Shown: piece by piece, positions 1 to 64,000 of the stretch | Position numbering within the stretch: position 1 is the first letter of the stretch | How the letters are laid out: each line of letters begins with the position of its first letter | Source of the DNA: Macrostomum lignano | Lineage: Eukaryota | NCBI GenBank assembly: GCA_002269645.1 | Contig: NIVC01001414.1 | Coordinates: 1-64,000, forward strand | Length of the DNA stretch: 64,000 bases | Reading direction: 5' to 3' | Program-made: the position numbers and the translations under genes | The notes under the pieces: generated by a model | Told to the model about the DNA's origin: nothing | The model's input: only the letters and a program-made list of their open reading frames with translations | The model's database searches: none

Positions 1-339
1 TGGCGGCCGGGCTGCTGTTGCCGCTCTGGTAGGCGCTCTCGTCCGAGTCAAAGCTCGCAGCAGCTTTTGGTGCCCTTGGCCGCTTCAGTGGACAGCGGAC
101 CGAGGCTGCCGGCTTTGCCGTTGCTGCCGCTGGGACCTGATTGAGACTCGGAGTCCGGATACACCTTGGTGACCTTGGGCTGGCGGAAAAGCAGCCGCTG
201 GAGTGTTGGATGAGAATGAAGCTTAGTAAAATTATGCACATGCAAGGTGCGAATGGTGGCCAGGTGCGATGAACTGTTAAAGATCACCATCTGTCAGGGA
301 TTTTCATTTCGAGACTAGTCTTTTAGCTACTGTTAGCTA

Positions 340-545
340 CTATTAGTGCCAGTTCGGCGTCTGTTAGTGCCATTTTGCTGTCTATTAGTGCCATTTTGCT
401 GTCTATTAGTGCCTTTTTGCTGTCTATTAGTGCCATTTTCTGTCTATTAGTGCCATTTTGATGTCTATTAGTGCCTTTTTGCTGTCTATTAGTGCCATTT
501 TGCTGTCTATTAGTGCCATTTCAGCGACTTTCAGTGCCATTTCGG
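340..545. repeat. Minisatellite, ~21-bp unit CTATTAGTGCCATTTTGCTGT
   Basis: Direct tandem copies visible, degenerating at both ends. Confidence 0.9.
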
Positions 546-2799
546 CGTCCTTAGTTTCATTTGTCACCTAGCGCTACTGAAGTTTTACAACTTACTGCCA
601 TTTACACATCTTTTTTTCAGTAATTTTGATGTTGACAAGTGCATAAAAAATTGTCAATCAAAGAAGATAAAAAGCTATTTTTGCAAAAGCCTTGAGCGCG
701 TTTTAAATTCTGTATCCATCCACTGCTTCTTTCCTGCTGTACTGCCTGCCCTCCTAGGCGCTTAACCTTCCCCCATAACTCCCTCTTTCTCTCCGATGAC
801 GATAAATAAATTGGTAACAATTCCATTCGCCGTCAGACTCTCTGCAGCAAAACAATGCTTGGCTGCTGCGGCTAAAAGCAAAAAAACAGCCTTCAATTCT
901 GCAGATCTATTGTTGAACCCCTGGCCCAGAGAATAAAAGCAATTTAAAATAATTCCTAATAACAGATTAGAGTGCCTTCATCGGCCCAGCAGCCTCGAAA
1001 TGCCGTTGAAATTGGGGCTTGGTTTCCAATTAAATTGCGAGCTGCAAAAATTAAAATTTCAGCCGACTAGTCTAGAGCAGTTTTATTTATAATTAACGGC
1101 GAAGCTAATAAAAAAATCTTCTAATAATCTTGTGCTCAAGAATAACGATTCAAAATTCAAAGATTTCAGCAACGAACGACCCATGGGAGCGCCAGGTTGA
1201 TTGAAAATCTGAATATTATTCAGACAAACGTGCCTGGATGCTGGTGCCTTGCAAGATCTGACAGAAAGAAAGCCTTGAAAACTAAGTTTTGTTAGCTAAG
1301 AACTCTGGTATTCAGCTGTGAGGCTCAAACGAAGTTCCTGATGATAAATTCATAGATTAGAATCATTCCAACAAGTGCAAATGCACAGTGAAGTGCACTT
1401 GTCTAATGATTAATGAAGTTAGGGCCGCTGTACACTCCTGTGTGAGTGTGTGCCCTGTGCGTGTGACTGCCGGCGGAATGGGCAGCAATGCCTCTCGCCG
1501 GCTGTGTGACAATGTCGCTAGAAGTGCATCAGGGTGCGCACAGGACGTCAATTCGGTGACAAACCCTTCAAACTGGGTCCCAGCGGTGGAGCAGCTTCTA
1601 TGCTTTTTGGAGATTTGTCAGTGCAAACTTTTTTTTCAAGTTTTTTTAATGCATCATCATTTTATATGGTTTTTCCAGTGGGTGAGTGGGTAAGCGCTTT
1701 GGATTGTCTGCACTTTTAGGCAGAAACAACCACTAAACTCATCAAAGTTGCTGCCAGTACTTCCGACACAAAATAATTCATGCTGCAAAGTCTGGGCCAA
1801 TGCAGTCACAAGCTAGCGGATTTGTATTCAGGTATAAACCATTGATCAGCCAACTTTATAAATAAATTGATAGATTTACTTTCTAAAAAACCGATTGTGA
1901 AATTTATTGAAAATTTTGGATACCTTCTTGAGAGCTTTCACCTGACATGCACTATTAATATTCCTGCTTCTCTGCGTCCGGACCAGCAGTTTCACCCTCA
2001 ATTAATCAATATTTTAATTTCGCGGATCCCCATACAGAGGCCACCCAACTGGAGCAGCAGCCATCCCAGCTAAATACTCAGGTGCTCCTTCTCAACTCTT
2101 CAAACCTCACTTTCATCCACCAATCCGCTGGTAATGACGCCACGCTGCTGCAGGGCTGGGGGAGCCTGTCACGTCACAGGCACGCTGCAGTCATCGATAG
2201 CCGATAGGGTGGGAAAAAAGTAAAGTTTTCTATGCCATTACACGTTGGCCTGAAAACAATTGATTTCAGACAGTCTTCAGGCTGGCAGCCAGGTAAATAA
2301 AGTAGAACGTGTAAGGCCTTCAATAGCTACTTAGGCCCAGCTACATGCATTCAGCTTCCCTCCGCCTATTGTTCCCCAGCCAGCAGAGCTGCTAAAAGTC
2401 CACTCTTTGCTCCGCTTCCCAGTTTTACCTCCAACTAATTTCTCTGCCCGTTGCAGTCTTCCCCGTCTCTCTCAGCCTGAGCAGACGGGCTGGAGCTCAG
2501 GTGAGGCGAGGCAGCCGGGACCCGCCGTGCGTTATTTAAGGCGGCGGATATTAAAACCCGTCAACCGGTTTCAAGAGTGCCGTTTGAATTTCTGCTTACT
2601 GCACTCGGCTTCAACTCTACGAGCTTTCTAGGTGCAAACCCGTTGTCTCAATTTTCTATTTATGGCTTCCAAATGCTAAGTTTACAGCACATTTTGAGTG
2701 CTTGATACGTACCAGTGCACACTATTAAGCACAAGGGATAACATAGAAATGCCGTGAGTTTCAACACGAAAAAACGTTATTTCTATAAACCTACTTGCG

Positions 2800-3191
2800 T
2801 CACAGCTCTCCCGGCAGCCATCACAGCTCTCCCGGCAGCCATCAAGCTCTCCCGGCAGCCATCAAGCTCTCCCGGCAGCCATCAAGCTCTCCCGGCAGCC
2901 ATCAAGCTCTCCCGGCAGCCATCAAGCTCTCCCGGCAGCCATCAAGCTCTCCCGGCAGCCATCACAGCTCTCCCGGCAGCCATCAAGCTCTCCCGGCAGC
3001 CATCAAGCTCTCCCGGCAGCCATCACAGCTCTCCCGGCAGCCATCAAGCTCTCCCGGCAGCCATCAAGCTCTCCCGGCAGCCATCACAGCTCTCCCGGCA
3101 GCCATCACAGCTCTCCCGGCAGCCATCACAGCTCTCCCGGCAGCCATCAAGCTCTCCCGGCAGCCATCAAGCTCTCCCGGCAGCCATCACC
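2800..3191. repeat. Minisatellite, 20/21-bp unit CAGCCATCA(C)AGCTCTCCCGG
   Basis: Tandem copies; explains ORFs 2754-3251 and 2795-3196. Confidence 0.95.
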
Positions 3192-4044
3192 TCTGAACTA
3201 ACCTGGCTTAATTCCCATTTTTATATGAAAACGTACCTAATGAACTTATAATCTCCATGCGTATTAAATAGCACAGGCGCTAGCATTCCGTACAATAGTG
3301 CAGAGTGCTGATGCAGCCTAGGACGCTTATCCTGATGCGAGCCTGAGCAACTGCTCACACCGGCTGCGGGATGACGCTGAGCAATGCGGGTGGGTCTGAG
3401 AGAAGCCGCGGCGCCAAGACACGACGGCCAAATCCCTTAGATGGATGGCCTCGCCGTGTGGAAAAAGTGCGGCCTTTACATGCGCCATCCACCCAACGCA
3501 CACACAGCTGAGGCCTTGGCAACAGAGAGCGAGTGAATGCGAGTCAGAGTGCCTCCCCCCCCCACAATGCGATGCTGCACCAGCTCTGGCTTTTTTTTCA
3601 AGGGAAGGCGGTCGGGTCTTTCTCAATTGTTAATCTGAGCGCATTGACGAATGCAGATTTCCTTCTTTGGTTGGGCATGGATAGAGGGGGCAGCGTTGAA
3701 AAACGAGAGGAGCTTTGAGAATCTGAGAGCAGAGATGGAGCTGGATTCTCTCCCAAACCGACTCTGCTGGGCTCAGCTGCTTCCTGCGAGTGACAATGAG
3801 ATGAAAAAGGAAAGGGAGTAAAATTTTAAGCAGAGAAAAAATACTTTTTTTGTCAGACAACACCTGGTTGTGGGTGCAGTTGCTGGTGCGAGAAAGCAGA
3901 TGAGGATTTGAGAATTTCCGAAATATGCAGGTGGGATTTCTTGTTCTTTAATTCATCCAAATCTGGTGTCCACCGTCTTGTAGGCTCCGAGCGTGGCTTA
4001 TTTCTTGGAAGAGTCTAAGAGAGCTCTCATTGGTAGAAGGTGCG

Positions 4045-4985
4045 AAATCATTGATGGAACTGAACTCTCAACCCTGAAGTCATTGATGGAACTGAACTCT
4101 CACCCCTGAAATCATTGATGGAACTGAACTCTCACCCCTGAAATCATTGATGGAACTGAACTCTCACCCCTTAAATCATTGGTGGAACTGAACTCTCACC
4201 CCTGAAGTCATTGATGGAACTGAACTCTCACCCCTGAAGTCATTGATGGAACTGAACTCTCACCCCTGAAGTCATTGATGGAACTGAACTCTCACCCCTG
4301 AAATCATTGATGGAACTGAACTCTCACCCCTGAAGTCTCATCCCTGAAATAATTAATGGAACTGAACTCTCACCCCTGAAGTCTCATCCCTGAAATCATT
4401 GATGGAACTGAACTCTCACCCCTGAACTCTCACCCCTGAAATCATTGATGGAACTGAACTCTCACCCCTGAAATCATTGATGGAACTGAACTCTCACCCC
4501 TGAAGTCTCTTCCCTGAAATCATTGATGGAACTGAACTCTCACCCCTGAAGTCATTGATGGAACTGAACTCTCACCCTGAAGTCTCTTCCCTGAAATCAT
4601 TGATGGAACTGAACTCTCAACCCTGAAATCATTGATGGAACTGAACTCTCACCCCTGAAGTCATTGATGGAACTGAACTCTCATCCCTGAAATCATTGAT
4701 GGAACTGAACTCTCACCCCTGAAGTCATTGATGGAACTGAACTCTCACCCCTGAAGTCTCTTCCCTGAAATCATTGATGGAACTGAACTCTCACCCCTGA
4801 AGTCTCTTCCCTGAAATCATTGATGGAACTGAACTTTCACCCCTAAAATCATTGATAGAACTGAACTCTCACCCCTGAAATCATTGATGGAACTGAACTC
4901 TCACCCCTGAAGTCTCACCCCTGAAATCATTGATGGAACTGAACTCTTACCCCTGAAGTCTCACCCCTGAAATCACTGATAGAAC
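4045..4985. repeat. Minisatellite, 32-bp unit GAAATCATTGATGGAACTGAACTCTCACCCCT with partial-unit insertions
   Basis: CATTGATG recurs at 4081 and 4113 (period 32). Confidence 0.95.
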
Positions 4986-6044
4986 TGAACTCACACCCCA
5001 TAAAACTACTGATAGAGTAAAAACTTCACCCAATGAATCTCATCCTAGGAGATAAATGTCATCCCAGGTGTGTTCTGTTTCAAGCTACCTTGTTTACCTA
5101 CTCAAGCAGCTTTTCTTTCCGGAAGGACAGAAGAACCGTTCACGCACTCTGCCCTAGTTGAATCCCACAGGACTCGCTGTTTCCGACTTCCCATGCCCTG
5201 TCAACTCAATCAATCAATCAGTCAATCAATCAGTTTTTCTGAGGTCTGATAGCTAAGCATGGATTAGTCATTGGACAATTGAAAAGTAGAAAGTAATGTA
5301 GCAAGAGAACTGGTATTATACTGCGATCAACACATGCTGCTGGAAGTGAAGGACGAAAATCTCAACAAAAAACTCATGGGGCCAACCCCTTAGGCACAGA
5401 AGTGTACATCTCTGACGATTAGAAAGTCAGGGCCGCTGTGCTCGTCAGAGGAATGGGCAGAATATTGCCTCTCAGCTCTGGTCCCACTGCGTTCCAGGCG
5501 AGCTTTGCAACCAGCTTTGCCGGACAGGCAACAGTCGAAAACACTCAAGTAAAGAGATGGCAGATGTCAATCCAACTATCAATTAAATTTTAATGCAATA
5601 TCCGGTAGCAGCTGCATTTTAGCGACATCAAGTAGACTTGAATTAATCACAGAAAGGCTTCATCACTTACTGGCCATTTGTCCCCAGATCAATTGCTGGA
5701 ACTGTTTAGACGGAACATGCAGAGAAGAAACAGCAAATTGATTGGACACAGGTGCGAGCAAAACACTTTAGAAATGGTGAATATTTCAGCAGCAGGTTCT
5801 CTTGATAAAAGAATTGTCCAGTTTCTTAATTAGACCAGTCAGTTAGCTAAGAGCATCTATGAAACCTTGTGACGACTCAGAAACAAGAAAATGTTATTAT
5901 TCTTCTCCGATACACTTCTAGTATGACGATCAAATCAAGTGTAGTAGAAGGTGCGCCACTATCCAAGTGGGAAAATAAAAGTTTGTGGCCATTAGGCAAA
6001 CATTCAGTTACCTGTAAGCCAGATTACATGTATGTTCTGAGGAT

Positions 6045-6830
6045 ATCAGAACAGGTATCAGAGAACCAGAACAGGTATCAAGGTGCCAGAACAGGTATCA
6101 TGGTAACCAGAACAGGTATCAGGGTACCAGAACAGGTATCAAGGTGCCAGAACAGGTATCAAGGTGCCAAAACAGGTATCAAGGTGCCAGAACAGGTATC
6201 AGGGAAACCAGAACAGGTGTCAGGGTACCAGAACAGGTATCAAGGTGCCAGAACAGGTATCAAGGTGCCAGAACAGGTATCAAGGTGCCAGACACAGGTA
6301 TCAAGGTGCCAGAACAGGTATCAAGGTGCCAGAACAGGCATCAAGGTGCCAGAACACGTATCAAGGTGCCAGAACAGGTATCAGGGAAACCAGAACAGGT
6401 ATCATGGTAACCAGAACAGGTATCAGGGAACCAGAACAGGTATCAGGGTACCAGAACAGGTGTCAGGGTACCAGAACAGGTATCAAGGTGCCAGAACAGG
6501 TATCAAGGTGCCAGAACACGTATCAAGGTGCCAGAACAGGTATCATGGTAACCAGAACAGGCATCATGGTAACCAGAACAGGTACGAGTATAAGGGAACC
6601 AGGACAGTTATCAGGGAACCAGAACAGGTATCAGGGAACCAGGACAGTTATCAGGGAACCAGAACAGGTATCATGGTAACCAGAACAGGTATCATGGTAA
6701 CCAGAACAGGTATCATGGTAACCAGAACAGGTATCAAGGTGTTAGAACAGGTATCAAGGTGCCAGAAAAGGTATCATGGTAACCAAAACAGGTATCATGG
6801 TAACCAGAACAGGTATCAGGGTTACCAAAA
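6045..6830. repeat. Minisatellite, 20/21-bp unit CCAGAACAGGTATCAAGGTG and variants
   Basis: Tandem copies; explains ORFs 5869-6864, 6144-6410 and 6164-6679. Confidence 0.95.
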
Positions 6831-8369
6831 CATTATTGAAACGACATTATTACAAGTTGATTAAAAAAAACTTCAGCACATTCAGTAGGACTGCCACACC
6901 AAGCCGCTAGCACAGCACAACTAGGACAATAAAACTCCAGTTCTGTCTTGATTAGGAAAGCAAAACTCAGAACGCAGAACGCGTCCAATTTCTATTGACA
7001 ATTGGCCGTTATCATCAAAATAAGTTTTTACTGCCAGACACACAGAGAGCGTCAGTCAGTCAATGCCAGATGCGTTGACAAATATTTTATTAGGGCCACA
7101 GCAGGAAATGACACTGAATCCGTTGAAAAGTCCGTCCGTCTCCCCCAGCAACTATCGGTAATTCTACTCTTAATTCAGGCCTCTCAAAATCTAAATTTAC
7201 CTTAGCCCGCCGAGACCTACCCATGAGTACAGCAGGAGAACAAATATACGAGTTGCTGTGGGATCAGGGGTTTTTTTAGCAGGAAGCGAGGAAGAGAGAA
7301 GAGCTGCTCCGAGATCCGGTCTCCAATTGAATAAATTATTCAGAGTCTCACTCAGAGTCGGGACGCACTTTGAAGACTCAGCTACCAGCTCAAAACTCTC
7401 ATAAGAAGGAAAAGTGGATGACATGCAGGTCCTGCAGCTCACAGGGAAAGTAAAAAAGCACATGCAGCATTCGCACACAGGACCTCGCAATCGCAAAATC
7501 GTCATCAAAATTTCTAATCCACGAGTTAACGACAGAGAAGTGCTCAGCGATGGTATTACATACCATCAGCCGGCAGCTCGGTAACTCAATCACTCACTCA
7601 GCCACTCAATACCTAACTCAGATACTCACTTAGTCTCTTACTCACTCACTCAGTCATTCACTCTGTCAATCAGTCCCTCACTCAGCAACACAGTAGCTGA
7701 GTTACTCAGTCACTCAATCAGACACTCACTAGCTACTCACTCAAAACACTTCTACAACTGCCAGTAACATCCCCTTTTTGACCCACTCATTGACATGGGT
7801 TAATAACGCTCATCGAACGTTGATATTACGAGCACGTCAATCATATTCAGAACGCAGTTAGTACTCGTATAAATTTATAAGCAATTGACAAACTAATCGC
7901 TAGACTAGCACCATCCACTGCATTCCTCTAGTCTCAGAGGAAAGACAGAGGCGGCAGTGAGACCGCGTGTTCAAACACTTCTGTCAACCCTATTGGCACC
8001 TGCAGAGACACTGCAGTTCAGCCTTCGAAAGTGAAAGCAATTGATGGATATTTAAACTTCATTTCTATATTAATGTAGTTTTTTTATTCTTTGATTGCGA
8101 AAATATTTATATTGAAAATGAAAATCCAAAGACAGAGACCGATTGATGTGAGTTTTCATTTCTCTTTTTTCGAGAAATGATTGACAGATAGAATAAAGCA
8201 TAGCTTGGGGGGGAACCAAGACAAAGAGTGCATCGAAGAGGACAGTGAGAGGACTCAGAAAGATGGAGCATCGGCAAATGGAATGCTTGGCACAGCAGCA
8301 GTTGAACTTTTACTTAAGATAAATTGGATCTGATGGCTTTTATTCAGTTTACGTTTCTTTCAGTCAATG

Positions 8370-8910
<541 letters not shown>

Positions 8911-10569
8911 GATCTGTCTTTCCGCCTTTCTGCCGAAATTTCAATTACACAAACCGGTAATGCACAGACATTCACTCACCTTTGCCACCATAGACCTGGT
9001 GGTGGAGTTCTGTCCTCCTGTATTGGACATCACGGACGGATCGCTTCAAGGCGAACACTGATTGCAGGCGGCTCTCTTGCAGTTAACAGCGGCAGTCCAG
9101 GCGTGCAGCGCTGGCCACGGGCATCGGGAGAAACCGGAGAGGCGTGACGTCAGATTCACAGCGCGTCTCTTGTCAGCCTGCTCCAGACAATTCAACGGCT
9201 AAGATGGGCGGCCAGGCAAAATTGAAGAAGAGAAGGCGATGGAGGAGAGGAGGTCGCCTAGCTCAGCTTCTCATGAAGTGGCGGACCATCTCAGCGAAAC
9301 CGGCTGGGTTGCCAGGCGATGGCAACTTTCCCATTTCTATCGCCCTCTCGCCGCTTGTCCGCCTGTCTCTGTCCGTCTGTCTGGCCTCGGCGAATGGGAG
9401 CTTGCGGCGAACCTCCCCTCCCCTCCCCTTTCCCCTCTATGTGATGCAGCATTATTTTAAGAGCCAAAATTCAGAACCGATAATTCTGGTTGGCTAACAG
9501 CCCATTCTTCTCCATCCTACTCAATCCTATAGCTCACCTATAGCTCACTCCCTCACGTACTTCCAGGTTCAAGCTTTAAACAGCCACTCAGATATCATTG
9601 TGTCAGCATCGAGACGTATAGACTGTCCTCGGAGTGGCAGAGACAGGAATGAGATACCGGCCTTCTCAGGGCTCTCTCTACATCTCAGTTCTAAACTCAA
9701 ACATTTCATATATTCTAGTGAAGAAAATTTAGATTGTAAAAATATTGCGTATTTATCTAATCGATAAAATCGTTTTTTCGTTATTTCTCCACAAATATCT
9801 CGCAGGTTTGTAGCTTCTAAAATAAAAACATTGGTTTAGGGAACACGTGATATTCTAGGACATGACACAAGTAAAGCTGAGCTTGAACATCAAAATCTGA
9901 GGCACTGAGAGTCACCAAGCAGGCGTCAGCAGCAGCACCCTCTTCACCGGCTCTGGGCAGTAACGTCTCAGCACGGTTGATGCGACCTACCAGCTGGAGT
10001 TGCCGATGCATTGATGACTCGCTTGTCACAAATCTTAAAGATGCTTGATACATACAGGACGCAATCTTCAATGACAAACATGAGACATTTGATAACTCTC
10101 AAGAAAAACGAAATACAACACAAGCAAGCCCAAATCCTCGTGGAATTCAGAAATTTAACAGATTTTATTTATCGATGAAATTATTCATCAACTTAAAAAA
10201 GAAACACTTAAAATTAAAAAATATATTCGATTTAGGCCGAGAACAACAGTCTATTTACCTCTAATCCTACCTTAGAGACACCTGAAAAGTTCTATGGAAC
10301 CTACGAGTTTTAGAGCTCAAGAGCGAACTCCGTCCCTTTTGGCAACTTTGAAAATAAAAATGCCAAGCTGTACTTCGTCTGCCACTGCCCGGCCTTCAAC
10401 CGAGACCGACTCAACTACCTCGGGAGCAACCGTCCATGGACGATGCCTGCCCCAACCCTCCCTCGAGTTCCTCGGGGGTCGCCAGACGAGTCTTCACCAC
10501 CGGCAGGGAGGTTCGGCAGAACGGCAAAACAGGGTTTGCAAACGTTTTACCTGAAGTGCCGGATGGAGA

Positions 10570-10880
10570 ATCTAGCACATGACTGCGGGCGATAAGAGGT
10601 GAGAGAGGAGTGGAATAGGAGAGAGAAGAGGAGACAGCAGATAAGGGAGAGGAGAGGAGATGAGAGAAGGAAGAGAAGAGAAGGGAGAGGAGAAGAGATG
10701 AGAGAAGGAAGAGGAGATGAGGGAGAGGAGAGGAGATGAGAGAAGGAAGAGAAGAGAAGGGAGAGGAGAAGAGATGAGAGAAGGAAGAGAAGAGAAGGGA
10801 GATGAGAAGAGATGAGAGAAGGAAGAGGAGAGAAGGGAGAGGAAAGGAGATGAGAGAGAAGAGAGCAGAGAGGAGACAAA
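10570..10880. repeat. Purine-rich (AG) low-complexity tract preceded by the motif AATCTAGCACATGAC
   Basis: The same motif precedes the AG tract near 56778, inside a hAT-like MITE. Confidence 0.7.
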
Positions 10881-12324
10881 CTTTGAGAGAGCCGGATTGC
10901 TATTGCGAAGTTTAGAATGGCGTAGCGCCTTCCACAACATGGTCTCCTTCAGCGACATGGTCTCCTTCAGCGACATGGTCTCCTTCAGCGACATGGTCTC
11001 GCAACCAGCTCTGGGGCAAAATTCTGCCATTCCGCTGACTCCCGAGCGCTAACAGACGCGCCAATACTGCACGCAGGCAGGCACTCACACACGCTCAGAA
11101 TGGGTGTACAGCGGTGGCCCTGACTGTCTAACCATCAGGCATGTACACTGTGTGCCTTGGGGGTTGGCCCCGTGGATCATACAAAAAATGAGGCAGAAGA
11201 AATGCCATTTCAGCATGCAGCAAGCAAACATTTGCTGCAAGTAAAGTCTTCTTCTTCTTTTGCATGAAAGAAGACTAGACAAAAAGGCCAATGAGCCTGA
11301 GAGCAGAGACAGTCTGAACTGCAATGCCTACCATTGTTTGCGAGAATAAACAGTGCAAGCATAAAGCTTCAGTCCTGAGCAGCGCACCTGTACTCACTCT
11401 TGAATTCCGCTCAGTGGCGGAGTCTTGAGACAGAAGTGCACACAGAGGCCATCAGCTGTTTGAGGTAAAGCGATAAATGAGTTGTTCTTAAGACTGAGTG
11501 CAGACATGACCTTCTAGCGACCTGGACTTGAGCATTTTCAAGTCTCTCTACGTACATTGCAGAAACAAAATTAAATTCAATTCGTCATCAACAACACACC
11601 TTCGGATGCTGGCAAGTCGTGAGCAAAAAAATTTCCCTATTATCCCTAATCCCACGGAAATCCCATCCGCAGATTAGGCAGAAAATGCATTGAGTGGCTG
11701 ACCAAAAAACTGCTCTCAACACTGCACGCTGCATCAGAGGCCTCTTGAAGCTGCCGATTGAGTTGCAGCTTCTCCATCCATTTGGCATCCGCGGAGACAG
11801 CCAATTGATGGAGCAGCGAGTGAGCTTTAGTCCTGGCCATGAGCATGAGCACACACTCAGAGACGGCTAAGAACAAAACACGTACAAAAGGCGTCTTTTT
11901 TGTATCCATGACAACAAAGCATTTTAAGCCTCTACAAAAAACGATTTTTCCAAGTCTTCCACATTTTTATTCAGTTTAAATAGTGAAAACATCTGAGAGA
12001 AAATTCATTCCAAAAAATCAATTAGATATCTGTGCATTAAAAGTTATTTAACGGACTCTGATTTTTAAATTGAGTGTCCAGATCAATATAAACATATTGC
12101 ACCCGGCTGGTCTAAATTTCTCATAACGCAATGCAGGTTCACTGTTCTCTGAAAGAATATCTGCAGTTTTACAAAAGAAGTTAGCCAATGTAAAATAGTG
12201 TGCATTGTAACAAGGTATGGATATACTACTTACTATAGTAACGTAATTGAATTCTTATCTCTTCGTATCAGCAACATTTCAGTGGCTTATTGCTGAAATT
12301 GTAGGAAAAAGGAGATACGGTAGA

Positions 12325-13290
12325 GAGAGGGAAAGCATAGAAGGAGAGGGGAGATAGGGATTGGAGGAGAGTGTAGATGGGGAAGGGAGGAGAGGGGAGA
12401 TAGGGAAGGGAGGAGAGTGTAGATGGGGAAGGGAGGAGAGGGGAGATGGGGAAGGGAGGAGAGGGGAGATGGGGAAGGGAGGAGAGGGGAGATGGGGAAG
12501 GGAGGAGAGGGGAGATGGGGAAGGGAGGAGAGGGGAGATGGGGAAGGGAGGAGAGGGGAGATGGGGAAGGGAGGAGAGGGGAGATGGGGAAGGGAGGAGA
12601 GGGGAGATAGGGATTGGAGGAGAGTGTAGATGGGGAAGGGAGGAGAGGGGAGATAGGGATTGGAGGAGAGTGTAGATGGGGAAGGGAGGAGAGGGGAGAT
12701 AGGGAAGGGAGGAGAGTGGAGATGGGGAAGGGAGGAGAGGGGAGATGGGGAAGGGAGGAGAGGGGAGATGGGGAAGGGAGGAGAGGGGAGATAGGGAAGG
12801 GAGGAGAGTGGAGATGGGGAAGGGAGGAGAGGGGAGATGGGGAAGGGAGGAGAGGGGAGATAGGGATTGGAGGAGAGTGTAGATGGGGAAGGGAGGAGAG
12901 GGGAGATGGGGAAGGGAGGAGAGGGGAGATAGGGAAGGGAGGAGAGTGGAGATGGGGAAGGGAGGAGAGGGGAGATGGGGAAGGGAGGAGAGGGGAGATA
13001 GGGAAGGGAGGAGAGTGGAGATGGGGAAGGGAGGAGAGGGGAGATGGGGAAGGGAGGAGAGGGGAGATAGGGAAGGGAGGAGAGTGGAGATGGGGAAGGG
13101 AGGAGAGGGGAGATGGGGAAGGGAGGAGAGGGGAGATAGGGAAGGGAGGAGAGTGGAGATGGGGAAGGGAGGAGAGGGGAGATGGGGAAGGGAGGAGAAG
13201 GGAGATAGGGAAGGGAGGAGAGTGGAGATGGGGAAGGGAGGAGAGGGGAGATGGGGAAGGGAAGAGAGAGGGATAGGAAAGGGAGGAGGG
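12325..13290. repeat. Purine-rich minisatellite, ~23-bp unit GGGGAGATGGGGAAGGGAGGAGA
   Basis: Tandem copies; explains the P/S-rich and G/E/R-rich ORFs. Confidence 0.95.
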
Positions 13291-13752
13291 CAGATTTAGA
13301 GATTGCATTAGAGTATTGCCTGTGACTTCAGATATTTTTGCATTGGTATTCTGATTAAAACCAAACTTGAGACAAACTTTAAACGTTTCTGCTTCAGTTT
13401 TGCGATTGCAGGGGCATCGAAGGAAGCCTCGAAGGCCTGCAGGTCATCAATGTTGGCTTCGTTTACCTCAGAAGGCATCCATCAGCTGGCCAGCGGTTGA
13501 TTCAGTGAATTTCTAAACTACTCATTTCGCAATTCGCCTCCTGGTTTCTGGATCTGCCAAATTCCCAAATCATCATGTCACAGTGCTCTCATCTCCGTTC
13601 TCATTTCGTAGAACTCGTGGAGTTTCCAGCTGTGGGCTTGTGAAAGCACTCACTGACTACTGTTGAGTAGCAGTTCGAGTTTTGTAGTTGAGTCTGAGCA
13701 GAACACTAAATTAACAATACGATAATGTAATGTGCCCCAGCTGTTTATGTTT

Positions 13753-13908
13753 TGTTGCATTCTTTTAAATAAATAAGAATGATATTGATTGTCCAAGGCT
13801 CCTAACTGAGCCAAAACCAAGAAAACAAGTATCGCCCTCTGGCGTGCACCAGGTCTATTTATAGACTTATCAAAAATGGGGTGGCACAAAGAAAAGTCCA
13901 CCGTCACA
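13753..13908 (-). repeat. 3' LTR (156 bp)
   Basis: Reads TGTGACGG...TGCAACA on the minus strand, preceded by purine-rich GGTGGAGGG. Differs from the 5' LTR by 1 substitution and 2 homopolymer indels. Confidence 0.95.
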
Positions 13909-14087
13909 CCCTCCACCAAAAGATCGAAGCCGGAAAAATCGCAAGCCAAAAATCAATCGCAGGGTCACGCAAAGTTCGGATATGTCTTACAAAAAAAACA
14001 ATGCAAACTTGGCCACTAACGACTTTAATAAAAGTTAAATCGCTCAGTCAGTCTCTAAATCACTTGGTCAGTCACTAAATCACTTAG

Positions 14088-16756
14088 TCAGTCACTAGCC
14101 CAGATCCTGCTGAGACCATCGGCCACCGTGTTGCTTTCGCCTGGCTGGTACTGGATCTCGTAGTCATAGCCGGACAGATAGAAGGCCCACCGCTGGAGTC
14201 GTGGGTTGGCGTGGTCCATCTGCAGGTACTGCAGCGGCTTATGGTCGGACTTGATGACGAACCGGCGGCCTAGCAGGTAGTGCCGCAGCTTCTCGACCGC
14301 CCAGCGCACGGCGAGGCACTCCTTCTCGATCGTCGCGTAGCTCCGCTCCGCCGAAGTCAACCGCCGAGATACGAATAGCACGGGATGGATGCCGTCCTCG
14401 AACTCTTGCGTTAGCACCGCGCCGATCCCAGTCTCCGAGCTGGCAGTCTCCAAGGTGAACTGCCGACTGTAGTCCGGCGCGCGCAGCACCGGCTCGCTCG
14501 CCAGCAGAGATTTCACAGTCTCGAAGGCTCGCGTCTGCTGCTCTCCCCAGGCCGCCGTCAGGTCATCGGGTGCCGACTTCTTCGTGAGGTCCGTCAGGGC
14601 CGCCACCTTTTCTGAGTAATCGGGCACGAACCGACGGTAGTGGTTGAGCACTCCGAGCACAGATCGCAGCTGAGCCTTGGTCCGGGGCTGAGCCAGCGCC
14701 GTGATTGTCCGCACTCGGTCCTCGCTTGTACCGATCTCGCCTCCGCCGAGCTTGAAACCCAGGTAGTCAGCAGAGTTGCCGCCCAGGTAGCACTTTCGGG
14801 GTTGCACCGTTAGACCGGCAGCCTTAAGGCGACCAAATACTTCCCTCAGGTCCTTGACGTGCTGCTCGAATGTCGCGCTAAACACGGCGATGTCATCGAT
14901 GTAGGATTCCGCGTTGTCCAGCCCTTGGAACAGCTTGTCCATGAGCCTCTGGTACGTCGCGCTGCTGCAGTTTAAGCCCATGGGCATCACAGTAAAGTGA
15001 TACAGCTTGCCGCAGGCCGCGAAAGCCGTCAATCGCTTTGAATCCTCGTACAGTGGAATTTGCCAGTAGCCCTTGCAGCAGTCTAGCTTAGATATGAACT
15101 TGGCCTTGGCGACCCGCTCCAGTAGGTCCTCGATGTTCTTCATCGGATAGGAGTCGAAGGCCACCAGCTCATTCAGCGCCTTGAAGTTGACAGTGAACCG
15201 GACTGAGCCGTCCTTCTTGGCCACCAGACAGACCGGGGAGCAGTAGTCACTGTCAGATGGTTCGATCACCCCGAGGTCCAGCATGCGTTGAATCTCCTCT
15301 TGGAGCACCTGCCGATGCGCCTGCGGCTCCCGTCGCGGCCGGATGCGCACTACGCGGTCAGATGTCGTCCGGATACGGTGCTCCACTAGGTCAGTCCTGC
15401 CCGGGATCTCGCTGAAGACGCCCGCGAAGTCCTGCACCAGCTGCAGGAGACGATCTCTCTCGGCCGGTGTCAGATGTTTGGACAACTCAGGAGCACTCGT
15501 AGCTGCCGCTGGAAGCTGCATCAAAACCGCCTCTCGTGAATTGTACTTCTTAAGCAGGTTGACATGAAACGTGTTTGTCGCAGGGCCCATCCGAATCCGG
15601 TAGTTCACATCGCTGCACCTCTCCAGTACTTCATAGGGACCGCGCCATTCAGCGTGAAGCTTCTTGGATGACGATGGCAGCAGCAGCAGCACCTGATCTC
15701 CGGGCTGCAACTCTCGTTCCCGCGACTGCCGGTCGTACCAGAGTTTCTGACGCTTCCGTGCTAGCTCTTCGCTGTTCCGTGCCGCTTCCTGGCCAGCCCG
15801 CAGTCGGTCTCTCTGGGCCAGCACGAACGAGATGATGTCCTTCTTCTCTTCGGAGAGCTGCTCATCCCAGGTCTGCCGCAGTAGATCTAGCGGTCCCCGC
15901 ACAGTGCGTCCATACAAAAGTTCGAATGGGGAGAAGCCAGTTGTTTCGTTGGGCACCTCCCGAATGGCGAACAGCAGATACGGTAGGTACTGGTCCCACT
16001 TCTTTTTCTCGCGAGCTGGTAGTCTCCTCAACATATTCTTGAGAGTGCCGTGGAACCTCTCCACCAACGCCTGGCTTTGCGGATGGTACGGCGTCGACTG
16101 GATGCCCTCGACCCCGGTACACCGGTACAGGGCCTGCAGCAGTGCTGATGAAAAGTTAGTACCCTTATCGCTCTGGATCTCCCTCTGGAATCCGGTCCTC
16201 ACGAAGCAGTCCACCAATGCCTTCGCTACGGACTCAGCGTCGATCTTTCGCAGCGGGACTCCTTCGGGGAATCGAGTAGCCGCATCGATAATCGACAGGA
16301 TGTACTGGTGACCACTCGCAGTCCTCGTATACGGTCCACTGATATCGATGATAACTTTGGTGAAGGCCTCCTCCACTCCAGGCACTTGGACTAGTGGTAC
16401 CTTGTGATTGCCTGGGACTCGAGCCGTCTTCTGACACTTGTCGCACGTTGCTACGAAGTCCTTCACGTCCTTTGTCATCGTTGGCAACCAGAATCGCTGT
16501 TCCAGTCGTTGACAAGTCTTCCTTGTTCCCAAGTGGCCAGCGAATGCACTCTCGTGGGCCTGGGACAGCGCCGTAGCACGCAGAGCCTTCGAAGCACCAG
16601 TTGGTCCTCTCCAGCTGCTTGATGCCGAAACAGTCTGCCGCGGCTTTCCTTCACCAAGTCGTTGGTTTGTACCGCTGCTTGCAACTCCTTGTCGTCTTGT
16701 AGGGCCGCCTCGTAATCCAATGTTATAGGGCGCATTGCAGTTTCTTGTCTCGTTTT
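14088..16756 (-). CDS. pol: Retrotransposon pol: integrase (HHCC, DDE, GPY) - reverse transcriptase - RNase H
   Basis: AHESAFAGHLG...CDKCQK; IIDISGP / QSDKG / LVERFH; WRGPYEV; SPVCLVAKKDG, YIDD, YLG; VIKSDHKPL, ADGLSR. One frameshift near 16591 (DQLVL[P]KALR). RNase H TDAS motif reads ETASS. Confidence 0.95.
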
Positions 16757-16800
16757 GTTGTAAGTAGAAGGCATGAGGGGCTTTTGGGACAAAATTTTTC

Positions 16801-17105
16801 ACGTCCTCCATAATCCCATTAAATCCATCCATATTATCCCCGACAGAATCAGAAAAAAGGGGGGTCGCACTCGCTCACAAAACGTCCTCCATAATCCCAT
16901 TAAATCCATCCATATTATCCCTGACAGAATCAGAGCATAACAAGTGTCCTACTTGCTCCGAAAACTTCGAACATAATCCCATTAAATCCATCCATATTAT
17001 CCCTGACAGAATCAGAAAAACTCGCTCACAAAACGTCATCCATAATCCTCCTAACCTATCCTCCTTCCTCCACGACAGAATAAGAGCATAACAAGTGTCC
17101 TACAT
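16801..17105. repeat. Subterminal array: ~45-bp core CATAATCCCATTAAATCCATCCATATTATCCC(C/T)GACAGAATCAGA with alternating spacers
   Basis: Cores at 16809, 16890, 16972 and a degenerate one at 17041. Confidence 0.9.
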
Positions 17106-17238
17106 CATCCACTGACATCCACCCATAGCATATTCGAAACAATCAGAAAATAATCTGCATTCTTCTCCCCACATTCAATTTGCAACGTGCTACCACATCC
17201 CTAAAACTTTAAATCCCCTAACCCAGGGTCCTTACCCT

Positions 17239-17508
17239 TTGAAAAAAATTAAATTCTCAATAAAAATGTTTCCAGTTGTCTCTCCAGGTTCCTATTATAC
17301 TCAGCCTCATCCATTGTACAAATCCAAGTACCAATGCAAACTAGAATGCAGCGAGTACATGAGAAAATATTGGCCCGACGTTGATATCAATGTCCCTAAT
17401 ATTAATCTAGCTCTCCAAAGACACTGGTTTCATAAGTATGGAGTACCCTACGTAAAAGATTACGATAGCTATTATAACTTTGCAGAAATCATTAAGCAAT
17501 TGCGTTAA
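17239..17508 (+). CDS. Small ORF with weak resemblance to the C-terminal half of RNase T2 (probably catalytically dead)
   Basis: MRKYWPDV...LQRHWFHKYG...YYNFA aligns by eye to the T2 pattern L.KYWP...FW.HEW.KHG...YF..A; no IHGLWP motif. Confidence 0.4.
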   Translation: MKKIKFSIKMFPVVSPGSYYTQPHPLYKSKYQCKLECSEYMRKYWPDVDINVPNINLALQRHWFHKYGVPYVKDYDSYYNFAEIIKQLR

Positions 17509-17724
17509 AAAAACAGAAAGGCCAAAATCCTTTTCACTTTGGCCTCGCCCGAGGCCGAAATCGTTTTCATTTTGGCCTCGTGCGAGGCCGAAATCGTTTG
17601 CATTCTGGCCTTCCCTCGAGACGGAATTCTTCCTCGGCTGGGCTCAGTTAAAGTGAAAATCTCTCTCCCCCCCACGCGCGCTCTCTCTACCCCCATATCT
17701 TTCAAGAGCCTTCCCAAGTCATTG

Positions 17725-18174
17725 TTAGGAGCGCACAAAATAAACCCGGCTCCCTTGCGTTCGCCCTCTCTCCCCGTGCACTCGCCCTCTCTTCCCAAAC
17801 ACTTCACCCTCGACGTCCATTCCCAACCCCAGCTTTTTCTTACCAAAAATAACAGCTTTAACTAGCTTCCGAGCGATCGATTCCTTCCACCCGCGTGAAA
17901 TCCCCATATTGTCGAGTCTCCTGAGCATTTCTTTGTCCCAGCGATTCTTCTCCTCAGGAAAATCTCTATATTTAACGTCGTGCCACATGCAGACAGAGTC
18001 TAGCTCGTTCACAGGCTCATGCCCAGGATGTGGATTATTGTTTTTATCTAACTGTATTTCAAGTGGATTCAAAGGCCCGCAATATTTATAGCCGGGAAGT
18101 GTCCAGCCTTTGTTTGGATGAGGAAGCTTTTCTATCAGTCCATGTGAATCTATTTTACCACCAGAGCGCTGCAT
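17725..18174 (-). CDS. Parvovirus VP1-type phospholipase A2 (Polinton/adintovirus PLA2), ~149 aa
   Basis: WTLPGYKYCGPLNP Ca-binding loop, catalytic HDVKY, downstream D. ATG at 18174 in A-rich context; the ORF-track extension to 18417 overlaps the integrase. Confidence 0.9.
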   Translation of the reverse strand: MQRSGGKIDSHGLIEKLPHPNKGWTLPGYKYCGPLNPLEIQLDKNNNPHPGHEPVNELDSVCMWHDVKYRDFPEEKNRWDKEMLRRLDNMGISRGWKESIARKLVKAVIFGKKKLGLGMDVEGEVFGKRGRVHGERGRTQGSRVYFVRS

Positions 18175-18204
18175 TATTTTATTTAAAATTTTCTTTTTAA
18201 ATAA

Positions 18205-19245
18205 ATGACAGATCAGAAACTTAAAAAACTCTACTACAGCGACAAAGGATTCTTTGTAGGTAAAAATGCCGTTAGTAAACTCATGGAGCTGAGTAAGGAA
18301 CCAAAAGCTACAGTAGAAAAATGGCTCTCTAAGCAGGCTGTCTTTCAAGTCTGTTTCCCACCAGTAAAATTTGAAAGGCCCCATTTCAGTATTTATAAAC
18401 CTAATGAGGCACACCAAGCAGATCTTCTGTTTCTCCCCAATGACTCGGGCTACAAGTATGCTCTCACAGTAATAGACATTGCTTCCAGATATAAGGAAGC
18501 TCGCCCACTCAAGACGAAGAAGTCAGAGGTTGTTGCCAGCGCACTGCAAGATATTTATAAAAACTCTCCGCTCACACACCCCCAAACCCTTATGACCGAC
18601 CCGGGTAAGGAATTCATGGGTGCAGTGAAATCCCTTATGGAAAAGAAAAACACAGAGATTCGCTATGGCAGAACAAACTTGCACAGAGACCAGGCTTTTG
18701 TGGAAAGATTCAATCTAACTCTAGCCAAGAGGCTATTCACTAAGCAGCAGACAGCTGAAGAGCTGAAACTAAAAAGTGGTCAGTACTATTCAAAATGGAC
18801 AGACCGCCTCCCCACTGTTATAGAGCAACTGAACAATGAAGTCACACGCATGACTGGATTGAAACCGTCCCATGCAATTAAACAAGACACTGTCGAACTT
18901 AAGGCAACTCATAGAACAGACAACAACACGACAACCCCACACAACACACACAACACAAAACACACCTCTAACTACCCTAAGCTACCGGGAGTTGAATCAC
19001 CATACATACTGACAAACTCTGAGTTTCTACGGTTTTTATATCTACCTGGAGAGCTAGAGAAGGACACTAAAAGAAGAGCTACAGATCCATACTTCAGCCT
19101 TGATGTACATAAAATAGACAGACATTTTACCTCCGACTCCGGTGACTATTACTTTTTATCTCAGGCCTTTAACCCTAAATCCCCCACGCGGTCATTCACT
19201 AGAGCTGAACTGCTAGTGATACCAGCTGACACAGAAATTAATTAA
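18205..19245 (+). CDS. int: Polinton-type DDE integrase, 346 aa
   Basis: HQADLLFL...YALTVIDIASRY...LMTDPGKEF...QAFVERFNLTL; intact ORF. Confidence 0.93.
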   Translation: MTDQKLKKLYYSDKGFFVGKNAVSKLMELSKEPKATVEKWLSKQAVFQVCFPPVKFERPHFSIYKPNEAHQADLLFLPNDSGYKYALTVIDIASRYKEARPLKTKKSEVVASALQDIYKNSPLTHPQTLMTDPGKEFMGAVKSLMEKKNTEIRYGRTNLHRDQAFVERFNLTLAKRLFTKQQTAEELKLKSGQYYSKWTDRLPTVIEQLNNEVTRMTGLKPSHAIKQDTVELKATHRTDNNTTTPHNTHNTKHTSNYPKLPGVESPYILTNSEFLRFLYLPGELEKDTKRRATDPYFSLDVHKIDRHFTSDSGDYYFLSQAFNPKSPTRSFTRAELLVIPADTEIN

Positions 19246-19261
19246 AATATTAAAATAAAAA

Positions 19262-19720
19262 ATGACAAAGATTGAAACCAGAACCATCAATAAACTCAAT
19301 AAAATCATTGAATCAAAGAAACCAGGTCTTATATCAATTAAAGGTATCAAAGTAAAAATCGATCCCACGCAGCAAATAGTTCAGTGTAATGAACAAAGAC
19401 ACAGCATCACAGATGAAAAGTCAGGAGGAATCCTACCATTAGCAGCTCTTATTCCGATCATTGCAGGCGCTGTAAGTGCCGCAGGTGGTGTAGCTGGAGG
19501 TGTAGCAACTGCTGTTAAAGCTGGAAATGATAGGGCCCACCGGCTAGAATTGCAAAAGATTGCAAGAGATAAAGGTATAACAATTAAGGCAGGAGAGGAC
19601 TGCCCTGAGGGCTGCCCCGATCGTGATGATTTTGAGCATGAAAATTCTGTAAGCAAGTCTGACATTGTCAAAGCTATCATGACACTACACAATGCTGGGT
19701 TTACAATAATGCGCATGTGA
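19262..19720 (+). CDS. Adenovirus pX/pre-mu-like virion core or membrane-active protein, 152 aa
   Basis: KSGG|ILPLAALIPIIAGAVSAAGGVAGGVATAV closely parallels adenovirus pX (RGG|ILPLLIPLIAAAIGAVPGIASVA). Confidence 0.65.
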   Translation: MTKIETRTINKLNKIIESKKPGLISIKGIKVKIDPTQQIVQCNEQRHSITDEKSGGILPLAALIPIIAGAVSAAGGVAGGVATAVKAGNDRAHRLELQKIARDKGITIKAGEDCPEGCPDRDDFEHENSVSKSDIVKAIMTLHNAGFTIMRM

Positions 19721-19843
19721 TGAGGTTTAAAACCCCACTTTATCCAGCTTCATAAACCAAGCGCTACTTATAGGATGTAGAAACAGTTCAACTTTTCTAT
19801 CAGGGTAGTAACCCTCAAATTTTTTTTTTATTTTAGAGAAAAA

Positions 19844-22800
19844 ATGCCAAAAGCCAATCCAGCAAAATATTTAGTCAACAAATATTTTTCAAAAGGCGTC
19901 TCATTTCAAGACAAAAGTAATTTACTAAGAGAAGCATGTAAACAAAAGTTTAACACCGACCCTGGTCACCTGGGAAGCTATGAAAAACAGTTGGAAATCA
20001 TCAATCAATTAGAATCCAACCAGTATGCGCCTATACAAAATCCTGCAAAGGAACACCAAGAGAGGAGTCGCAACTTAGTTAACAAATACGAAACTCTCAC
20101 TGGTGAAAAAGCAAAGTACCCACAAAATAAGCAGGAACAAGAGAAATTAGAGCAATTAATCCATTTAAAAGAGTCGGAGCTTGCCATTGAAGAGATTAAT
20201 TTTGCACAGAGAAAGTTTACAGAACATTACATCGAGTACACAATCCCAATTAACGACACCAACGGTACCACCGCAAACATCTACGACCATAAAGACAGCA
20301 TCCAATCAGTTGTTGATCACACACTCAAAACAAGCAAGAGCTTTAAACTACAGATATCATTCAAGATTGCATTTTATATGCCTGCAAAACCCACTGAGCA
20401 TCTCGAGTATTACATGACAACAAAGGCAAAGCCATTCACCCCTACAGACACACTGGATCCTTTCCTTCAAGATGTCACTAAGAAAATTGAAGCGTTTACA
20501 TCCAGAGGTTCTGGATGGGTCGTAGGAGGGATTCAAAGAGCGACTGTCATGGTCATGAAATATGACCCACTTAAAGCCTCCTCTTATATAGAGCTCCCAC
20601 ACAAGCTAGCCGGCAAAAAAGCTTGCATAAATGTTAAAAATAAAGACAATTGCTGTGCTCTATGGGCAGTTCTTTCTGCACTTCTTCATGATAGTGTCCC
20701 TCACCACCCTGAAAGAACCTCAAATTATCAAAATTATTTCAACTACTATCTCATTGAATGCGAAAAGAAGGGAATCAGGTTTGACAAAGGAGGCTTGGCG
20801 ATTTCTCAGATCCCAAAGCTGGAAGAGGTGTTTAATAACAAAATTAGAATCACAGTCTTTGAGTGGAGTGAAAAAACTGAGAAAGTTCAACCGGTCAGAT
20901 GTAGCAAAGACGTTTTAGATCCTGAGGGGAAAAGGCGGACTGAAGTGGATCTTCTAGTGATTGGTAATTTACTAGAGGAGGCTCACTATGTTTGGGTTAA
21001 AGATCTTTCAAGACTCATTCACAAGCAATTGAATAATCATCACGAGGCTGTTGCCATCTGCCGCTTGTGCCTTAAGCATTACAGTGGACCTGAACGCTTT
21101 GAAAAACTAGCAGAGCATGAATTATCATGCGAGGATCACCCGACCAACTGCTCTCTTCCTTCAGCTGAAGAGAAGTATCTCCGGTTTAAGAACTATCACA
21201 AGATGGAGAAGCTCCCATTTGTTGTATATGCTGATTTCGAATGCTCAATCATGCCAGAAACACAAAAACAAACTCAAAAACAAAAACAAACTCAAACTTG
21301 AAAACAAACTCAAACTCAAAGACATGTCCCCAATTCAGTAGCATATGCCTTTATTATTACAAAAGGACTTGTTGAGTATAATTATTTCTTTGGACAGCAG
21401 TGTGTGGAGCAGTTTATTGCCAGAATGTTAGAGTTGCAAAGAGTGATTAGCACCCTTCAACCTATTCCAATAAGTATGTCTGAGGAGGATGAAAGCAATT
21501 TCCTATCAGCAACTCATTGCCACATCTGCAGGAAACAGTTAACTTGCACTGATTTTAAAAACCCCACCGTTAGGGACCACTGCCACTTTACTGGGAAATT
21601 TAGAGGTGCAGCGCATAACACCTGTAATCTAAAGCTAAAATCGAACATTCATGATCTAACGATATTTTGTCACAACGCAAAGAACTATGACATGCATTTA
21701 ATAGTTGAAAAAATTGGCATGATTCCAGACATACACCTTGATTGCATCGCAGAGAACAAGGAGAAGTTTAAGTGTGTTGATATTAAACAGGATAATTCGG
21801 GTACAGGTAAAATAAGACTGAAGGATTCATATCAATTTCTAGCTGCCAGTCTAGACGAACTAAGCAAGAATCTAAAAGATGAACAATGTACATATACAAA
21901 GATGTTTGCAAGTAAAATTAACAACAGTGATGAATCATTTAAACTTTTAAGAAAGAAAGGCTTCTACCCCTATGAAAATATTACTGGGTATCACGTATTT
22001 GAAGATGGTTTACCACCACAAGAAAAGTTCTTTTCAAAGCTAACAGACTCTGTAATCTCTGACAAAGACTATGAGCACGCGAAGCATGTCTATAATTACT
22101 TTAATTGTCAAAACTTTTTCCAGTATCACCTGCTTTACCTCTTCACAGATGTGTTTCTGCTGGCCGATGTGTTTGAAACCTTCAGATATACCTGGTACAC
22201 AGCATATGGCCTCGATCCAGCACATTATGTGTCTCTGCCTGCCACTAGCTGGGAATCTTTGCTTAAAATGAAATGGGATCAAGATCCAGATTGGTACATT
22301 GAACTTCTTACAGACATTGACATGTACAATTTTGTCGAATCGTCAAAGCGAGGGGGATCTCAATTTGCACATAGATATGCAAAAGCAAACAATCCCTACA
22401 TTGAATCTTACAATAAGGAGCAGCCCTCAAACTACATTACTTACTTGGACGCTAATAATCTCTACGGTTGGGCGATGAGTCAAGATCTTCCAGTTAGAGA
22501 TTTTCGATGGCTACCCTCATCAGAACTAAAGTGGGACTTTTCATTGGCTGCCATTTATGAGGTTGATGTTTACATTCCACCAGAGCTTCACGATTATTTC
22601 TCTGATTTTCCACCCTTCCCAGAGAACATAAAGTGCCCGAAAATAATCGAAACTCCCAATGATAATAATGGAACTTGGCACCTGTCAGGAACAGAAAAAG
22701 AACATACAGAGAAACTAACACAGAATCTAAACAACAAGACACGTTACAAAATCCATTACAAACTGCTTCAGTATTTTATCTCACTTGGTTGCAGGGTCAC

Positions 22801-23692
22801 CAAAGTTCACAGGGCTCTTACATTTACAGAGGAAGCGTGGATGAAACCCTACATTGATAAGAACACCCAGTTTAGGACCAAAGCAACCAACGACTTTGAC
22901 AAGAACCTCTTTAAGTTAGCCAACAACTCTGTCTATGGCAAGACTCTTGAGAATGAGCGGAAAAGAACAAACCTGAAACTTGTTACCTCATCAGAGCCTG
23001 CTGTTATTCAGGCAAATATTTCAAAGCCAACGTTCAAAGAACTCCATATCTTTAATAGCTACTTGGGTGTGATCATATTTTACAAAACCAAGGTGACGTT
23101 GCGCAAGCCGATCTATACAGGTGTCACTGTTCTCGACGAATCAAAACGTTTGATGTACCAGTTCTTCTATGACATGAAGCAGCAGTACAAAGATAAAATG
23201 AAACTCTTATACACTGACACGGATAGTTTTATTATGGACATTCAAACAGAAGACATTTATCAGGACATGCTGCAGCAAAAAGATTTGTTTGACTTGTCTG
23301 AGTATGATGAATCTTTCAGGACACAGAATGGCGATCAAGTGTTTGACGCCACTAACAAGAAAGTGATTGGGAAAATGAAGGACGAGATTGCTGGTGACAT
23401 AATCACTGAATTCATTGGGTTGAGAGCAAAGTCATATTTTTAAAATGTGAGTCGTCAGACCCAATAAAAAATCAAAGGGAATTCCGAAACGCGTCGTTAG
23501 GAAGGAAATTAATGAAGCTGAATACAGAGACGCCTTGAATTGCAACAAAAAGACATCACATGAGTTCTCAAAGCTACAATCTAAAAACCATATTATTCAC
23601 ACAATTCAGCAAAAGAAGATTGGACTGTCAGGTGCAGATAACAAGAGATTCATTTTGATGACAATATCAACAGTCTACCGTTCGGGCACTGA
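19844..23692 (+). CDS. polB: Protein-primed family B DNA polymerase (pPolB), interrupted
   Basis: ExoI YADFEC, endonuclease-VII-like CHIC...RDHCHFTG...HNTCN, ExoII FCHNAKNYD, PolA YLDANNLYGWAM, PolB KLANNSVYGK, PolC YTDTDS. In-frame TGA at 21299-21301. The C-terminus (KSKGIPKR...DNKRFI..LPFGH*) is recovered across three apparent 1-nt deletions, ending at 23692. Confidence 0.95.
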
Positions 23693-23771
23693 AGATTAGG
23701 TTTAGGAGGTGGAGATTAGGTTTAGGTTTAAGAGAAAGTTTAATAAACCTCATTAAAAATGACATAAAAAA

Positions 23772-24173
23772 ATGACAACAAATAACTTTCTTGAAGATTT
23801 GGCTAACGAACTGGAAATCCCAAACTTTAGAGGAATATTTATGAGGGACACTCTGCCTGATTTTCCTCTAAGAAAAGAATGCGGCATCATGAACTTTGAC
23901 ACCACCGATAAGCCAGGATCTCATTGGGTTTGCTGGGTGATTGATCCTGATCGCAAGCACAAGTGTTATTACTTTGATAGCTATGGGAAGGCAGTACCAG
24001 AAGAGCTAAGAAATTATATGAAGGGGAAAAATAATAAAAAAAATTATCGCTCAGACTTTATTCTCCAAGGTCTTAGCAGTGATATTTGCGGTGAGCTGTG
24101 CATGACTGTTTTGTATGCAATGACCAAAACACGAAAGACCTACAAGGAAATTATTCTTGGCTGTGTTTCATAG
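23772..24173 (+). CDS. Adenain-type (adenoviral/Polinton) cysteine protease, 133 aa
   Basis: GSHWVC (His), YFDSYG (Asp), LQG...DICGELC (Gln, Cys). Confidence 0.9.
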   Translation: MTTNNFLEDLANELEIPNFRGIFMRDTLPDFPLRKECGIMNFDTTDKPGSHWVCWVIDPDRKHKCYYFDSYGKAVPEELRNYMKGKNNKKNYRSDFILQGLSSDICGELCMTVLYAMTKTRKTYKEIILGCVS

Positions 24174-24176
24174 GGT

Positions 24177-24771
24177 TCATTGTGCATTCCTCGTTGTACT
24201 TCTCGTTGTCCTTCTTTCCGCATAATGTTGAAGAACTTTCTCGAGTTCATTTCTCAGCTGACTCATGTCATCAGTACCGACCATGTTCAAGTTCATTCGA
24301 ATTGATTGTTCATAAAGATCCTGAATGGTTTTGAACTCATCCTCTGAAATGAACTTATCCTCGATTGCCCTTGAAATGTACCCTATGATTGAAGTGTGCA
24401 CCCCTTTCTCTTTTACTTGCTTCTCCTGTAGCTGCTTTAGTTTTTTTCGCCTGTTTCGCGCTAATGCTCCAGTAATTGCTGAAATAAGTCCACATGCAGC
24501 ACCCACAGAGCCGAGTGGGATTGCGATTGGGGCTGTGATGACTGGCAACGTTGAGACAGCTGCAGCAGACCCAGTTAGAACAGACACAGACCTAGAAGCA
24601 TATTGCTATAGTCGAAAAATTTTCAATGTCATCTCGCATTTTTCTAATCTCCACCAGTCGAAATTGTTGAGAGTTACAAGTAATAACAGGGTAGAGTTTT
24701 TGCTGCTCATATTGAGGTGCACTAGGTGCTGTGGGAACGTTCGGATCATAAAGAGAATTTTGAGCATCCAT
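24177..24771 (-). pseudogene. Polinton-associated hydrophobic/coiled-coil protein with N-terminal PTAPSAP and LYP motifs; frameshifted near 24600
   Basis: My translation from ATG 24771: MDAQNSLYDPNVPTAPSAPQYEQQKLYPVITCNSQQFRLVEIRKMRDDIENFSTIAI. After a frame change it continues SVLTGSAAAVSTLPVITAPIAIPLGSVGAACGLISAITG...ISRAIEDKFISEDEF. Confidence 0.7.
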
Positions 24772-24806
24772 TTTTAAGGAAATTTTTAAAAAAATAATCG
24801 ACTACT

Positions 24807-25780
24807 AGTTGGTGGTGTTAGACTTCTTGTGGGGCCTCCGCAGTTGAAGCAGCTAATCTTAGGCTTTAGGCTTTGCGGTCTGAATCGTCCTTTGTTTATC
24901 CATAGCATTGGACGCCGTCGCCCCCTCAGAGGTCTCTTGCTCGGGTGTCCTGGTGTTCCGCCGCTTTTGTCGCTTTTTCTTGCCATTTGCGTAGTCATCG
25001 GCCAGTTTCGCAGCCTCTTTGATGTCCTTCGGTTTTCTCTCTCGCATCCACACCTGGAGTCCTCTTGTCAGAGAGTCCGTAAACTGCTCCAGAAGCACTT
25101 TCTGCCTGACGATGGAGTCGCCACTTATCAGTTCCTCTCTCTGATCCTCGTCTAGCCCAGCTGTCATCCATCGGACAAACAGGTCTTCCAGCTTTGTCGC
25201 GAACACCTGGAAGGTCTCTTCAGGCGCCTTCCGCAAAGACCGAAACCGCTGTCGCGTAGGTCTCCTCGCCGATGTTGTATCTCGCTAAGATGGTCGCCTT
25301 TGCCAAGTCGTCGTAGTCCGCGCTCGCCGCTGTCGTCAGACTGTGGAATGCGCTCTGCGCAACGCCCGTCAGTACGGTGCCAGCCGAATCGTCCACTCTG
25401 ACTTTTGCCATCCACACGATGCCGCTGCCCTTTCGAAGGTCATTAGGAATGCCTCGATGTCATCAGAGTCCGTCAGCTTAAACAGCTTGGGCTCCGCTGC
25501 TTGTGGTCGTGGCTTAGACTCGGCCAGGAGCTTCGTGAACTCCGCTTGCTGACGAGCCAGTTGCTCCAGGTAGAATGCTGACTGTCTTTCTTGCGCGCGA
25601 GTCATTTCTTGTAGCTGCTGACTCTGGTGCGTCAGGAGCATCTTCATTGTCTCCATCAGATTCGCGCCCTCCAGCGTAGCTGAATCTTGGATTCCGCTGG
25701 CTTCTTCAGCATTGTCTTCGGAGCCTTCTCCGAGGCGCCCCGTCTTGGGAACGCAGGTTGTACGGGTGCTTCGAGCCCGC
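24807..25780 (-). CDS. gag: Retrotransposon gag (capsid/SCAN-like domain, truncated zinc knuckle), several frameshifts
   Basis: PKLFKLTDSDDIEAFLMTFERAAASCGW...RLAPY; LTGVAQSAF...DYDDLAKATILARY; KVLLEQF...WMRERKPKDIKEAAKLADDY; CFNCGGP. Confidence 0.88.
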
Positions 25781-25793
25781 ACCGCTGCCACCA
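25776..25793 (-). promoter_or_regulatory. Primer binding site complementary to the tRNA-Leu 3' end
   Basis: TGGTGGCAGCGGTG directly follows the 5' LTR; animal tRNA-Leu ends ...CACCGCTGCCACCA. Confidence 0.85.
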
Positions 25794-25951
25794 TGTTGCA
25801 TTCTTGTAAATAAAATAAGAATGATATTGATTGTCCAAGGCTCCTAACTGAGCCAAAACCAAGAAAACAAGTATCGCCCTCTGGCGTGCACCAGGTCTAT
25901 TTATAGACTTTATCAAAAATGGGGTGGCACAAAGAAAAGTCCACCGTCACA
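25794..25951 (-). repeat. 5' LTR (158 bp)
   Basis: Near-identical to 13753-13908; followed by the PBS on the minus strand. Confidence 0.95.
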
Positions 25952-26139
25952 TGTTTGCACTAATCTGATTCACCACAAAAAATAAGTTTCTAATTCGAAA
26001 TTCGCAATCAATAAATGGAGTTGGCTTGCAAAAAAATATTATTCTTTTTTGGAATTTTGTTTGCATCCGTTTTGCAAGAGAATCCGCAGTCGCGCACTGA
26101 CTGCTTTTAGTAGCCACGCACTGACATTGCGGCAGTTCT

Positions 26140-26310
26140 GCTGCTCCCTCAGAGCCAATGGGAGAGGCAGAAAGCTGGGCAGAGGCGGCCGCACAAGCCA
26201 GCAAAAGCAGCCGCAATCTGAGCAGGCAGGGTGAGAAGGAACTCGCTGCAGCTGCTCCAGGGCCAATAAAATCTGCTGCAGAGGCGCCCGCTGCCCTGCC
26301 GGACTCTCGG
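26140..26310 (+). promoter_or_regulatory. Putative promoter/5' region of the ankyrin genes (two CCAAT boxes), conserved at 42385-42575
   Basis: GCCAATGG and GCCAATAA in a block highly similar between paralogues, upstream of the first coding exon. Confidence 0.45.
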
Positions 26311-26311
26311 G

Positions 26312-26612
26312 CTGAGCTGAGACACCTGCGGCTGAGCTGAGACACCTGCGACTGAGCTGAGACACCTGCGGCTGAGCTGAGACACCTGCGACTGAGCTGA
26401 GACACCTGCGACTGAGCTGAGACACCTGCGACTGAGCTGAGACACCTGCGACTGAGCTGAGACACCTGCGACTGAGCTGAGACACCTGCGACTGAGCTGA
26501 GACACCTGCGACTGAGCTGAGACACCTGCGACTGAGCTGAGACACCTGCGACTGAGCTGAGACACCTGCGACTGAGCTGAGACACCTGCGACTGAGCTGA
26601 GACACCTGCGGC
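26312..26612. repeat. 20-bp VNTR GACTGAGCTGAGACACCTGC (~15 copies)
   Basis: Single copy in the paralogue near 42560. Confidence 0.95.
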
Positions 26613-26633
26613 TGACGGACTGAGCTTGCTGCC

Positions 26634-29600
26634 ATGGCAGAGCGAGGGAAGCCACCATTTCCTAACAAAAAAGTAAGTAAAGTTCAAGTAAGAAAACTAA
26701 AAGTATAATCATATTTGTAGTCTTGACTGCAGTTGCGGAAACTCACTCACATGTTTGAATGTGCAGCTTGGGTGCCACAATTGCAGTTGCAGGAACTCAC
26801 TCACATGTTTGAATGTGCAGCTTGGGTGCCTCAATTGCAGTTGCAGGAACTCACTCACATGTTTGAATGTGCAACTTGGGTGTCTCAATTGCAGTTGCAG
26901 GAACTCTCTGACATGTTTAAATGTGCAGCTTGGGTGCCTCAATTGCAGTTTCAGGAACTCACTCACATGTTTGAATGTGCAGCTTGGGTGCCTCAATTGC
27001 AGTTGCAGCAACTCACTCACATGTTTGAATGTGCAGCTCGGGTGCCTCAATTGCAGTGGCAGGAACTCACTCACATGTTTGAATGTGCAGCTTGGGTGCC
27101 TCAATTGCAGTTGCAGGAACTCACTCACATGTTTGAATGTGCAGCTTGGGTGCCTCAATTGCAGTTTCAGGAACTCACTCACATGTTTGAATGAGAAGCT
27201 TGAGTGCCTCAATTGCAGTTGCAGGAACTCACTCAGCCGGACCCCAGCAACCGGGCAAGCGTCGGATCCTCACCAGCCGATCTCCAGACTCTCGCTCACG
27301 ACGTCATCCAAGGTGACTTCGGCCAGGTGCGGCGGCTGGCAACGCGCCAGCTGGTCACCAGCGCTGATGCAGCTCGTCGGACCGTCCTCATGCTGGTGGC
27401 CGACGCTCCTGAGACTCCCGTGCACACTGAAAAGTGCATATTGTACTTATTTGAGCTGGGCGCGAACCCCAAGGCGGCTGACGCGAACGGCGACACGGCT
27501 GCGCACCTGGCAGCCCGGCGGGACCACCTGCGGCTGCTGACGCTGCTATCGTTCGATGCGAAGTGGCTGCGGAACGACAACGGCGCCACTCCGCTGATGG
27601 AGGCGGCGCGGACTGGAAGCTGGAGATGCGCCAAGCACCTGCTGCACCTGCTCAGGCAGAGAAGGTTTAACGAGTGCAAGGAGCACGAAAACTCGAAGAG
27701 ATCGCGGCTGCTCAGACTGAAGGATCGCGAGGGTCGGACGGCGTCAGACCTGGCGAGGCTCAGCGGCCACTCAGAGCTGGCCAGCTACATCGAGCGGTGA
27801 GTGAGCAGTTCGCTGCTGTGTCCATCAAGTTTTGCAGCATTCGGCTGGCTATGGTGGCCAGAGCTGCAGTCTCAGGCCAGCCAATCAGAGCCAGTCAGCT
27901 GAACTTGTCTCTGTCTGACTGCTTGATGGACGAGAGCTGTGATTGGCTGGCTGCCTCCTAGCCAATGGGGTGCCGGTTGATCTCAGTCGAGAATGGAAGC
28001 TGTAGGGCCTCGGTGTGCAGTGAGAGTGTGTAGGTTGAGCTGCAGATGGAGAACTGGGAGGCTGTGCGTGAGTGCTTTGTGAGACATTGTGAGATGGAAG
28101 GAAACTCATGCTGCAGAAATGGAAAAGAGCTGCGTGTGAGAAGTCGGATGCGCTCTCGCCAATGCTGATTGTTGCAGAGCTGCTGCAGTCTTCTTGGAAA
28201 CTCCATCTGCGAGCTGCTCAGATAATCAGGAAATTCAGTTATCTAAATTTATTACCAAAATTCTATTGTAGAACTATAAACTTTTTAATGGCTGTCAAAG
28301 TTGTAAAATTTTAGAAACATTTGCTGCTCATTTTGGCTGTTGCAGGGAGATGCGGCTGGTTGTGAGCAAAGGTGGCAGGATCTTCGGCCTGACAGCCCAG
28401 GTGAGCGGAATCTGCGGTGCCGATGCGGCTGCAGCTGAGCAGCTGTGCTCAAATTTCCCGCTCGCCTTTGCAGGAGGAGGCGGATCGACAGGAACTGCAG
28501 CAGCTGGCCGAGGCGGGCGACTCGGCGGGGCTGCGGCGAGCGGCGACCCGCGGCAGCTGCGACCTGCCTGACAGAGATGGTTACACCGCGTTGATGTTGG
28601 CAGCTCACAACAGCTCGTGCGGTGATGAGGCTCTGTGGGAGCAGCTGGTGCAGCTGGGTGATCCCACATGTGCTGATACACGGGCTGAAATTTGCCTGCA
28701 CCATGCAGCCGGACCTGGAAACTCTGCTGCAGCCTCCGCTCTGCTGGCTGCCGGAGCCTCCGCCAATGTCAGGGAAGATCTGTGTGACTTTACGCCCCTC
28801 ATGGCGGCAGCCTTTGCGCCCCCCACCACCGCCGCCGCATTCGGTCGGGTTCTGCTGGACTCAGGGGCGGATTGGAGCCTGAAGGACATGCCGGGCAGGA
28901 CTGCGCTGGATTTGGCCACACAGGAGGGAAAGAGCGAACTGGCTGAGCTGCTGCGTGGGTGAGTTTCCATGGCGACTGAGAATGTCTCTCTGACTTTGAT
29001 TTATCATTGATAAAAATTATGCTGTAATTTATGATTGAATATTGAGCAGCTGACTGCAGTTGCTCAGAGTGGGCATTTTTACATTTTTGTAGTTTAAATG
29101 GGCAGCAGACACTGACTGAGCTTCATTGAGGAAGTTTGCATAGGTAATTTAATTTAAAATTTAATTTCATAGGTAATTTAAGCAAAAGGAAGAAATGAAG
29201 CACAGAGCATGATCTTCAACCTGAATTCCTCTAACTTTAAACTCCGCACTGCCTACTTAGGTACGGCGGCAAGATTTACTTCAACGAGCCTCTGGCACTC
29301 CCGTGAGTTCCTTCAGCACACACAGCTACAGCACACACAGCTACAGCACACACAGCTACAGCACACACAGCTACAGCACACAGCTACAGCACACAGCTCC
29401 AGCACACACAGCTACAGCACACACAGCTACAGCACACACAGCTACAGCACACAGCTACAGCACACACAGCTACAGCACACAGCTACAGCACACACAGCTA
29501 CAGCACACAGCTACAGCACACACAGCTACAGCACACAGCTACAGCACACACAGCTACAGCACACAGCTACAGCACACACAGCTACAGCACACAGCTACAG

Positions 29601-30756
29601 CACACACAGCTACAGCACACAGCTACAGCACACACAGCTACAGCACACAGCTACAGCACACACAGCTACAGCACACAGCTACAGCACACACAGCTACAGC
29701 ACACAGCTACAGCACACACAGCTACAGCACACAGCTAGATCATGCTAATTATCCCTCATTGCCTCAATTCGCATCCCCTCAGCCCCCCGTTCCTGGAGCG
29801 CTGGGACAAAGTTCGCCTCATCGGTCGCGGAGGCTCTGGCAAAGTCCACGAAGTTCGAACTGACACGGGCGTCACATGCGCTGCCAAGACTCTCAAACTG
29901 CCTGTGCAGCTCGGTGATGACCAAACCCCTGTGAGCAAGGAGATCCACAGAGCTGTCGAGAGCGAGAGAAACCTGTGCCGACTGCGGCATCCCAACATCG
30001 TCAGGTTCTTGCACATCGCTCAGCCGAAGCCCGCCAAAGTCGTTGTGTTCATGGAGCTGCTGGACGGCCGAAGCTTGGAGAGGTTTATCGGCAACAAGCC
30101 GCTGGACGAGCCAAAGATTCGAGACTTCAGCGAGCAGGTGAGCATTGTGCATCCTTGATGCTCCTGTTCCATGTTTTCATGAATGATGACTGCTCACTGA
30201 CCGACCGCTCGCAGATCTGCAGCGCGCTGCTCTACCTGCACAGCCAGCAGCCGCCCGTGATCCACAGAGACATCAACTGCTCCAACATAATTGTTCGTGC
30301 TGACAAGACCCGAATCAAGCTGATCGACTTCGGCCTGTCAATTAAGCTGGAGCAGTCAGTCAGCCACATCTCAGGCTCCACTCCGTTTCCCAAAGGCACT
30401 CTGAACTTCATGGCGCCAGAGCTGCTCGGAGCGGGACAGTCGGAGAGCGACAGCGTGCAGTACAGCAGAGAGTCGGACATCTGGGCGTTCGCTGCTCGGT
30501 CTTCCAGATGGCGTCCGGCGCGAGGCCGTTCGCGAACGCCAGGAGCTTCTTAGAAATGGCCCAGCTGATCGACAGGAGGGGCGCCCCCGCCCTGCCGGAC
30601 GGCCGGTCCGCAGAGCTGCAGGACTTCTACAGCCGCTGCACCACCAAGGACCGCAGGAAGAGAAAGTCAGCAGGGGAGCTGCTGGAGCACGAGTTTCTGA
30701 CGGGTGGGAAGCTGAAAACGCGATTGCTGGGCTCGCTTTTCGGTGTAAGGAAATGA
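26634..30756 (+). CDS. Ankyrin-repeat Ser/Thr protein kinase. Exons 26634-26672, 27225-27796, 28346-28400, 28474-28958, 29783-30137, 30215-30756
   Basis: All introns GT-AG with consistent phases (0,2,0,2,0). Ankyrin motifs GDTAAHLAA, GATPLMEAA, GRTASDLA, GYTALMLAA, FTPLMAAA, GRTALDLA. Kinase GRGGSGKV, AAK, alphaC Glu, HRDIN, DFG, GTLNFMAPE, SDIW. One 1-nt deletion near 30491 (F[G]CSVFQMASG). Confidence 0.88.
26727..27235. repeat. 54-bp tandem array (~9 copies) that includes the exon-2 splice acceptor
   Basis: Unit TTGCAGTTGCAGGAACTCACTCACATGTTTGAATGTGCAGCTTGGGTGCCTCAA; single copy in the paralogue at 42750-42810. Confidence 0.93.
29321..29737. repeat. (CACAGCTACAG[CA])n 11/13-bp minisatellite in intron 4 of the ankyrin-kinase gene
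   Basis: Same unit as 45596-46204. Confidence 0.95.
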
Positions 30757-30937
30757 GAGAAACCGGTCAGAGCGCTCTTCGATGGCGAAAATGGCTACTT
30801 AGCTTAGATTTACCTTGGAACTCTCTGCAGTCAGCTTTGTATGAGCAATTTTTAGAAACTTTTTTCTTCACTAACATGATAATTCTACAAGATAGCCAGA
30901 AAACTGGCAGTGCCTGAGTTTTAAATTAGAAATTGCA

Positions 30938-31553
30938 AGAAGTAGACAAAGAGTAGACAAAGAGTAGACAAAGCGTAGACAAAGCGTAGACAAAGAGTAG
31001 ACAAATAGTAGACGGAGTAGACACGGGTAGACAAAGAGTAGACAAATAGTAGACAAAGAGTAGACAAAGAGTAGACAAAGAGTAGACAAAGAGTAGACAA
31101 AGAGTAGACAAAGAGTCGACAAATAGTAGACATAGAGTAGACAAAGAGTCGACAAATAGTAGACAAAGAGAAGAGAAAGAGTAGACAAAGCGTAGACAAA
31201 GAGTAGACAAATAGTAGACGGAGTAGACACGGGTAGACAAAGAGTAGACAAATAGTAGACAAAGAGTAGACAAAGAGTAGACAAAGAGTAGACAAAGAGT
31301 AGACAAAGAGTAGACAAAGAGTCGACAAATAGTAGACATAGAGTAGACAAAGAGTCGACAAATAGTAGACAAAGAGAAGAGAAAGAGTAGACAAAGCGTA
31401 GACAAAGAGTAGACAACTAGTAGACGGAGTAGACACGGGGTAGACAAAGAGTAGACAAAGAGTAGATAAAAAGTAGAGATAGAGTAGACAAAGAGTAGAC
31501 AAAGAGTAGACAAAGAGTAGATAAAGAGTAGAGAAAGAGTAGACAAAGAGTAG
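30938..31553. repeat. (AGTAGACAAAG)n 11-bp minisatellite just downstream of the kinase stop
   Basis: Tandem copies; explains the hydrophobic STLCLLFVY ORFs. Confidence 0.95.
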
Positions 31554-33148
31554 AGCTCTGCAAAGCTGAGTCAATTTTACTACAGTTTCAAATGGTACTG
31601 GTCAACCGAAAAGCATGTACTGTCTGGGTTGAAATTTCCAACCCAGAATTAAAGTGCACCCTGTCTCAGTTCAGATTAGAAAACCATAAACTGGCCTGCG
31701 AAACGATGAGGACTGCGAGACCAAAGATGCCTTAGGAGAACGGGACCTGCCCAAAGTGCCGTGTGGGGTGGAAATCGAAGTTCAGCTCCTGTTTTATAGT
31801 GCTCCCAGTGATAAACTTAAACAGAAAATCCTCAATAAAATGTTGAATTTTAACAATGCTAATTTCCTAATAAGTCTGGAAGATGAAGACACCGAAAACT
31901 CATCAGACAGAACGCAGCATCCCTGGGCCTTTATATCAGTACCAATAAAAACTGGCTCAAATACTCTGCGTATCATATTTTGATTTCTTTTCCGTAATGT
32001 AGAAGTTTTCATTCACTAACTGGAACAACTTGTGGTTATTTTTCAAAAATAATAGTATTACCACCAATAATAACAGTTTTCATGTGCAGATTGCACAGTT
32101 TGATTACTGAAGTTTCAATTGAGAATCCTCTGCTCAGCTCAATAGCTTTTTTCTGCTTGCCAAATTTTCTTTCCCCGTTGTCATGGAAACTACAGGCCGG
32201 TTGTTTGCTCTGACGATTTTGTTCTTTTGAGTTCTTGTTGGTTTGAATTTCCAGTTTTCTTCTCTGAGCTGAATTTGTAACACGCAATGCATGTGTTGGA
32301 CTGTTTATTTACTCAGATACTCCAGTTCCTGCTGATGCCATCTCACTGAGCTCACTGAGCAGCAATGCAAAACGGCAATTCAGATATTCGGAAACAAAGC
32401 ACTCATTATTTTCAACACTTAGCTGGGGTTTGCTCTAAGCCACGCAGCTACAGGACTCAAAAGCTGCGGACTGATGCAGAAGAGACGCTGGGAATTACAG
32501 AAATCTCACAAGAAATCCCGTATAGAATTAGAATTTCGGTGGGCGAGACTGCAAGATGGAGAGCAGAGGCTGGTCTTCAGTACAGCTCCATCCCCTGCCT
32601 CAGTCCCTGCTGCATCCATTCGGTCTGAACCCTCAGCTCAAATCTGCAGGCATAAAGTTAATCAGCTTCAGCCACGACTGAATTGTAGCACAGTGCAGGC
32701 TGGACAACTCTTGTGCCAGTAAGAGATGCAGTCAGATAAGCCATGGCAACTGTTTACAGTATTTTAATGCTGAAGCAATGGCTAAGCTGAACTGTGATTA
32801 CATAGCTGGCTGTGAGCGAACCATAAACATCATCAACTCTGCTTCTGCATCCTGTGCAGCCTCTCGGGTGCTTCACGCAGCTGCAGCGCCACTCGCTCTT
32901 CCGGTGGGCCGCTGCGGTCTGCCTTGTAGCGTTGCTGCCTCATCAGCCTCTGCAGATCGGGTCTGATCGGAATCTGAGTGCGCACCTGATGAAGCTCTGT
33001 GCGAGTCTGGGTGGCGACATGCATGCTGTGCAGCATGGCTCAGATGGCAAGCTGCCGGGTTAATTCGACATGATGTAGTTTCTGGTGCACAGACCTTTGC
33101 CAGAATTTAAATTTTCTAATGGTTAGAAAATCACGACCGTTAATACTA

Positions 33149-33985
33149 CTGACACATCACAGCTCACGATTTGCATGGGGACACTGAGTAGTCACTGCTG
33201 CTGACACATCACAGCTCACGATTTGCATGGGGACACTGAGTAGTCACTGCTGCTGACACATCACAGCTCACGATTTGCATGGGGACACTGAGTAGTCACT
33301 GCTCCTGACACATCACAGCTCACGATTTGCATGGGGACACTGAGTAGTCACTGCTGCTGACACATCACAGCTCACGATTTGCATGGGGACACTGAGTAGT
33401 CACTGCTCCTGACACATCACAGCTCACGATTTGCATGGGGACACTGAGTAGTCAGTGCTGCTGACACATCACAGCTCACGATTTGCATGGGGACACTGAG
33501 TAGTCACTGCTGCTGACACATCACAGCTCACGATTTGCATGGGGACACTGAGTAGTCAGTGCTGCTGACACATCACAGCTCACGATTTGCATGGGGACAC
33601 TGAGTAGTCACTGCTGCTGACACATCACAGCTCACGATTTGCATGGGGACACTGAGTAGTCACTGCTGCTGACACATCACAGCTCACGATTTGCATGGGG
33701 ACACTGAGTAGTCACTGCTGCTGACACATCACAGCTCACGATTTGCATGAAGACACTGAGTAGTCACTGCTGCTGACACATCACAGCTCACGATTTGCAT
33801 GGGACACTGAGTAGTCACTGCTGCTGACACATCACAGCTCACGATTTGCATGGGGACACTGAGTAGTCACTGCTGCTGACACATCACAGCTCACGATTTG
33901 CATGGGGACACTGAGTAGTCACTGCTGCTGACACATCACAGCTCACGATTTGCATGAGGACACTGAGTAGTCACTGATGCTGAGA
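33149..33985. repeat. 52-bp tandem repeat (~16 copies)
   Basis: GACACATC recurs at 33151 and 33203; copies nearly identical. Confidence 0.95.
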
Positions 33986-34023
33986 CACGAGTGCGCTAAT
34001 TCTCACTGCATTGGCTGGCATAT

Positions 34024-34958
34024 GGGCTGGATTGGTGAATGGGCTGGATTGGTGAATGGGCTTGATTGGTGAATGGGCTGGATTGGTGAATGGGCTTGAT
34101 TGGTGAATGGGCTGGATTGGTGAATGGGCTGGATTGGTGAATGGGCTGGATTGGTGAATGGGCTGGATTGGTGAATGAGCTGGCTTGGTGAATGGGTTGG
34201 CTTGGTGAATGGGCTGGATTGGTGAATGGGCTGGATTGGTGAATGGGCTGGATTGGTGAATGGGCTGGATTGGTGAATGGGCTGGATTGGTGAATAGGCT
34301 GGATTGGTGAATGGGCTGGCTTGGTGAATGGGCTGGATTGGTGAATGGGCTTGATTGGTGAATGTGCTGGATTGGTGAATGGGCTGGATTGGTGAATGGG
34401 CTGGATTGGTGAATGTGCTGGATTGGTGAATGGGCTGGATTGGTGAGTGGGCTGGATTGGTGAATTGGCTTGATTGGTGAATGGGCTGGATTGGTGAATG
34501 GGCTTGATTGGTGAATGGGCTGGATTGGTGAATGGGCTGGATTGGTGAATGGGCTGGATTAATGAATGGGCTGGATTGGTGAATGGGCTGGATTGGTGAA
34601 TGGGCTGGATTGGTGAATGGGCTGGATTGGTGAATGGGCTGGATTGGTGAATGGGCTGGATTGGTGAATAGGCTGGATTGGTGAATGGGCTGGCTTGGTG
34701 AATGGGCTGGCTTGGTGAATGGGCTGGATTGGTGAATGGGCTGGATTGGTGAATGGGCTGGATTGGTGAGTGGGCTGGATTGGTGAATGGGCTGGATTGG
34801 TGAATGGGCTGGATTGGTGAGTGGGCTGGATTGGTGAATGGGCTGGATTGGTGAATGGGCTGGATTGGTGAGTGGGCTGGATTGGTGAATGGGCTGGATT
34901 GGTGAGTGGGCTGGATTGGTGAATGGGCTGGATTGGTGAATGGGCTGGATTGGTGAAC
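34024..34958. repeat. 17-bp minisatellite GGGCTGGATTGGTGAAT
   Basis: Tandem copies; explains the NPAHSPIQPIHQSSPFT ORFs. Confidence 0.95.
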
Positions 34959-35879
34959 TGGCTGGCTCCCCTGTCAACGCAGTGGCTGAGTTCGCTAAGA
35001 ACCACGCAGGGCCCGAGAGAAACGGAAGAGTCGAGAGGAGGCGGCATTTCTGAGTCGCTGCAGAGGCCGAGCAGTCGTGAGCAGCACAGCGATGCTCAGC
35101 CAGCAGGCAACTCCAGCTGCTCAAAGCCCAGAATGCACCAGAATGCTCAACCGATCCATCTGCATAAAAAACCTGCAGTGACAACAAAATAAATCCATCA
35201 CATGCTACTCATAGGGTGAAGCGATTCGTGAGTAGTGCTCAAGTGCATTGCCATAGACATGTCCTGAGCTGCTTCTGAGCTGCATCTGCACAGCCGTGAG
35301 CACACAGAAGAGCGGCTATAATCTCTCTCGAATCTGCACTCTCGCACGAGGCCTCACCACAGGTGCAGAGCTCAACCAGCAGCAATGCGAGCGACACCAA
35401 GAAGTGCAGAGTTTCCAACAGAAGCTCTGCTTCTGCAGATCAACGGAAGGTGCGACGTCTCCCCCCCCCAAATGTAGGATGTCTAATAATGAGGCTGATG
35501 AGCATTTTGCAACCTGTTGCTGCCCAATTTGCTCAACTGTAATTGCTTATTGAGCTGCTTGTGACGCTAACTGCTTTTTGTCTGCTTAATATCAAAATCT
35601 AATGTAATTGTTTAATGTTTACTGTTCGATGTTTAAAATTAGTCTTCATTTTACTCCAGTAACTTTAATCTTGCTGTAAATAAGTGCATCCACAGATACT
35701 TTTATATTGTTATGTAGTCCTGTGCAAATTTCAGATACTATATTAAAACTACTACTTTTTTTATTCTTCACCTCAGGAGTAATATCTATGGCGTTTTATT
35801 TCGACTTTAGATAAGATAGCTGATTGAGAGGTTCAATGGTCTCTTTTGAATGCCAAATTTGTTAAATATCTCCTGCATT

Positions 35880-36762
35880 TACTAAGATTATCCAGTCTCT
35901 GTTCACTGAGATTATCCAGTCTCTGTTCACTGAGATTATCCTGTCTCTGTTCACTGAGATTATCCAGTCTCTATTCACTGAGATTATCCAGTCTCTGCTC
36001 ACTGAGATTATCCAGTCTCTATTCACTGAGATTATCCAGTATCTATTCACTGAGATTATCCAGTCTCTATTCACTGAGATTATCCAGTCTCTGTTCACTG
36101 AGATTATCCAGTATCTATTCACTGAGATTATCCAGTCTCTATTCACTGAGATTATCCAGTCTCTGTTCACTGAGATTATCCAGTCTCTATTCACTGAGAT
36201 TATTCAGTCTCTATTCACTGAGATTATCCAGTCTCTGTTCACTGAGATTATCCAGTCTCTATTCACTGAGATTATCCAGTTTCTGTTCACTGAAATTATC
36301 CAGTCTCTATTCACTGAGATTATCCAGTCTCTGTTCACTGAGATTATCCAGTCTCTGTTCACTGAGATTATCCAGTCTCTATTCACTGAGATTATCCAGT
36401 CTCTGTTCACTGAGATTATCCAGTCTCTATTCACTGAGATTATTCAGTCTCTATTCACTGAGATTATCCAGTCTCTGTTCACTGAGATTATCCAGTCTCT
36501 ATTCACTGAGATTATCCAGTTTCTGTTCACTGAGATTATCCAGTCTCTATTCACTGAGATTATCCAGTCTCTGTTCACTGAGATTATCCAGTCTCTGTTC
36601 ACTGAGATTATCCAGTCTCTATTCACTGAGATTATCCAGTTTCTGTTCACTGAGATTATCCAGTCTCTATTCACTGAGATTAACCAGTCTCTGTTCACTG
36701 AGATTATCCAGTCTCTGTTCACTGAGATTATTCAGTCTCTGTTCACTGAGATTATCCAGTCT
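35880..36762. repeat. 24-bp minisatellite TTCACTGAGATTATCCAGTCTCT(G/A)
   Basis: Tandem copies; explains the LRLSSLCS ORF. Confidence 0.95.
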
Positions 36763-38564
36763 CAGCGATGAAAAATTCCCCACTTGCTACCTTTAGTAGT
36801 ATCTGTAATGTAGTTGTGGAGGGAACTGCAACTGTGCTCACTGTGTACTGCAACTGCTCATTTTAATTTAATTTCATTTTATTTTATTGATTTATTTTTA
36901 CGCTAATATTTTATTTGTAAATTGAATTTAGGTAGTAAAAAGTTTTACAATTTCCGAATTAGCAGGGCCATCATTTTGATGGAGTCGGGGCTGAGCCCAA
37001 GCTCTAGGACAATATTCGGGATTTTTCAGGACCAGGAGCTCCTTCGGATCTTAGCTTTCTAATTTTCATTTATATGAGTATACCTGACTCAGTGTCCTCT
37101 CTGTCGTGGTCATCAGGGTCAGTGTCACCTGTCCCGGTGATAATACGCTCGTAGAGGCTCTGATAATGCTAGCATGAAGGCGAAATATTTATTCGGACTC
37201 AATGCATGCCCTTTCATTTCCGGATATAGATTGGAGTCCCTGTTGTGTGAGGCTGCATCTGAGCTTCATGGAAATCTTAAAATATTGAGTATGCAGTCTC
37301 CTCTTCAGCCTCATCTGAGGTTCCCTAGCTTGTATCTGAGGGCGTGGGGGAGGAGACGGGCTTGAGGGACTCAACCGTCATCTTTTTGATATTGACCCAG
37401 AATCTCCGGGGTTCCATGCTAACAACTATTTTTACATGAGTCTTCATAACGTCTATACCAGTGCATCCTAATGATGGAGTGGCTAGTTTTACAGATAGTA
37501 TGTGGAGCTAACTGCTTCCTGGATTTACGATCTGGGACAACTTCGGTAATTGTTTCGTGCATTTTCTCAATGAGTTTATCAATTACTATATTAATGGTAA
37601 TTGGGGAAAATATGGGAGCAGATAATGCTGCAATTTTCTATTTTACCCTGAAAGGCTTACCTAGTGGTTTCCAATTCGGTGTGCCAGAATCTCTTGGAAG
37701 GTATATTTGGGAGCCAATATGGAGCTGGGGTCTAAAATGACCCTCATGGTTATCGGGAGGTGGTGCTCACTGTCCGGGTCTTTACCGACTGAACAGGTTG
37801 GCTGCTCCGAGCCGGAAATTTTTCGTTTTCTCTGCGAATTGGTTGTAGCAGCGACTACTTAAAGTATTGCATGTATGGAATTTCCGCTGAAAATCCCTCA
37901 ATTCGGCTAATTCAGTGCAAGAATACCAATTTCATTTGGCAAAGTAGATCTGTCTGCAATTCTGCGATTTCATAATTATTATGAAATGCCCGACGGATCT
38001 GCAATAATTCTTTGGGATTATTTCATTCCATTTCTAAATCACCATGAGTTCAATAGCACGGGCAAGAAATGCTGCGTATGTAGATTCAACTGTATCCCGT
38101 GCTCAGCCATCTTAAAACTAGTTGCAATTTTAGTTGAACTCTAGCTAGTCTAGCTAAAACTAGTTACTCCTCCTGGCATCTTAAAGCAGTTGCAACAAAA
38201 CCTGAGAACATCTTGAATATGAATCCCAAATGAAGTATTTAGGCACATCATCACGATCGCACTTCAATTCACCCTCTACCCCTAACCCTTCTCTTCCTCT
38301 GCTATGGCTGGGGAGGCCTGCTATTTTTGTGGGAGGCGGAAAAACTGTGAGGGTATTACGCGATGTTTTTCGATGCTCCAATACCTGTTATCTTCTGCCA
38401 TCCAACAGCGGTGGAGGAAATGACAAGACCGGAGGAGGGGATATGCTTTTCTTTAATATTACCTTTCTAAATCTAAAACTAGCCGAGAAGCCGAGGCCAA
38501 TAAGTGGAGAAAAAATGTCTCTTTGGGCTTCCAGTTTGCGTATATTTATGAGCTCTACAATTTC

Positions 38565-38748
38565 CAGGAGCAGATCCAGAGACGGAGGGGGGGGGGGTAA
38601 GAGGCCATGCCCCCCCTCTCAGCCGCGGCCAAAAATTTTGGTCATACTTTTTTAGCCTGCTACTATGCCAGGTTTATTTTCCAATATGGGGTTGTAGTGC
38701 TTGGTATAGCTTGGCCCCCTTCTCAAAAAATTTCTGGATCCGCGCCTG
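38565..38748. mobile_element. hAT-type MITE (184 bp) with 8-bp TSD ACAATTTC
   Basis: Imperfect TIRs CAGGAGCAGATCCAGA / TCTGGATCCGCGCCTG; ACAATTTC at 38557-38564 and 38749-38756. Confidence 0.85.
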
Positions 38749-39379
38749 ACAATTTCATCCCCTGCCGCCGATGAGGTGGGGAACCGCTTTCCTATCGACG
38801 GCGGGGCTTACACAACACAGCGCATGCAATTAAACAGCACTAGACATGGCCGTAACTACGGGGGCGAAGGCTAGACGCTGAGACTTGGCGGATTACTCTG
38901 GTTGCGTTAAAGCATCTGGGGGAGCTCAGTTCACTGTCCTTCTGTGCGGGCCGGCCCACGCATCCACCCCTCGGTTGCCACGCTGGTCGGGGTTGGGCGT
39001 CTGTCCCGGGCCTGCCCGCAGCTCCTCCCCAGGAGCGGCCTCCGCTCTGGGCTCATTAAGAATTCTCCGGCCGGCCGTCTCCGCCTGTCAACCGTCAAGG
39101 TCAAATTGCCGCCTCGCCTTTGATCTCTGTCTGAAATTGATGGGAGCTGCTGTAGCTTTGCCATGCGCTGCGTGTGCTATTGTAGGCTCAGCCTATGCCC
39201 ATTTCTATTGTTCTGTCTTAATAATTTCTAAACCCTATAGAGGGGGTCGGGGCAGATGCAGGGACATAGAAGTAGCACCACTTGACTTGAAGCACAGACT
39301 AATAAGTATAAGCATGCTTCCAGCTCGCTGCTCTCTGTTGATTTACAAAATGCAGCGAAATCAACGTTGCGAGCTGCGG

Positions 39380-39742
39380 CTGCGGTGGCAGTCTTCCATT
39401 TCTTTTCAACTTTCTGCAGCAGATGGTCAGGGAACGCCGGGTAGATGGAAGGAACGGCATTTGGATTTTGAAGCTAGGCAGAAAGCCTGCAAATTTTTCT
39501 TTGAAGCAAGATTCCTCAAAACGCATTGAGCAGACTTGCGTGGATGGCGATGGCTCAGAATCTTTTCTTCTCAGCGCTATCAGCCACTTTTTTCTCATTT
39601 CCTCGTCCTTTGGAAAAGTATGAAAGGACACTCCCGCCAAAGACATTGCTGAGTTGTTCGAGCAGCCAACAGCGCAGCAAAAGCTGCCGTACTTTCCCTT
39701 TCTTTTTCTCGGCAATTTAGAAGATACAGGTTGTTCTTTCAT
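39380..39742 (-). pseudogene. THAP-domain ORF, probably a transposase-derived relic
   Basis: FCCAVGCSN...SFHTFPKDEEMRKKWL...VCSMRFEE (His to Arg). AVPSIYPAFPDHL is recoverable after a frameshift. No DDE core seen. Confidence 0.75.
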
Positions 39743-40224
39743 TTCGTTTTGAGCAACTATTAATTTTTAATAGCTTTGCTTAGCTGTTCAAAGTTAGTAT
39801 AGCATTGCTATTATGGTCCCCAAGCCACATTAATATACATGTATATTTAAAAAAGGGCAGAGTGCAGACAGCTGAAGAAGGGCCAGTCTTCCCCAGGCCA
39901 AAAATATCGATTGTTTTGGGCTGGGGAAGAGAGGACCATTTTTTGCTTTGTCATTTTGTCAAAAACGAGCCAAGGCAAGCAATGCTGGACGCGCTGTTTA
40001 GTAGTACTTATTGGTCTGTGATTAGCCAAGGAGTCCCTGCTTTAAGCCTCAGAATATTAAGTTGAAGTCGGGGCTACTGGATAAGGGATGGGGGTTGAGG
40101 TAGAGCAGGGAAGCAACACAAAGACAAACAAGTTGAAATTTACAAGGCATGAGCTCATGACGCCACGCTGATATACGCGCTTGTTTTATTTTCAGTGCTG
40201 TACAAATGAAGGAATTAGTCGACT

Positions 40225-40842
40225 GGGTCGCTTTCACAAACCCTAAATTTCACAACGTCGAAAACAAAACGCACCAGACTGCATAAACTATAAATTTCAC
40301 AAGTCCTAAATATCACAACGCCTAAAAACACTATGGTGATACAATCTTCTACAATCCTTCTGTATCCTATGTGTCGTGTGTTGCACGTGTTAGGAGTATT
40401 CGCGCTTGGCGAGACTGTGGGCGTAGCCACAGCCCTTTACAAGTATATATTTGAGTTTGTTCATAAACAATAGTGTATGCATGAATAAGAAACTAAAGCG
40501 TCTGGCTGCCACAGTTTGTACATGTATCGCCATAGTGTTTTTAGGCGTTGTGAAATTTAGGTCTTGTGAAATTTAGGTCTTGTGAAATTTAGGTCTTGTG
40601 AAATTTAGGGCTTGTGAAATTTAGGGCTTGTGAAATTTAGGGCTTGTGAAATTTAGGGCTTGTGAAATTTAGGGCTTGTGAAATTTAGGGCTTGTGAAAT
40701 TTAGGGCTTGTGAACTTTAGGTGATGTGCAATCTGCTACATTGCTTATTTTACACGTTGTGAAAATTAGGGTTTATGAAACATAGGTCTTATGAAAGGTT
40801 CTGGTTTCGAAGTAATGAAAATTAAGGTTTGTGAAACGACCC
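40225..40842. mobile_element. Foldback/MITE-like element built from a 16-bp subterminal repeat (TTGTGAAATTTAGG[G/T]C)
   Basis: Termini GGGTCGCTTTCACAAACC / GGTTTGTGAAACGACCC; inner inverted pair 40292-40343 and 40523-40574; ~10 tandem units at 40548-40715. No clear TSD. Confidence 0.65.
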
Positions 40843-42602
40843 TACCTTCCTGCCCCCATTTTTTCCTGCTCTGCCAAGCAGTGAAATAGGGAAATTTCAC
40901 AACGCCTAAAACAGGAAAATGCAGCCTCCTTCACATCGTCTAAATTTCATAACGCCTACAATCTTTGCAATTGCTTCTCTCTTTCACATTCAGTTGTGAA
41001 ATGAAATTTAGGTGATATGAAATTTAAGCGATGTGAAGTCATGTGCTTTAGACGTGAAATTTCACATTTAGGTGATGTGTAATCATGTACATGTGCTTTA
41101 AGCGTTGTGAAATTGTGTATAATCTTTTTTACAAATCAGTTGTTTTCGGATTTCTACGAAACATGTGCTGTTTTGGCATATAGAATTAAATTCAGCATTC
41201 GTTTAAATCCAAGTTTAAGGAATAATATTCCATTGGGGCTGCTCAGAAGATAGAGTTTGACTTTGAGCAGCTAGACTTTGCCTCCTATAGCACATTTTGA
41301 CCATTAATAGGGTTTGAGACAGACAGGGATCTAATGCACCTACCATGTACAGTTCCGAGTACAAAATGACAGCTGAGTAACGGACTTCTAAAAAGCAAAA
41401 TTAATTTGCCTGGGGTCGTACTGTGGTGTCTTTAACATTCCTTTCCGCTCACTGAGGCCACCTTCCCTCAGGTTCTCTTCAGAAACCCCTCGCTGTGTGT
41501 TCTAAGTCCCATTTGGTTCAAGGGGCCTTTCTTTGGCTTTTAGCCATGCAGTCATCATTCGCCGCCGCATGGGATTTTGTCAGCTTTTAGTTATTTATTG
41601 CCCCTCTTCATATTTTCTTGCATTGCTTTTTTTAGTCAAAAGCAGGGTTAATTTCTCGCTTTGTTGATTTACTCGTAGTTATACAAACCAACTCTTCCTC
41701 AAAGATAAATGTCACGTACAGGACAGGGAATTCCCGGGAGTCGACGGGGGCCCCGAATTAGTTTCCCGCCAGCCAATGAAACAATTCATTCCGTGAACCC
41801 AACTGTACATCTTTATATTCATGCTTTTTAAGTTTATGGTTCCTTTCGTTTAGGCCTTTTTATGCTGTTTTGCATGAATGTCTATGTCTCTGCCTCTTCA
41901 GAGACTATTTTCAGCCTCTTTTCTCTGAAATTTTCAGTTTCTACTGTTCACATAGACCTGCCCCACAATAGAGCTGACAATCTTTATCTCAGCATATCTG
42001 TGAGACTTAAGAAGAGCCTCAATGCTATTTCTGCCTAGAAACTGCGAAATAATCATGTTAATAAAAACTTTTCACACTCAATTACCAAGCATGCATCTAT
42101 GAGATTTCACATTTTCGAACTCATGGAGTTTACAGCCAGTGCAGTTGCGGCTTGCAGCACTATTTTTCGGTCAGAAATTTTGAGCAAAAGCAGCAGGCAG
42201 AGTAGAACACTTATTAACAATAATGTGCTCAAGCTGTTTATGTTTGCACTGATCTGACTTCACCGCAACACCGGAGTTGGCTTAAAAAGAGTATCATATT
42301 TACAATTTTAATTGCACCAATTTTACAAAAAATTCACAGTCGCACACTGAGTGCTTTAAGCAGCCATGCACTGTTTTTCAGCAGTTCTGCTGTTCCCTCA
42401 AAGCCAATGGGAGAGGCAGAAAGCTGGGCAGAGGCGGCCGCACAAGCCAGCAAAAGCAGCCGCAATCTGAGCAGGCAGGGTGAGAAGGAATTCGCTGCAG
42501 CTGCTCCAGAGCCAATAAAATCTGCTGCAGAGGCGACCGCTGCCCTGAGGACTCTCGGGCTGAGCTGAGACACCTGCGGCAGCCAGCACAGTGCGATTCA
42601 GC

Positions 42603-45600
42603 ATGTCAAGCGACTCAGAGGATTCTGATAAAGAAACACCATTTCCCGACGAAAAAGTAAGTCAAGAAAAAGTGAGAAAACTGAAGCACAATATTAACTT
42701 TACGCTTGATTGCAGTTTGCAGCTAGAACTGAAGTTTGAATTGATCTCAAACTCACATGTTTGAATGTGCAGCTTGGGTGATTTAAATTGCAGCTGCAGG
42801 AACTCACTCAGCCGGACTCCACCAACCGGGCAAGCGTCGGAGACTCACCAGCCGATCTCCACACTCTCGCCCACGCCGTTATCCGAGGTGACTTCGGCCA
42901 GGTGCGGCGGCTGGCAACGCGCCAGCTGGTCACCAGCGCTGATGCAGCTCGTCGGACCGTCCTCATGCAGGTGGCCGACGCTCCTGAGAGTCCCGTGCAC
43001 ACTGAAAAGTGCATCTTGTACTTATTTGAGCTGGGAGCGAACCTCAAGGCGGCTGACGCGAACGGCGACACGGCTGCGCACCTGGCAGCCCGGCGGGACC
43101 ACCTGCGGCTGCTGACGCTGCTGTCGTTCGATGCGAAGTGGCTGCGGAACGACAACGGCGCCACTCCGATGATGGAGGCGGCGCGGACTGGAAGCTGGAA
43201 ATGCGCCAAGCACCTGCTGCACCTGCTCAGACAGTACAGGTTCAATGAGTCCCAGAAGCACGGAAACTCGAAGAGGTCGCAGCTGCTCGGACTGAAGGAT
43301 CACGAGGGTCGGACGGCGTCGGACCTGGCGAGGCTCAGCAGCCACTCAGAGCTGGCCAGCTACATCCAGCGGTGAGTGCCTTTGTGCACCTGTCTGGGGC
43401 GTGTGAGAAGTCGGATGCGCTCTCGCCAATACTAGGCCATATGAATATAATGAGCAACTGCTCCAACTCAAGCATTTACTCGGGCCTGTATGAATAAACT
43501 GAGAAATTGTTGATGAGAAAATGCTCATGAGAATTTTCTCAAGAGAATTTGCTCCGATTTCAGAGCAAATAATACTCTGAAATGTACTGATCGTTGCAGA
43601 GCTGCAGCAGTCCTTTTGGAAACGCCACCTGAGTCGGAGCAATTGCTCAATCGTGAGAATGTTCTCTGAATCTGAGCAAGTGCTCATCGGGGGTATGAAT
43701 AAAGAATAAACTCAAACTCTGAGAATATTCTCCGTAGCTTGAGTAACTGATCAGAATGTTTTTGGCCAAGGCAAAAATCGTTCATACGGCTTCTTGCCGT
43801 TAGTACGGCTTTTTACGGCTTTTTAGGGTTTCTTACTTACGACTGCTTTTTCTCTCGCTTCTCAGAGCAAACTGGCTTAAAAGTTCAGAAGCAAGTTTTT
43901 GGCCACAAACAGAAAAAAGAGCCCATGCTCCAGAGTTTGAAAATCTCAAGAAAAGCTTAGTTTCAGTTTTCAGGAGTTTAGCTTTGACTGCTTCTATCAG
44001 ATTTTTACACTGCGACTCGTTCTTGAGTCTGCCAGGAGGCTGCCTCAACGTTGTCTCACGATTTCGCGGGCAAGACGGCAGATTCCGTGCCCGCTGTTTT
44101 AGTCTATGGCCAATCGTGAAACAACATAGTTCTGACTATGGATTTTCAGGCAGGAATTAGCTGAATCCTCGGGCTTCGCATTTTCTCTGAAATCGGAGCA
44201 AATTCTCTTAAAAAAATTCTCATGAAAAATTTCTCAGTTTATTCATACAGGCCCGAGTAAATGCTTGAGTTGGAGCAGTTGCTCATTTTATTCATATGGT
44301 CTAATTTGAAATTTCTGTTTACTAACTCATCATGAAAATTCTATTGTACACTTTACGCTCGTAAATTCAATTTTAGTGATTGCTGTAGTCGGATTTTAGA
44401 AAATTGAGAATTTGCTGCTCATTTTTATTATTGCAGGGAGATGCGGTTGCTTGTGGATGCAGATAATTCAATCTCCGGCCTGACAGACCAGGTGAGCGGC
44501 ATCTGCGGTGCCGATGCGGCTGCAGCTGAGCCGCTGTGCTCAATTTTCCCGATTGCCTTTGCAGGATGAGGCGGATCGACAGGAACTGCAGCGGCTGGCC
44601 GAGGCGGGCGACTCTGCGGGGCTGCGGCGAGCGGCGACCCGCGGCAGCTGCGACCTGCCTGACAGTAGGGGTTTCACCGCGTTGATGTGGGCAGCTGGGA
44701 ACAGCTCGTGCGGTGATGAGGCTCTGTGGAAGCAGCTGGTGAAGCTGGGTGACCCCGCCTGTGCAACAGAAACCTCTTTAAGCTGCCTGCATTTTTCTGC
44801 CGAGGCTGGCAATTCTGCCGCAGCCTCCGCTCTGCTGGCTGCCGGAGCCTCCGCCAATGCCATAGAGGCGGGGATGAGTGAATACACGCCCCTCATGCTG
44901 GCAGCCATTTCGGCGCCCCCCGCCACCGCTGCCGCAGTCGGTCGGGTTCTGCTGGACTCAGGGGCGGATTGGAGCATGATGAATTACGGCGGCATGACTG
45001 CGCCGGAATTCGCCACACTGCAGGAGGAAAAGAGTGAACTGGCTGAGCTGCTGCGTGGGTGAGTTTCCATGGCGACTGAGAATGTCTCTCTGACTTTGAT
45101 TTATCATTGATTAACATTATGCTGTAATTTATGATTGAATATTGAGCAGCTGACTGCAGTTGCTCTAAGTGGACATTTTTACATTTTTGTAGTTTAAATG
45201 GGCAGCAGGGACTGACTGAGCTGCATTGAGGGAGTTTGCAGTGCAGTTTGACTGCAGATTGCCAGTTGAATATTAATGTTCAGCTGCCTGCGAGCTGTGA
45301 GACACCAGCAAGCAGTTTGCTGCGACATTTGAGTTAAAAATTTAAATAGGCAATTTTCTGATGTTTAAAATCTATGATTGTAAACAAGCAATTACAAGCA
45401 ATTTTATTTAGTAATTTATTTAAAAAAATTGATGAAATTACCTACAGAGCATGAGTTCTCACCTGAATTCCCTTGAATTCAGACTCCACACTTCCTATTT
45501 AGGTGCGACAACAAGATATACTTCGACGAGCCTCTGGCACTGCCGTGAGTTCATTTGGCACATAAATATTTAGCTACAACAGACTAAAACAGCCAACACA

Positions 45601-47560
45601 GCTACAGCACACAGCTACAGCACACACAGCTACAGCACACAGCTACAGCACGCAGCTACAGCACGCAGCTACAGCACACAGCAACAGCACACAGCTACAG
45701 CACACACAGCTACAGCACACAGCTACAGCACGCAGCTACAGCACACAGCAACAGCACACAGCTACAGCACACAGCTACAGCACGCAGCTACAGCACACAG
45801 CAACAGCACACAGCTACAGCACACACAGCTACAGCACACAGCTACAGCACGCAGCTACAGCACGCAGCTACAGCACACAGCTACAGCACACAGCTACAGC
45901 ACGCAGCTACAGCACGCAGCTACAGCACACAGCAACAGCACACAGCTACAGCACACACAGCTACAGCACACACAGCTACAGCACACAGCTACAGCACGCA
46001 GCTACAGCACGCAGCTACAGCACACAGCTACAGCACACAGCTACAGCACGCAGCTACAGCACGCAGCTACAGCACACAGCTACAGCACACAGCTACAGCA
46101 CGCAGCTACAGCACGCAGCTACAGCACACAGCTACAGCACGCAGCTACAGCACGCAGCTACAGCACACAGCAACAGCACACAGCTACAGCACACACAGCT
46201 ACAGCCAGAAGAAGTGTTGTCATAGCACACACCGCTGAGAAAAATGCGAAGCTTTTCCAACCATTCCAGAGGACAAGTTGTCGCGGACCATGCTTATGAC
46301 GAGAAACTGAGTGACGATGAAGAAGATCCGTGAGTCAATGTTAATTGTGTCATGCAGAAACTGCTTAACAAATGTTCACTGATTAGTTAGAGCAATTGAA
46401 TGTTTCGTTATGTCAATTAAATACTTTTCAGAAACCTCAAAGGAGCCAAGTGTGTTAAGCAAGTTAGACATCAACTGTCAAGGTGCTTCTACATAATTTG
46501 CTTCTATAAATTTTGTGTTGTCAGTATAAAACCACATTGAGCATCTGCTGCATTCCAGGCACGAAGAAGATTTCTATCCAGTGACGAACCCGCAAGGCTA
46601 CTGCCTGATCATCAACATCAGCAAGTACGACTCTGGAAGTGATATCACACTCAGTCTTGCAGAGCGTCAAGGTTCAGATCGTGATGTTGACCGAGTGAAG
46701 CAGATATTCGAGAGGTTGCGCTTCATCGTCAAGATAAAAAAGGACCTCACTGCTGAGCAGTTGGATGATTTCCTCCATGAGATTAAAAAGTCACGGGACC
46801 TTGCCAAGCACGGCAGTTTTGTCTGCTTCTTGATGGCGCACGGCAGCCACGACTGCATCTACGGTAAGAACGGCGTGCCCTGCGAAATTCGAAACCTGAC
46901 GGAAAAGTTCAAGGTAAGCCACTATAGCTAATAATATCATGTTTGTTATTTTATGAGCGTATATAGGCAAGAACAGGGATATGAAAATTCCTAAGAATTC
47001 TTAAGAGTAGAAACCAATGATATTGAAACGAGAGTAATGTTTAGCCTGTTTTTCGTCTCTGCAAAAGGCTAGGCTAAACTGTACTCTTAGTTTATAAGGC
47101 CGAAGACTCCACTGCCAATACCATCGCATCACAGAGCTCTGTCTGCCGCAGCCTTGAAGGAAAGCCGAAGGTGTTCTTCATCCAGGCCTGTCGCGGCAGC
47201 CGTCGCGACCGAGCTGTTGCTCGGAGCTCTCGTGAGCAAACGGACGAGGCAGGCGCTCCGGTTTACAACTCCGCAATCCGCCCTGCAGAGGGCGACTTTC
47301 TGCTCTGCTACGCCACCACTCCAGGCTCAGCCGCCTTTAGAAACATCGACTCGGGCTCGCGGTACGTGCAGACTGTTTGCGAGTTCATCGAGAAGTACTT
47401 CCGTGAGCTCGACCTAATTACCATTATGACCAAGGTGAGCGGCTACTTGCACAAGAACCCGGTTCAGGTGAAAGGCGGCCTGTATCACGTTGTTCCGCAG
47501 AAAGTCGACCAGCTTTCAAGCCTGGTTAGCTTCGATCCAGATAGAGCTCGGAAAGCTTAG
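42603..47560 (+). CDS. Ankyrin-repeat caspase. Exons 42603-42656, 42800-43371, 44437-44491, 44565-45058, 46270-46329, 46559-46913, 47135 (or 47099)-47560
   Basis: GT-AG introns with consistent phases. Exons 1-4 are paralogous to the kinase gene. Caspase FYPVTNPQGYCLIIN, RQGSDRD, FLMAHG (His), GKPKVFFIQACRG (Cys), EGDFLLCYATTPGSAAFRN..GSRYVQ. Confidence 0.88.
43433..44303. mobile_element. Non-autonomous DNA transposon with long TIRs (>75 bp near-perfect, ~130 bp overall) in intron 2 of the ankyrin-caspase gene
   Basis: TAGGCCATATGAATATAATGAGCAACTGCTCCAACTCAAGCATTTACTCGGGCCTGTATGAATAAACTGAG is the reverse complement of 44230-44303; TA at both ends. Confidence 0.85.
45596..46204. repeat. (CACAGCTACAG/CGCAGCTACAG)n minisatellite in intron 4 of the ankyrin-caspase gene
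   Basis: Same family as 29321-29737. Confidence 0.95.
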
Positions 47561-49284
47561 AGGCTACTTAATGAAACTGTTTGGCGGTTTCTGAGACACC
47601 CAAGCAACATGTGAGTTTCCACACCGAAAGCAGTTCATGGGGACTGAGAACTGAAAGTGGCAGCTTCAATCCAACTCTAGCTATGACTCTCCACTCTCTC
47701 CTCACCTGCGGCCTTGTGACCAAAAATCGCATCACCCTCAGTTGAGATGAATTTCGTTATTTGGGGCTGAGATCTGAGAAAATTTGGCCACTGGTTTCGG
47801 GGTGGAAACTTTTACATGTTGCTGAGTGAGTAATATTTGAACTATACATATCTAAGTTTCGCTCTGCTTCCTGTAGCCTAGATAATCTAGATGTTTTTGG
47901 TTTTGATATACTATCTTTCTTGCTGTTGAAACACTGTTCTCCCGTTTACCCCAGCAGCCGAACTTTTCCTGTACTTGCAGCCCAATTGTTTTATTTTGTG
48001 CAGTGCCTATCCAGATTAAACCGCTCGGATGATTTACAAAAGTTTTTGCGCTACAATACTGAACAGTTATTTGCTTCTCTTGATTGCTGTGTTGCCATGG
48101 CCTTCAGCTCAAGCGCACTGTAAGCTCGTGTCTGGTATTCGGCTCCGATGTTCAATTAAGTGGATCTGCTTAACAATTCTCAATTACGTTAATTTTTGGC
48201 CCTTCTGCTCAAGCGCACTTTATCCTAATTGTTAATCGCCTCCCATGTCTACTTAGGTTGATCTGTTTAACCTTGTTTAATTTAAGTAGTTTTTTATAAT
48301 CGTTTTTTCCTTTCTGTTCAAGTTTTTAACCCTGTGATGAATTGATTCTGAACTACAAAAGTTTAATCAAAATCTTTCTGAAAAATAAACCTGTTTTTAT
48401 TTGTTTTATCCCGCGGTAAAAAACTTTTCATCGCAAACCAAATAAAATTGATTGTTGCTTGGTGACTCCTTGATGAGCAGTTGGCAACTGCAGGCACAGG
48501 TGCGCCATCGGATGCTTAGGAATGTGCCTGAGATATAAACTGCAGACAGATAAGAATAAAAAATAATAGAAAGATTGGTGGAACATCTGGCCAGTGGGTC
48601 AAAGCGAGGGTGGATTAATAAACTCTGTTCAATTGTATGCGTGCACGTGCAGCTGGCTAAGAGAGCCCTGTGAGCAGGACTGCTCAAGCTCGCAGCTGAA
48701 CAAAACACGAGCTGAGCGAGCATTTGCTACAAAATGCAACAAATGCTTGACAAGCCAGTGTTTTGTGAGCCAAAGGCAGGAAAATGAAACTGATGGAGAG
48801 GCGGACTCGAATGTGCAGTAGAATTGAATTTTTACAGATGCGCAACAAAACACAAGCTGAGCAGAGAGAGAGAGAGAGAGATGCAGAGCGAAGTGCATCG
48901 AAGAGACGCTAAAAAAACTGAGCGCCCACCCCACCCCGAGAGCCCAAGGCACGACTCAAGGCAGTGCAAGAGGTCTGTGACTCACTTTTGAGTAAAATAA
49001 ATGTACGTAGTATAGCGAATCTTCAGGTGCAAACAAATTTCCTGAAAAATTCAATCCAGCCCATCTCTTTCACGGCAAATAATATTCTTATGAGTACTAT
49101 AAGTAGATTATTGTAAGCAATATTGCTTGGGGAGATTTAAAAGTATTTTTGGACTGCTAGAATATACATCCACAAGGACAAAGAAGCGATGCATAGAGAT
49201 TGATGGCAGCTGCTGTACCGTGTTTTTTTCACGCTTTTAGAGGAAAGGTGGGTGTCCCTTCAGTATCGATATTAACCCCTCCAG

Positions 49285-49665
49285 CCCTGCACCCACCCTA
49301 CATCCCAGCCTGTCTCTCCCTGCCCCCACCCTGCATCCCAGCCTGCCTCTCTCCCTGCCCCTCACACTACATCCCAGCCTGTCTCTCCCTGCCCCTCACC
49401 CTGCATCCCAGCCTGTCTCTCCATGCCCCCACCCTACATCCCAGCCTGTCTCTCCATGCCCCCACCCTACATCCCAGCCTGTCTCTCTCCCTGCTCGTCA
49501 CCCTACATCCCAGCCTGTCTCTCCATGCCCCCACCCTACATCCCAGCCTGTCTCTCTCCCTGCCCCTCACCCTACATCCCAGCCTGTCTCTCTCCCTGCT
49601 CGTCACCCTACATCCCAGCCTGTCTCTCCCTGATCCTCGCCCTACATCCCAGCCTGTCTCTCTCC
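49285..49665. repeat. Pyrimidine-rich minisatellite (CCCTACATCCCAGCCTGTCTCTC... variants)
   Basis: Tandem degenerate copies. Confidence 0.9.
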
Positions 49666-49974
49666 CTAATTCTAAACGCCCAATTATGAGTGCAAGGCTC
49701 GCATCTGAAAACCCGCAGTGCCGAATATCCAAGGCAGCGAATTTTACAGTCACCGAGAACGCACAGGCGCAGTGCAAAGCAGTGAATGGTTTGAGAGGGT
49801 AGGGTTAGCGCTCAAGCAGTTTGTCTGTGCCGCTGTTAGGCAGCCATCAACCCCCCAGAAAAGCATTTGCTGCAAGTCTTCTTTTGTCACGCAAGAGAGA
49901 GGCTGCGAATTTGCTGATGCAGCTGCTGAGAGACTGTTGCTAATTAAGGAAACAGGTGGGGCGAACGGAGCGCA

Positions 49975-50200
49975 GAGATATGAGTCATGGCACATGAGCA
50001 ATGGCTGTGTGCATGAGATATGGGTCATGGCACATGAGCAATGGCTGTGTGCATGAGATATGGGTCATGGCACATGAGCAATGGCTGTGTGCATGAGATA
50101 TGGGTCATGGCACATGAGCAATGGCTGTGTGCATGAGATATGGGTCATGGCACATGAGCAATGGCTGTCTGCATGAGATAGGGGTTATGGCACATGAGCA
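49975..50200. repeat. 40-bp tandem repeat (~5 copies)
   Basis: GCATGAGATA recurs at 50011, 50051, 50091 and so on. Confidence 0.92.
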
Positions 50201-51259
50201 CCAATCCAAATCCCAAACGCACAAAATGATAAAGTCAGTCACACAGGCTGAGAACTTTCAGCAGTTTTATGAGTTGAGCTGTTTGAGATCTTGAAAAGTA
50301 CAAATTCAGATAAATTATTAATAATGTGAGAAATCTCATTGCACTGATGATTTGGGATTTGAGCACAAAAGAAAACACTGGGTGTGAGGCTGAGCTGTCA
50401 ACTCAATTCAGCTCTGATGGCAGCAGAGGCAAATGCAGATTAGCAGACAAAAATATGTCCCAATTAATAAATAGTAAACTGCACATACTTTACATTGCTG
50501 CACTGCAGTGCCATCCAATGTTGATGTGGCAGAGAAACTGAAACAGCAATTATTTGATCTGAGCAATGCAGGTGAATATAAATGATTAATGCAGAACTGC
50601 CGTGTCAGTCTGTTGCACCCAATAAATAAATCCAAAGATTATCAAAGGGTTACAAAATGCACACCTGAACTGTGTATAAGATTAGCAAAATAAGCTGTGA
50701 GTACAAAATGCAAAATTATTAATAAATTTATAAATAAACAGCATTTGAGCACAAAGCGCCATTGATGAGGTGCCACAGCAGGGTGAAGTGAAGGCAGCAA
50801 AGTCAGACACAAATTCATGCAGATTGCAGTCAAGCGAGCCATATTCAGTACTTGCAGTAGCACAGCTGGGTGCACCGGGTGCAGACTTGGTCAGTGAAAA
50901 GCGGGATGCTCAGGCGGTGCCCTCAGCGGCTCATTCGGAATTCCCCTGACAGCTGCGGGATTGAAAATGTTGTCCAATCAGCTCAGGGGTGTCCAATCAA
51001 TGTCTGCAGTGGATGGACAGTCCCATTGAAGACTCTGAATTGACCTGAACTACAAATGACCTCAGATGACCTCACGGACCTAATTATGACCTTAGATGAC
51101 CCCACAGACCTAATCGTGACCTTAGATGACCCCTAAAGACCTAATCATGACCTTATAGGACCCTAAAACTTGAACATCCTGGAATCCTGTAACTTAAACC
51201 GAAGTAACCCAGGCATCAAGAGCGTGACCTCAATCGACCCCGTCGACTCCCGCCCTTAC

Positions 51260-52198
51260 CCGCTCGGCGCCGCCTCCGCAGGCGCTTCGACTTCGCCCAC
51301 CGGGCCGCCGCCGCCGCCGCCGCAAAGCGTCAAAGCGTTATCAGCAAGCTGAGCATCGGCCAGTCTGGCCTCCAGAGCCGCCAGCTGCAGCCGGGCTTCA
51401 TCCCGCTCGGCTGTCAGGGCGGCGATGACGGCGTCCTGCTGGTCCAGCCTCGCCGTCGCCTCGCCCAGCCTCTCGTTCAGGCGGGCGACTCTCGCCTCGC
51501 CGCGGCGTCGGCACAGGTCGAGCTGGCGACTGGCGAGCTTGTTGGCTGTGCTCAGGTACTCAGTGAGGCGCTCTTCGTGCTGGTCCTGAGGGCATTGGGG
51601 CTGGGGTCTGCTGGGATCTGGGTGTGCTCAGGTGGGATCTGGATGTGCTCAGCTGGGATCTGGGTGTGCTCATGTCGGGTCTGGTTGTGCTCAGGTGGGA
51701 TCGGGGTGTGCTCAGCTGGGATCGGGGTGTGCTCAGCTGGGATCGGGGTGTGCTCAGGTGGGATCTGGATGTGCTCAGGTGGGATCTGGGTGTGCTCATG
51801 TCGGGTCTGGTTGTGCTCAGGTGGGATCGGGGTGTGCTCAGCTGGGATCGGGGTGTGCTCAGGTGGGATCTGGGTGTGCTCAGGTGGGATCTGGGTATGC
51901 TCAGGTGGGATCTGCTAGGGTCAGACATGCAGGATCTGCTGGGGTCTGACCGGACCTGCTGCCCCACTCACCAGCTGCTTGTCCTTCTGCTGCTGCAGCT
52001 GGGCCTCAAACCGTTCCTCCATGGTCTCCATCAGGCGGTCCCGCTCGGCGATCAGCTCCCGGCGGATCTGCAGCTCGCGGGCCTCCACCGCCTCGTCCAG
52101 CTGGCGGCGGGACTGCCGCAACGAGGCGATGACCGCCAGCAGCTCCTGGGGTGGAGTGGGGGACTGTGGCTTGTGAGGGTTACAGCTGACAGATAGGC

Positions 52199-52286
<88 letters not shown>

Positions 52287-55200
52287 TTCTTAATTATATG
52301 TCTATGGTCTCCGACTCCGAACCTGTACAACTAAGTTTTGTTTGAGCTGCGCCAGAGCTAAATTCAGTGTTAACCTTCTCTTGCTATCTTTCTTAAGACT
52401 CTCAATAAACGCCGAGTTATTATAATCAAATAAGACATAGGCCTAGTTCCTGTCTGGTAGTTCAAGATGAAGAACGTCCTGATGGAGCGAGAACTTTGGG
52501 AAGTTGTTGATGGTACAGAGACACTTGCTGAGGACGCGACCAACGAGGTCAAAGTGCAGTTCAAGCGGCGTGCGAACAAAGCCCTAGCGACTATCGTATT
52601 GGCTGTTGCGGATAGTCAAATTCATCTAATTGAGGATGCAGAAACTCCGAAGGAAGCGTGGGATAAGCTTCAAGCATATTTCGAGCAGAGTTCGCTGGCA
52701 AATAAATTGTATCATAATCGGAAACTACAAGCGCTCAAGATGGTGGAAGGTGCATCCATGCAGGAGCATGTTAATCAGTTCAAGGATATCGTCAAACGAC
52801 TGTCGGCTATCAGGGCAGGTGTTCCGAGGACTATCAAGTCACGATTTTGCTAAACAGTTTGCCGAAGTCATATGACGGGTTGATCACTGCTCTGGAATCG
52901 CGAGCGGGCGACTTGACGATGAATTTCGTACAATCAACAATCATCGTACTAAGACAATTCAACAATCAACAGCACCAGAGTGTCAGACCAAAATGTATCA
53001 AAGCAAGATTGGTAGCCAAAGGCAATCAAGGTTGTATTGCTCCAGCTAGAATCCTGTCTTCCACAGTCGTTCTAAGCACATTGATATCCGTCACCATTTC
53101 GAGCGTGGGAAGTTGGTCGGTGGAACTTTAACCTCTATTTGACTGCAGTTTTAGGCGCTTATAACCGTTCCCGACGGATAGGCCGAAAACAGCCATAGAC
53201 AGTTTTCAAATTTACGATCATAAATGTTGCTGCTACCACCGTTCCCGCCTAGATGAAGGAATGAAATTCTATTGATTATAAATATGGTTATATATAGCAG
53301 TCAGTAGTCCTTATACATAATATTTATATGGCCGTTTTCGGCCTCTAGTCGTCGGGAACGGCTGTGGTAAAAAATCCAACAAATCTGACCCATAGAGATT
53401 GATTTTATGCCGTCTAGCTTGGAGGTAGACAGAATGGACGAAAACGGCCATCCGTCTGCCTATGGTTAAAGTTACTTTACTGTCCGTCAGAGGAAATGGT
53501 CGCTGACATTCCCACCAAAAGCACTGTCTAATGCCAAGTTTCAAGTGCTCAAGGAACTGATTCATGTTCGCTAATAAACTGCTAACTTCTTTATCTAACT
53601 TTGATATTCAAGACACAATATGATTACAATATAAGACTTTCTTAATAGAGACACACAACAGACTCACAACAGATACACAGCAGACACAGAGCAGACACAG
53701 CAGACGCACAAGCAGACCCACCTCCTTATCCATCTGGGCCAAGTCCGCCATCTCAGCCTCCTCTTCATCAGCGTAAGTCACATCCAAAGCCTCGAGCTCA
53801 TCGTCCTCATCGGCCAGTCTCTGCTCCCCATCTTGTCTTCTCCCAGTCCTGACGCGGCCGCCGGCCCTCCCAGACGCCGCAGACTTGGACGCCACTCCGT
53901 ACCCAGGAGACGCGGTGGCAGCAGCCGCCAGCCGCAGGCGCTTGGGCGTTGGCTCGCTCACGATGACGCTGCGCGCCAAGCTGCTGAACTTCAGCGCGTT
54001 GAAGGTCTCGTCGAACAGCGCCGGGCACTGGGAGATGTTGACAATCATCGCCGCCTGCCCGCTGCCGCTGAAGTAGGGCTGCAGCAGGCGGGTGAGCTTC
54101 GAGTCCCGGAACGGCACCAGCATGGAGGCTCGGGATTTCGCTGATTTCTCTGCAGAGTCTCAACGCAGCGGCGCAGGGTCAGCAGGCTGGAGTTGATGCT
54201 GCCGGCCTCTCGGGTGCGCTCGCCTGCCGTGCCGGCGTGGCGCTGCCGCTCCGAGCCGGCGAGGTCGCAGAAGGTCAGGCTGGACACCTGCGGGACGGCG
54301 GGGCACTGGGATCTGGAATGGGGATATGGGTGATGGGAGATGGGATCTGGGAGATGGGATTTGGGATATGGGTTGTGGGAGGTGGGATGTGGGAGATGGG
54401 AGATGGAAGAAGGGATTTGGGAGAAGGGATCCGAGAGACGGAAGAGAGGATATGGGATTGGGGACCTGCGATTAAGGATTTGGGATTGATGATCTGGGAT
54501 TGGGGATCTGGAAGATGGGATGTGGGATAAGGACGATTATGATTTTGGAGATAAGATTTGGGAGATGGGATCTAGTATATAAGAGATTGGTTATGGGAGA
54601 TGGATCTGGGGTTGGGGATCTAGGGTTGGGGATCTGGGATTGGGGATCAGAGATTGGGGATCTGGGATGTGAGACGGAAGAAATGAGATGGTATAGTGTA
54701 CTATCATGTTGGGCTTCTCCTTTGCTCTCGCTTTAGCCTTCCCCCACGTGCCTCGGCATCGTTTGTACGCCCAAGCACTGTTACGCAACAGTGGCACGCT
54801 GTGCTCACTAGGCTCGCATGTACTCAAACTACTATATATATGCTTAAATATAAGGCCAAGAAAGCTCAATTCCGGCACCCACACAAGCGCACTACAGATG
54901 GGATGTGGGAGATGGGTGATGTGAGATGGCATTTTGGATCTGGGAGATGAGAGATGGGATTTGGGTGATGCGAGATGGAATCTGGGATTAAGGATTTGGG
55001 ATTGGAGATCTGGGATTGGGGATCTGGGATTGGGGATCTGGGATTGGGGATCTGGGATTGGGAATCTGGGATTGGGAATCTGGGATTGGGGATCTAGGAT
55101 TGGGGATCTGGTGCCAAAGGCAGTGAGTGAGCAAAGGACTCGGCCCCGCAAACCTTCTCACCTGACTGAAGCGAGGCGAAGGTCTGTCAGCGCAGCGCAC

Positions 55201-58200
55201 CAACCTGATGGAGAACAGCGCGTGACTCCTGGAAGACTGCTGGTTCAGCTTGGTGGCAGCCAGGTGCTGATTGTGTTTGCCTAGCAGCGCCAACCTGAAG
55301 GCCTCATCAGCGCTTGACACCGGCAGGCAGCGAAGGCCTTTGACGTACACGGAGCCCGTGCGGTCCGCCCGCAGCTCCAAGGCCGTCCTGCTGGGCGCCC
55401 GACGGCTCAGCGGCTCCAGCAGGTCGTAGACGATTTCGTTGTAGATCTCGGCGCAGGACACCCACACTGAGCAGCGGCTGCCGACTTTGCCAGCGGCTGT
55501 GGTGTCTGCGGCATCAGCTGGGAGCTGCGGACTCGGGCTGGGGAGCTGCAGAGCCGCTCGCCTGCGAATGTTTCAGCGTTTGAGCAGAGATGGCTGCTGG
55601 GATGAAGCTGGGATGGCTGCGGCTTCAGGGTGAGGGCCAAGGACTCAAGAGGAACTGCTCAGACTGTGCAGGGACTGCTCAAAGGAGAACTGCTCAGACT
55701 GTGCAGGGACTGCTCAAACGGGAACTGCTCAGACTGTGCAGGGACTGCTCAAAGGGGAACTGCTCAGCCTGTGCAGGGACTGCTCAAAGGGGAACTGCTC
55801 AGACTGTGCAGGGACTGCTCAAAGGGGAACTGCTCAGATTGCAGGGACTGCTCAAAGGGGAACTGCTCAAACTGTGCAGGGACTGCTCAAAGGGGAACTG
55901 CTCAGCCTGTGCAGGGACTGCTCAAAGGGGAACTGCTCAGACTGTGCAGGGACTGCTCAAAGGGGAACTGCTCAGACTGTGCAGGGACTGCTCAAAGGGG
56001 AACTGCTCAGACTGCAGGGACTGCTCAAAGGGGAACTGCTCAGACTGTGCAGGGACTGCTCAAAGGGGAACTGCTCAGACTGTGCAGGGACTGCTCAAAG
56101 GGGAACTGCTCAGACTGCAGGGACTGCTCAAAGGGGAACTGCTCAAACTGTGCAGGGACTGCTCAAAGGGGAACTGCTCAGACTGTGCAGGGACTGCTCA
56201 AAGGGGAACTGCTCAGACTGCAGGGACTGCTCAAAGGGGAACTGCTCAGACTGTGCAGGGACTGCTCAAAGGGGAACTGCTCAGACTGTGCAGGGACTGC
56301 TCAAAAGGGGAACTGCTCAGACTGTGCAAGGAATGCTCAAAGGGGAACTGCTCATAAACAATCGTGATTGATGATGTTTGCCACCCCAGCCTCACCAGTC
56401 CCCAAGCTGGGCATCGCAGGCCTCAAACCGACTCAATACTGCTCGAGTCTCCGCCAGCGCCGCCCTGGCCTCATCCGGCGCCAGCGGGGCAGCCTCGCTG
56501 AAGCTGACCGGCCGGAACGGCAGCAGCTGCTCGGCGCCGCTCAGCTGACCGTCAAGGCGCCGGAACAGGTCGGCGAGGGCGCGCGGCAGCAGGCCGGGAG
56601 ACTGAGGGGTGCCCTGGGAAAATAACGGAGGCGCTAATTAATGCCAAGTTTAACAAAGTTTCAAGCCGCGCACTGACTAATCGCAACCGCTTTTGCTTAA
56701 CTTTGCCTGAATTATAGTTAAACATACGCTAACACGGGGGTTGGCAAAGTTTTATATTGCAAAAATGCCACATGAAAAATCTAGCACATGACGGCAGGCC
56801 GGGCCCGAGGATTGAGGAGGAAAGAAGGGAGAGGAGAGGAGAGAAGGGAGGAGAGGAGAAAAGGGAGAGGGGAGGAGAGAGGAGAGAAGGGAGAGGAGAG
56901 AAGAGAGAGGAGAGGAGAGAAGGGAGAGGAGAGGAGAGGAGAGGAGAGAAGGGAGAGGGGAGGATAGAGGAGAGAAGGGAGAGGAGGGGAGAGAAGGGAG
57001 AGGACAGGAGAGAAGGGAGAGGAGAGGGGAGAAGGGAGAGAAGAGAAGAGAAGGGAGAGGAGAGGAGAGGAGAGGAGAGGAGAGAAGAGAAGGGAGGAGA
57101 ATAGAAGAGAGGAGAGAAGAGAGGGGAGAAGGGAGAGAAGAGGAGAGAGGAGAGAAAGGAGAGGAGAGGAGAGAAGGGAGAGGAGAGGAGAGAAGGGAGA
57201 GGAAATTGAACAGATTTGAGATGAGACACAGACCCTGAACGGAAGTTTCGAAGGACCAAAAGGCCGGGTAGAAACTTGGCGGGCCGCGTATGGCCCGCGG
57301 GACGGAGTTTGCCGACCCCTACTCTAAATTAATTGATAATTGAATACACCTGGCCTAATGGGCAGATGTGCAACCGACAGCTCAGCCGCAGCTATTGCGC
57401 GGCGCATCTAAAGGCTGCGTACGGCTGTTCAGTCCAAGGACTGGGGGTCGCCACACACACCCTCAATTACCCCAGCTAATGCTGGCACCCATTTTACAGC
57501 TGGCTCAAGGATACAAATTGTTCCGAGTGGGTCGAGAATCGAACCCCCGACCTTCAAGTCGTGAGTCAGACACTCTGATCACTGAGCTACAACCCCAGTT
57601 TTGATTTTTCAACTTAAAAGTGGCCAACACTGCATAGAAGACTCACCTGCACTGTAAAAGTCTTTCCCGAGCTTGTCACCCCATAGTTGAACAGCAATCC
57701 ACTGCTCAGATCGCCCTCAGCCAGCTGGCGCACCGTCTCAGCCACCGTGCCCGCGTACAGGCCCTGCTGATCTGCCGTCTCATCGAACACGCCACTAAAT
57801 GTGAACCTGTTGCTCACCCGCTCGCCTCCACCGCCTCCTCCCCCGTTTGCTGAGGCAGAATTCGATAATTTTGACTCGTCCAATCCAGTATTCGCCTGCT
57901 GACTCTGCAGCGTTGAGGGCTTCTGGCCACCAGCCAGCCGTTAGCGGAGTCTGCGGTGAAGCAGCGGCCGGTGGGGCTGCTGAGGTCCAGGCCGGCGCAG
58001 GCGGTACAGCTGAGCTGCTCGTTGGGCGTCACTGGGCGAACTCGCAGGTACACCTGGGGGAGAGGATGGAAAGGGGTTGAAATACCTGATTAACTACTTC
58101 AGGGTGTCTTTGAGTCGTTACTTCTGAGACACCCTGGATGCGTTACACAGTTAGAGAACTACAGTTTTACAATCAAAACTCAGAGTAGCCTATATTGAAC

Positions 58201-58450
58201 TCTAAATTGCACTCTAACTAGCCTACTGATTTAGTAGAAAGTTTTGTAAGATTCTGAAAGATTCTCAGATTCCAGCTATATGATAACTTATAATAATAAA
58301 TAATAAAGTTCTGACCTTCATACGATTGCTAGGAGCAGTTGCTGACAGTTTCATTAAAGCCGGAGATTGTGGCACCATAAAACTGTCAGATAGGATTGAA
58401 GCAGATGCTAGTGTGGCTGCATCAGTTGCATCATCGATGCTGGTGTCCAT
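51260..58450 (-). CDS. KIF20: Kinesin-6 family motor (KIF20A/B-like). Exons 58450-58316, 58053-57647, 56613-56396, 55561-55162, 54287-53722, 52145-51972, 51585-51260; possible last exon near 50900-50965
   Basis: RMK|VYLRVRP, FTFSGVF, LFNYGVTSSGKTFT, GLLPRAL followed by the long kinesin-6 loop-6 insert, WVSCAEIYNE, SSRSH, CDLAGSER, VPFRDSKLTRLLQPYF, coiled-coil tail. Two apparent 1-nt deletions near 57925 and 54127. Confidence 0.9.
51605..51915. repeat. Intronic ~20-bp minisatellite GTGTGCTCAGGTGGGATCTGG
   Basis: Tandem copies. Confidence 0.9.
52196..52287. repeat. (GACA)n microsatellite
   Basis: Direct. Confidence 0.97.
52467..53120 (+). mobile_element. Internally deleted Ty1/Copia relic in a kinesin intron (gag plus small RT and RNase H patches)
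   Basis: MKNVLMERELWEVVDG...EAWDKL...LNSLPKSYDGLITALE (Copia gag), KARLVAKG (RT), FHSRSKHIDIRHHF (RNase H). LTRs not identified. Confidence 0.85.
54305..55110. repeat. Degenerate GGGATCTGGGATT-type minisatellites in a kinesin intron (54305-54680 and 54895-55110)
   Basis: Direct. Confidence 0.85.
55645..56355. repeat. 33/35-bp minisatellite GGGACTGCTCAAAGGGGAACTGCTCAGACT(GT)GCA
   Basis: Tandem copies; explains three long ORFs. Confidence 0.95.
56734..57321. mobile_element. hAT/Charlie-like MITE with a purine-rich core
   Basis: Ends GGGGGTTGGCAAAGT / AGTTTGCCGACCCCT, subterminal GGCCCGCGG, AG tract 56810-57200. TSD not resolved. Confidence 0.65.
57480..57596 (-). pseudogene. tRNA-like relic (Val-CAC-like) or tRNA-related SINE fragment
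   Basis: Minus strand has A-box TAGCTCAGTG, loop CTCACGA and B-box GGTTCGATTC, but the anticodon and T stems pair poorly. Confidence 0.45.
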
Positions 58451-59461
58451 TGCTTTTTGTTTGATTTTATTAAATAAACCAATGACTTCAATGATGAGTG
58501 TATATAAAAATTCAAATGCTGAAGTATTTTTAAAGATAATATATTAACAACAAATTAAAACCAGTTATGTGGCAAAAAATAATCTTTGTAAGTCACATTA
58601 ACTATCTTATCACATCAACAAGAGGACAACTAAATGCAATAATGCTGGATAAAGCCAAACTTGAGAAAAAGCTACAAAATCTCTGGCCACAAGAGAAGTG
58701 CCACAGGTCTGGTCTACAACTCTACATGTTATTACCAATATCTTCAAACATAGACTCAGCCTAAAGGAACAGCATGCTCTTCCATTTGGTCTCCAACATA
58801 TTTGTATTATCTTATAAATCAAAAAAGCTAAACAAACACTTTCAATTGCTGCAGAAAATGAAACCACTATGAACCACAAACTTCTGTTCAAACAAGACAC
58901 AAGGTGATAACCAAATTTGAATCATTAATGACCAAAACCACTAATTCTATTTGTCTAACATGAAAAAAAACAAACTTTTCTATCACATTGTGATGATAGA
59001 TTTTTCTTTGGGTCAACCTTTTTTGACCACATGCTATAAACAGACCAGTCACATACTATAAGGCAATATCTTTGCTATGTTTTAGCTCAGTTATGAGCCT
59101 TTGGAATTGCCTATCTCAGTCTTTGTTATTGCAAAAATGTAACAGTTGTAGCAGTTTAAAGACTCAAAGCACTCATAAAGCCTATATTAGTATATTCTTA
59201 AGATAGGGCACTAGAAGACACTACTGAAAAAGCTAGCAGAACTCAGGATTCCAAACTTAGCCTCATTAAAAATCTTTGGGTTTGACAACAAATATTACTG
59301 CCATAAATGAAAGCGATAACAATGGTAGTGTGGTGATCCAGCATAGCTAGCATAGGCTGCTCCTGGGATCCCCCCTTAGTCAGTTAGTGCTTGGGCTGCA
59401 GCAGTAGGAGCTGGGCATAGGGCTGTCCTTTCCCCCTCTTCCTTGTGCAGGCTCAGGTGTG

Positions 59462-60255
59462 CAGCTGGCTCATTCCATATAAGATGGACATATTTGGAAA
59501 ATAGAAAAAAGTCAATATTTTTGCTTGCCATTGCCTAATTAGCCTATTTTTTTACCAAATGTTTATATTGTGCAATATATACAATCTAAGAATAAAGGAA
59601 TGGTAAAATGTTGGATTAGTATGTTATCAATTGGCAAAAAGTGATTTTTGTAAAAATTTGGACATTTTTCGAAGCAAAAGACATCATTAAGATTTTGTAC
59701 CTTTTAAAAACAAATAGAAAGCTTTTGAAGGTTGAAACAAACTATAGATAAAAGTATAGTACTTGCATCATCAGATAAAAGCATTGGTGACCAAATAATC
59801 TATTATATTTTTAATGTATTAGTACCTCAAAGTTACTGAATTGACAGAAAAAAATATGTTACGACCATAATGTTACGACCATAAGGCTGCCTTTTCTTTT
59901 GTATCTTTGTTGCCTTTTGAGTTTATATATTCTAATAAAAGAGTATGATTTCTAAAGATATTCTTAGTCAAATTTTAAAAATGTATTGCAAAATATCAAA
60001 AATGAAAAATGTTATAAGACTTTTACCTTTTAGTTTCTATATGTCAAAAATCCTGTCGTTACGACCATAAGTGTCATTTAAGGTTTAATAGCATCTATAC
60101 TAATGATGATATCTATATGAAACTCTAAATATATTCTAGACAAAATAATCTTTCATTTAAAATATTGGTTTAGTATATTCTATTATTAGATTTCATTTTA
60201 TAAGTAAAAATAACCTGTCATGTTACGACCATGCTTATATGGAATGAGCCAGCTG
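59462..60255. mobile_element. AT-rich non-autonomous TIR element with a 22-bp perfect inverted repeat
   Basis: CAGCTGGCTCATTCCATATAAG at 59462 and CTTATATGGAATGAGCCAGCTG ending at 60255; internal GTTACGACCAT repeated 4 times. Confidence 0.85.
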
Positions 60256-61300
60256 TTGCGGGACAGGTAGAGAAAATCTTTCCCCCTCTCCCCTGGCGCA
60301 GTCTGCAATGGGCTAAAAATAGAAACATTAGTCAGTGGGATATTTCTCCCTTAGTACAGGCCTATTTAGTCAGTGGGAGTGAGAGCATAGCTCTCCGCCC
60401 GGGGTAGGCTCTCGTGGGGTCTCGGTGCACTCCTTGCATGCCGCAACATGCAAGCAGTGTACCAGCAGGCCATGCAGAGGCTGCATGATGAGGCAGATGT
60501 CTTATGGACATCTCCAAGATCGCTCCTGGCTCCGGGTAGTCCACGGAACTGCCATGGGATCTGCCACGGAACTGCCTCTGAGCTTTCTATTGGCCCTGAG
60601 ACTCCCGAATTTTAGTATAAATACAGAATAGGTGAAGGCCCAAAGAGACCATCCGTTTGGAGACCGCCTGCTTGGTTTTGAGCAAAGGCTAGATTCCTAG
60701 ACGCTTTTCCTAGACGAACTAGCTTAGGCAGATCGCTAGACGTTTTCCCTAGGGATAACCTGCTAACAAACCTTTGTTGCAGCTGCCATTTGCTCATTAA
60801 GACTGCCGCAGGTCTTTGTGTCAGCAGCTCGCCAGACCTTCAACACCGTCTGGACCTAGTCTCGTGGCCCACAACCTACACTGTTGGGCAACATCAACTG
60901 ACGCACAGTACAGCTTAGGGCGTTTACTGCGACACCAGTTGAGCTACTAAACGATATTTTAGGATCGGCCTGTGACCGTTACTCACATTAATAAACGTTT
61001 AACTGACTTGTGTTGTCTTATTTATTTTCTACTTATCAGTAGGCCTACCTAGGGGTAACCTGTCGAGGATATCACCTGTAGACCTACAAGGTGGCAGCAA
61101 CCCAACTACCAATACTTGGTTATTATCTAACTGTACTCAGTGGAGACTAAGAGGGGTTAATTCGGACCATAGTGCTAGACCACTCAAGCCAGCTACCGGC
61201 CATGCTAGATAGCGAGGACAGACAGAGGAAGTAGTAGGCAACAGCAGTAATCACCAAAGAGATGGGGATCCACAAGGCCATTACATTGGTTACATTGGTG
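60256..61300 (+). mobile_element. Possible LTR-like relic
   Basis: Non-coding, higher-GC block with AATAAA near 60990 and TTACA-TTGGTG near 61290, resembling an LTR end plus PBS start. No partner LTR seen. Confidence 0.3.
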
Positions 61301-63529
61301 GGATCCACAAGGCAAAAGGCACAGCATTACAGTAGGGAGCCTAGTCAATAAGCTCATAGGCCTACTCTTTTAGATGTTTATATGACTTGTTAGAATAATA
61401 ACTAGATAGACTTGTACTATACTATGTTGATAATACCTTTGCCTTATTGGATGACAAATAATTAAGATCTAATTGTTAACTTTTCAAGTTTTCAACTCTA
61501 TTCACTTCAATATAAAATTCACTTTTTAGGATACTTCTAATCAAACAATTGCTTTTCTTGATCTTGGCATTAACTTTAACAATAAAGCTCTTTTGAACTA
61601 AACAACTAAAATCTTCTATAAAAAAACTTTTTAAAACCTTTTTTCAATATAGTGAATGAATAAAAAGTTGACAAGTTTACCAAGAGCCAGATCCATAAAA
61701 AATACATATTGACCAAACCTATAAATAATACAAACTTAGAATTAGTTAAATGTTTATAACTATAAGTATAAGATATAAAATTTTTAACACAAAAATACTG
61801 GTTAGACCAGGTCTGCTACTTAGGCACTAGGCCTGTCTTAGGCCTATTTACTTTTGTGTTTTGAATATATCACAAAAACTATATTATATAGCCAGAAATA
61901 TGTCTAGGAGAAAAATAAAAAAGATTATAACAATTCTATTAGCTTTTATGTCATTTTAACTTCTATCAAACTTATTTAAGATATTTACTTCTTACTTGCA
62001 ATGAATACATTATACATCATTGATTCATGCAATCAATGCAGATATACTTTTAAGCTAGTTATTTAAAGCTAAAATAATGTAATAAACAGGGGCAGATTTA
62101 GGGGGAAAAGGCGCCTCCCCCCTCAAAAAATAGCTTGATAGAACATATGTGCCACAAAAAACAAAACCTAGTCCTAAGTTTGTCTGTTTGTGCCTCCAAA
62201 ACTTAATTTTTTGCCCCCTAGCTTTAAAATTAAATTGGCACTTTTTATACTCATGTTGGCGCCAAAAACTTGGACATGCGCCTACCAATTTGGTGACAAA
62301 CAAATTTGACAATAGAGATTTACCATTGGCTGCATTGACCAATTTATGACTCGATCGTCGATGATAATCTCTACCTATAAAAACCAAAACTCTGTCTGTC
62401 TGTCTGTGGACAAATTACTTCGCTATGGACTCCCAAACCGCTCAACCAAATGACACCAAACTTTACACCCACCCTAAACTTACTACGGAGAATGTCTTAG
62501 GCTACCTTTAAATTTCCTAGACTCAAGTCTTCCTACCTAAAAGTACAAAAAACTGCTCAAAATGCGCGATTTTTTCACTTAATCCTCCATAGCGCCGCTC
62601 CACTTCTACCGATTCTCTTCAAATTTGACACAGATAATCTTTAACTATTTTGGCACAATCATGTAAAATTTCGAGTCTCAAAGTTAATCCTGAGCGGTGC
62701 TGTGCACTTTTAAAGTTAGGCTGTTTTTTTCAGCGTAGCAACCACCCCAACCTCCGCCCGCCTGCCTCTCTTTCCCGATACCGATCTGGGCCCAGATGTG
62801 TAAAAGGGTTTCAAAATTGACTAACTTTCAGCTGCCATAAGTTTGCTCCACGTAAAGCGATTGACTTCAAACTTGACACAATTCTTCATTGACTCATTCT
62901 CTATCTAAATGTAAAGTTTCAACTCTGTAACTCAACCGAAAAAGAAACTGTAAGCATGTGAAGTTTGTCTGCTTTTTCTGTTGTTTGTGCCACTCACTCA
63001 CTCATTCCCCCAGAGCCAGACGAAGGGTCAGGCGATAGGGCTCAATGTACATAGCGAATGTACAGTGTTTTGGAATAACTTTTTAATAGCCTTCTCTGTA
63101 CCCCCGCGAGTGGAGAGTCTACGTTTAGCCATAACAGTTTAGTGAGAAATTCTAACCACTGCCCTCCCCTCTGTATAGGCAAACTCTGCAGCAGTTTAAC
63201 AGTGGATGGCAATTGGTAAATCGAGGCAATCCAGCATGGTTTGTAAAAGCGAAATATTTATGAAAAGGCGATGCGATGCAATGAAATACAACCCTACTAA
63301 ATTAGGCACACCATGGAAATTTTAAGTTTCTCTTAAAGTTTCTCTTAAACTTTGAAATTTAAATGGCCTAAGAAATGCGTATTTCCTTGGTTGTTAGACT
63401 GATGCAGACTGCAGTGGAGCTGAAGATTCACAAATTCCTTTCAGGGCTGCAAATTGGCAAGAAAGATGACGTGATCAAAGCATGAGAATAACGATGAGAG
63501 TACTACGTCCCACAAACTGGCTTTCGAAG

Positions 63530-64000
63530 CAGGGATCGGCAGACTTTTACTTCAAAAGCCAGATAAAGAATCCAGCTTATGTGCGGGCCAGATGAGAGTG
63601 GAAAGGAGAAGGAATAGACTATTAGAAGAGAGGAGAGGCGAGACGGGGATAAGAGAAAACATGGAAGATAAGAGGAGAGACAAGTGGTGAGGAGAGAGCA
63701 GAGAAGAAGGGAGGAAGAAGCGAGAGGAGGGGAGAAAGGAGGGAGAGGAAAGAGTAAAGGTGAGAAGAGGGGAGATATGAGACAGAGGATCGATGAGAGG
63801 AGAGTAGAGAAGAGTGAGAAGAGAGTAGAGATGAGAGAGCAGAAAGAAGATGACAGAGGGTCAAGAGGAGAGGAGAGATTAGAGAGGAGAGAGTAGAAAG
63901 GATAGAAAAGAGAGGAGATAAGAGAGTGAGAGAAGGGGTGAGAAGAGAAGAGATAGAGATAAGATAGGGGTGTAAGAAGAGGGGAGAAAGGAGAGATGAG
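63530..64000 (+). mobile_element. Left end of a hAT/Charlie-like MITE with a purine-rich core, running off the window
   Basis: CAGGGATCGGCAGACTTTT...AAAGCCAGATAAAG...GCGGGCCAGAT resembles the MER58-type hAT terminus; an AG tract follows. Confidence 0.65.

What the first reader, a model, noticed from the sequence alone, without database searches (positions are those of the whole stretch)
16745..24840. The insert sits exactly where the retroviral protease should be, and brings its own cysteine protease
Seen: on the minus strand the insert is flanked by CAAC on both sides (24808-24811 and 16757-16760) and has short imperfect ends TAGTAG / CTACTTA. Removing it, and restoring one C in the GGGG run at 24831-24834, gives an in-frame join CFNCGGPHKKSNTTN-KTRQETAMRPITLDYEAALQDD from a broken zinc knuckle into the pre-integrase linker, with the whole protease region gone. 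Inference: a microhomology-mediated replacement, or insertion into a protease-less derivative. Speculative: the adenain could process Gag-Pol at xxGG sites (a KSGG occurs in one gag frame).
Basis: partly seen in the sequence, partly recalled or inferred. Interest (0 to 1): 0.7.

Follow-up and report, generated by a model that had tools for sequence, protein, structure and literature searches.

The report
Truncated Polinton inside a flatworm retrotransposon
A piece of a common virus-like DNA transposon landed in one copy of a flatworm retrotransposon and that copy lost its protease region; the incoming protease is a standard gene of such transposons, so this is most likely an ordinary dead nested insertion, not a protease swap.

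Summary
The anatomy is real; the protease-swap reading is not supported. The host is a Gmr1-type gypsy LTR element (13753-25951, minus strand). Its closest full-length protein is from Macrostomum lignano. Against it, the window keeps residues 1-331 and 527-1428; 195 codons, including the aspartic protease, are gone, and an 8,045-nt Polinton/adintovirus piece (16763-24807) stands there. That piece carries PLA2, integrase, pX, pPolB, an intact-looking adenain and one conserved ORF, but no capsid, no ATPase and no second terminal repeat. Both CAAC are host codons 585 nt apart, not a target duplication. Gag has 7 frame breaks and pol 1, so no single base explains the join. All 7 annotated family members are uninterrupted at residue 527, and none is protease-less. 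Adenain is in about three quarters of Polintons, lies on the opposite strand, and Gag-Pol has no Gly-Gly between residues 527 and 1040. Best reading: one clean integrase-made end plus a broken end with host deletion. One oddity remains: AGTAG sits 1 nt from the left breakpoint, so a short-ended, capsid-less derivative is not excluded. The left junction lies in error-rich sequence and was not seen in independent contigs.

The parts
25952..25956 (-). 5-bp target duplication of the LTR element (AAACA), upstream copy
   Evidence: flanks; empty-site joint 13746/25951 skipping 12,204 nt in X1, X3, X5 (3 of 4 runs laid)
25794..25951 (-). 5' LTR, 158 nt, TG...CA
   Evidence: 98.1% to the 3' LTR; 2 one-base gaps and 1 substitution
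25776..25793 (-). primer-binding site, TGG start directly after the LTR (tRNA-Leu type by recall, not tested)
   Evidence: sequence
24808..25801 (-). gag (SCAN-type capsid domain, zinc knuckle cut at its last Cys); P0001 aa 1-331; 7 frame breaks
   Evidence: 322 of 327 aligned codons identical; Pfam SCAN E=1e-13
24801..24807 (-). left junction: one unassigned base, then AGTAGT; 30-36 nt upstream of the orfX start
24177..24771 (-). orfX, conserved Polinton gene of unknown function; start complete, broken near 24590-24622
   Evidence: 28 relatives, N-termini alike; beside adenain in 13 of 80 metagenome loci; loose ends at 24590 and 24622
23772..24173 (+). adenain-type cysteine protease, 133 aa, His51/Asp69/Gln99/Cys106 present
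   Evidence: alignment of 28; PDB 1avp E=0.006; model pLDDT 87.6, best fold match 1nln E=4e-8, TM 0.75; Pfam Peptidase_C5 E=5e-4, below cut-off
19844..23699 (+). protein-primed DNA polymerase B, broken near 21300 and near 23440-23465
   Evidence: Pfam DNA_pol_B_2 E=1e-16; 39% over 674 aa to the 1101-aa pPolB of L066; N-part
19262..19720 (+). pX-like core protein with a KSGG motif directly at the start of the pX-like segment, the likely natural adenain substrate
   Evidence: Pfam Adeno_PX E=5e-7, aa 53-85; profile of relatives E=7.5e-9
18205..19245 (+). rve integrase of the insert, 346 aa, open, D-D-E motifs present
   Evidence: Pfam rve E=6e-9; motifs at aa 71, 130, 166
17725..18174 (-). parvovirus-type phospholipase A2-like gene
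   Evidence: Pfam Phospholip_A2_4 E=2.5e-13
16763..17611 (+). the one intact Polinton end: AGTAG terminus at 16763, then 82-nt and 33-nt tandem repeats; no inverted partner in the window
   Evidence: longest inverted match between the two 800-nt ends is 10 nt
14088..16762 (-). pol remainder: linker from aa 527, integrase, RT, RNase H (Gmr1 order); one frame break near 16590; one RNase H active-site residue differs from the family
   Evidence: 99% over P0001 aa 585-1428; Pfam
13909..13917 (-). polypurine tract
   Evidence: sequence
13753..13908 (-). 3' LTR, 156 nt
13748..13752 (-). 5-bp target duplication (AAACA), downstream copy

Best explanation
A Gmr1-type LTR retrotransposon first inserted normally at this locus (shown: LTRs, 5-bp duplication, empty site). 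A copy of an abundant Polinton/adintovirus family then entered it. Its right end was joined cleanly at codon 527, as an integrase would (shown: AGTAG terminus flush with intact host sequence; the enzyme is inferred). Its other arm, with the capsid genes, the packaging ATPase and the second terminal repeat, is missing together with 585 nt of the host (host loss shown; the arm is inferred from relatives). Either one end was integrated and host repair joined the other with deletion, or a normal insertion was followed by one deletion across the left junction. The adenain is simply the next-to-last Polinton gene that survived. Its job is to mature the Polinton's own virion proteins such as pX (inferred). 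The composite is a dead copy; the loss of the aspartic protease is incidental.
For: Host breakpoints aa 331 and 527. No target duplication. Terminal motif present once, no inverted partner, whereas Polinton TIRs are 46-1,447 bp (PMC8097293) and TSDs 5-8 bp (PMC10748475). No capsid, ATPase or PY-like hit in 64 kb at E<=1 with profiles of relatives, and minor capsid only at E>=0.49 far outside the insert, while 14 of 17 related metagenome loci of 6 kb or more hold the capsid gene. Polintons without capsid tend to lack protease and ATPase too (PMC4028283). In 9 of 9 related loci examined, orfX follows another same-strand ORF within -56 to +45 nt and never an element end; TAG-TAG 30-36 nt upstream of its start fits the stop of a lost upstream gene. 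The insert family is far deeper than the host family on unbranched contigs (X5 679-941 against 89-103; X12 251-446 against 41-57), so it lives independently. 7 of 7 family proteins run through aa 527, and the 5 of 7 that reach the knuckle keep the protease. A random 585-nt deletion removes the whole protease domain 9% of the time and touches it 23%. One-ended integration with a truncated second end and host deletions is documented for retroviral integrases (PMC5041404).
Against: AGTAG lies 1 nt from the last host-matching base; chance is 0.2-0.3% within 3 nt and 1-2% within 20 nt, and AGTAGT is the commonest vertebrate Maverick end motif. No capsid or ATPase gene of this family was found in the host species (no named Macrostomum hit among the 120 listed of 125). 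No loose end at 24806, as a common onward arm would give, is among the 24 shown of 1,492. The missing arm was never seen directly.
Confidence: 0.62

Rival explanations
1. The 8-kb insert is a whole element: a capsid-less Polinton derivative with a long right end and a left end of only a few bases (AGTAG). Both junctions were made at element ends, and the 585-nt host loss came from uncoupled insertion of the two ends or an end-directed adjacent deletion. The protease match is still coincidence.
For: AGTAG 1 nt from the breakpoint (p 0.002-0.02); both junctions then fall on AG...CT ends; family-level depth continues to at least 24688 and no high-depth loose end at 24806 is among those shown; no capsid protein of the host species found.
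Against: The two ends agree for only 5 nt. Keeping adenain, pX and PLA2 without a capsid is against the reported concerted loss. orfX is an internal gene in 9 of 9 relatives examined. AGTAG occurs 5 more times on that strand of the insert. The adenain of this family is itself absent from the protein collection, so a missing capsid hit says little.
Confidence: 0.22
2. The left junction is an assembly error: a full-length Polinton sits at codon 527 and the assembly dropped its left arm together with the host protease region.
For: Indels pile up towards this junction: 7 of 8 host frame breaks lie in the 994 nt of gag (p=6e-4 by length); gaps against X5 contigs go 0 in 161, 3 in 493, 9 in 654 nt approaching it, against 1 in about 1,960 nt in pol. 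No contig bridging either insert junction is among the 32 pieces shown.
Against: The locus is coherent (matching LTRs, duplication, empty site); the window has no N; the two sides share no long sequence that would drive a misjoin; contigs drop rare alleles, so not seeing a bridge is weak.
Confidence: 0.1
3. One reading: the insert went into an already protease-less derivative and duplicated CAAC (4 bp).
For: CAAC on both sides; the flanks are in phase.
Against: Needs a 4-bp duplication and ends TAGTAG/CTACTTA, against 5-8 bp and AG...CT in the literature. Both CAAC, and the two bases before the right one, are intact host codons. No protease-less member among 7 plus 1 proteins.
Confidence: 0.04
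4. One reading: adenain replaces the aspartic protease and processes Gag-Pol, so the composite is a working or trans-mobilised element.
For: The adenain looks catalytically intact; a Lys-x-Gly-Gly lies between capsid and knuckle at aa 277, like the KSGG of the insert's pX; LTRs, PBS, PPT and duplication are all present; adenovirus protease tolerates some non-consensus sites and can act in the cytoplasm (PMC4246237).
Against: Opposite strand, not fused; 141-167 stops per frame and 6 AATAAA in the sense direction between gag and pol; knuckle broken; no Gly-Gly in aa 527-1040, so integrase could not be cut from RT at such a site; the only consensus sites are aa 443 (deleted) and aa 1198 (inside RT); 9 GG against 5.5 expected; the aa-277 motif is in members that have their own protease; family contigs show no branch at either breakpoint in X3 or X5.
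Confidence: 0.02

Closest known systems
Polintons/Mavericks, Alpha-type adintoviruses with PLA2/pX (Starrett et al., PMC8502044; Krupovic et al., PMC4028283; Barreat and Katzourakis, PMC8097293)
   Same: pPolB (PF03175), rve integrase, adenain, parvovirus-type PLA2, pX-like protein; AG-start terminus with subterminal tandem repeats; compact genes with AT-rich leaders.
   Different: 8.0 kb against 12.7-24.6 kb; no capsid, penton or ATPase; one terminal region only; no 6-bp duplication; PLA2 and pX are separate genes on opposite strands, not one PLA2X.
Gmr1/Osvaldo clade of Ty3/gypsy LTR retrotransposons; M. lignano family BOX15_Mlig016452 (P0001 cluster); 40 such families reported in this species (PMC12801592)
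   Same: Integrase upstream of RT, SCAN-type gag, TG...CA LTRs, 97-99% protein identity to the family.
   Different: This copy lacks aa 332-526, holds the insert and has 8 frame breaks. Which of the 40 published families it is could not be told.
Aberrant one-ended integration by retroviral integrases (PMC5041404)
   Same: One normal junction, one often truncated end joined by host repair, deletion of target DNA.
   Different: Shown for HIV and ASLV; for Polinton integrases it is an inference.
Polintons with TE cargo, including polB replaced by a gypsy element (bioRxiv 10.1101/2025.02.07.637071)
   Same: Polinton and gypsy nested, with loss of a gene at the site.
   Different: Reverse nesting, and those elements keep both TIRs and have multiplied; here no sign of a second composite copy.

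Membership tests
Polinton/Maverick (adintovirus) | protein-primed PolB | tested here: met
   PF03175 E=1e-16; 39% to L066 pPolB; broken in this copy
Polinton/Maverick (adintovirus) | rve integrase | tested here: met
   PF00665 E=6e-9; D-D-E motifs
Polinton/Maverick (adintovirus) | adenain-like protease | tested here: met
Polinton/Maverick (adintovirus) | major and minor capsid proteins, packaging ATPase | tested here: not met
   no hit in the insert by tblastn or profiles; so this copy is a fragment or derivative, not a complete member
Polinton/Maverick (adintovirus) | terminal inverted repeats | tested here: not met
   only 5 nt match at the ends; longest inverted match 10 nt
Polinton/Maverick (adintovirus) | AG...CT end motif | tested here: met
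   AGTAGA at 16763 (+) and AGTAGT at 24806 (-); the left one may be internal
Polinton/Maverick (adintovirus) | 5-8 bp target duplication | tested here: not met
   CCAACT versus TACAAC
Alpha adintovirus virion module | PLA2 with pX domain (PLA2X) | tested here: inconclusive
   both domains present but as separate genes; no PolB or hexon tree was built
Gmr1-clade LTR retrotransposon | integrase upstream of RT and RNase H | tested here: met
   Pfam order; definition in PMC8220671
Gmr1-clade LTR retrotransposon | LTRs, PBS, PPT, short target duplication | tested here: met
Gmr1-clade LTR retrotransposon | aspartic protease between gag and integrase | tested here: not met
   deleted in this copy; present in P0001 aa 358-443 and in 5 of 5 members that cover it
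Gmr1-clade LTR retrotransposon | RT phylogeny inside the clade | not tested
   no tree built; assignment rests on domain order and SCAN
Adenain substrate | (M/I/L)XGG-X or (M/I/L)XGX-G at the polyprotein's domain junctions | tested here: not met
   consensus from PMC4246237; sites only at aa 443 and 1198, none in aa 527-1040
Adenain substrate | cleavage in vitro | not testable with these tools
   needs a bench assay

The most novel reading that the evidence does not exclude
The insert is not a broken copy but a member of an amplified 8-kb Polinton derivative that has lost capsid and ATPase, kept adenain, pX and PLA2, and moves with one long end and one end of only a few bases; its lopsided ends make integration delete target DNA instead of duplicating it. 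It would be a satellite-like, short-ended Polinton abundant in a laboratory model flatworm.
Probability: 0.2. Interest if true: 0.55.

Novelty: new member of a known kind. Interest (0 to 1): 0.2.

Why it matters
As a protease swap it would have been striking: no such case came up in one search. The evidence makes it an ordinary nested, dead insertion. What is left of value is modest. The window shows an abundant, young Polinton family with open integrase, adenain, pX and PLA2 frames in a flatworm for which searches returned no description of Polintons (1 and 2 papers with single mentions, seen as listings only). It also gives one candidate example of a Polinton insertion with target deletion. 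If the short left end proves to be shared by many copies, it would show how little terminal sequence a Polinton integrase needs.

Tried and rejected
No genome is held for this window, so other copies could not be read whole. No RNA holder listed; X12 is only guessed to be RNA, and nothing is concluded on expression. 4 of 24 listed runs were laid, all contigs; its tables were cut (15 of 46 joints, 24 of 1,492 loose ends, 32 of about 19,460 pieces shown), so neither insert junction was seen bridged and absence there is weak. Higher depth over 16763-17500 looked like a doubled TIR, but summed depth scales with the number of contigs and tandem repeats lie there, so I did not count it; a 142-nt loose end at 17512 in X12 alone is only a hint. 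The joint 16821/26148 (side 26 nt) is unexplained and not used. IMG/VR held no close relative of pPolB, integrase or the orfX start; its adenain hits were 24-55% and distant. Prokaryote genomes gave nothing. A capsid profile found no named Macrostomum protein (only the top 7,998 candidates were scored). 0 of 4 insert proteins are in the collection by exact sequence. The profiles for ATPase, minor capsid, PY-like and capsid were built from some of the same loci they were counted in, so 14 of 17 is partly circular; 9 of the 13 orfX loci were examined. Supplements of PMC12801592 did not hold this family's sequence in the text available (file 5 held 76,578 characters and lines break at 60 letters), so host nucleotides at the left breakpoint are inferred from protein only; bioRxiv supplements were closed. 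Earlier findings: none returned. Rejected: CAAC as target duplication; CTACTTA as the element end; KSGG in gag as an adaptation.
Full report
Setting. The window is repeat-rich animal DNA with many minisatellites. No genome is held. The closest named proteins are from Macrostomum lignano, and all listed runs that hold the stretch are from one organism (20 rows, 7 studies).

The host element. On the minus strand an LTR retrotransposon spans 13753-25951. The LTRs are 158 and 156 nt, 98.1% alike, with 2 one-base gaps and 1 substitution. A 5-bp duplication AAACA flanks it, and the empty site (joint 13746/25951, skipping 12,204 nt) is present in 3 of the 4 runs laid. Pfam gives SCAN-type gag and, in pol, integrase before RT and RNase H, the order that marks Gmr1 elements (PMC8220671, passages). 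M. lignano has 40 Gmr1/Osvaldo families (PMC12801592, passages and supplement table). P0001 is a 1428-aa Gag-Pol of this family with an aspartic protease at aa 358-443, 99% identical over aa 585-1428.

Size of the loss. A frame-aware comparison of each flank gives aa 1-331 at 25801-24808 (322 of 327 codons identical) and aa 527 onward from 16762. So 195 codons (585 nt) are missing: the end of the knuckle region, the protease and most of the linker. Residues 327-329 differ from the family, including the knuckle's last Cys, and 330-331 match again. Family contigs in X3 and X5 match to 16762 and continue into other sequence, at the depth of the whole family; on the gag side they run past 24831 in the same way (records 21, 22, 27, 30). 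All 7 members of the P0001 cluster, and the fused model P0002, keep the linker upstream of aa 527; the 5 of 7 that reach the knuckle, and P0002, keep the protease motif; 2 of 7 start at aa 470 and 481. No protease-less member was found.

The junctions. CAAC is at both stated places, but both are host codons. The right end of the insert is therefore CTACT on the minus strand, that is AGTAGAAGG... from 16763 on the plus strand, followed by 82-nt and 33-nt tandem repeats. Maverick ends are (AGT)2 or (AG)3 with 6-bp duplications and TIRs of 46-1,447 bp in vertebrates (PMC8097293, passages and section 7), and 5-8 bp duplications generally (PMC10748475, passages). Here the 6-mers beside the ends differ, the terminal 18-mer occurs once even with 3 mismatches, and the two 800-nt ends share at most 10 inverted nt. 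The frame claim fails: gag has 7 breaks and pol 1. That excess (p=6e-4) and the rising gap rate against X5 contigs towards the left junction suggest weak consensus sequence there, so single-base readings of it are unsafe.

The insert. 8,045 nt at 40% G+C inside a 56-58% host. Genes: PLA2-like, rve integrase, pX-like, pPolB (broken), adenain and orfX. The protease has His51, Asp69, Gln99 and Cys106, invariant or nearly so in 28 sequences; His and Cys align with those of adenovirus protease, and the model's best fold match is adenovirus 2 proteinase (E=4e-8, TM 0.75). This gene set is that of adintoviruses with PLA2/pX modules (PMC8502044, passages and Results part 1). Of 80 metagenome loci fetched with the adenain, 17 are 6 kb or longer; 14 hold a double-jelly-roll capsid and 12 an ATPase (partly circular). 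The window has no hit to either. orfX has a complete start, and in 9 of 9 relatives examined it follows another same-strand gene closely; here the break is 36 nt upstream of it. On unbranched contigs the insert family is about 6-10 times deeper than the host family, which is not a copy number but shows it is an independent, abundant element.

Is the protease match more than chance? Adenain is in 74% of Polintons (PMC4028283, passages), so any Polinton piece of this size is likely to bring one. A random 585-nt deletion in the ORF removes the whole protease domain in 9% of placements and touches it in 23%. For processing, the consensus is (M/I/L)XGG-X or (M/I/L)XGX-G, with some relaxation, and full activity needs cofactors (PMC4246237, passages and section 4). 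P0001 has such sites only at aa 443, which is deleted, and aa 1198, inside RT; it has no Gly-Gly in aa 527-1040; 9 GG are seen against 5.5 expected. A Lys-x-Gly-Gly at aa 277 does resemble the KSGG in the insert's pX, but it is also in members with their own protease. The adenain is on the other strand, and the insert puts 141-167 stops per frame and 6 AATAAA between gag and pol.

Mechanism. Shown: order of nesting at this locus, one clean end, no duplication, 585-nt host loss, missing virion genes. Inferred: that the clean end was made by the Polinton integrase and that a capsid arm was lost. One event can give all of this: when a retroviral integrase inserts only one end, host enzymes join the other, often truncated, with deletions of target DNA (PMC5041404, passages). 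A later deletion across the left junction gives the same picture. I put this at 0.62.

What speaks against it. AGTAG starts 1 nt from the last host-matching base, which chance gives 0.2-0.3% within 3 nt or 1-2% within 20 nt. It may be the stop codons of the lost upstream gene, or a true short end. No capsid protein of the species turned up, though its adenain is not in that collection either. A short-ended, capsid-less derivative gets 0.22 and an assembly misjoin 0.10. Insertion into a protease-less copy gets 0.04 and a working protease swap 0.02.

Comparison and novelty. Nesting of Polintons and gypsy elements is known in the reverse direction, with polB replaced (bioRxiv 10.1101/2025.02.07.637071, passages). 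Searches for Macrostomum with Polinton or Maverick gave 1 and 2 papers with single mentions (listings only); a search for protease replacement in retrotransposons gave 0; the library lacks most subscription papers, and supplements I could not see may list this family. Verdict: a new, truncated member of a known kind inside a known kind of retrotransposon; interest 0.2.

Noticed in passing
window 27204-30553 (+) and 42782-47560 (+): Two ankyrin-repeat gene starts, one followed by protein-kinase exons (29921-30553) and the other by caspase-domain exons (46530-46931, 47078-47560); upstream stretches 26017-26332 and 42273-42580 are 88% alike. Looks like a duplicated ankyrin gene with different C-terminal enzymes.
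   Followed up: no
window 16763-24807: The insert family is much deeper than the host retrotransposon in all 4 runs laid and has open integrase, adenain, pX and PLA2 frames: an abundant, young Polinton family for which no description was found.
   Followed up: partly
window 13746/25951: The empty site of the LTR element is present in X1, X3 and X5, so the insertion is on only some chromosomes or in only some animals.
   Followed up: partly
window 16821/26148: A joint between the Polinton terminal region and the repeat upstream of the 5' LTR appears in X1, X3 and X5 at about the depth of the empty site; shorter side only 26 nt, probably another locus.
   Followed up: no
window 21258-21324: A 6-nt tandem repeat inside pPolB encodes a Q/K/T-rich run; the polymerase frame is broken within it.
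   Followed up: no
window 21500-21640 (+): pPolB carries an endonuclease VII-like segment (PF02945, E=7e-5, just under the cut-off), also present in the pPolB of L066.
   Followed up: no
window 39299-39766 (-), 52461-53131 (+), 53608-54159 and 57614-57940 (-): THAP domain, a copia-type gag fragment and kinesin exons.
   Followed up: no
window 40232-40712 and 43433-44303: Inverted-repeat elements with 53-nt and 108-nt arms, MITE-like.
   Followed up: no
L084, L085, L086: Metagenome Polinton-like contigs whose integrase is closest to the insert's (43-48%) carry ATPase, minor and major capsid, pX, adenain and orfX in one module.
   Followed up: partly

Follow-up and report, generated by a model that had tools for sequence, protein, structure and literature searches.

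Can a Polinton lose its capsid genes while keeping those for virion maturation and entry? This question is raised by a segment in the 64-kb stretch of DNA analysed here (the window), which the first-pass annotation had described as a capsid-less Polinton, being either a deletion derivative or a satellite that uses a helper capsid, possibly the Gag particle of a retrotransposon. The segment proved to be the left 8.06 kb (16763–24822) of a multi-copy family ~16–18 kb long, and with a probability of about 94% in our estimate it is what is left of a full Polinton nested in a gypsy element after a single deletion of the right arm together with ~599 bp of gypsy sequence.

Extent and gene content of the Polinton segment

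Comparison with siblings elsewhere in the genome shows that the segment starts with the left terminus AGTAGA and a left terminal inverted repeat with subrepeats of ~81 bp (16763..17502, plus strand), of which an inverted copy is found at the right end of the siblings. An 80-aa ORF within the repeat (17266..17508, plus strand) has no Pfam match and is present at both sibling ends. The annotated gene list, namely PLA2, integrase, pX, protein-primed DNA polymerase B (pPolB), adenain and a membrane protein, was borne out by the ORFs and by a Pfam scan of 13 window proteins, with matches to all of these families except for the membrane protein, which has none. The PLA2-like gene is of the parvovirus type (17725..18174, minus strand; PF08398, E = 7.8e-14) and is followed on the plus strand by an rve integrase (18205..19245; PF00665, E = 5.6e-9) and by a protein with a segment like adenovirus pX (mu) (19262..19720; PF05829, E = 4.7e-7). 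The pPolB gene (19844..23699, plus strand) matches PF03175 with its C-terminal piece (E = 1.2e-16) and no Pfam family with its N-terminal 485 aa; in the window it is read in three frames, with breaks near 21300, in common with a twin contig (C3577, see below), and near 23445, in the window only.

The adenain-type maturation protease (23772..24173, plus strand) is a marginal match to PF00770 (E = 4.5e-4), its score of 20.4 bits being just under the curated cut-off of 21.3, and His and Cys motifs are visible in its translation. The last gene (24177..24771, minus strand), whose ORF is split in the window, encodes a conserved hydrophobic, putative membrane protein that matches no Pfam family at cut-off, including no gasdermin and no cupiennin family. 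It has six uncharacterised homologues with 42–51% identity, and in the ESM Atlas it falls, with recognition below threshold, into unnamed and mostly viral clusters, which can serve as a lead only.

That ATPase, capsid and penton are lacking, as had been noted, is real: when these proteins of the family were compared by tblastn with the whole 64-kb window, the best E value was 0.68. No pair of terminal repeats came out of inverted-repeat searches of the window, and the copy has neither a right terminal repeat nor a target duplication.

A capsid-bearing Polinton family

When the 8-kb segment was searched against its own genome, the best 20 of 1117 matches lay on 19 contigs, namely the window, the twin contig and 17 siblings, the latter matching at 93–96% over 4.5–7.2 kb and starting with the identical AGTAGA terminus amid unrelated flanks. 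The family order in the left half is left repeat, a variable accessory region, PLA2, integrase, pX, polB, adenain and membrane protein, and in the right half a 243-aa ORF (U243), the ATPase, ORFs of 129 aa (U129) and 404 aa (U404), ORFs of 428 aa and 287 aa, and the right repeat. ATPase, capsid and penton are all present at a coverage of at least 94% in 11 of the 17 sibling contigs, where presence means tblastn coverage rather than open frames, there being frame breaks in many copies. Two siblings (C744 and C212) have part of the capsid gene only, and four are unscorable (three end at a contig edge; in C3589 the stretch stops early in a nested copy).

Both termini were found in 11 copies, of which eight have a perfect 6-bp duplication, one a duplication matching in five of six positions and two none. 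Six of the 11, free of large secondary inserts, are 15.6–17.9 kb long, and the ends match each other as terminal inverted repeats over 260–700 bp at 88–98% in nine of nine sibling pairs compared. None of the 11 two-ended copies holds the window's gene set between its ends. C744 (12.5 kb) is internally deleted with both termini present, and has lost adenain, the membrane protein gene, penton and part of the capsid gene. Copies of the family are found nested in each other, one insertion differing between the two assembly copies of the window locus, and elsewhere in the genome (C1652, C3945 and C276) there is an 11.3-kb palindromic derivative, with apparent inverted arms of 4.7 kb, that has two capsid modules and no polymerase.

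A second set of loci was chosen by likeness to the right-hand breakpoint. From 25 matches on the Polinton side of the junction, three already known by position to be capsid-positive and two near contig ends were omitted, and all of the 20 examined run on into the 243-aa gene. The ATPase is present in 18 of the 20 and the capsid gene at 95% or more in 13; the capsid gene is partial in four (two at contig ends) and lacking within the examined stretch in three (one a contig end). When capsid and penton together served as a DNA query, 40 of 40 scored matches were at least 95% identical (the best 40 of 468).

What are the genes of the right half? The 266-aa ORF of the siblings is a predicted A32/FtsK packaging ATPase (PF04665, E = 3.6e-6) with Walker A present. 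The 428-aa ORF matches the double-jelly-roll family PF21738 with E = 8.4e-5, which is below cut-off. In its alignment ten out of ten members match this family (best E = 1.8e-16), and a search of PDB sequences with the alignment gave no matches; judged by its sequence, the ORF is the double-jelly-roll major capsid protein. The 287-aa ORF adjoining the capsid gene has no Pfam match. A profile of 106 sequences compared with the PDB gave 11 matches and placed two penton proteins and P1v1 first among them, though weakly (E = 0.0056–0.029), and a shallow profile of 14 sequences gave one unrelated match and no penton. The ORF is probably the penton; in the ESM Atlas it, too, falls into unnamed, mostly viral clusters with recognition below threshold, again as a lead only.

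With its predicted polB, rve integrase, terminal inverted repeats, 6-bp duplications, ATPase, capsid and maturation protease, the family fits the definition of a Polinton. Barreat and Katzourakis (2021, PMC8097293) take as intact those Mavericks that have the conserved ORFs together with terminal repeats and a 6-bp duplication, at a length of 12.7–24.6 kb, a range within which the two-ended copies of 15.6–17.9 kb lie, and most genomic copies are described there as degraded, 2,166 of them without discernible terminal inverted repeats. Measured against that account, the terminus AGTAGA is not exactly (AG)3 or (AGT)2, the gene order departs from the vertebrate two-module plan, and the window copy is a one-ended fragment. 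In the part of Starrett et al. (2021, PMC8502044) that deals with the Alpha adintoviruses (Mayetiola class), a PLA2 with a pX domain is given as characteristic of the virion module, and the present family likewise has a PF03175-type polB, adenain, an rve integrase, a packaging ATPase, a predicted hexon-like gene and a probable penton-like one, besides PLA2 and pX as accessory genes. The N-terminal OTU-like domain of an Alpha adintovirus polB has no counterpart among the Pfam matches here, the N-terminal 485 aa giving none. In its predicted gene set the family resembles this class; however, whereas Alpha adintoviruses have a PLA2X fusion (PMC8502044), its PLA2 and pX are unfused, being separate ORFs on opposite strands. 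A literature search, chiefly of non-subscription main texts, yielded no account of this family, nor of any Polinton satellite lacking a capsid.

The dN/dS values of six gene pieces, compared with 13–15 siblings, are 0.13–0.29. They are below 1, which the first-pass annotation had proposed as a check, but they record selection on the capsid-bearing family and not on the window copy, and do not separate the satellite from the deletion reading. The other part of that check, whether relatives repeat the capsid-less gene set, came out negative, as the 11 two-ended copies without it and the 11 of 17 siblings with all three genes testify.

The gypsy host and the right-hand junction

The Polinton segment is nested in a minus-strand gypsy LTR retrotransposon, which is bounded by a 5-bp target site duplication (13748..13752, matching 25952–25956). 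Within it lie, all on the minus strand, the 3′ LTR (13753..13908), a pol remnant with integrase, RT and RNase H (14088..16762; PF17921, PF00665, PF00078 and PF17917), a gag remnant with similarity to SCAN and Ty3 capsid (24823..25794; Pfam and sibling comparison) and the 5′ LTR (25794..25951; LTR comparison), the two LTRs being 98.1% identical over 158 columns. LTRs and 5-bp duplication are coherent over the entire 12.2 kb. In the pol remnant, which is 97–98.5% identical to gypsy siblings and whose integrase-RT-RNase H frame is open in the window, integrase precedes RT, an order that we take to be Gmr1-like.

The host element itself is ~4.75 kb long, with 156-bp LTRs, a gag containing SCAN and, in the siblings, the order protease-integrase-RT-RNase H. 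A gag search gave 17 candidates, all of them scored, of which 15 are neither the window nor its twin; the ten examined are uninterrupted and without a Polinton insert. Where the window holds the Polinton, nine of these ten have ~599 bp of gypsy sequence and one has ~990 bp, and translation of two siblings showed that the segment lacking in the window is the end of gag plus a DTG aspartic-protease motif. Unlike its gypsy/Ty3 siblings, the window copy has 8 kb of Polinton in place of the protease and the end of gag, its gag being cut inside a zinc-knuckle-like motif.

The left junction (16762/16763) falls exactly at the Polinton terminus, within gypsy pol. The right junction (24822..24823) was placed by three-way sibling comparison: the closest Polinton siblings (L071 and L072) equal the window through 24822 and then go on as internal Polinton sequence, and the gypsy siblings align from 24822 on, so that the two matches overlap by one base. 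Missing on the Polinton side are U243, ATPase, U129, U404, capsid, penton and right repeat, and on the gypsy side the ~599 bp. The element had originally been taken to end at 24806; its real end is 24822, which is a deletion junction and not a terminus. The ACTACT at 24801–24806 was rejected as right terminus, since it is internal in L071–L074; five of 26 ACTACT-motif sites read as internal like that of the window, one of the five being the twin. A BLAST end at 24828 was set aside as a chance extension on the basis of the three-way comparison.

The twin contig is 99.5% identical to the window over the Polinton segment, and as both its left flank (97.9% over 5.7 kb) and its right flank (98.8% over 3.0 kb) agree with those of the window, the two represent the same locus. 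They differ by eight substitutions and 33 gap columns, 25 of the latter beside an identical base, and also by one separate Polinton insertion, and in the twin another 600 bp spanning the left junction are gone. Among the best 40 of 126 matches in a search with the junction, only these two span it, 13 matching on the gypsy side only and 25 on the Polinton side. Since among these matches the junction occurs only in the window and its same-flank twin, the chimera has not spread.

History of the locus

A full Polinton of the Maverick/alpha-adintovirus type, ~16–18 kb long, would have inserted in pol of a resident gypsy element, between its protease and integrase regions at 16762/16763, the Polinton integrase presumably generating a 6-bp duplication as in the siblings. 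Later one deletion, reaching from the Polinton interior (24822) into gypsy gag, would have taken ATPase, major capsid, penton, the right terminal repeat and the right target duplication together with ~599 bp of gypsy. The order of the two events, insertion before deletion, is what we infer, as is end-joining repair at the one-base overlap. Family gene order, breakpoint, lost gypsy segment and single locus are direct observations. Both Polinton termini serve as replication origins and integrase substrates; with only one terminus and a broken polB, the remnant can neither excise nor replicate as a Polinton does, nor be packaged as one. Of the two alternatives originally offered, the deletion derivative is correct, as siblings carry the missing genes past the breakpoint.

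The gypsy-Polinton chimera could instead be mobile as cargo of gypsy Gag particles, retro-mobilised in trans, and owe its entry functions to PLA2 and the membrane protein. Such a chimera would consist of a part of gag, the antisense Polinton left arm with PLA2 and membrane genes on the sense strand, and integrase-RT-RNase H. If true, this would open a route by which an env-less retrotransposon could gain entry functions or viral membrane-active genes, and both LTRs, the gypsy target duplication, the open integrase-RT-RNase H frame and the location of PLA2 and membrane genes on the gypsy sense strand are all compatible with it. We nevertheless consider it highly improbable: there is no second site (17 of 17 gag candidates scored; ten examined without insert), the 13 gypsy-side junction matches stay on that side and only the same-flank twin spans the junction, gag is truncated, the protease has been deleted, and the twin has lost a further 600 bp at the left junction. 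Equally hard to credit is the variant in which the LTR-bounded chimera gives a transcript that intact gypsy siblings copy in trans, while being too recent or too rare for a second site to be seen here. None of the public runs listed is an RNA run carrying the sequence.

The proposal of a satellite with a helper capsid would be met in another way by a non-autonomous Polinton subfamily that has retained its genes for replication, maturation and entry and relies on full siblings for capsids. Potential helpers are indeed abundant (all 40 scored of the capsid-plus-penton matches, the best 40 of 468), internally deleted two-ended copies such as the 12.5-kb C744 exist, and the family genes have dN/dS values of 0.13–0.29. 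This does not make the window copy a member of such a subfamily, for which there is very little probability left: it is without the right terminal repeat that mobilisation in trans would need, its polB carries a break common to window and twin, C744 has lost other genes, the gene set of the window recurs in none of the 11 copies with both ends, and the same deleted structure was not found at independent sites (two of the best 40 of 126 matches, both one locus). It should be noted that the sets scored were the best 20 of 1117, 40 of 126 and 40 of 468 matches, so that a divergent capsid-less subfamily could lie outside them. As found, the relatives are essentially full Polintons, the window copy is a one-off truncation and the capsid-less, gypsy-joined form was found at one locus only, which speaks against a satellite and leaves the idea of a helper capsid unsupported, that of a gypsy Gag particle included. 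A misassembly in which a Polinton copy was joined to a gypsy copy is likewise a very unlikely source of the junction. Assembly indel noise (33 gap columns versus eight substitutions between window and twin) would be in its favour, and at 24400–25200 no listed piece among the contigs of four of 24 listed public runs bridges the junction, all showing the ordinary gypsy continuation; such contigs, however, drop rare variants and say nothing either way about one locus among the many copies of a family. Against it stand the presence of the same junction on two contigs, distinct in substitutions and in a separate Polinton insertion, gypsy LTRs and 5-bp duplication that are coherent over 12.2 kb, and a left junction precisely at the Polinton terminus.

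The nested insertion with its single deletion also accounts for the apparent retention of a maturation and entry module. These genes were not selectively kept: they sit left of the breakpoint in a fixed order. The retained genes are simply those on that side, and their presence does not call for selection on an entry module. The locus is a case of ordinary decay of a nested insertion and not a new capsid-less parasite, and is as such of little import. It does illustrate that ACTACT inside an element can be mistaken for a Polinton terminus, and that a tidy "entry module" in a capsid-less Polinton can arise from gene order and one deletion. The locus stems from a large family of capsid-bearing Polintons, equipped with PLA2 and pX, that has recently expanded in a single animal-type genome.

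Variation in gene content among the copies

In the sibling copies L002-L020, which were taken from other contigs of the same genome, the accessory region between the left repeat and the PLA2 gene is variable in length (0.4-2.5 kb) and carries unrelated ORFs of 200-260 amino acids, none of which had a Pfam match at the cut-off. The corresponding interval in the window is only ~170 bp long. At the right end of L028 (contig C2715) the ~82-bp subrepeat of the terminal repeat has been expanded into >15 tandem copies. A 12.5-kb copy, C744:17689-30155, has retained both ends, with a target duplication matching at 5/6 positions, and is internally deleted, the genes for adenain, the membrane protein, U243 and penton and part of the capsid gene being missing.

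A palindromic derivative carrying capsid genes

A derivative of the family of 11.3 kb, found at C1652:28604-39932 (L056/L057), is palindromic, with two termini and a 6-bp target duplication. Its inverted arms (2 x 4.7 kb, 99.6-99.9% identical) each contain penton, capsid, U404 and U129, and its centre holds a single ATPase gene and U243; polB, integrase, PLA2, pX and adenain are all absent from the 11.3 kb. It is the mirror image of the window Polinton, capsid only and without polymerase. The palindrome is also present at C276:289398-300645 and on C3945 from 57496, and because the flanks are common to all three contigs, these copies represent one locus. In the search of the own genome the internal junction was found in 3 of 40 scored matches, and the centre is reversed in C1652 relative to C276 and C3945. 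The derivative could be a product of replication or repair, or an artefact of assembling long inverted repeats.

Other features of the window and signs of mobility

A small repeat of ~260 bp (window 57333-57597) recurs at 11 loci, some of them within or next to several of the Polinton siblings and others in unrelated flanking DNA; it is probably a small mobile element. Ankyrin-repeat-like ORFs and a protein-kinase-like ORF in pieces, assigned from translations only, lie at window 27390-28962 and 29742-30756; they are likely exons of host genes.

Family members have also inserted into one another: the Polintons at C5061:9217-26369 and C1684:3567-19325 lie within polB and adenain of other copies, each with a perfect 6-bp duplication. 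Moreover, the twin contig C3577, which covers the same locus as the window, contains an additional Polinton terminus (L040, C3577:12667) at the equivalent of window ~33046, where the window has none. This insertion, a difference between two assembly copies of the locus, suggests that the Polinton family has been active recently.

What the first reader, a model, noticed from the sequence alone, without database searches (positions are those of the whole stretch)
26634..47560. Paralogous ankyrin sensor genes with swapped effectors: kinase versus caspase
Seen: both genes share promoter, exons 1-4 (about 9-10 ankyrin repeats in two blocks), intron positions and much intron sequence. After the phase-2 intron 4, one splices to a STE/MAP3K-like kinase and the other to a caspase with intact His/Cys. 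Established: sensor-effector swapping is a hallmark of immune receptors (NLRs, fungal HET, RNase L with ankyrin plus kinase-like domain). Inference: an undescribed modular ankyrin-receptor family routing recognition to either phosphorylation or proteolytic cell death, possibly acting as a linked pair.
Basis: partly seen in the sequence, partly recalled or inferred. Interest (0 to 1): 0.92.

Follow-up and report, generated by a model that had tools for sequence, protein, structure and literature searches.

The report
Flatworm ankyrin module swapped between kinase, caspase
Two neighbouring genes of the flatworm Macrostomum lignano carry the same ten-repeat ankyrin front end, joined in one gene to a protein kinase and in the other to a caspase. 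They belong to a family of about 50 genes whose ankyrin binding surface is hypervariable, which resembles an immune-type sensor family, but no function has been tested.

Summary
Window 26017-29733 and 42273-45972 are a 3.7-kb duplicated 5' gene module (85-93% DNA identity). It is followed in gene A by two kinase exons and in gene B by caspase exons, with matching splice phases.

- A fifth shared 42-nt exon was missed.
- Gene B has two further small linker exons.
- Gene A's kinase has a 1-nt deletion in this assembly.

The window is Macrostomum lignano. Gene A equals an existing UniProt protein (670/671 residues, kinase intact there). Gene B's last ankyrin repeat plus caspase equals UniProt A0A1I8HPJ2. 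RNA-seq-derived GenBank models of paralogues carry the fused ANK-linker-caspase and ANK-linker-kinase reading frames.

The family has about 50 clusters in M. lignano:
- about 20 ANK-kinase
- about 10 ANK-caspase
- ANK-kinase-caspase
- ANK plus an unknown domain

The swap point lies at a shared intronic minisatellite. Canonical binding positions of ankyrin block 2 are hypervariable (0/10000 permutations); block 1 is not.

ANK-prodomain caspases of flatworms are already published, and so is a kinase-prodomain caspase of M. lignano. The shared diversifying module and the swap are not. Sensor function and the "linked pair" idea remain inference.

The parts
26017..26332 (+). Gene A upstream / 5'-proximal block shared with gene B (42273-42580)
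   Evidence: blastn 88% over 316 nt. Not found upstream of the paralogues in L001-L003.
26634..26672 (+). Gene A exon 1 (MAERGKPPFPNKK), phase 0
   Evidence: ATG and GTAAGT donor read. The N-termini of P0005, P0008 and P0013 are similar.
26674..27235 (+). 54-nt minisatellite in intron 1 of gene A; each unit repeats the exon-2 acceptor and the first bases of exon 2
   Evidence: the repeat finder family D9; blastn.
27219..27796 (+). Gene A exon 2: ankyrin block 1 (5 repeats, conserved)
   Evidence: Pfam Ank_2 1.8e-13; 89% aa identity to gene B; low entropy across 19 paralogues.
28346..28400 (+). Gene A exon 3 (55 nt, connector EMRLVV...)
   Evidence: Splice sites; tblastn 100%.
28474..28958 (+). 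Gene A exon 4: ankyrin block 2 (5 repeats, hypervariable binding positions); ends in phase 2
   Evidence: Pfam Ank_2 2.4e-15. Only 65% aa identity to gene B, with dN/dS 0.96. Site tests.
29261..29302 (+).
   Evidence: The homologous exon is used in P0001, P0005 and P0002.
29323..29729 (+). (CAGCTACAGCAC[AC])n minisatellite in intron 5 of gene A; end of the A/B similarity, i.e. the swap junction
29783..30137 (+). Gene A exon 6: kinase N-lobe (GRGGSGKV, CAAK)
   Evidence: Pfam Pkinase 1.6e-11. The phase-2 acceptor fits exon 4 or exon 5.
30215..30756 (+). Gene A exon 7: kinase C-lobe (HRDINCSN, DFG, APE). One G is missing at 30490/30491, which shifts the frame. Stop codon at 30754-30756 in the restored frame.
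   Evidence: Intact in P0006 and in paralogues.
42273..42580 (+). Gene B upstream / 5'-proximal block shared with gene A
42603..42656 (+). Gene B exon 1 (MSSDSEDSDKETPFPDEK)
42794..43371 (+). Gene B exon 2: ankyrin block 1
   Evidence: Pfam Ank_2 1.3e-15; 93% nt identity to gene A.
43433..44303 (.). MITE-like insertion in intron 2 of gene B (108-nt terminal inverted repeats)
   Evidence: the repeat finder I1, 90% complementary.
44437..44491 (+). Gene B exon 3
44565..45058 (+). Gene B exon 4: ankyrin block 2; ends in phase 2
   Evidence: Pfam Ank_2 1.2e-11. Its last 62 residues are the N-terminus of UniProt model P0102.
45503..45544 (+). Gene B exon 5 (GCDNKIYFDEPLALP)
45599..46205 (+). Same minisatellite in intron 5 of gene B
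46270..46329 (+). Gene B exon 6 (acidic linker GQVVADHAYDEKLSDDEEDP)
   Evidence: Homologous to 'RKIVTDHSEEPRDD' of P0001.
46432..46482 (+). Gene B exon 7 (linker)
46559..46913 (+). Gene B exon 8: caspase p20 part, catalytic His codon at 46839-46841
   Evidence: Pfam Peptidase_C14 1.6e-19; caspase-3 1.5e-39.
47135..47560 (+). Gene B exon 9: QACRG (Cys codon 47189-47191), intersubunit linker and p10; stop codon at 47558-47560
   Evidence: Pfam 1.6e-15.

Best explanation
**What is shown.** The window is from Macrostomum lignano. It carries two tandem, same-strand members of a multigene family seen only in M. lignano in these databases (about 50 clusters at 90% identity).
- Every member starts with the same roughly 400-residue module: a short exon 1, ankyrin block 1 (exon 2), a connector (exon 3), ankyrin block 2 (exon 4), and a 14-residue 'Y.GK.YF.EP' exon 5.
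- A variable 3' cassette is spliced in phase 2 behind this module. It can be an STE-like protein kinase (gene A and about 20 clusters), a caspase-3/8-like caspase (gene B and about 10 clusters), kinase followed by caspase (P0251), or a ~570-residue domain with no detectable relatives.
- In the youngest clade, the 5' module of kinase-type and caspase-type genes is 85-95% identical, introns included. The similarity stops inside a (CAGCTACAGCAC)n minisatellite that lies directly 3' of exon 5.
- The effector cassette begins 50-65 nt after that minisatellite.

**Inferred history.** Ectopic recombination or gene conversion bounded by this minisatellite moved or homogenised the 5' module between kinase and caspase genes.

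**Inferred mechanism.** Ankyrin block 1 is a constant part. Block 2 is a diversified recognition surface. Binding of a multivalent or oligomeric partner to block 2 would bring the C-terminal enzymes together. Long-prodomain caspases and STE-type kinases are both switched on by such induced proximity, through dimerisation followed by autoprocessing or trans-autophosphorylation. The same sensor could therefore be wired to proteolysis, to phosphorylation, or to both. The family would then act as an intracellular stress or non-self sensor set without an NTPase domain.

**My confidence by step.**
- Family membership and architecture: about 0.9.
- Fused transcripts for these two genes: about 0.8.
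- Block 2 as a selected recognition surface: about 0.45.
- Activation by induced proximity, with an immune or stress role: about 0.3.
For: **Species and gene identity.**
- All specific hits are M. lignano.
- The gene A model equals P0006 at 670/671 residues.
- P0102 equals gene B's exon-4 tail plus caspase at 100% identity.

**Fused reading frames in RNA-derived models.**
- P0001 is ANK-exon 5-linker-caspase (731 aa, 99% query cover).
- P0005, P0008 and P0010 are ANK-exon 5-kinase.
- GenBank BOX15 models come from StringTie/TACO/TransDecoder on RNA-seq (PMC5730564).
- Exon positions are conserved in loci L001-L004.

**Splice phases.** All are consistent.

**Effector identity.**
- Kinase: the best solved relatives are MKK5, ASK1, MEKK2 and PAK1, at E about 1e-26.
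- Caspase: caspase-3/7 at 1e-39 in the PDB, and DED-caspase-8 among the best non-Macrostomum hits in the profile search.
- The caspase dyad and the Arg/Gln/Arg P1 pocket align with caspase-3.

**Family census.**

**Swap junction.** The same minisatellite lies after exon 5 in A, B, L001, L002 and L003, but not in the divergent L004. The A/B similarity ends within it.

**Recent exchange.**
- In the ANK-module NJ tree, caspase-linked modules appear at four or more positions, and B nests among kinase-linked modules.
- Exon-2 dS is 0.07-0.12 between all crown copies, whatever their effector.
- B's caspase differs from its nearest DNA-level paralogue by dS 0.27-0.41.

**Diversification.**
- Exon-4 dN/dS is 0.8-2.0, against 0.34-0.55 for the effector exons.
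- At the 24 a-priori ankyrin binding positions of block 2, pN is 0.465 against 0.126 elsewhere (0/1000 random sets).
- Entropy at those positions is 1.86 against 0.52 bits in 19 paralogues (0/10000). Block 1 shows no enrichment.
Against: - No transcript data for these two loci could be read here. The two UniProt models of A and B skip exon 5, and I did not verify how they were made.
- ANK-only models end exactly after exon 5 (P0003, P0019). An in-frame ATG lies upstream of each effector cassette (29742, also in frame in L002; and 46244). Separate products are therefore possible.
- Gene A is frame-shifted in this assembly.
- P0001 and P0022 have lost the catalytic Cys (QAGRG), and P0013 reads the kinase exon out of frame. 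Part of the family may be decaying.
- Whole-exon dN/dS near 1 also fits relaxed constraint. Synonymous differences are raised at the variable codons too (pS 0.40). Pairwise Nei-Gojobori estimates on 6-7 gene-converting paralogues are crude.
- The kinase catalytic loop reads HRDINCSN (Lys replaced by Asn), so activity is not certain.
- No ligand, no expression data and no phenotype are known.
- Bootstrap values of the NJ trees were not displayed.
Confidence: 0.5

Rival explanations
1. The ankyrin exons and the effector exons make separate products. An ANK-only protein would end after exon 5. A stand-alone kinase or caspase would be expressed from an internal start, or as a downstream cistron of a polycistronic precursor. 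The fused models would then be annotation or assembly artefacts.
For: - ANK-only models P0003 and P0019 end at '...EPQAMP' and '...EPLAPP', which is what retention of intron 5 gives (CC|GTGA reads Pro-stop).
- In-frame ATGs exist at 29742 (also in frame in L002) and at 46244.
- 15% of M. lignano genes lie in operons, and 7% of assembled transcripts are precursors (PMC8629364; PMC5730564).
- P0103 and P0104 are caspase-only partial models.
Against: - Continuous fused ORFs occur in RNA-derived models at many independent loci (P0001, P0005, P0007, P0008, P0010, P0030, and three P0251 loci).
- Downstream of its acceptor, the first Met in the kinase exon comes after the Gly-loop and the VAIK Lys.
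- The spliced leader ends in ATG, but that ATG would be out of frame at both effector acceptors.
- The ATG upstream of the caspase cassette is out of frame in paralogue L003.
- P0103 and P0104 begin inside the translated minisatellite without a Met, so they are truncated models.
- All three consecutive introns keep phase 2.
Confidence: 0.12
2. This is a recently amplified, largely decaying repeat-like gene family. The variability of block 2 reflects relaxed constraint and patchy gene conversion rather than selection for new specificities, and there is no sensor role.
For: - dN/dS is about 1 over exon 4, and 0.5-1.7 over exon 2.
- Gene A carries a frameshift.
- The catalytic Cys is lost in P0001 and P0022, and P0013 is out of frame.
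- L002 contains nested partial module copies.
- The loci are embedded in minisatellites and transposons.
Against: - Relaxed constraint would not leave the repeat framework nearly invariant while concentrating change on the a-priori binding positions of one block only.
- The effector exons show purifying selection (dN/dS 0.16-0.55).
- Most family ORFs are open, and gene B is open over 704 codons.
- Gene A's protein is intact in another assembly.
- The models are transcribed.
Confidence: 0.2
3. The ANK module is an ordinary prodomain or scaffold that places caspases and kinases in housekeeping apoptosis and MAPK-type signalling. This is what has been proposed for the ANK caspases of parasitic flatworms. 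The paralogues would differ by tissue or stage rather than by ligand.
For: - ANK-prodomain caspases are a known platyhelminth feature, interpreted as initiators (PMC11463336).
- Ankyrin block 1 and the connector are highly conserved, which fits a common partner.
- M. lignano has lineage-specific genome duplication that inflates copy numbers.
Against: - About 50 clusters with a hypervariable canonical binding surface are more than a housekeeping adaptor needs.
- The same module is wired to at least four different outputs.
- No expression data were available in either direction.
Confidence: 0.25

Closest known systems
ANK-prodomain caspases of platyhelminths ('ANK caspases'; Genome Biol Evol 2024, PMC11463336; first noted in Schistosoma, Lee et al. 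2014 as cited there)
   Same: An N-terminal ankyrin-repeat prodomain sits in front of a p20/p10 caspase, in a flatworm. The catalytic domain lies near the DED-caspase (caspase-8) group. [quoted passage not shown]
   Different: - The paper describes them as restricted to parasitic flatworms and absent from free-living ones. This is a free-living species with at least 10 clusters.
- Here the prodomain is a family-specific two-block module also used by about 20 kinases.
- I could not retrieve a neodermatan ANK caspase, so common origin of the prodomains is untested. None appeared among the best 150 caspase-profile hits.
[quoted passage not shown] This is probably the ANK-kinase-caspase proteins BOX15_Mlig018903g1-3 (P0251), though the kinase-ANK-caspase proteins (P0305) also fit the paper's description.
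   Same: It has the same ANK module (HMM match over 3-348, E 2.5e-74), the same kinase type (HRDIN.NN) and the same caspase clade.
   Different: It carries both effectors in one 1060-aa reading frame, and it is basal in both my kinase and caspase NJ trees. Genes A and B each carry one effector only, and no remnant of the other is left in the window. It suggests that single-effector genes may descend from a two-effector ancestor.
RNase L (ankyrin repeats + pseudokinase + KEN nuclease)
   Same: This is a resemblance in mode of action only. N-terminal ankyrin repeats bind a ligand, and the resulting dimerisation switches on a C-terminal enzyme next to a kinase-fold domain (from general knowledge, not tested here).
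   Different: There is no KEN domain (Pfam). The kinase here keeps the Gly-loop, VAIK Lys, HRD, DFG and APE motifs. No sequence relationship beyond generic ANK and kinase folds was seen.
NLR / fungal HET-type STAND receptors with ANK, TPR or WD sensors and exchangeable effectors
   Same: Both have a repeat domain with hypervariable binding positions and swapped effector domains, sit in a large lineage-specific paralogous family, and lie in tandem arrays.
   Different: No NACHT or NB-ARC NTPase is present in any member (precomputed Pfam lists). The repeat domain is N-terminal and the effector C-terminal. This is not a member.
Metazoan ANK-kinases (TNNI3K, ILK: ANK then kinase; RIPK4/ANKK1 and DAPK1: kinase then ANK)
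   Same: The domain order ANK then kinase matches TNNI3K and ILK. The catalytic-loop Lys is replaced by Asn, as I recall for TNNI3K (from memory, not tested).
   Different: The best solved relatives are STE-group kinases, not TKL. No TNNI3K, ILK or RIPK is among the best 60 of 87 PDB matches. A separate M. lignano family with kinase-ANK-caspase order exists (P0305).

Membership tests
Caspases (peptidase family C14A) | p20/p10 caspase fold detectable by profile | tested here: met
   Pfam PF00656: 1.6e-19 (46581-46931) and 1.6e-15 (47171-47560). Caspase-3 at 1.5e-39.
Caspases (peptidase family C14A) | Catalytic His-Cys dyad (xHG ... QACxG) and the Arg/Gln/Arg pocket for P1 Asp | tested here: met
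   MAHG (His 46839-46841) and QACRG (Cys 47189-47191). ERQGS Arg and FRN Arg align with caspase-3.
Caspases (peptidase family C14A) | Asp-directed proteolytic activity and autoprocessing | not testable with these tools
   Only a candidate linker site (REQTD/E) is seen.
Platyhelminth ANK caspases (PMC11463336) | Ankyrin-repeat prodomain N-terminal to the caspase in one polypeptide | tested here: met
   The gene B 704-aa model is open. P0102 joins exon 4 to the caspase. P0001 is RNA-derived.
Platyhelminth ANK caspases (PMC11463336) | Placement inside the monophyletic ANK-caspase clade with neodermatan sequences | not tested
   No neodermatan ANK caspase was retrieved. The paper places an M. lignano kinase-prodomain caspase as sister to that clade.
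Platyhelminth ANK caspases (PMC11463336) | Restriction to parasitic flatworms (as stated by the authors) | tested here: not met
   The host is free-living M. lignano.
Eukaryotic protein kinases, STE group | Protein kinase domain with Gly-loop, VAIK Lys, HRD, DFG and APE | tested here: met
   Pfam Pkinase 1.6e-11 / 1.3e-19. Motifs GRGGSGKV, CAAK, HRD, DFG and MAPE are present. The catalytic-loop Lys is Asn (HRDINCSN).
Eukaryotic protein kinases, STE group | Intact reading frame in this window | tested here: not met
   A 1-nt deletion at 30490/30491. The frame is intact in P0006 from another assembly.
Eukaryotic protein kinases, STE group | Group assignment by closest characterised relatives | tested here: inconclusive
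   The best PDB matches are MKK5, ASK1, MEKK2 and PAK1, at only about 1e-26. PLK2, WNK and GCN2 are not far behind.
NLR / STAND immune receptors | Central NACHT or NB-ARC P-loop NTPase | tested here: not met
   Only Ank*, Pkinase* and Peptidase_C14 are found in A, B and their relatives.
NLR / STAND immune receptors | Hypervariable repeat sensor plus exchangeable effector domains | tested here: met
RNase L-like ANK-kinase-nuclease | C-terminal KEN ribonuclease domain | tested here: not met
   No such Pfam hit. The protein ends 20-30 residues after the kinase domain.

The most novel reading that the evidence does not exclude
The family is a new kind of intracellular innate-immune or stress receptor that works without a nucleotide-binding oligomerisation domain. 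In this reading a constant ankyrin block is followed by a positively selected, hypervariable ankyrin block that recognises diverse non-self or damage ligands. That module is wired by exon-cassette exchange at a recombinogenic minisatellite to caspase (death), kinase (signalling), both, or further effectors. Ligand-induced proximity would be the common trigger.
Probability: 0.25. Interest if true: 0.85.

Novelty: new variant of a known kind. Interest (0 to 1): 0.6.

Why it matters
**If the inference holds.** A genetically tractable flatworm, with transgenesis and RNAi available, would offer a compact receptor family in which one recognisable sensor module is naturally wired to phosphorylation, proteolysis or both. 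That would make two questions directly testable. One is how new immune or cell-death receptors arise by cassette exchange. The other is whether induced proximity alone is enough to couple a sensor to different enzymes.

**What already follows from the sequence data.**
- A published statement needs correcting. ANK-prodomain caspases are not confined to parasitic flatworms. M. lignano has several kinds, and the reported 'kinase-prodomain caspase' is one architecture of a larger ANK-module family.
- The data give a concrete example of a minisatellite marking an exon-shuffling junction.

Tried and rejected
1. **Profile search with full-length ANK-caspases, meant to reach ANK caspases of other flatworms.** Beyond M. 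lignano the list was flooded by generic ankyrin proteins, so it says nothing on that point.
2. **Caspase-only profile.** I ran it against the word-indexed database and exhaustively against 1.84 billion representatives.
   - The nearest non-Macrostomum hits were Mytilus and mite multi-caspase proteins, caspase-8 and the like.
   - The relation to neodermatan ANK caspases therefore stays open.
3. **Supplement of PMC11463336, for the accession of the M. lignano kinase-prodomain caspase.** It is not held.
4. **Direct transcript contigs.** No Logan or ENA contig carries the A or B products. P0006 and P0102 have no contig on record.
5. **The third effector (C-terminal ~570 aa of P0031, P0033 and P0042).** It has no Pfam hit at E up to 5 and no PDB sequence relative. 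I did not model its structure because only three close sequences were available.
6. **Literature search for family gene IDs and for ankyrin+kinase in Macrostomum.** Nothing turned up.
7. **TNNI3K/ILK-type kinase.** I considered it because of HRD.N and rejected it on the PDB ranking.
8. **'Window from another Macrostomum species'.** I considered it when the first hits were 66-81% identical and rejected it after the 670/671 match to P0006.

Full report
**1. What is in the sequence**

The window is eukaryotic and rich in minisatellites and transposons. A self-comparison shows one duplicated segment. A 26017-29733 matches B 42273-45972 in four collinear blocks of 85-93% identity.

Pfam finds ankyrin repeats in the two long ORF pieces of each copy. 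It finds a protein kinase only behind copy A and a caspase only behind copy B. tblastn finds no further kinase, caspase or module fragment anywhere in the window.

I built both gene models by hand. All introns are GT-AG and all phases agree.
- Gene A: 26634-26672, 27219-27796, 28346-28400, 28474-28958, 29261-29302, 29783-30137, 30215-30756.
- Gene B: 42603-42656, 42794-43371, 44437-44491, 44565-45058, 45503-45544, 46270-46329, 46432-46482, 46559-46913, 47135-47560.

Gene B is open over 704 codons.

Exon 4 ends in phase 2 and the effector exon accepts in phase 2. Four corrections apply:
- A shared 42-nt exon 5 was missed. It runs phase 2 to phase 2, so the frame holds with or without it.
- Gene B has two short acidic linker exons before the p20 exon, and its last exon starts at 47135.
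- Exon 1 is diverged and intron 2 is not shared. B has an 870-bp insertion there with 108-nt inverted ends.
- Gene A's kinase lacks one G at 30490/30491. The expected DIWAFGCSVFQM motif is split between two frames.

**2. Organism and database identity**

All specific protein hits are Macrostomum lignano.
- The gene A model is identical at 670 of 671 aligned residues to P0006, a UniProt entry for M. lignano. The only difference is the residue lost through the frameshift, and P0006 reads WAFGCSVFQ. The window is therefore M. lignano. The frameshift is either an assembly indel or a very young null copy.
- P0102 (UniProt A0A1I8HPJ2, annotated 'Caspase-3-like', 321 aa) consists of the last 62 residues of gene B's exon 4 joined directly to gene B's caspase exons, at 100% identity.

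I could not verify how those models were made.

**3. Evidence for fused transcripts**

The GenBank annotation of assembly Mlig_3_7 (locus tags BOX15_) consists of ORFs called by TransDecoder on StringTie/TACO assemblies of RNA-seq and a de novo transcriptome (PMC5730564).

In that annotation, paralogues carry continuous reading frames:
- P0001: ANK-exon 5-linker-caspase (731 aa, 99% of my query covered).
- P0007, P0023 and P0030: further ANK-caspases.
- P0005, P0008, P0010 and P0011: ANK-exon 5-kinase.

Mapping four of them to their loci shows the same exon layout, including the 14-residue exon 5.

*Points against separate products*
- Downstream of its acceptor, the kinase exon has no Met before the Gly-loop and the VAIK Lys.
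- The M. lignano spliced leader ends in ATG (PMC8629364), but that ATG would be out of frame at both effector acceptors.
- The in-frame ATG upstream of the caspase cassette (46244) is out of frame in paralogue L003.

*Points for separate products*
- ANK-only models stop exactly where retention of intron 5 gives Pro-stop (P0003, P0019).
- The ATG at 29742 is also in frame in L002.
- Operons are common in this species.

I put the fused reading for A and B at about 0.8.

**4. The family**

Two searches recover about 50 clusters (at 90% identity) with this specific module, all from M. lignano:
- about 20 with Pkinase
- 10 with Peptidase_C14
- one with N-terminal SH3 domains
- one with an N-terminal Ras-like GTPase plus kinase
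- three with a ~570-residue C-terminal region that has no Pfam or PDB relative
- the rest annotated as ANK only, several of which are truncated or out-of-frame versions

The exhaustive caspase-profile search added P0251 (BOX15_Mlig018903g1-3, 1060 aa). It carries the family ANK module (HMM E 2.5e-74), then the same kinase type, then a caspase, in a single ORF at three loci. P0251 is basal in my kinase and caspase NJ trees. This is compatible with a two-effector ancestor from which one-effector genes arose.

M. lignano also has other combinations:
- kinase-ANK-caspase (P0305)
- Roc/Ras-caspase (P0225)
- two further ANK-caspase types with generic ankyrin repeats (P0297, P0326)

**5. Effector identity**

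*Kinase.* It is closest to STE-group kinases among solved structures (plant MKK5, ASK1, MEKK2, PAK1; E about 1e-26). 'STE/MAP3K-like' is therefore fair but loose. All core motifs are present except that the catalytic-loop Lys is Asn (HRDINCSN). This substitution is near-universal in the family.

*Caspase.* It aligns best with caspase-3/7 among solved structures (1.5e-39) and with caspase-8 in the profile search. The dyad and the P1 pocket residues are intact in B. The closest full-length paralogue, P0001, has QAGRG.

**6. The swap junction and its age**

In A, B, L001, L002 (twice) and L003, a (CAGCTACAGCAC[AC])n minisatellite begins 20-100 nt after exon 5. The first effector exon follows about 50-80 nt after the minisatellite ends. 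The divergent locus L004 lacks it. The A/B similarity ends inside this array.

Across crown-clade loci the 5' module is 85-95% identical, introns included.
- Exon-2 synonymous divergence is 0.07-0.12 for every pair, whatever the effector.
- B's caspase exons differ from those of the nearest paralogue for which I had DNA by dS 0.27-0.41.
- In an NJ tree of the module, caspase-linked modules occur at four or more places, and B sits among kinase-linked modules.

I conclude that the module or the cassette has been exchanged or homogenised recently between kinase and caspase genes, with the minisatellite as the boundary. Direction and mechanism (unequal crossing-over versus gene conversion) are inferred, not shown.

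The promoter-proximal block (26017-26332 / 42273-42580) is shared by A and B only, among the loci I could read.

**7. Is the ankyrin module a sensor?**

The two blocks behave differently.
- Among 19 crown paralogues, block 1 is almost invariant.
- Block 2 has short hypervariable patches.

I fixed a site class in advance: the positions randomised in designed ankyrin-repeat binders (2, 3, 5, 13, 14, 33). This set is from my own knowledge of the DARPin design, not from a tool. I then tested it.
- In block 2 these 24 codons have pN 0.465 against 0.126 for the rest (0 of 1000 random sets).
- Their entropy is 1.86 against 0.52 bits (0 of 10000).
- In block 1 there is no enrichment (155/1000 and 4762/10000).
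- Whole-exon dN/dS is 0.8-2.0 for exon 4, 0.42-0.55 for the kinase (ignoring a 38-codon fragment) and 0.34-0.46 for the caspase in comparable pairs.

This is the pattern expected for a diversifying recognition surface on a constant scaffold.

Caveats:
- The comparisons are pairwise Nei-Gojobori estimates on a few gene-converting paralogues.
- Synonymous differences are also raised at those codons.
- Some copies are visibly dead.

I rate 'selected recognition surface' at about 0.45.

**8. How it most likely works (inference)**

Long-prodomain caspases and STE-type kinases are both activated by induced proximity. A module that binds a multivalent partner can therefore drive either enzyme, which would explain why cassette exchange is tolerated. 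The acidic linker and the REQTD/E site between p20 and p10 are candidate processing sites.

Nothing here shows a ligand, an immune role or cell death. The 'linked pair' idea is not supported. Neighbouring family members are caspase+caspase on contig NIVC01003438 and an ANK-only-annotated member plus kinase on NIVC01000414, with nested partial modules.

**9. Comparison with what is known**

ANK-prodomain caspases are a published platyhelminth feature. They are said to be confined to parasites and absent from the free-living Schmidtea and Dugesia. [quoted passage not shown] That protein is probably the P0251 type, though the P0305 type would also fit the description.

I found none of the following in the held literature:
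- the shared two-block module
- its use by some twenty kinases
- the tri-domain and other architectures seen as one family
- the minisatellite junction
- the block-2 hypervariability

The family is not an NLR, because no NTPase domain is present. It is not RNase L-like, because there is no KEN domain. By sequence it is not TNNI3K/ILK-like. Any resemblance to those systems is in mode of action only.

**10. Verdict**

- Novelty: a new variant of a known kind.
- Interest is 0.6. This is a well-defined, testable candidate receptor family in a tractable animal, but the functional claims are inferential, part of the idea is already published, and both proteins are already in public databases as uncharacterised entries.

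Noticed in passing
window 30488-30492: One G is missing (TTCGGCTGC has become TTCGCTGC) in kinase subdomain IX of gene A. The otherwise identical UniProt protein from another assembly is intact. This is either an assembly indel or a very recent null copy.
   Followed up: yes
window 26232-26675, 26620-27343, 29278-29826, 30885-31600, 32983-34113, 33886-35100, 35733-36800, 40492-40779, 45496-46205: Minisatellites are unusually dense, with units of 20, 54, 13/15, 11, 52, 17, 24 and 16 nt. They fill a large share of the 11.8 kb between the two genes. The 54-nt array in intron 1 of gene A repeats the exon-2 acceptor about nine times.
   Followed up: partly
window 43433-44303: A MITE-like element (108-nt terminal inverted repeats, 90% complementary, about 870 bp) is inserted in intron 2 of gene B only.
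   Followed up: partly
window 39299-39742 (- strand): An ORF of 147 aa with a THAP zinc-finger domain (Pfam 2.7e-14) lies between the two genes on the opposite strand. It may be a domesticated or transposon-derived gene.
   Followed up: partly
window ~17700-24600: This is a Maverick/Polinton-like element. It has a PLA2-like ORF (17725-18417, -), an rve integrase (18205-19245), a protein-primed B-family DNA polymerase split into two ORFs (19844-21301 without a Pfam hit, 21404-23443) and a weak adenovirus-type protease match (23772-24173).
   Followed up: partly
window 14088-16832 (- strand): A 914-aa open LTR-retrotransposon pol ORF has an unusual domain order: integrase (H2C2, rve) before RT and RNase H. 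It may be two elements read through.
   Followed up: no
window 52467-53131 (+) and 53608-55467 (-): A Copia-type gag fragment is followed by exons of a kinesin motor-domain gene on the minus strand. The kinesin introns are filled with minisatellites.
   Followed up: no
related proteins P0251, P0363, P0364 (BOX15_Mlig018903g1-3): A tri-domain ANK-module-kinase-caspase protein of 1060 aa is present at three loci. It is basal in the kinase and caspase trees. It may be the ancestral architecture, and it is probably the published 'kinase-prodomain caspase'.
   Followed up: partly
related proteins P0031, P0033, P0042: The same ANK module and 'Y.G..YF' motif are followed by a ~570-aa region with a degenerate P-loop-like motif, a coiled coil and a Cys-rich stretch. 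It has no Pfam or PDB relative and is an unidentified third effector.
   Followed up: partly
related proteins P0001, P0022; P0013: The closest full-length ANK-caspase paralogue has lost the catalytic Cys (QAGRG). P0013 reads the kinase exon in the wrong frame. The family therefore contains pseudo-enzymes or decaying copies.
   Followed up: partly
L002 1-17354 (NIVC01000414.1): There are three copies of exon 2 and three of exon 4 within 17 kb, and the span of the P0005 gene contains a second, nested ANK module. Locus L004 has a second caspase copy downstream (11490-12627).
   Followed up: no
related proteins P0305, P0273; P0225, P0362; P0297; P0326; P0110: M. lignano has further unusual caspase architectures: kinase-ANK-caspase, Roc/Ras GTPase-caspase, two other ANK-caspase types and an LRAT-like-caspase. 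This suggests a broad lineage-specific diversification of caspase prodomains.
   Followed up: no

Follow-up and report, generated by a model that had tools for sequence, protein, structure and literature searches.

The second ankyrin block of a Macrostomum lignano gene family is hypervariable at positions that correspond largely to those randomised in DARPins, and codon models make it very probable that its predicted binding face is under diversifying selection. The window, i.e. the whole 64,000-nt stretch of M. lignano DNA analysed here, contains two tandem paralogues that have exons 1-4, encoding the ankyrin (ANK) module, in common. The exons after this module encode an STE/MAP3K-like kinase in copy 1 and a caspase in copy 2. 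Variation at DARPin positions, taken together with fusion to a kinase or a caspase, makes the family look like germline-encoded recognition proteins coupled to enzymes of signalling or cell death.

Gene structures and family membership

The two copies form a tandem segmental duplication (26017-29745 for copy 1 vs 42273-46205 for copy 2), and all features given below are on the + strand. Copy 1 has a conserved upstream/5' non-coding segment (26017-26332) that is 88% identical to 42273-42580, with 100% identity at 26147-26241. Its start-codon exon (26634-26672, MAERGKPPFPNKK, donor GTAAGT) was assigned by reading the sequence, and the N-termini of P0006 and P0002 are homologous. Exon 2 (27219-27796) encodes ANK block 1, the more constant block of four repeats, exon 3 (28346-28400, 55 nt) a short linker in the form of a beta-hairpin, with a tip that is hypervariable throughout the family, and exon 4 (28474-28958) ANK block 2, i.e. 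an N-cap, three repeats and a C-cap. The 5' part of intron 4 (28959-29140) was used as a neutral yardstick; its identity is about 95% between copy 1 and copy 2 and about 94% when 7 paralogues are compared. The homology of the two copies stops at the intron 4 minisatellite (29311-29745 in copy 1, CACAGCTACAGCACA...), and in all family loci examined a minisatellite of the same repeat directly precedes the effector exon. In copy 1 it is followed by exon 5 (29783-30137), which encodes the kinase N-lobe with the GxGxxG motif and the AAK lysine, and by the last exon (30215-30756), which encodes the C-lobe with HRD, DFG and APE.

The gene model of copy 2 has 7 exons, is in frame with clean AG/GT borders and comprises 2022 nt. 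It consists of the start-codon exon (42603-42656, MSSDSEDSDKETPFPDEK), exon 2 with block 1 (42794-43371), exon 3 (44437-44491), exon 4 with the hypervariable block 2 (44565-45058) and, downstream of the minisatellite (45572-46205), a candidate cassette exon of 60 nt in frame (46270-46329), the caspase large-subunit exon with the catalytic His in FLMAHG (46559-46913) and the exon that carries QACRG, the small subunit and the stop codon (47135-47560). The database model P0086, which is 100% identical to copy 2, skips the cassette exon and joins exon 4 to the caspase exon. Likewise, the M. lignano protein P0001, exon 2 included, is 100% identical to copy 1, in agreement with the source of the window. 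The only mobile-element genes seen in the window belong to a Polinton-like element and a copia gag.

Both genes belong to a multigene family that is specific to Macrostomum, and public data contain at least 28 distinct variants of its exon 4. Among 57 M. lignano relatives some carry a kinase and some a caspase, and others lack an annotated C-terminal domain; outside the genus Macrostomum the homologue search returned no relative closer than generic ANK proteins.

Fold and repeat register of the ANK module

P0001 matches the Pfam profiles Ank_2 (2.7e-26), Ank_4 (4.6e-17) and Ank (4.9e-17), all above the curated cut-offs, and these matches together with the stacked-repeat fold place it in the ankyrin repeat superfamily (Pfam clan CL0465). 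In the AF2 model (pLDDT 92.7, pTM 0.90) the module consists of paired helices with a periodicity of about 33-36 residues. Foldseek placed DARPin-DARPin rigid fusions and tankyrase ARCs at the top of its matches and gave a probability of 1.0 for DARPins, ankyrin-1/2 and tankyrase ARCs. The HMMER alignment runs end to end between exon-4 residues 8-160 and residues 18-165 of the N3C DARPin D12, which confirms the repeat register. Exon 4 thus has the N3C architecture, i.e. an N-cap, three internal repeats and a C-cap in one closed unit, and DARPins are the closest PDB matches both by sequence and by fold.

Variability of the two window copies

An earlier note, made from the DNA alone, had proposed that block 2 diverged under selection at DARPin-like positions next to a more constant block 1, and its description of the two copies was accurate. 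All nine peptides that it quoted were found on the + strand (28570-28959 in copy 1, 44661-45059 in copy 2). For exon 2 it had given an identity of about 89%, and the codon alignment gave 171 identical residues out of 192 (89.1%, 21 differences; 93.9% at the nucleotide level). For exon 4 the estimate was about 73%, and we found 120/161 identical residues (74.5%), which with 3 indel codons amounts to 44 differences in 164 columns (84.5% nucleotide identity). In exon 3, 10 out of 18 residues are identical. The outer-helix peptides SAAASALLAAGASAN, GRVLLDSGADWS and ELAELLRG are the same in both copies, as are the first 53 nt of the intron after exon 4; both had been reported.

The changes are clustered, as had been suggested. 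Within exon 4, 17 of the 24 codons assigned a priori to the DARPin set (x33, x2, x3, x5, x13 and x14) differ between the copies vs 24 of the 137 other codons (Fisher p = 4e-7), so the clustering is not due to chance. We note that, calculated over whole exons, the pairwise dN/dS of the two copies stays below 1 (about 0.93 in exon 4, about 0.73 in exon 2), and that omega exceeds 1 only after partitioning of the sites or in a site model.

Diversifying selection across the family

Site models were fitted to ten paralogous exon-4 copies at the DNA level, two from the window and eight from other contigs, using our own implementation of M1a and M2a with NEB posteriors, not PAML or HyPhy. M2a was preferred over M1a (LRT = 201.5, p = 2e-44) with 12% of the codons at omega = 10.7, in line with the diversifying selection that had been postulated. 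The result holds with random topologies (LRT 210-222) as well as with the 7 closest paralogues (LRT 220, omega 19.7). The comparison of dN with intron divergence that had been proposed gave a Jukes-Cantor (JC) dN of 0.755 at DARPin codons vs 0.063 in introns 3 and 4, dS elsewhere being about 0.10. A tree-free bound shows the same tendency: at least 3.25 amino acid changes per DARPin codon vs 0.20 changes per intron site and 0.24 per fourfold site. Outside the hypervariable sites constraint is strong, since the framework codons and 40-64% of the sites have an omega of 0.19-0.23.

Seventeen sites had a posterior above 0.95 (first bases of the codons in copy 1, + strand: 28573, 28576, 28582, 28606, 28678, 28681, 28687, 28702, 28711, 28774, 28780, 28783, 28786, 28804, 28813, 28888 and 28891). 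Their placement is not random, because 14 of the 17 belong to the a-priori DARPin set (Fisher p = 1.2e-11), all of them at x2, x3, x5, x13 or x33. The equation of variable with DARPin-randomised positions stands for these 14; of the other three sites two are at position 10 and one is at position 4, and position 14 shows only moderate variability. The sites are predicted to lie on the concave face, on the basis of the DARPin sequence register and PMC10484509 rather than of measured coordinates. The idea of a constant block 1 was borne out in relative terms, with a whole-block omega of 0.447 as compared to 0.985 for block 2. Block 1 is mostly conserved, but about 4% of its codons also have omega above 1.

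The same pattern is evident in the protein sequences of the family. In block 2 the entropy is 2.54 bits at DARPin columns vs 1.17 elsewhere (p = 3.7e-9), and among at least 28 distinct members the pairwise identity amounts to 12% at the selected sites, 62% in the rest of exon 4 and 71% in exon 2. The aromatic residues W, Y and F account for 16.7% of all residues at selected sites vs 3.3% elsewhere (p = 2e-25). In other words, the selected columns are near-random and aromatic-rich, and each repeat has a unique signature in nearly every family member.

Kinase and caspase domains

The Pfam scan returned Pkinase and Peptidase_C14 matches, the latter at 1.7e-45. The GxGxxG, AAK lysine, HRD, DFG and APE motifs are intact in P0001, and the best solved relatives of the kinase among the matches listed are of the STE group (MAP2K5, ASK1/MAP3K5, MAP3K2, PAK). 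In copy 2 the catalytic His (FLMAHG) and QACRG are present in one polypeptide with the ANK pro-domain, and in the caspase search only Macrostomum proteins exceeded 31% identity. Judged by these motifs, both effector types are predicted to be catalytically competent. Copy 1 itself has a single-G deletion at about 30491 that shifts the kinase frame relative to P0001 and five paralogues, so this copy may be non-functional or mis-assembled. The family proteins have no signal peptide, and some members start with a myristoylation-like MGxxxS.

Alternative explanations

The age of the variation can also be read differently. According to a tentative alternative, conversion homogenises introns and framework and selection retains old hypervariable codons by shielding them, i.e. 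concerted evolution with balancing retention, in which case omega overstates the adaptive rate. The NJ tree of the paralogues is star-like, with internal branches of at most 0.006, even paralogues that lie on different contigs have introns with 89-96% identity, and pS is raised at the hypervariable codons (0.37 vs 0.09). Copy 2 repeat B differs at neighbouring synonymous sites too, like an imported tract, and repeat signatures are shared in a mosaic fashion, e.g. KDRDG in repeat D of several members. The star-like tree and the raised pS make gene conversion and recombination likely, both of which inflate the LRTs of site models, and the strong conservation of framework and introns is probably due in part to conversion. 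However, the variation is codon-precise: in the framework codons between the hypervariable ones (G4, T6, L8, A11, A12) even the synonymous sites are preserved, a boundary that conversion tracts would be expected to cross. Since selection for diversity at the same surface would still be needed, this explanation changes the tempo and leaves the conclusion of the earlier note standing. Somewhat less probable is that the variable ANK face guides the attached enzyme, kinase or caspase, to different endogenous substrates, or owes its fast evolution to sexual or germline conflict, in both cases with no part in the recognition of pathogens. ANK prodomains are general protein-protein adaptors, flatworm ANK-caspases were proposed to be initiators recruited by an activator (PMC11463336), and the lack of a signal peptide and the MGxxxS starts would fit as well; yet endogenous substrates rarely drive an omega of 10 or more at 12% of codons together with a near-random residue identity (12%) among at least 28 paralogues.

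Relaxed constraint, pseudogene decay or an assembly or allele artefact of the polyploid, repeat-rich genome is very improbable and largely refuted. The whole-exon omega near 1, the 1-nt frameshift in the copy 1 kinase exon and the collapsed or duplicated haplotypes of M. lignano assemblies (e.g. L006, which contains two identical copies) could be quoted in its favour, but all ten exon-4 copies are open with preserved phase, the framework is constrained as described above, and the changes cluster at positions that are predicted to lie on the surface (p = 1e-11). Moreover, the two window copies are not alleles, since they lie on one contig and have different effector domains. The sharp confinement of the variability to particular codons beside invariant flanks would fit targeted mutagenesis, DGR-like or similar to somatic hypermutation, as the writer of the diversity in place of selection on ordinary mutations. 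This is nevertheless the least probable explanation: the germline copies differ from one another but are each fixed in sequence, neither a template repeat nor a nearby reverse transcriptase was seen in the window, and the substitutions involve all bases and all three codon positions. We know of no such system in animal germlines.

Proposed mechanism

As a whole we favour, by a small margin, a diversified ANK recognition module on caspase and kinase effectors. Block 1 would probably hold a common partner or an intramolecular contact. Block 2 is a self-contained five-repeat unit whose framework and flanking introns are near-identical among paralogues. The side chains at its positions 2, 3, 5, 10, 13 and 33, in the beta-turns and inner helices of the predicted concave binding face, have very probably been exchanged again and again under strong diversifying selection, so that each paralogue has a different, aromatic-rich 'paratope'. 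In the gene models the module is spliced across the minisatellite-bearing intron to one of the two effector types. Block 2 may bind a variable, fast-evolving protein ligand, which would most plausibly come from a pathogen, virus or transposon or be a polymorphic product of self or mate. Binding would recruit or cluster the attached caspase or kinase, and activation by proximity would lead to cell death or stress signalling. The result would be a germline-encoded recognition repertoire that operates without NACHT or a death-fold adaptor.

We consider the chances of the sensor-triggers-effector step to be even, and a specifically immune role is a more doubtful proposition; Macrostomum also has many fast-evolving genes related to reproduction. 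It is similarly speculative that the family represents an undescribed class of animal receptors, with a germline repertoire of tens of DARPin-like paratopes, diversified by positive selection, on a caspase or MAP3K-like kinase, free of NACHT, death-fold and TIR adaptors. If so, new sensor-effector combinations would arise by recombination at the family-wide intronic minisatellite, and pathogens, viruses or mobile elements would be countered by cell death or stress signalling once a ligand is bound.

Comparison with known systems

Introns more conserved than exons, together with accelerated evolution, are known from snake-venom PLA2 and conotoxins. The Macrostomum genes are alike in that introns and framework are 90-96% identical and specific codons near saturation, but the former are secreted toxins and the latter cytosolic repeat proteins fused to signalling enzymes. 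Known ANK kinases do not accommodate copy 1. ILK has N-terminal ANK repeats and a C-terminal TKL pseudokinase, whereas the kinase here is STE-like and keeps its motifs in P0001; in RIPK4/ANKK1 and DAPK the kinase precedes the ANK repeats, the reverse of the ANK-kinase order in copy 1. ILK, RIPK and DAPK chains were absent from the best 60 chains for the kinase. Domain order, STE-group relatives and intact motifs speak against these assignments.

The likeness to DARPins is to be taken as a functional analogy, not as homology by descent. The unit architecture of exon 4 is that of the designed N3C libraries (Binz/Pluckthun design), and the natural hypervariable positions 2, 3, 5 and 13 (partly 14 and 33) correspond to the library positions 45/46/48/56/57 and the matching positions of later repeats, all of them on the concave side of the DARPin (PMC10484509). 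Unlike DARPins, the Macrostomum module is natural and germline-encoded, is hypervariable also at position 10 of the inner helix, which is unrandomised in the libraries, has 34-36-residue insertions in helix 2 of its repeats, and sits between a second, conserved ANK block and the enzyme to which it is fused.

Fungal NLR/STAND proteins have hypervariable ANK (also TPR and WD) repeats (Dyrka et al. 2014, PMC4986451), and they have three features in common with the Macrostomum family: residues in the inner helices and beta-hairpins on the concave side of the ANK repeats are under positive diversifying selection, the framework is conserved to a degree that suggests concerted evolution, and the repeats occur in combination with different effector domains (PMC4986451). 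However, fungal NLRs have a central NACHT or NB-ARC NTPase, and no NTPase family was found in the Pfam scan of P0001 or in the precomputed Pfam domains of the 57 members, so the family does not belong to the NLR/STAND receptors. In the fungal proteins the diversity is found among the repeats and alleles of a single locus, which is also polymorphic in repeat number, whereas here it lies between dispersed and tandem paralogues with a fixed repeat number, in an animal.

Copy 2 resembles the platyhelminth ANK-caspases in domain architecture, i.e. an ankyrin pro-domain N-terminal to the caspase. A study of lophotrochozoan apoptosis described these as characteristic of parasitic flatworms such as Schistosoma and listed only a kinase-like pro-domain caspase for M. 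lignano (Genome Biol Evol 2024, PMC11463336); it reported no hypervariability, multigene expansion or kinase-bearing sister genes for ANK-caspases. Thus ANK-caspases and, in fungal NLRs, positively selected ANK surfaces were already known, and what is new is an animal family that joins a hypervariable ANK surface to a kinase or a caspase.

Gene structure of the two copies

When the window is compared with itself, a segment of the + strand is seen to be duplicated in tandem (26017-29745 versus 42273-46205), and the two copies have a front end of four exons in common. These are a short start-codon exon (26634-26672 in copy 1, 42603-42656 in copy 2), exon 2 with the first block of ankyrin (ANK) repeats (block 1; 27219-27796, 42794-43371), the 55-nt exon 3 (28346-28400, 44437-44491) and exon 4 with the second ANK block (block 2; 28474-28958, 44565-45058). 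On the same strand copy 1 continues with kinase exons (29783-30137 and 30215-30756; Pfam Pkinase match, 1.2e-48) and copy 2 with caspase exons (46559-46913 and 47135-47560; Peptidase_C14 match, 1.7e-45, FLMAHG and QACRG kept). The catalytic motifs are intact in both effector types, i.e. the caspase and the STE/MAP3K-like kinase; the nearest solved relatives of the copy 1 kinase are STE-group MAP2K5, ASK1/MAP3K5, MAP3K2 and PAK.

The translated ANK module of copy 1 is 100% identical to the UniRef M. lignano protein P0001 (671 aa, titled 'Protein kinase domain-containing protein'). The copy 2 model has 7 exons with AG/GT at all junctions and an open CDS of 2022 nt. A second database protein, P0086, is 100% identical to copy 2 and has the end of exon 4 joined straight to the caspase exon, so the ANK-caspase fusion is not only inferred here. 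P0086, annotated as 'Caspase-3-like', begins at an internal Met of copy 2 exon 4. In the copy 1 kinase, positions 30476-30500 read GCGTTCGCTGCTCGG, five paralogues read GCGTTCGGCTGCTCGG and P0001 has DIWAFGCSVF; one G is absent at ~30491, which puts the DxWxxG region out of frame, with a stop following at ~30551. The missing base may reflect true pseudogenisation, a difference between haplotypes or an assembly error in a homopolymer.

A start at the conserved ATG at 26158/42407 (MGEAESW...) was rejected because its donor phase fails the exon-2 frame with any acceptor; the start-codon exons were therefore taken as real, and the block around this ATG was treated as 5' non-coding or as a uORF. 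We note that the block (26147-26241 versus 42396-42490) is 100% identical between the copies, which exceeds the conservation of every coding exon. The ORF from its ATG (MGEAESWAEAAAQASKSSRNLSRQ) has an MGxxxS start and no in-frame splice to exon 2, and the block could serve as a 5'UTR exon, as a uORF or as a promoter element. Within intron 1, copy 1 contains a 54-bp tandem repeat (26720-27235; ~9 copies, 93% identical) whose units repeat the acceptor region of exon 2 (AATTGCAGTTGCAGGAACTCACTCA). In copy 2 there is just one such unit; copy 1 therefore has many potential alternative acceptors.

The homology between the copies stops inside an intron-4 minisatellite (CACAGCTACAGCACA...; 29311-29745 in copy 1, 45572-46205 in copy 2), beyond which the effectors differ. 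The same intron-4 minisatellite occurs on other M. lignano contigs (locus L002, 12332-12847; L003, 7344-8166; L006, to 11724; L001, to 50665), and at all loci examined, kinase- or caspase-type, it lies immediately upstream of the first effector exon. Its position at the end of the homology would fit one sensor module that was exon-shuffled onto alternative effectors, with the minisatellite as a possible recombination substrate for effector swapping.

Other features of the window

The region upstream of the ANK genes has long ORFs of a Polinton/Maverick-like element (18205-24170, +) with an rve integrase (5.6e-9), a protein-primed DNA polymerase B (1.2e-16) that includes an Endonuclease_7-like stretch slightly under the curated cut-off, and a weak match to an adenovirus-type protease. 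Two 158-bp direct repeats (13753-13908 and 25794-25951, 98% identical) enclose ~12 kb including this element, and may mark the termini of a larger mobile element or of a duplicated segment. A THAP-domain ORF (39302-39766, -; 3.1e-14) lies between both ANK genes, and a copia-type gag fragment (52461-52850, +; 9.2e-31) downstream of them. Exons of a kinesin motor gene at 53611-58089 (-) were recognized in ORF translations only, by the motifs GVTSSGKTFT, SSRSHALFSI, DLAGSER and LLTLRRCVETL. The window is also exceptionally dense in long tandem-repeat arrays (e.g. 2800-3190, 4044-5016, 6034-6832, 8356-8922, 12342-13288, 33146-33987, 34022-34965, 35877-36763 and 55647-56354), and distant arrays have repeat units in common (10532-10879, 12310-13294, 56738-57226 and 63590-64000).

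Fold and repeat register

The 373-aa module was modelled with high confidence by AF2 from a 36-sequence family alignment (pLDDT 92.7, pTM 0.90). The model consists of two stacks of helix pairs linked by a short beta-hairpin that is encoded by exon 3; among PDB entries, Foldseek matches it best to DARPin-DARPin rigid fusions, tankyrase ARCs and ankyrin-1/2. In a phmmer comparison exon 4 aligns end to end with DARPin D12, i.e. as an N-cap, three internal repeats and a C-cap, which fixes the repeat register. The residues flanking T-x-L-x-x-A-A correspond to DARPin library positions 45/46/48/56/57, 78/79/81/89/90, 111/112/114/122/123 and 144/145/147. According to a published description, these library positions lie in beta-turns and in the short helices after them, on the concave side (PMC10484509). 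The sites of this work were placed by AF2 secondary structure and the DARPin register. The 18 codons of exon 3 form the hairpin between the ANK blocks; few columns of the family vary as much as those of its tip (module positions 201-204; 2.7-3.2 bits), which may extend the binding surface.

Variability of the ANK blocks

All peptides quoted in the earlier note were found in their places, and its figures for the window pair were close to those of our codon alignment: for exon 2, put at ~89% identity, we count 171/192 amino acids (89.1%; nucleotide identity 93.9%), and for exon 4, put at ~73%, 120/161 (74.5%; nucleotide identity 84.5%) plus 3 indel codons. Three outer-helix peptides are the same in both copies, and the first 53 nt of intron 4 are identical, both as had been claimed; the next ~130 nt of the intron are ~95% identical. 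The suggested clustering of the changes is likewise evident in the window pair alone, where 17 of the 24 codons at a-priori DARPin positions (x33, x2, x3, x5, x13 and x14 of the repeat) differ versus 24/137 of the other exon-4 codons (Fisher p = 4e-7).

The same tendency is seen in the 57 M. lignano relatives in the database, which represent at least 28 distinct exon-4 variants once near-identical models are collapsed. In block 2 the a-priori DARPin columns have an entropy of 2.54 bits versus 1.17 at other exon-4 columns (Mann-Whitney p = 3.7e-9), and in block 1 the two classes differ only weakly (1.16 versus 0.84 bits). Block-2 positions 1, 2, 3, 5, 10, 13 or 14 account for 16 of the 22 most variable module columns, and in every one of the four repeats nearly all distinct members have a signature of their own. 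A protein-level table shows a few shared repeat signatures, most being unique, which is insufficient for a claim of cassette shuffling. The mean pairwise identity across the family is 12% at the sites under selection (see below), 62% in the rest of exon 4 and 71% in exon 2. The selected sites are also rich in W, Y and F (16.7% of residues versus 3.3% elsewhere; odds ratio 5.9, p = 2e-25), as is typical of protein-binding hot spots.

An 'ANK-only' third architecture was considered and rejected. For the database proteins P0002 and P0006, tblastn places kinase exons downstream of the loci, and the C-terminus of P0006 is an out-of-frame translation of copy-1 kinase exon 5; both are therefore truncated or mis-framed annotations.

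Selection on exon 4

Nine further exon-4 copies with their introns were taken from seven loci of the Mlig_3_7 assembly (GCA_002269645.1), and eight of them were used, two being identical. The earlier note had proposed that exon-4 dN be set against intron divergence. Over the 21 pairs among the seven closest paralogues the nonsynonymous p-distance is 0.476 (JC 0.755) at the 24 a-priori DARPin codons and 0.100 (JC 0.107) at the other codons, whose synonymous p-distance is 0.094 (JC 0.101); introns 3 and 4 give 0.061 (JC 0.063). Counted without a tree, the minimum number of amino-acid changes is 3.25 per DARPin codon, compared with 0.20 changes for each intron site and 0.24 for each fourfold site.

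The models M0, M1a and M2a were fitted with our own GY94/F3x4 likelihood code, using NEB-type posteriors. For exon 4 (10 sequences, 158 codons) the M0 omega is 0.985, and M2a (lnL -2629.6) is preferred over M1a (lnL -2730.3; LRT = 201.5, p = 2e-44) with omega = 10.7 for 12.2% of codons. Seventeen sites have a posterior > 0.95, and 14 of these belong to the a-priori DARPin set (Fisher p = 1.2e-11). The sites are x2, x3, x5 and x13 in repeat A; x2, x3, x5, 10 and x13 in repeat B; x33, x2, x3, 4, 10 and x13 in repeat C; and x2 and x3 in the C-cap. In other words, the diversifying selection claimed from the two copies is recovered as a class with omega > 1 concentrated at the a-priori positions. 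The result is robust to the topology (LRT 222 and 210 on two random ones) and is also obtained with the seven closest paralogues alone (LRT 220, omega = 19.7). Exon 2 served as a control: block 1 is indeed more constant, as claimed (M0 omega 0.447), but it is not constant, since a positive class is found there too (LRT = 55), though for only 4% of codons (loop after LLRQ at module positions 148 and 154, beta-turn of the fourth repeat).

Several features point to gene conversion or recombination among the paralogues, which inflates site-model tests: the paralogue tree is nearly a star, the introns are 89-96% identical even across contigs, pS inside the hypervariable codons is raised (0.37), and in repeat B of copy 2 adjacent synonymous sites differ too. 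Tempo aside, we regard selection for diversity at the block-2 surface as real, because the variation is codon-precise, i.e. the framework codons in between keep their synonymous sites, because the tree-free and intron-based comparisons concur, and because the sites match positions defined a priori. The exon-4 copies are all open and keep their phase; decay or an assembly artefact is effectively excluded, and targeted mutagenesis found no support. The block-2 surface is thus very probably under diversifying selection.

Intron conservation is not limited to the intron beside exon 4, as copy 1 and other paralogues are 89-96% identical in intron 2. This intron is disrupted only in copy 2, by a foreign insert with an inverted repeat pair (43433-43570 and 44180-44303, 85.5% identical); the remainder is unrelated to the paralogues' intron 2, and the insert resembles a MITE or a foreign insertion of another type.

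Proposed role

The family proteins lack a signal peptide, and an MGxxxS start occurs in some of them. The reading with the best support is that of a germline repertoire of intracellular recognition proteins, in which block 2 would capture a ligand and the attached caspase or kinase would thereby be recruited or clustered. The candidate ligands would be of pathogen or virus/transposon origin, or a polymorphic self or mate protein. We give about even chances to such a mechanism, in which a sensor triggers its effector; a specifically immune role is more doubtful, and a role solely in endogenous substrate targeting or in reproductive conflict is a realistic alternative. With the module fused directly to a caspase or MAP3K-like kinase, the circuit from sensor to effector would be very short. 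Since M. lignano supports RNAi and transgenesis, the sensor-effector hypothesis is directly testable, and the family offers a concrete handle on innate immunity or genetic conflict in flatworms, both of which are poorly understood.

Comparison with known systems

With these data the two-gene comparison is widened to a lineage-specific sensor-effector family, and several database models ('ANK-only', 'Caspase-3-like') are recognized as truncated sensor-effector fusions. In the literature we found no earlier description of the Macrostomum family, only a general ANK-caspase paper and work on fungal NLRs. ILK, RIPK4/ANKK1 and DAPK were excluded by domain order and kinase group. Known recognition repertoires of repeat proteins under diversifying selection include those built of LRRs, in plant and animal NLRs and in lamprey VLRs, and the ANK, TPR and WD NLRs of fungi. 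In fungal NLRs positive selection acts on the concave ANK face and the framework is conserved (PMC4986451). However, these proteins carry NACHT/NB-ARC, and the Macrostomum family is not an NLR because this domain is absent. ANK-caspases are known in platyhelminths, and a 2024 survey described them as a feature of parasitic species (PMC11463336); they are here extended to a free-living flatworm. Unlike in the Macrostomum family, neither hypervariability nor kinase-bearing sister genes were reported in that survey. Another parallel is an artificial one: DARPins are engineered, whereas Macrostomum exon 4 is diversified at almost exactly the positions that the engineers chose. If the reading is true, an animal ANK family would be a natural counterpart to DARPins, and would provide evidence that the ANK concave face is usable in vivo as a general-purpose paratope.

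What the first reader, a model, noticed from the sequence alone, without database searches (positions are those of the whole stretch)
46270..47560. Caspase with an ankyrin prodomain and an acidic, Asp-rich linker exon
Seen: no CARD or DED; a 60-nt exon encodes GQVVADHAYDEKLSDDEEDP between ankyrins and p20, and the intersubunit linker has EQTD. Asp-specificity arginines (RQGS, AFRN) and QACRG are present. Established: initiator caspases are activated by prodomain-driven dimerisation and then autocleave after Asp. Inference: a self-contained ligand-activated caspase needing no adaptor. I know of no characterised ankyrin-prodomain animal caspase, but have not searched databases.
Basis: partly seen in the sequence, partly recalled or inferred. 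Interest (0 to 1): 0.7.

Follow-up and report, generated by a model that had tools for sequence, protein, structure and literature searches.

The report
Flatworm caspase with ankyrin-repeat prodomain
This is a real, transcribed gene of the free-living flatworm Macrostomum lignano that joins about 390 residues of ankyrin repeats to an intact caspase; the architecture has been described by sequence analysis in parasitic flatworms but never tested at the bench, and here its ankyrin part is a cassette shared with a neighbouring kinase gene.

Summary
Window 42603-47560 (+) is a nine-exon gene. Its translation is identical to GenBank PAA68165.1 (BOX15_Mlig019701g1, 704 aa), a model built from RNA-seq. 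Pfam finds ankyrin repeats plus Peptidase_C14 and no CARD or DED.

The 60-nt acidic exon (46270-46329), QACRG, the His, both S1 arginines and EQTD are all present.

The architecture is not new. "ANK caspases" were reported in parasitic flatworms in 2014 and 2024, but none has been studied biochemically. That literature says free-living flatworms lack them, and this locus contradicts that.

Additional results:
- The promoter, exons 1-5 and a microsatellite intron form a cassette duplicated 16 kb upstream, where it is spliced to a MAP3K/STE-like kinase.
- M. lignano also has ANK-kinase-caspase proteins.
- Among 24 paralogues, the hypervariable residues of the second ankyrin block sit on the canonical ankyrin binding face (P=6.5e-12).
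- Both linkers are predicted to be disordered, and each carries a conserved x-x-T/A-D motif.

Most likely this is an initiator-like caspase recruited through its ankyrin cassette. Adaptor-free ligand activation remains untested.

The parts
42603..42656 (+). Exon 1: ATG and MSSDSEDSDKETPFPDEK
   Evidence: GT donor. The nine-exon model translates exactly to P0231/PAA68165.1.
42794..43371 (+). Exon 2: ankyrin block 1 (aa 19-211), strongly conserved among paralogues
   Evidence: Pfam Ank_2/Ank/Ank_4. AF2 pLDDT is above 90. Mean column entropy is 0.43 bits.
44437..44491 (+). Exon 3 (55 nt): EMRLLVDADNSISGLTDQ, the connector between the two ankyrin blocks
   Evidence: AG/GT sites and a consistent phase. 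Present in the paralogues.
44565..45058 (+). Exon 4: ankyrin block 2 (aa 230-394), four repeats with hypervariable binding-face positions
   Evidence: Pfam Ank_3/Ank_5. 16 of 22 hypervariable columns fall on ANK positions 2, 3, 5, 13, 14 and 33, P=6.5e-12. Pairwise dN/dS is about 0.92.
45503..45544 (+). Exon 5 (42 nt): CDNKIYFDEPLAL, the last exon of the shared cassette
   Evidence: The homologous exon, with the same splice sites, is in the tandem kinase gene (29261-29302) and in locus L001. It is included in the transcript-based models of both kinase and caspase paralogues.
45596..46205 (.). (ACACAGCTACAGC)n microsatellite in intron 5, where homology with the tandem kinase gene ends
   Evidence: TRF finds 46 copies. 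The blastn homology between the two tandem genes ends inside it.
46270..46329 (+). It carries the candidate prodomain cleavage motif VVAD414 (codon 46286-46288).
   Evidence: The motif is VVTD, IVTD, VFTD or AQTD in paralogues. AF2 pLDDT is below 50. Indels against the paralogue are in frame.
46432..46482 (+).
   Evidence: Present in P0231, and its homologue is in P0001/P0002. Its length is a multiple of three, so skipping keeps the frame. A WormBase model of a paralogue skips it.
46559..46913 (+). Exon 8: p20 N-terminal part, with R481 (46665-46667) and H539 (46839-46841)
   Evidence: Alignment to caspase-3; codon coordinates.
47135..47560 (+). Exon 9: QACRG (C582 at 47189-47191), intersubunit linker with EQTD (D600 at 47243-47245), p10 with R632 (47339-47341), stop TAG
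   Evidence: The linker aa 584-614 has pLDDT below 50.
42273..46012 (+). Duplicated cassette: upstream region, exons 1-5, their introns and part of the microsatellite. It is homologous to 26017-29745.
   Evidence: blastn gives 82-93% identity in colinear blocks, and nothing after the microsatellite.
26634..30756 (+). Tandem paralogue: the same ankyrin cassette spliced to a protein kinase domain (STE/MAP3K-like)
   Evidence: tblastn. The exon map onto WormBase model P0010 is exact except for one residue. Pfam Pkinase E=1.2e-48. The best PDB matches are MAP2K5, ASK1, MAP3K2 and PAK1.

Best explanation
The locus is one gene for a 704-aa cytosolic zymogen made of three parts.
- An N-terminal ankyrin cassette of about 390 residues. 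Block 1 is conserved and block 2 is variable.
- A disordered acidic linker of about 40 residues.
- A complete Asp-specific caspase domain.

I think it most likely works like an initiator caspase whose death-fold prodomain has been replaced by ankyrin repeats.
1. The ankyrin cassette binds a partner.
   - The variable face of block 2 binds a paralogue-specific ligand.
   - Conserved block 1 binds a common partner or the protein itself.
2. Binding brings zymogens together.
3. The zymogens dimerise and cut themselves at EQTD600 in the intersubunit linker.
4. They also cut at VVAD414 in the acidic exon, which releases the protease from the cassette.

The same cassette is wired to a MAP3K-like kinase in the tandem neighbour and to kinase plus caspase in other paralogues. 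One kind of recognition module therefore appears to feed either a death output or a stress-kinase output.

**Shown:** gene structure, transcription as one ORF, domain content, catalytic and S1 residues, disordered linkers, conserved Asp motifs, cassette sharing, and the position of the variable residues.

**Inferred:** binding, clustering, autocleavage and the biological trigger.
For: **One gene, one ORF**
- The nine GT-AG exons have consistent phases and translate exactly to PAA68165.1.
- That annotation derives from StringTie/TACO and de novo transcripts. The transcripts were cut at mapped trans-splice and poly(A) sites and then run through TransDecoder (PMC5730564).
- The window equals contig NIVC01001414.1.
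- Paralogues on other contigs have the same exon plan.

**Competent caspase**
- Pfam C14 scores E=3e-45 and caspase-3 scores E=1.3e-39, with Arg, His, Gln, Cys and Arg aligned.
- Foldseek gives target-normalised TM 0.84-0.88 to caspases 3, 7, 8 and 9.

**Zymogen-like layout**
- AF2 pLDDT is above 90 in the ankyrin and caspase domains.
- It is below 50 only at aa 1-5, 407-447 (both small linker exons) and 584-614 (intersubunit linker).

**Cleavage motifs**
- The intersubunit Asp is kept as EQTD, EETD, ETID, VSTD, ESTD or HETD in paralogues down to about 40% identity.
- The Asp at the start of the acidic exon is kept as VVAD, VVTD, IVTD, VFTD or AQTD.
- Paralogue P0001 has lost the catalytic Cys (QAGRG) and has also lost the linker Asp.

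**Initiator affinity**
- The prodomain is long.
- The nearest single-domain relatives outside Macrostomum are mostly DED caspases.
- The literature places an M. lignano kinase-prodomain caspase and the ANK caspases next to DED caspases.

**Recognition module**
- Hypervariable columns of block 2 fall on ANK positions 2, 3, 5, 13, 14 and 33 (P=6.5e-12), while the same positions in block 1 are conserved.
- The cassette is shared with kinases.
Against: - No biochemical or expression data exist for this or any ANK caspase, so every mechanistic step is inference.
- By sequence against solved structures, the caspase domain is closest to the executioners caspase-3 and caspase-7. My NJ tree has weak deep support.
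- The binding-face positions of ankyrin repeats are also the least structurally constrained. Their variability, with mean dN/dS of about 0.92 in block 2, could be relaxed constraint in a recently duplicated polyploid genome. Pairwise dN/dS at those codons is saturated and uninformative.
- The small linker exons diverge about as fast as introns, so motif conservation rests on few residues.
- AF2 gives no reliable information on how the domains pack (pTM 0.63).
Confidence: 0.5

Rival explanations
1. Executioner-type zymogen with a targeting or autoinhibitory prodomain. The caspase is a constitutive dimer like caspase-3/7. An upstream CARD caspase activates it by cutting at EQTD600. The ankyrin cassette only localises it or recruits particular substrates, as ankyrin subunits do for other enzymes.
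For: - The best solved-structure matches by sequence are caspase-3 and caspase-7.
- M. lignano keeps a CARD caspase and flatworms keep APAF-1 (PMC11463336).
- The same cassette on a kinase fits a substrate-recruitment role.
Against: - A 445-residue prodomain is not an executioner feature.
- The closest non-Macrostomum relatives in the full-library search are mostly DED caspases.
- The published tree puts ANK caspases beside DED caspases.
Confidence: 0.22
2. One reading: an adaptor-free sensor. The variable face of ankyrin block 2 binds a foreign or damage-derived ligand directly, and that alone oligomerises and fires the caspase. This would make the family an innate-immune receptor set.
For: - The family has expanded within this lineage and carries swappable effectors.
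- Hypervariability falls on the canonical binding face.
- No death-fold domain is present.
Against: - Block 1 is highly conserved at the same surface positions, which suggests an obligatory common partner.
- No ligand, induction data or site-level selection test is available.
- The variability can be explained by relaxed constraint.
Confidence: 0.15
3. Gene-model artefact. A separate ankyrin gene ends at LRG-TGA, because the stop overlaps the exon 4 donor at 45059. A short stand-alone caspase starts at the in-frame ATG at 46244 or at a trans-splice site. Annotation pipelines then fused the two.
For: - Reading through the exon 4 donor gives an immediate TGA.
- An in-frame ATG lies 26 nt upstream of the acidic exon.
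- WormBase has short or partial caspase models for this family (P0056-P0058) and ankyrin-only models (P0003, P0006).
- M. lignano uses trans-splicing, and about 7% of its assembled transcripts are precursor mRNAs that encode two or more proteins.
Against: - The RNA-seq-based model contains both parts in one ORF and was checked for trans-splice and poly(A) cuts.
- All junction phases match.
- At least four diverged paralogue groups on different contigs have the same fused plan.
- The WormBase model for this very locus, P0057, itself joins ankyrin exon 4 to the p20 exon.
- The ATG at 46244 is absent from the paralogues.
Confidence: 0.05
4. A decaying recent duplicate. The gene is intact by chance in a neopolyploid, highly duplicated genome and has no distinct function. 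The variability reflects drift.
For: - Mlig_3_7 has 180 Mb of duplicated blocks.
- dN/dS is 0.7-0.9 in the ankyrin exons.
- One paralogue is already catalytically dead.
Against: - The ORF is intact across nine exons.
- All catalytic residues are kept.
- dN/dS is 0.36-0.48 in the caspase exons, even against a dead paralogue.
- Block 1 is strongly conserved.
Confidence: 0.08

Closest known systems
ANK caspases of parasitic flatworms (Schistosoma and other Neodermata; Lee et al. 2014, Krasovec et al. 2024, PMC11463336)
   Same: A flatworm caspase with p20/p10 preceded by ankyrin repeats in place of CARD or DED, presumed to be an initiator. None has been characterised biochemically.
   Different: - This one is in a free-living, early-branching flatworm, although that paper states free-living flatworms lack ANK caspases.
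- Its cassette is shared with a kinase family and with ANK-kinase-caspase proteins.
- Orthology with the parasite genes could not be tested here, because no parasite sequence appeared in any search.
- M. lignano has a second, unrelated ANK-caspase type (P0188). In my tree it groups with DED-type caspases and may be the true counterpart.
Caspase-8/-10 (DED initiator caspases)
   Same: Long non-catalytic prodomain, an intersubunit linker with an x-E-T-D type site, a second Asp site between prodomain and p20, and phylogenetic proximity in the published tree and among the nearest relatives found here.
   Different: There are no DEDs and no FADD in flatworms, so recruitment must use ankyrin-mediated rather than death-fold contacts.
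Caspase-3/-7 (executioners)
   Same: Best sequence and fold matches among solved structures. The catalytic and S1 residues are identical.
   Different: The prodomain is 445 residues against about 25. The residue before the p10 S1 Arg is Phe (AFRN), where caspase-3 has Trp (SWRN).
M. lignano ANK-kinase-caspase proteins (BOX15_Mlig018903g1-3, P0142 group), probably the 'kinase-like prodomain caspase' of PMC11463336
   Same: Homologous ankyrin cassette (E about 1e-47) and homologous caspase domain, in the same species.
   Different: They carry a kinase domain between the cassette and the caspase, and the window gene does not. Identifying them with the published sequence is my inference, because the supplement was not available.
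Ankyrin-plus-kinase proteins (ILK, RIPK4/ANKK1) and ASK1
   Same: The tandem paralogue joins ankyrin repeats to a Ser/Thr kinase. The kinase is closest to MAP2K5, ASK1 and PAK among solved structures.
   Different: The order is ankyrin then kinase, as in ILK, but the kinase is STE-like rather than TKL. No relationship beyond domain type has been shown.

Membership tests
Caspases (MEROPS C14A) | Caspase p20/p10 fold | tested here: met
   Pfam Peptidase_C14 E=3.1e-45 over profile positions 2-213 of 233. The AF2 model matches caspases 3, 7, 8 and 9 with target-normalised TM 0.84-0.88.
Caspases (MEROPS C14A) | Catalytic His-Cys dyad (xHG ... QACxG) | tested here: met
   H539 in LMAHG and C582 in QACRG align with the caspase-3 dyad. 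Both are invariant in the six-sequence family alignment.
Caspases (MEROPS C14A) | S1 pocket Arg-Gln-Arg that selects Asp at P1 | tested here: met
   R481, Q580 and R632 align with caspase-3 R64, Q161 and R207 and are invariant.
Caspases (MEROPS C14A) | Asp-directed endopeptidase activity and activation by cleavage or dimerisation | not testable with these tools
   Only indirect evidence: a disordered intersubunit linker (aa 584-614) that contains EQTD600, with the Asp conserved in paralogues.
Flatworm ANK caspases (PMC11463336) | Ankyrin repeats N-terminal to p20/p10 in one polypeptide | tested here: met
   One ORF in the transcript-based model PAA68165.1, identical to the window model. Pfam finds Ank_2, Ank, Ank_3, Ank_4 and Ank_5 plus C14.
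Flatworm ANK caspases (PMC11463336) | Membership of the monophyletic ANK-caspase clade with the parasite sequences | not tested
   No neodermatan ANK caspase appeared, so none could be put in a tree. The only indirect link is that the paper places an M. lignano kinase-prodomain caspase as sister to that clade.
Flatworm ANK caspases (PMC11463336) | Restriction to parasitic flatworms, as claimed in the paper | tested here: not met
   M. lignano is free-living and has at least four diverged groups of cassette-type ANK caspases plus P0188. This contradicts the claimed distribution but not the architecture.
Initiator caspases with death-fold prodomains (caspase-2/-8/-9/-10, CED-3, Dronc) | CARD or DED prodomain | tested here: not met
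   Pfam finds no CARD or DED at E up to 0.01. The N-terminal 400 residues fold as ankyrin-type helical repeats.
Executioner caspases (caspase-3/-6/-7) | Short prodomain (under about 30 residues) | tested here: not met
   445 residues precede the p20 core.

The most novel reading that the evidence does not exclude
Macrostomum has built a surveillance system without death-fold domains. A family of ankyrin receptors has a second repeat block that diversifies at the ligand-binding face. Exon shuffling through a microsatellite-bearing intron wires these receptors alternately to a caspase, a MAP3K-like kinase or both. Each paralogue would sense a different foreign or stress ligand and trigger death or stress signalling without a separate adaptor. 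This would be a flatworm analogue of inflammasome or NLR logic.
Probability: 0.18. Interest if true: 0.8.

Novelty: new member of a known kind. Interest (0 to 1): 0.45.

Why it matters
- **Distribution.** ANK caspases have been presented as an innovation tied to parasitism in flatworms. Finding several diverged, transcribed ANK caspases in a free-living, early-branching species undermines that link. It suggests either an older origin or repeated invention.
- **The published 'kinase-prodomain caspase'.** The locus offers a concrete explanation for the kinase-prodomain caspase reported in M. lignano. It belongs to one family in which the same ankyrin cassette is joined to a kinase, a caspase or both.
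- **Tractability.** M. lignano has transgenesis (PMC5730564) and, to my knowledge, RNAi. How a caspase is activated without CARD, DED, FADD or a known platform can therefore be tested directly in it.

Tried and rejected
Cluster look-up then led to the deposited 704-aa protein.
2. **Retrieving parasite ANK caspases** for an orthology test failed four times.
   - The full-length search was swamped by ankyrin hits.
   - The caspase-domain search returned 11 hits.
   - The full-library HMMER search gave none in its top 150.
   - The profile search gave only generic caspases 3, 6, 7 and 8.
   - The supplement of PMC11463336 is not held.
3. **Exon-versus-intron conservation** as evidence for the small exons is weak. 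The paralogues are young enough that introns still align, at 58-69% against 59-69% for the two small exons. Only the preserved frame and splice sites speak for them.
4. **Pairwise dN/dS at the 24 binding-face codons** is saturated (pN and pS about 0.5) and decides nothing.
5. **A stand-alone caspase starting at ATG 46244** was considered and rejected, because the ATG is not conserved in paralogues.
6. **The sister clade to the Macrostomum caspases** (P0090, P0108) comes from metagenome contigs of an unidentified eukaryote and gives no taxonomic information.
7. **A first NJ run** with Biopython's distance calculator timed out and was redone with numpy.
8. **No paper mentions Mlig019701**.
Full report
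**What is there**

The window is eukaryotic DNA with short GT-AG introns and many tandem repeats. Translating the region and joining open frames at canonical splice sites gave an eight-exon model of 687 aa with consistent phases. Protein searches returned only Macrostomum lignano sequences as close relatives.

A cluster look-up then found GenBank PAA68165.1 (BOX15_Mlig019701g1, 704 aa; P0231). It is identical to my model plus one further 51-nt exon (46432-46482). The nine-exon model translates exactly to it.

The gene lies at 42603-47560 of contig NIVC01001414.1 of assembly GCA_002269645.1. These are the same coordinates as in the window, so the window is the first 64 kb of that contig.

**Checking the observation**

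- **Domains.** Pfam finds Peptidase_C14 (E=3.1e-45) and five ankyrin models, with no CARD or DED.
- **Catalytic residues.** Against solved structures the best match is human caspase-3 (E=1.3e-39). The alignment matches five residues, in caspase-3 numbering from my own knowledge:
  - R481 matches R64.
  - H539 matches H121.
  - Q580 and C582 match Q161 and C163.
  - R632 matches R207.
- **EQTD.** It sits at aa 597-600 in the intersubunit linker.
Skipping the 51-nt exon keeps the frame, and a WormBase model of a paralogue does skip it, so both forms may exist.

**Is it one gene?**

The main rival was a fusion artefact.
- Reading through the donor after the last ankyrin exon gives an immediate TGA.
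- An in-frame ATG lies just upstream of the acidic exon.

Four results argue against it.
- **RNA-based annotation.** The GenBank annotation of this assembly was built from RNA-seq, using StringTie/TACO and a de novo transcriptome. Transcripts were cut at experimentally mapped trans-splice and poly(A) sites and then run through TransDecoder (PMC5730564).
- **An independent model.** The WormBase model of this same locus (P0057) also joins an ankyrin exon to the p20 exon.
- **Paralogues.** The paralogue BOX15_Mlig016858g2 on another contig has the same exon plan, including all three small exons. At least four diverged groups of M. lignano proteins carry the same cassette followed by a caspase.
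- **The ATG.** It is not conserved in paralogues.

I put the artefact at about 5%.

**Structure prediction**

AlphaFold2, run with a 34-sequence family alignment, gives mean pLDDT 83.9.
- The ankyrin region (about aa 15-400) and the caspase core are mostly above 90.
- Only aa 1-5, 407-447 and 584-614 fall below 50.
- The two internal low-confidence stretches are the two small linker exons and the intersubunit linker that contains EQTD.
- The caspase part matches caspases 3, 7, 8 and 9 with target-normalised TM 0.84-0.88.
- No solved structure covers both parts.

**Cleavage motifs**

In family members down to about 40% identity:
- The intersubunit linker keeps an Asp in an x-(E/S)-T-D-like context: EQTD, EETD, ETID, VSTD, ESTD and HETD.
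- The start of the acidic exon keeps an Asp after a small residue: VVAD, VVTD, IVTD, VFTD and AQTD.
- Paralogue P0001 has QAGRG in place of QACRG and has also lost the linker Asp. This fits the idea that the Asp matters only when the enzyme is active.

This is motif evidence only.

**The cassette**

The window holds a second copy of the ankyrin exons 16 kb upstream.
- **Extent of the homology.** Region 26017-29745 matches 42273-46012 at 82-93% identity. The match runs from upstream of exon 1 through exons 1-5 and their introns, and ends inside a (ACACAGCTACAGC)n microsatellite.
- **What follows the microsatellite.** The upstream copy continues with kinase exons (Pfam Pkinase E=1.2e-48). The kinase is closest to MAP2K5, ASK1, MAP3K2 and PAK1 among solved structures. 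The downstream copy continues with the caspase exons.
- **The 42-nt exon.** Transcript-based models of ANK-kinase paralogues include the homologous 42-nt exon.
- **Other architectures.** M. lignano also has ANK-kinase-caspase proteins. There are three GenBank copies on different contigs and three WormBase models. It further has Ras-caspase and LRAT-caspase proteins.
- **Ankyrin-cassette tree.**
  - The window cassette sits in a well-supported crown clade (bootstrap 100). Kinase-bearing, caspase-bearing and ankyrin-only members are intermixed there.
  - Deeper branches mostly carry caspases.
- **Caspase-domain tree.**
  - All Macrostomum long-prodomain caspases form one clade (bootstrap 73).
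  - A different ANK caspase of M. lignano (P0188) falls elsewhere, among DED-type caspases.
  - Deep nodes are weakly supported in both NJ trees.
- **Synonymous divergence.** Between this gene and P0001, dS is 0.11 in ankyrin block 1 but 0.27-0.39 in the caspase exons. This suggests gene conversion or recent exchange of the 5' cassette.

**The variable face**

I compared 24 crown-clade cassettes.
- **Blocks.** Block 1 (exon 2) is nearly invariant, with mean entropy 0.43 bits. Block 2 (exon 4) has clusters of hypervariable columns spaced about 35 residues apart.
- **Anchoring.** I anchored each of the four block 2 repeats on the residue just before its first helix. These anchors agree with the AF2 helix starts at 268, 303, 338 and 375.
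- **Enrichment.** 16 of the 22 columns with at least 1.9 bits fall on ankyrin positions 2, 3, 5, 13, 14 and 33 (hypergeometric P=6.5e-12). To my knowledge these positions form the canonical target-binding face and are the ones randomised in designed ankyrin binders.
- **Block 1.** The same positions in block 1 are conserved.
- **Caveats.**
  - I chose the anchors after seeing the variable columns.
  - These positions are also the least structurally constrained.
  - Mean dN/dS in block 2 is about 0.92.
  - Pairwise estimates at those codons are saturated.

Diversifying selection is therefore plausible but not shown.

**Mechanism**

I commit to an initiator-like mechanism at about 0.5.
1. The ankyrin cassette mediates recruitment and clustering.
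2. Proximity-induced dimerisation follows.
3. The zymogen cleaves itself at D600 and D414.

The sequence-level anatomy is shown, and every functional step is inferred. The rivals are:
- an executioner-type zymogen whose cassette targets or inhibits it (0.22);
- a decaying duplicate (0.08);
- a gene-model artefact (0.05).

**Comparison with what is known**

PMC11463336 (2024) describes 'ANK caspases' as a monophyletic group restricted to parasitic flatworms. According to that paper:
- They were first seen in Schistosoma (Lee et al. 2014).
- They are sister to DED caspases.
- Free-living flatworms lack them.

No other paper in the library treats the subject. The architecture is therefore known, but only from sequence analysis.

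This locus adds three things:
- ANK caspases exist, in several diverged copies, in a free-living flatworm.
- The reported kinase-prodomain caspase is probably an ANK-kinase-caspase member of the same family. This is my inference, because the supplement was not available.
- The prodomain is a mobile cassette shared with kinases.

Orthology with the parasite genes could not be tested, because no parasite sequence was retrievable.

**Verdict**

The feature is real and was read correctly. The gene is already deposited as a hypothetical protein and belongs to a published but uncharacterised architectural class, so I file it as a new member of a known kind. Interest is moderate (0.45). It corrects a published distribution claim and offers a tractable system, but nothing about its function has been shown.

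Noticed in passing
window 26634-30756 (+): Tandem paralogue with the same ankyrin cassette spliced to a STE/MAP3K-like protein kinase. Exons are 26634-26672, 27219-27796, 28346-28400, 28474-28958, 29261-29302, 29783-30137 and 30215-30756. It matches WormBase model P0010, which lacks exons 1 and 5.
   Followed up: yes
window 45596-46205 and 29314-29737; L001 14285-14658: The same (ACACAGCTACAGC)n microsatellite lies in the intron that separates the shared cassette from the effector exons, in all three loci examined. Homology between the kinase and caspase genes ends inside it, so it may be the recombination site for effector swapping.
   Followed up: partly
window 26728-27235: A 54-bp unit repeated 9.4 times duplicates the end of intron 1 and the first bases of exon 2 of the kinase gene. 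This gives a row of potential alternative acceptor sites.
   Followed up: no
L001 10001-15978 (NIVC01003438.1; P0001, BOX15_Mlig016858g2): This paralogue has QAGRG in place of QACRG and REESRY in place of REQTDE in the intersubunit linker. It is probably a catalytically dead pseudo-caspase that keeps the whole exon plan.
   Followed up: partly
M. lignano proteins P0142/P0217/P0218 (BOX15_Mlig018903g1-3), P0071, P0114/P0088, P0188: Other unusual caspase architectures occur in the same species. Pfam confirms ANK-kinase-caspase, Ras-caspase and LRAT-caspase, plus a second ANK-caspase type whose repeats were not matched by this cassette in a phmmer search at E<=1e-5.
   Followed up: partly
window 42794-43371 versus 46559-47560, compared with L001: Synonymous divergence from the P0001 locus is 0.11 in ankyrin block 1 but 0.27-0.39 in the caspase exons. 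This suggests gene conversion or recent exchange of the 5' cassette among paralogues.
   Followed up: partly
window 50923-54123 (-): A kinesin-domain gene (299-aa product) is annotated on the opposite strand downstream of the caspase gene.
   Followed up: no
window 12342-13288, 33149-36763, 55647-57203 and others: Many long tandem arrays with periods of 4-54 bp, several strongly purine-skewed, fill the intergenic space. They explain the GC-skew spikes in the composition profile.
   Followed up: no
L003 2295-3884 (ENA metagenome scaffold; P0090): The closest non-Macrostomum relatives of this caspase clade (NJ bootstrap 94) are intronless 529-aa caspases with an unassigned N-terminal region. They come from an unidentified eukaryote in metagenomes and lie next to a tetraspanin gene.
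   Followed up: partly
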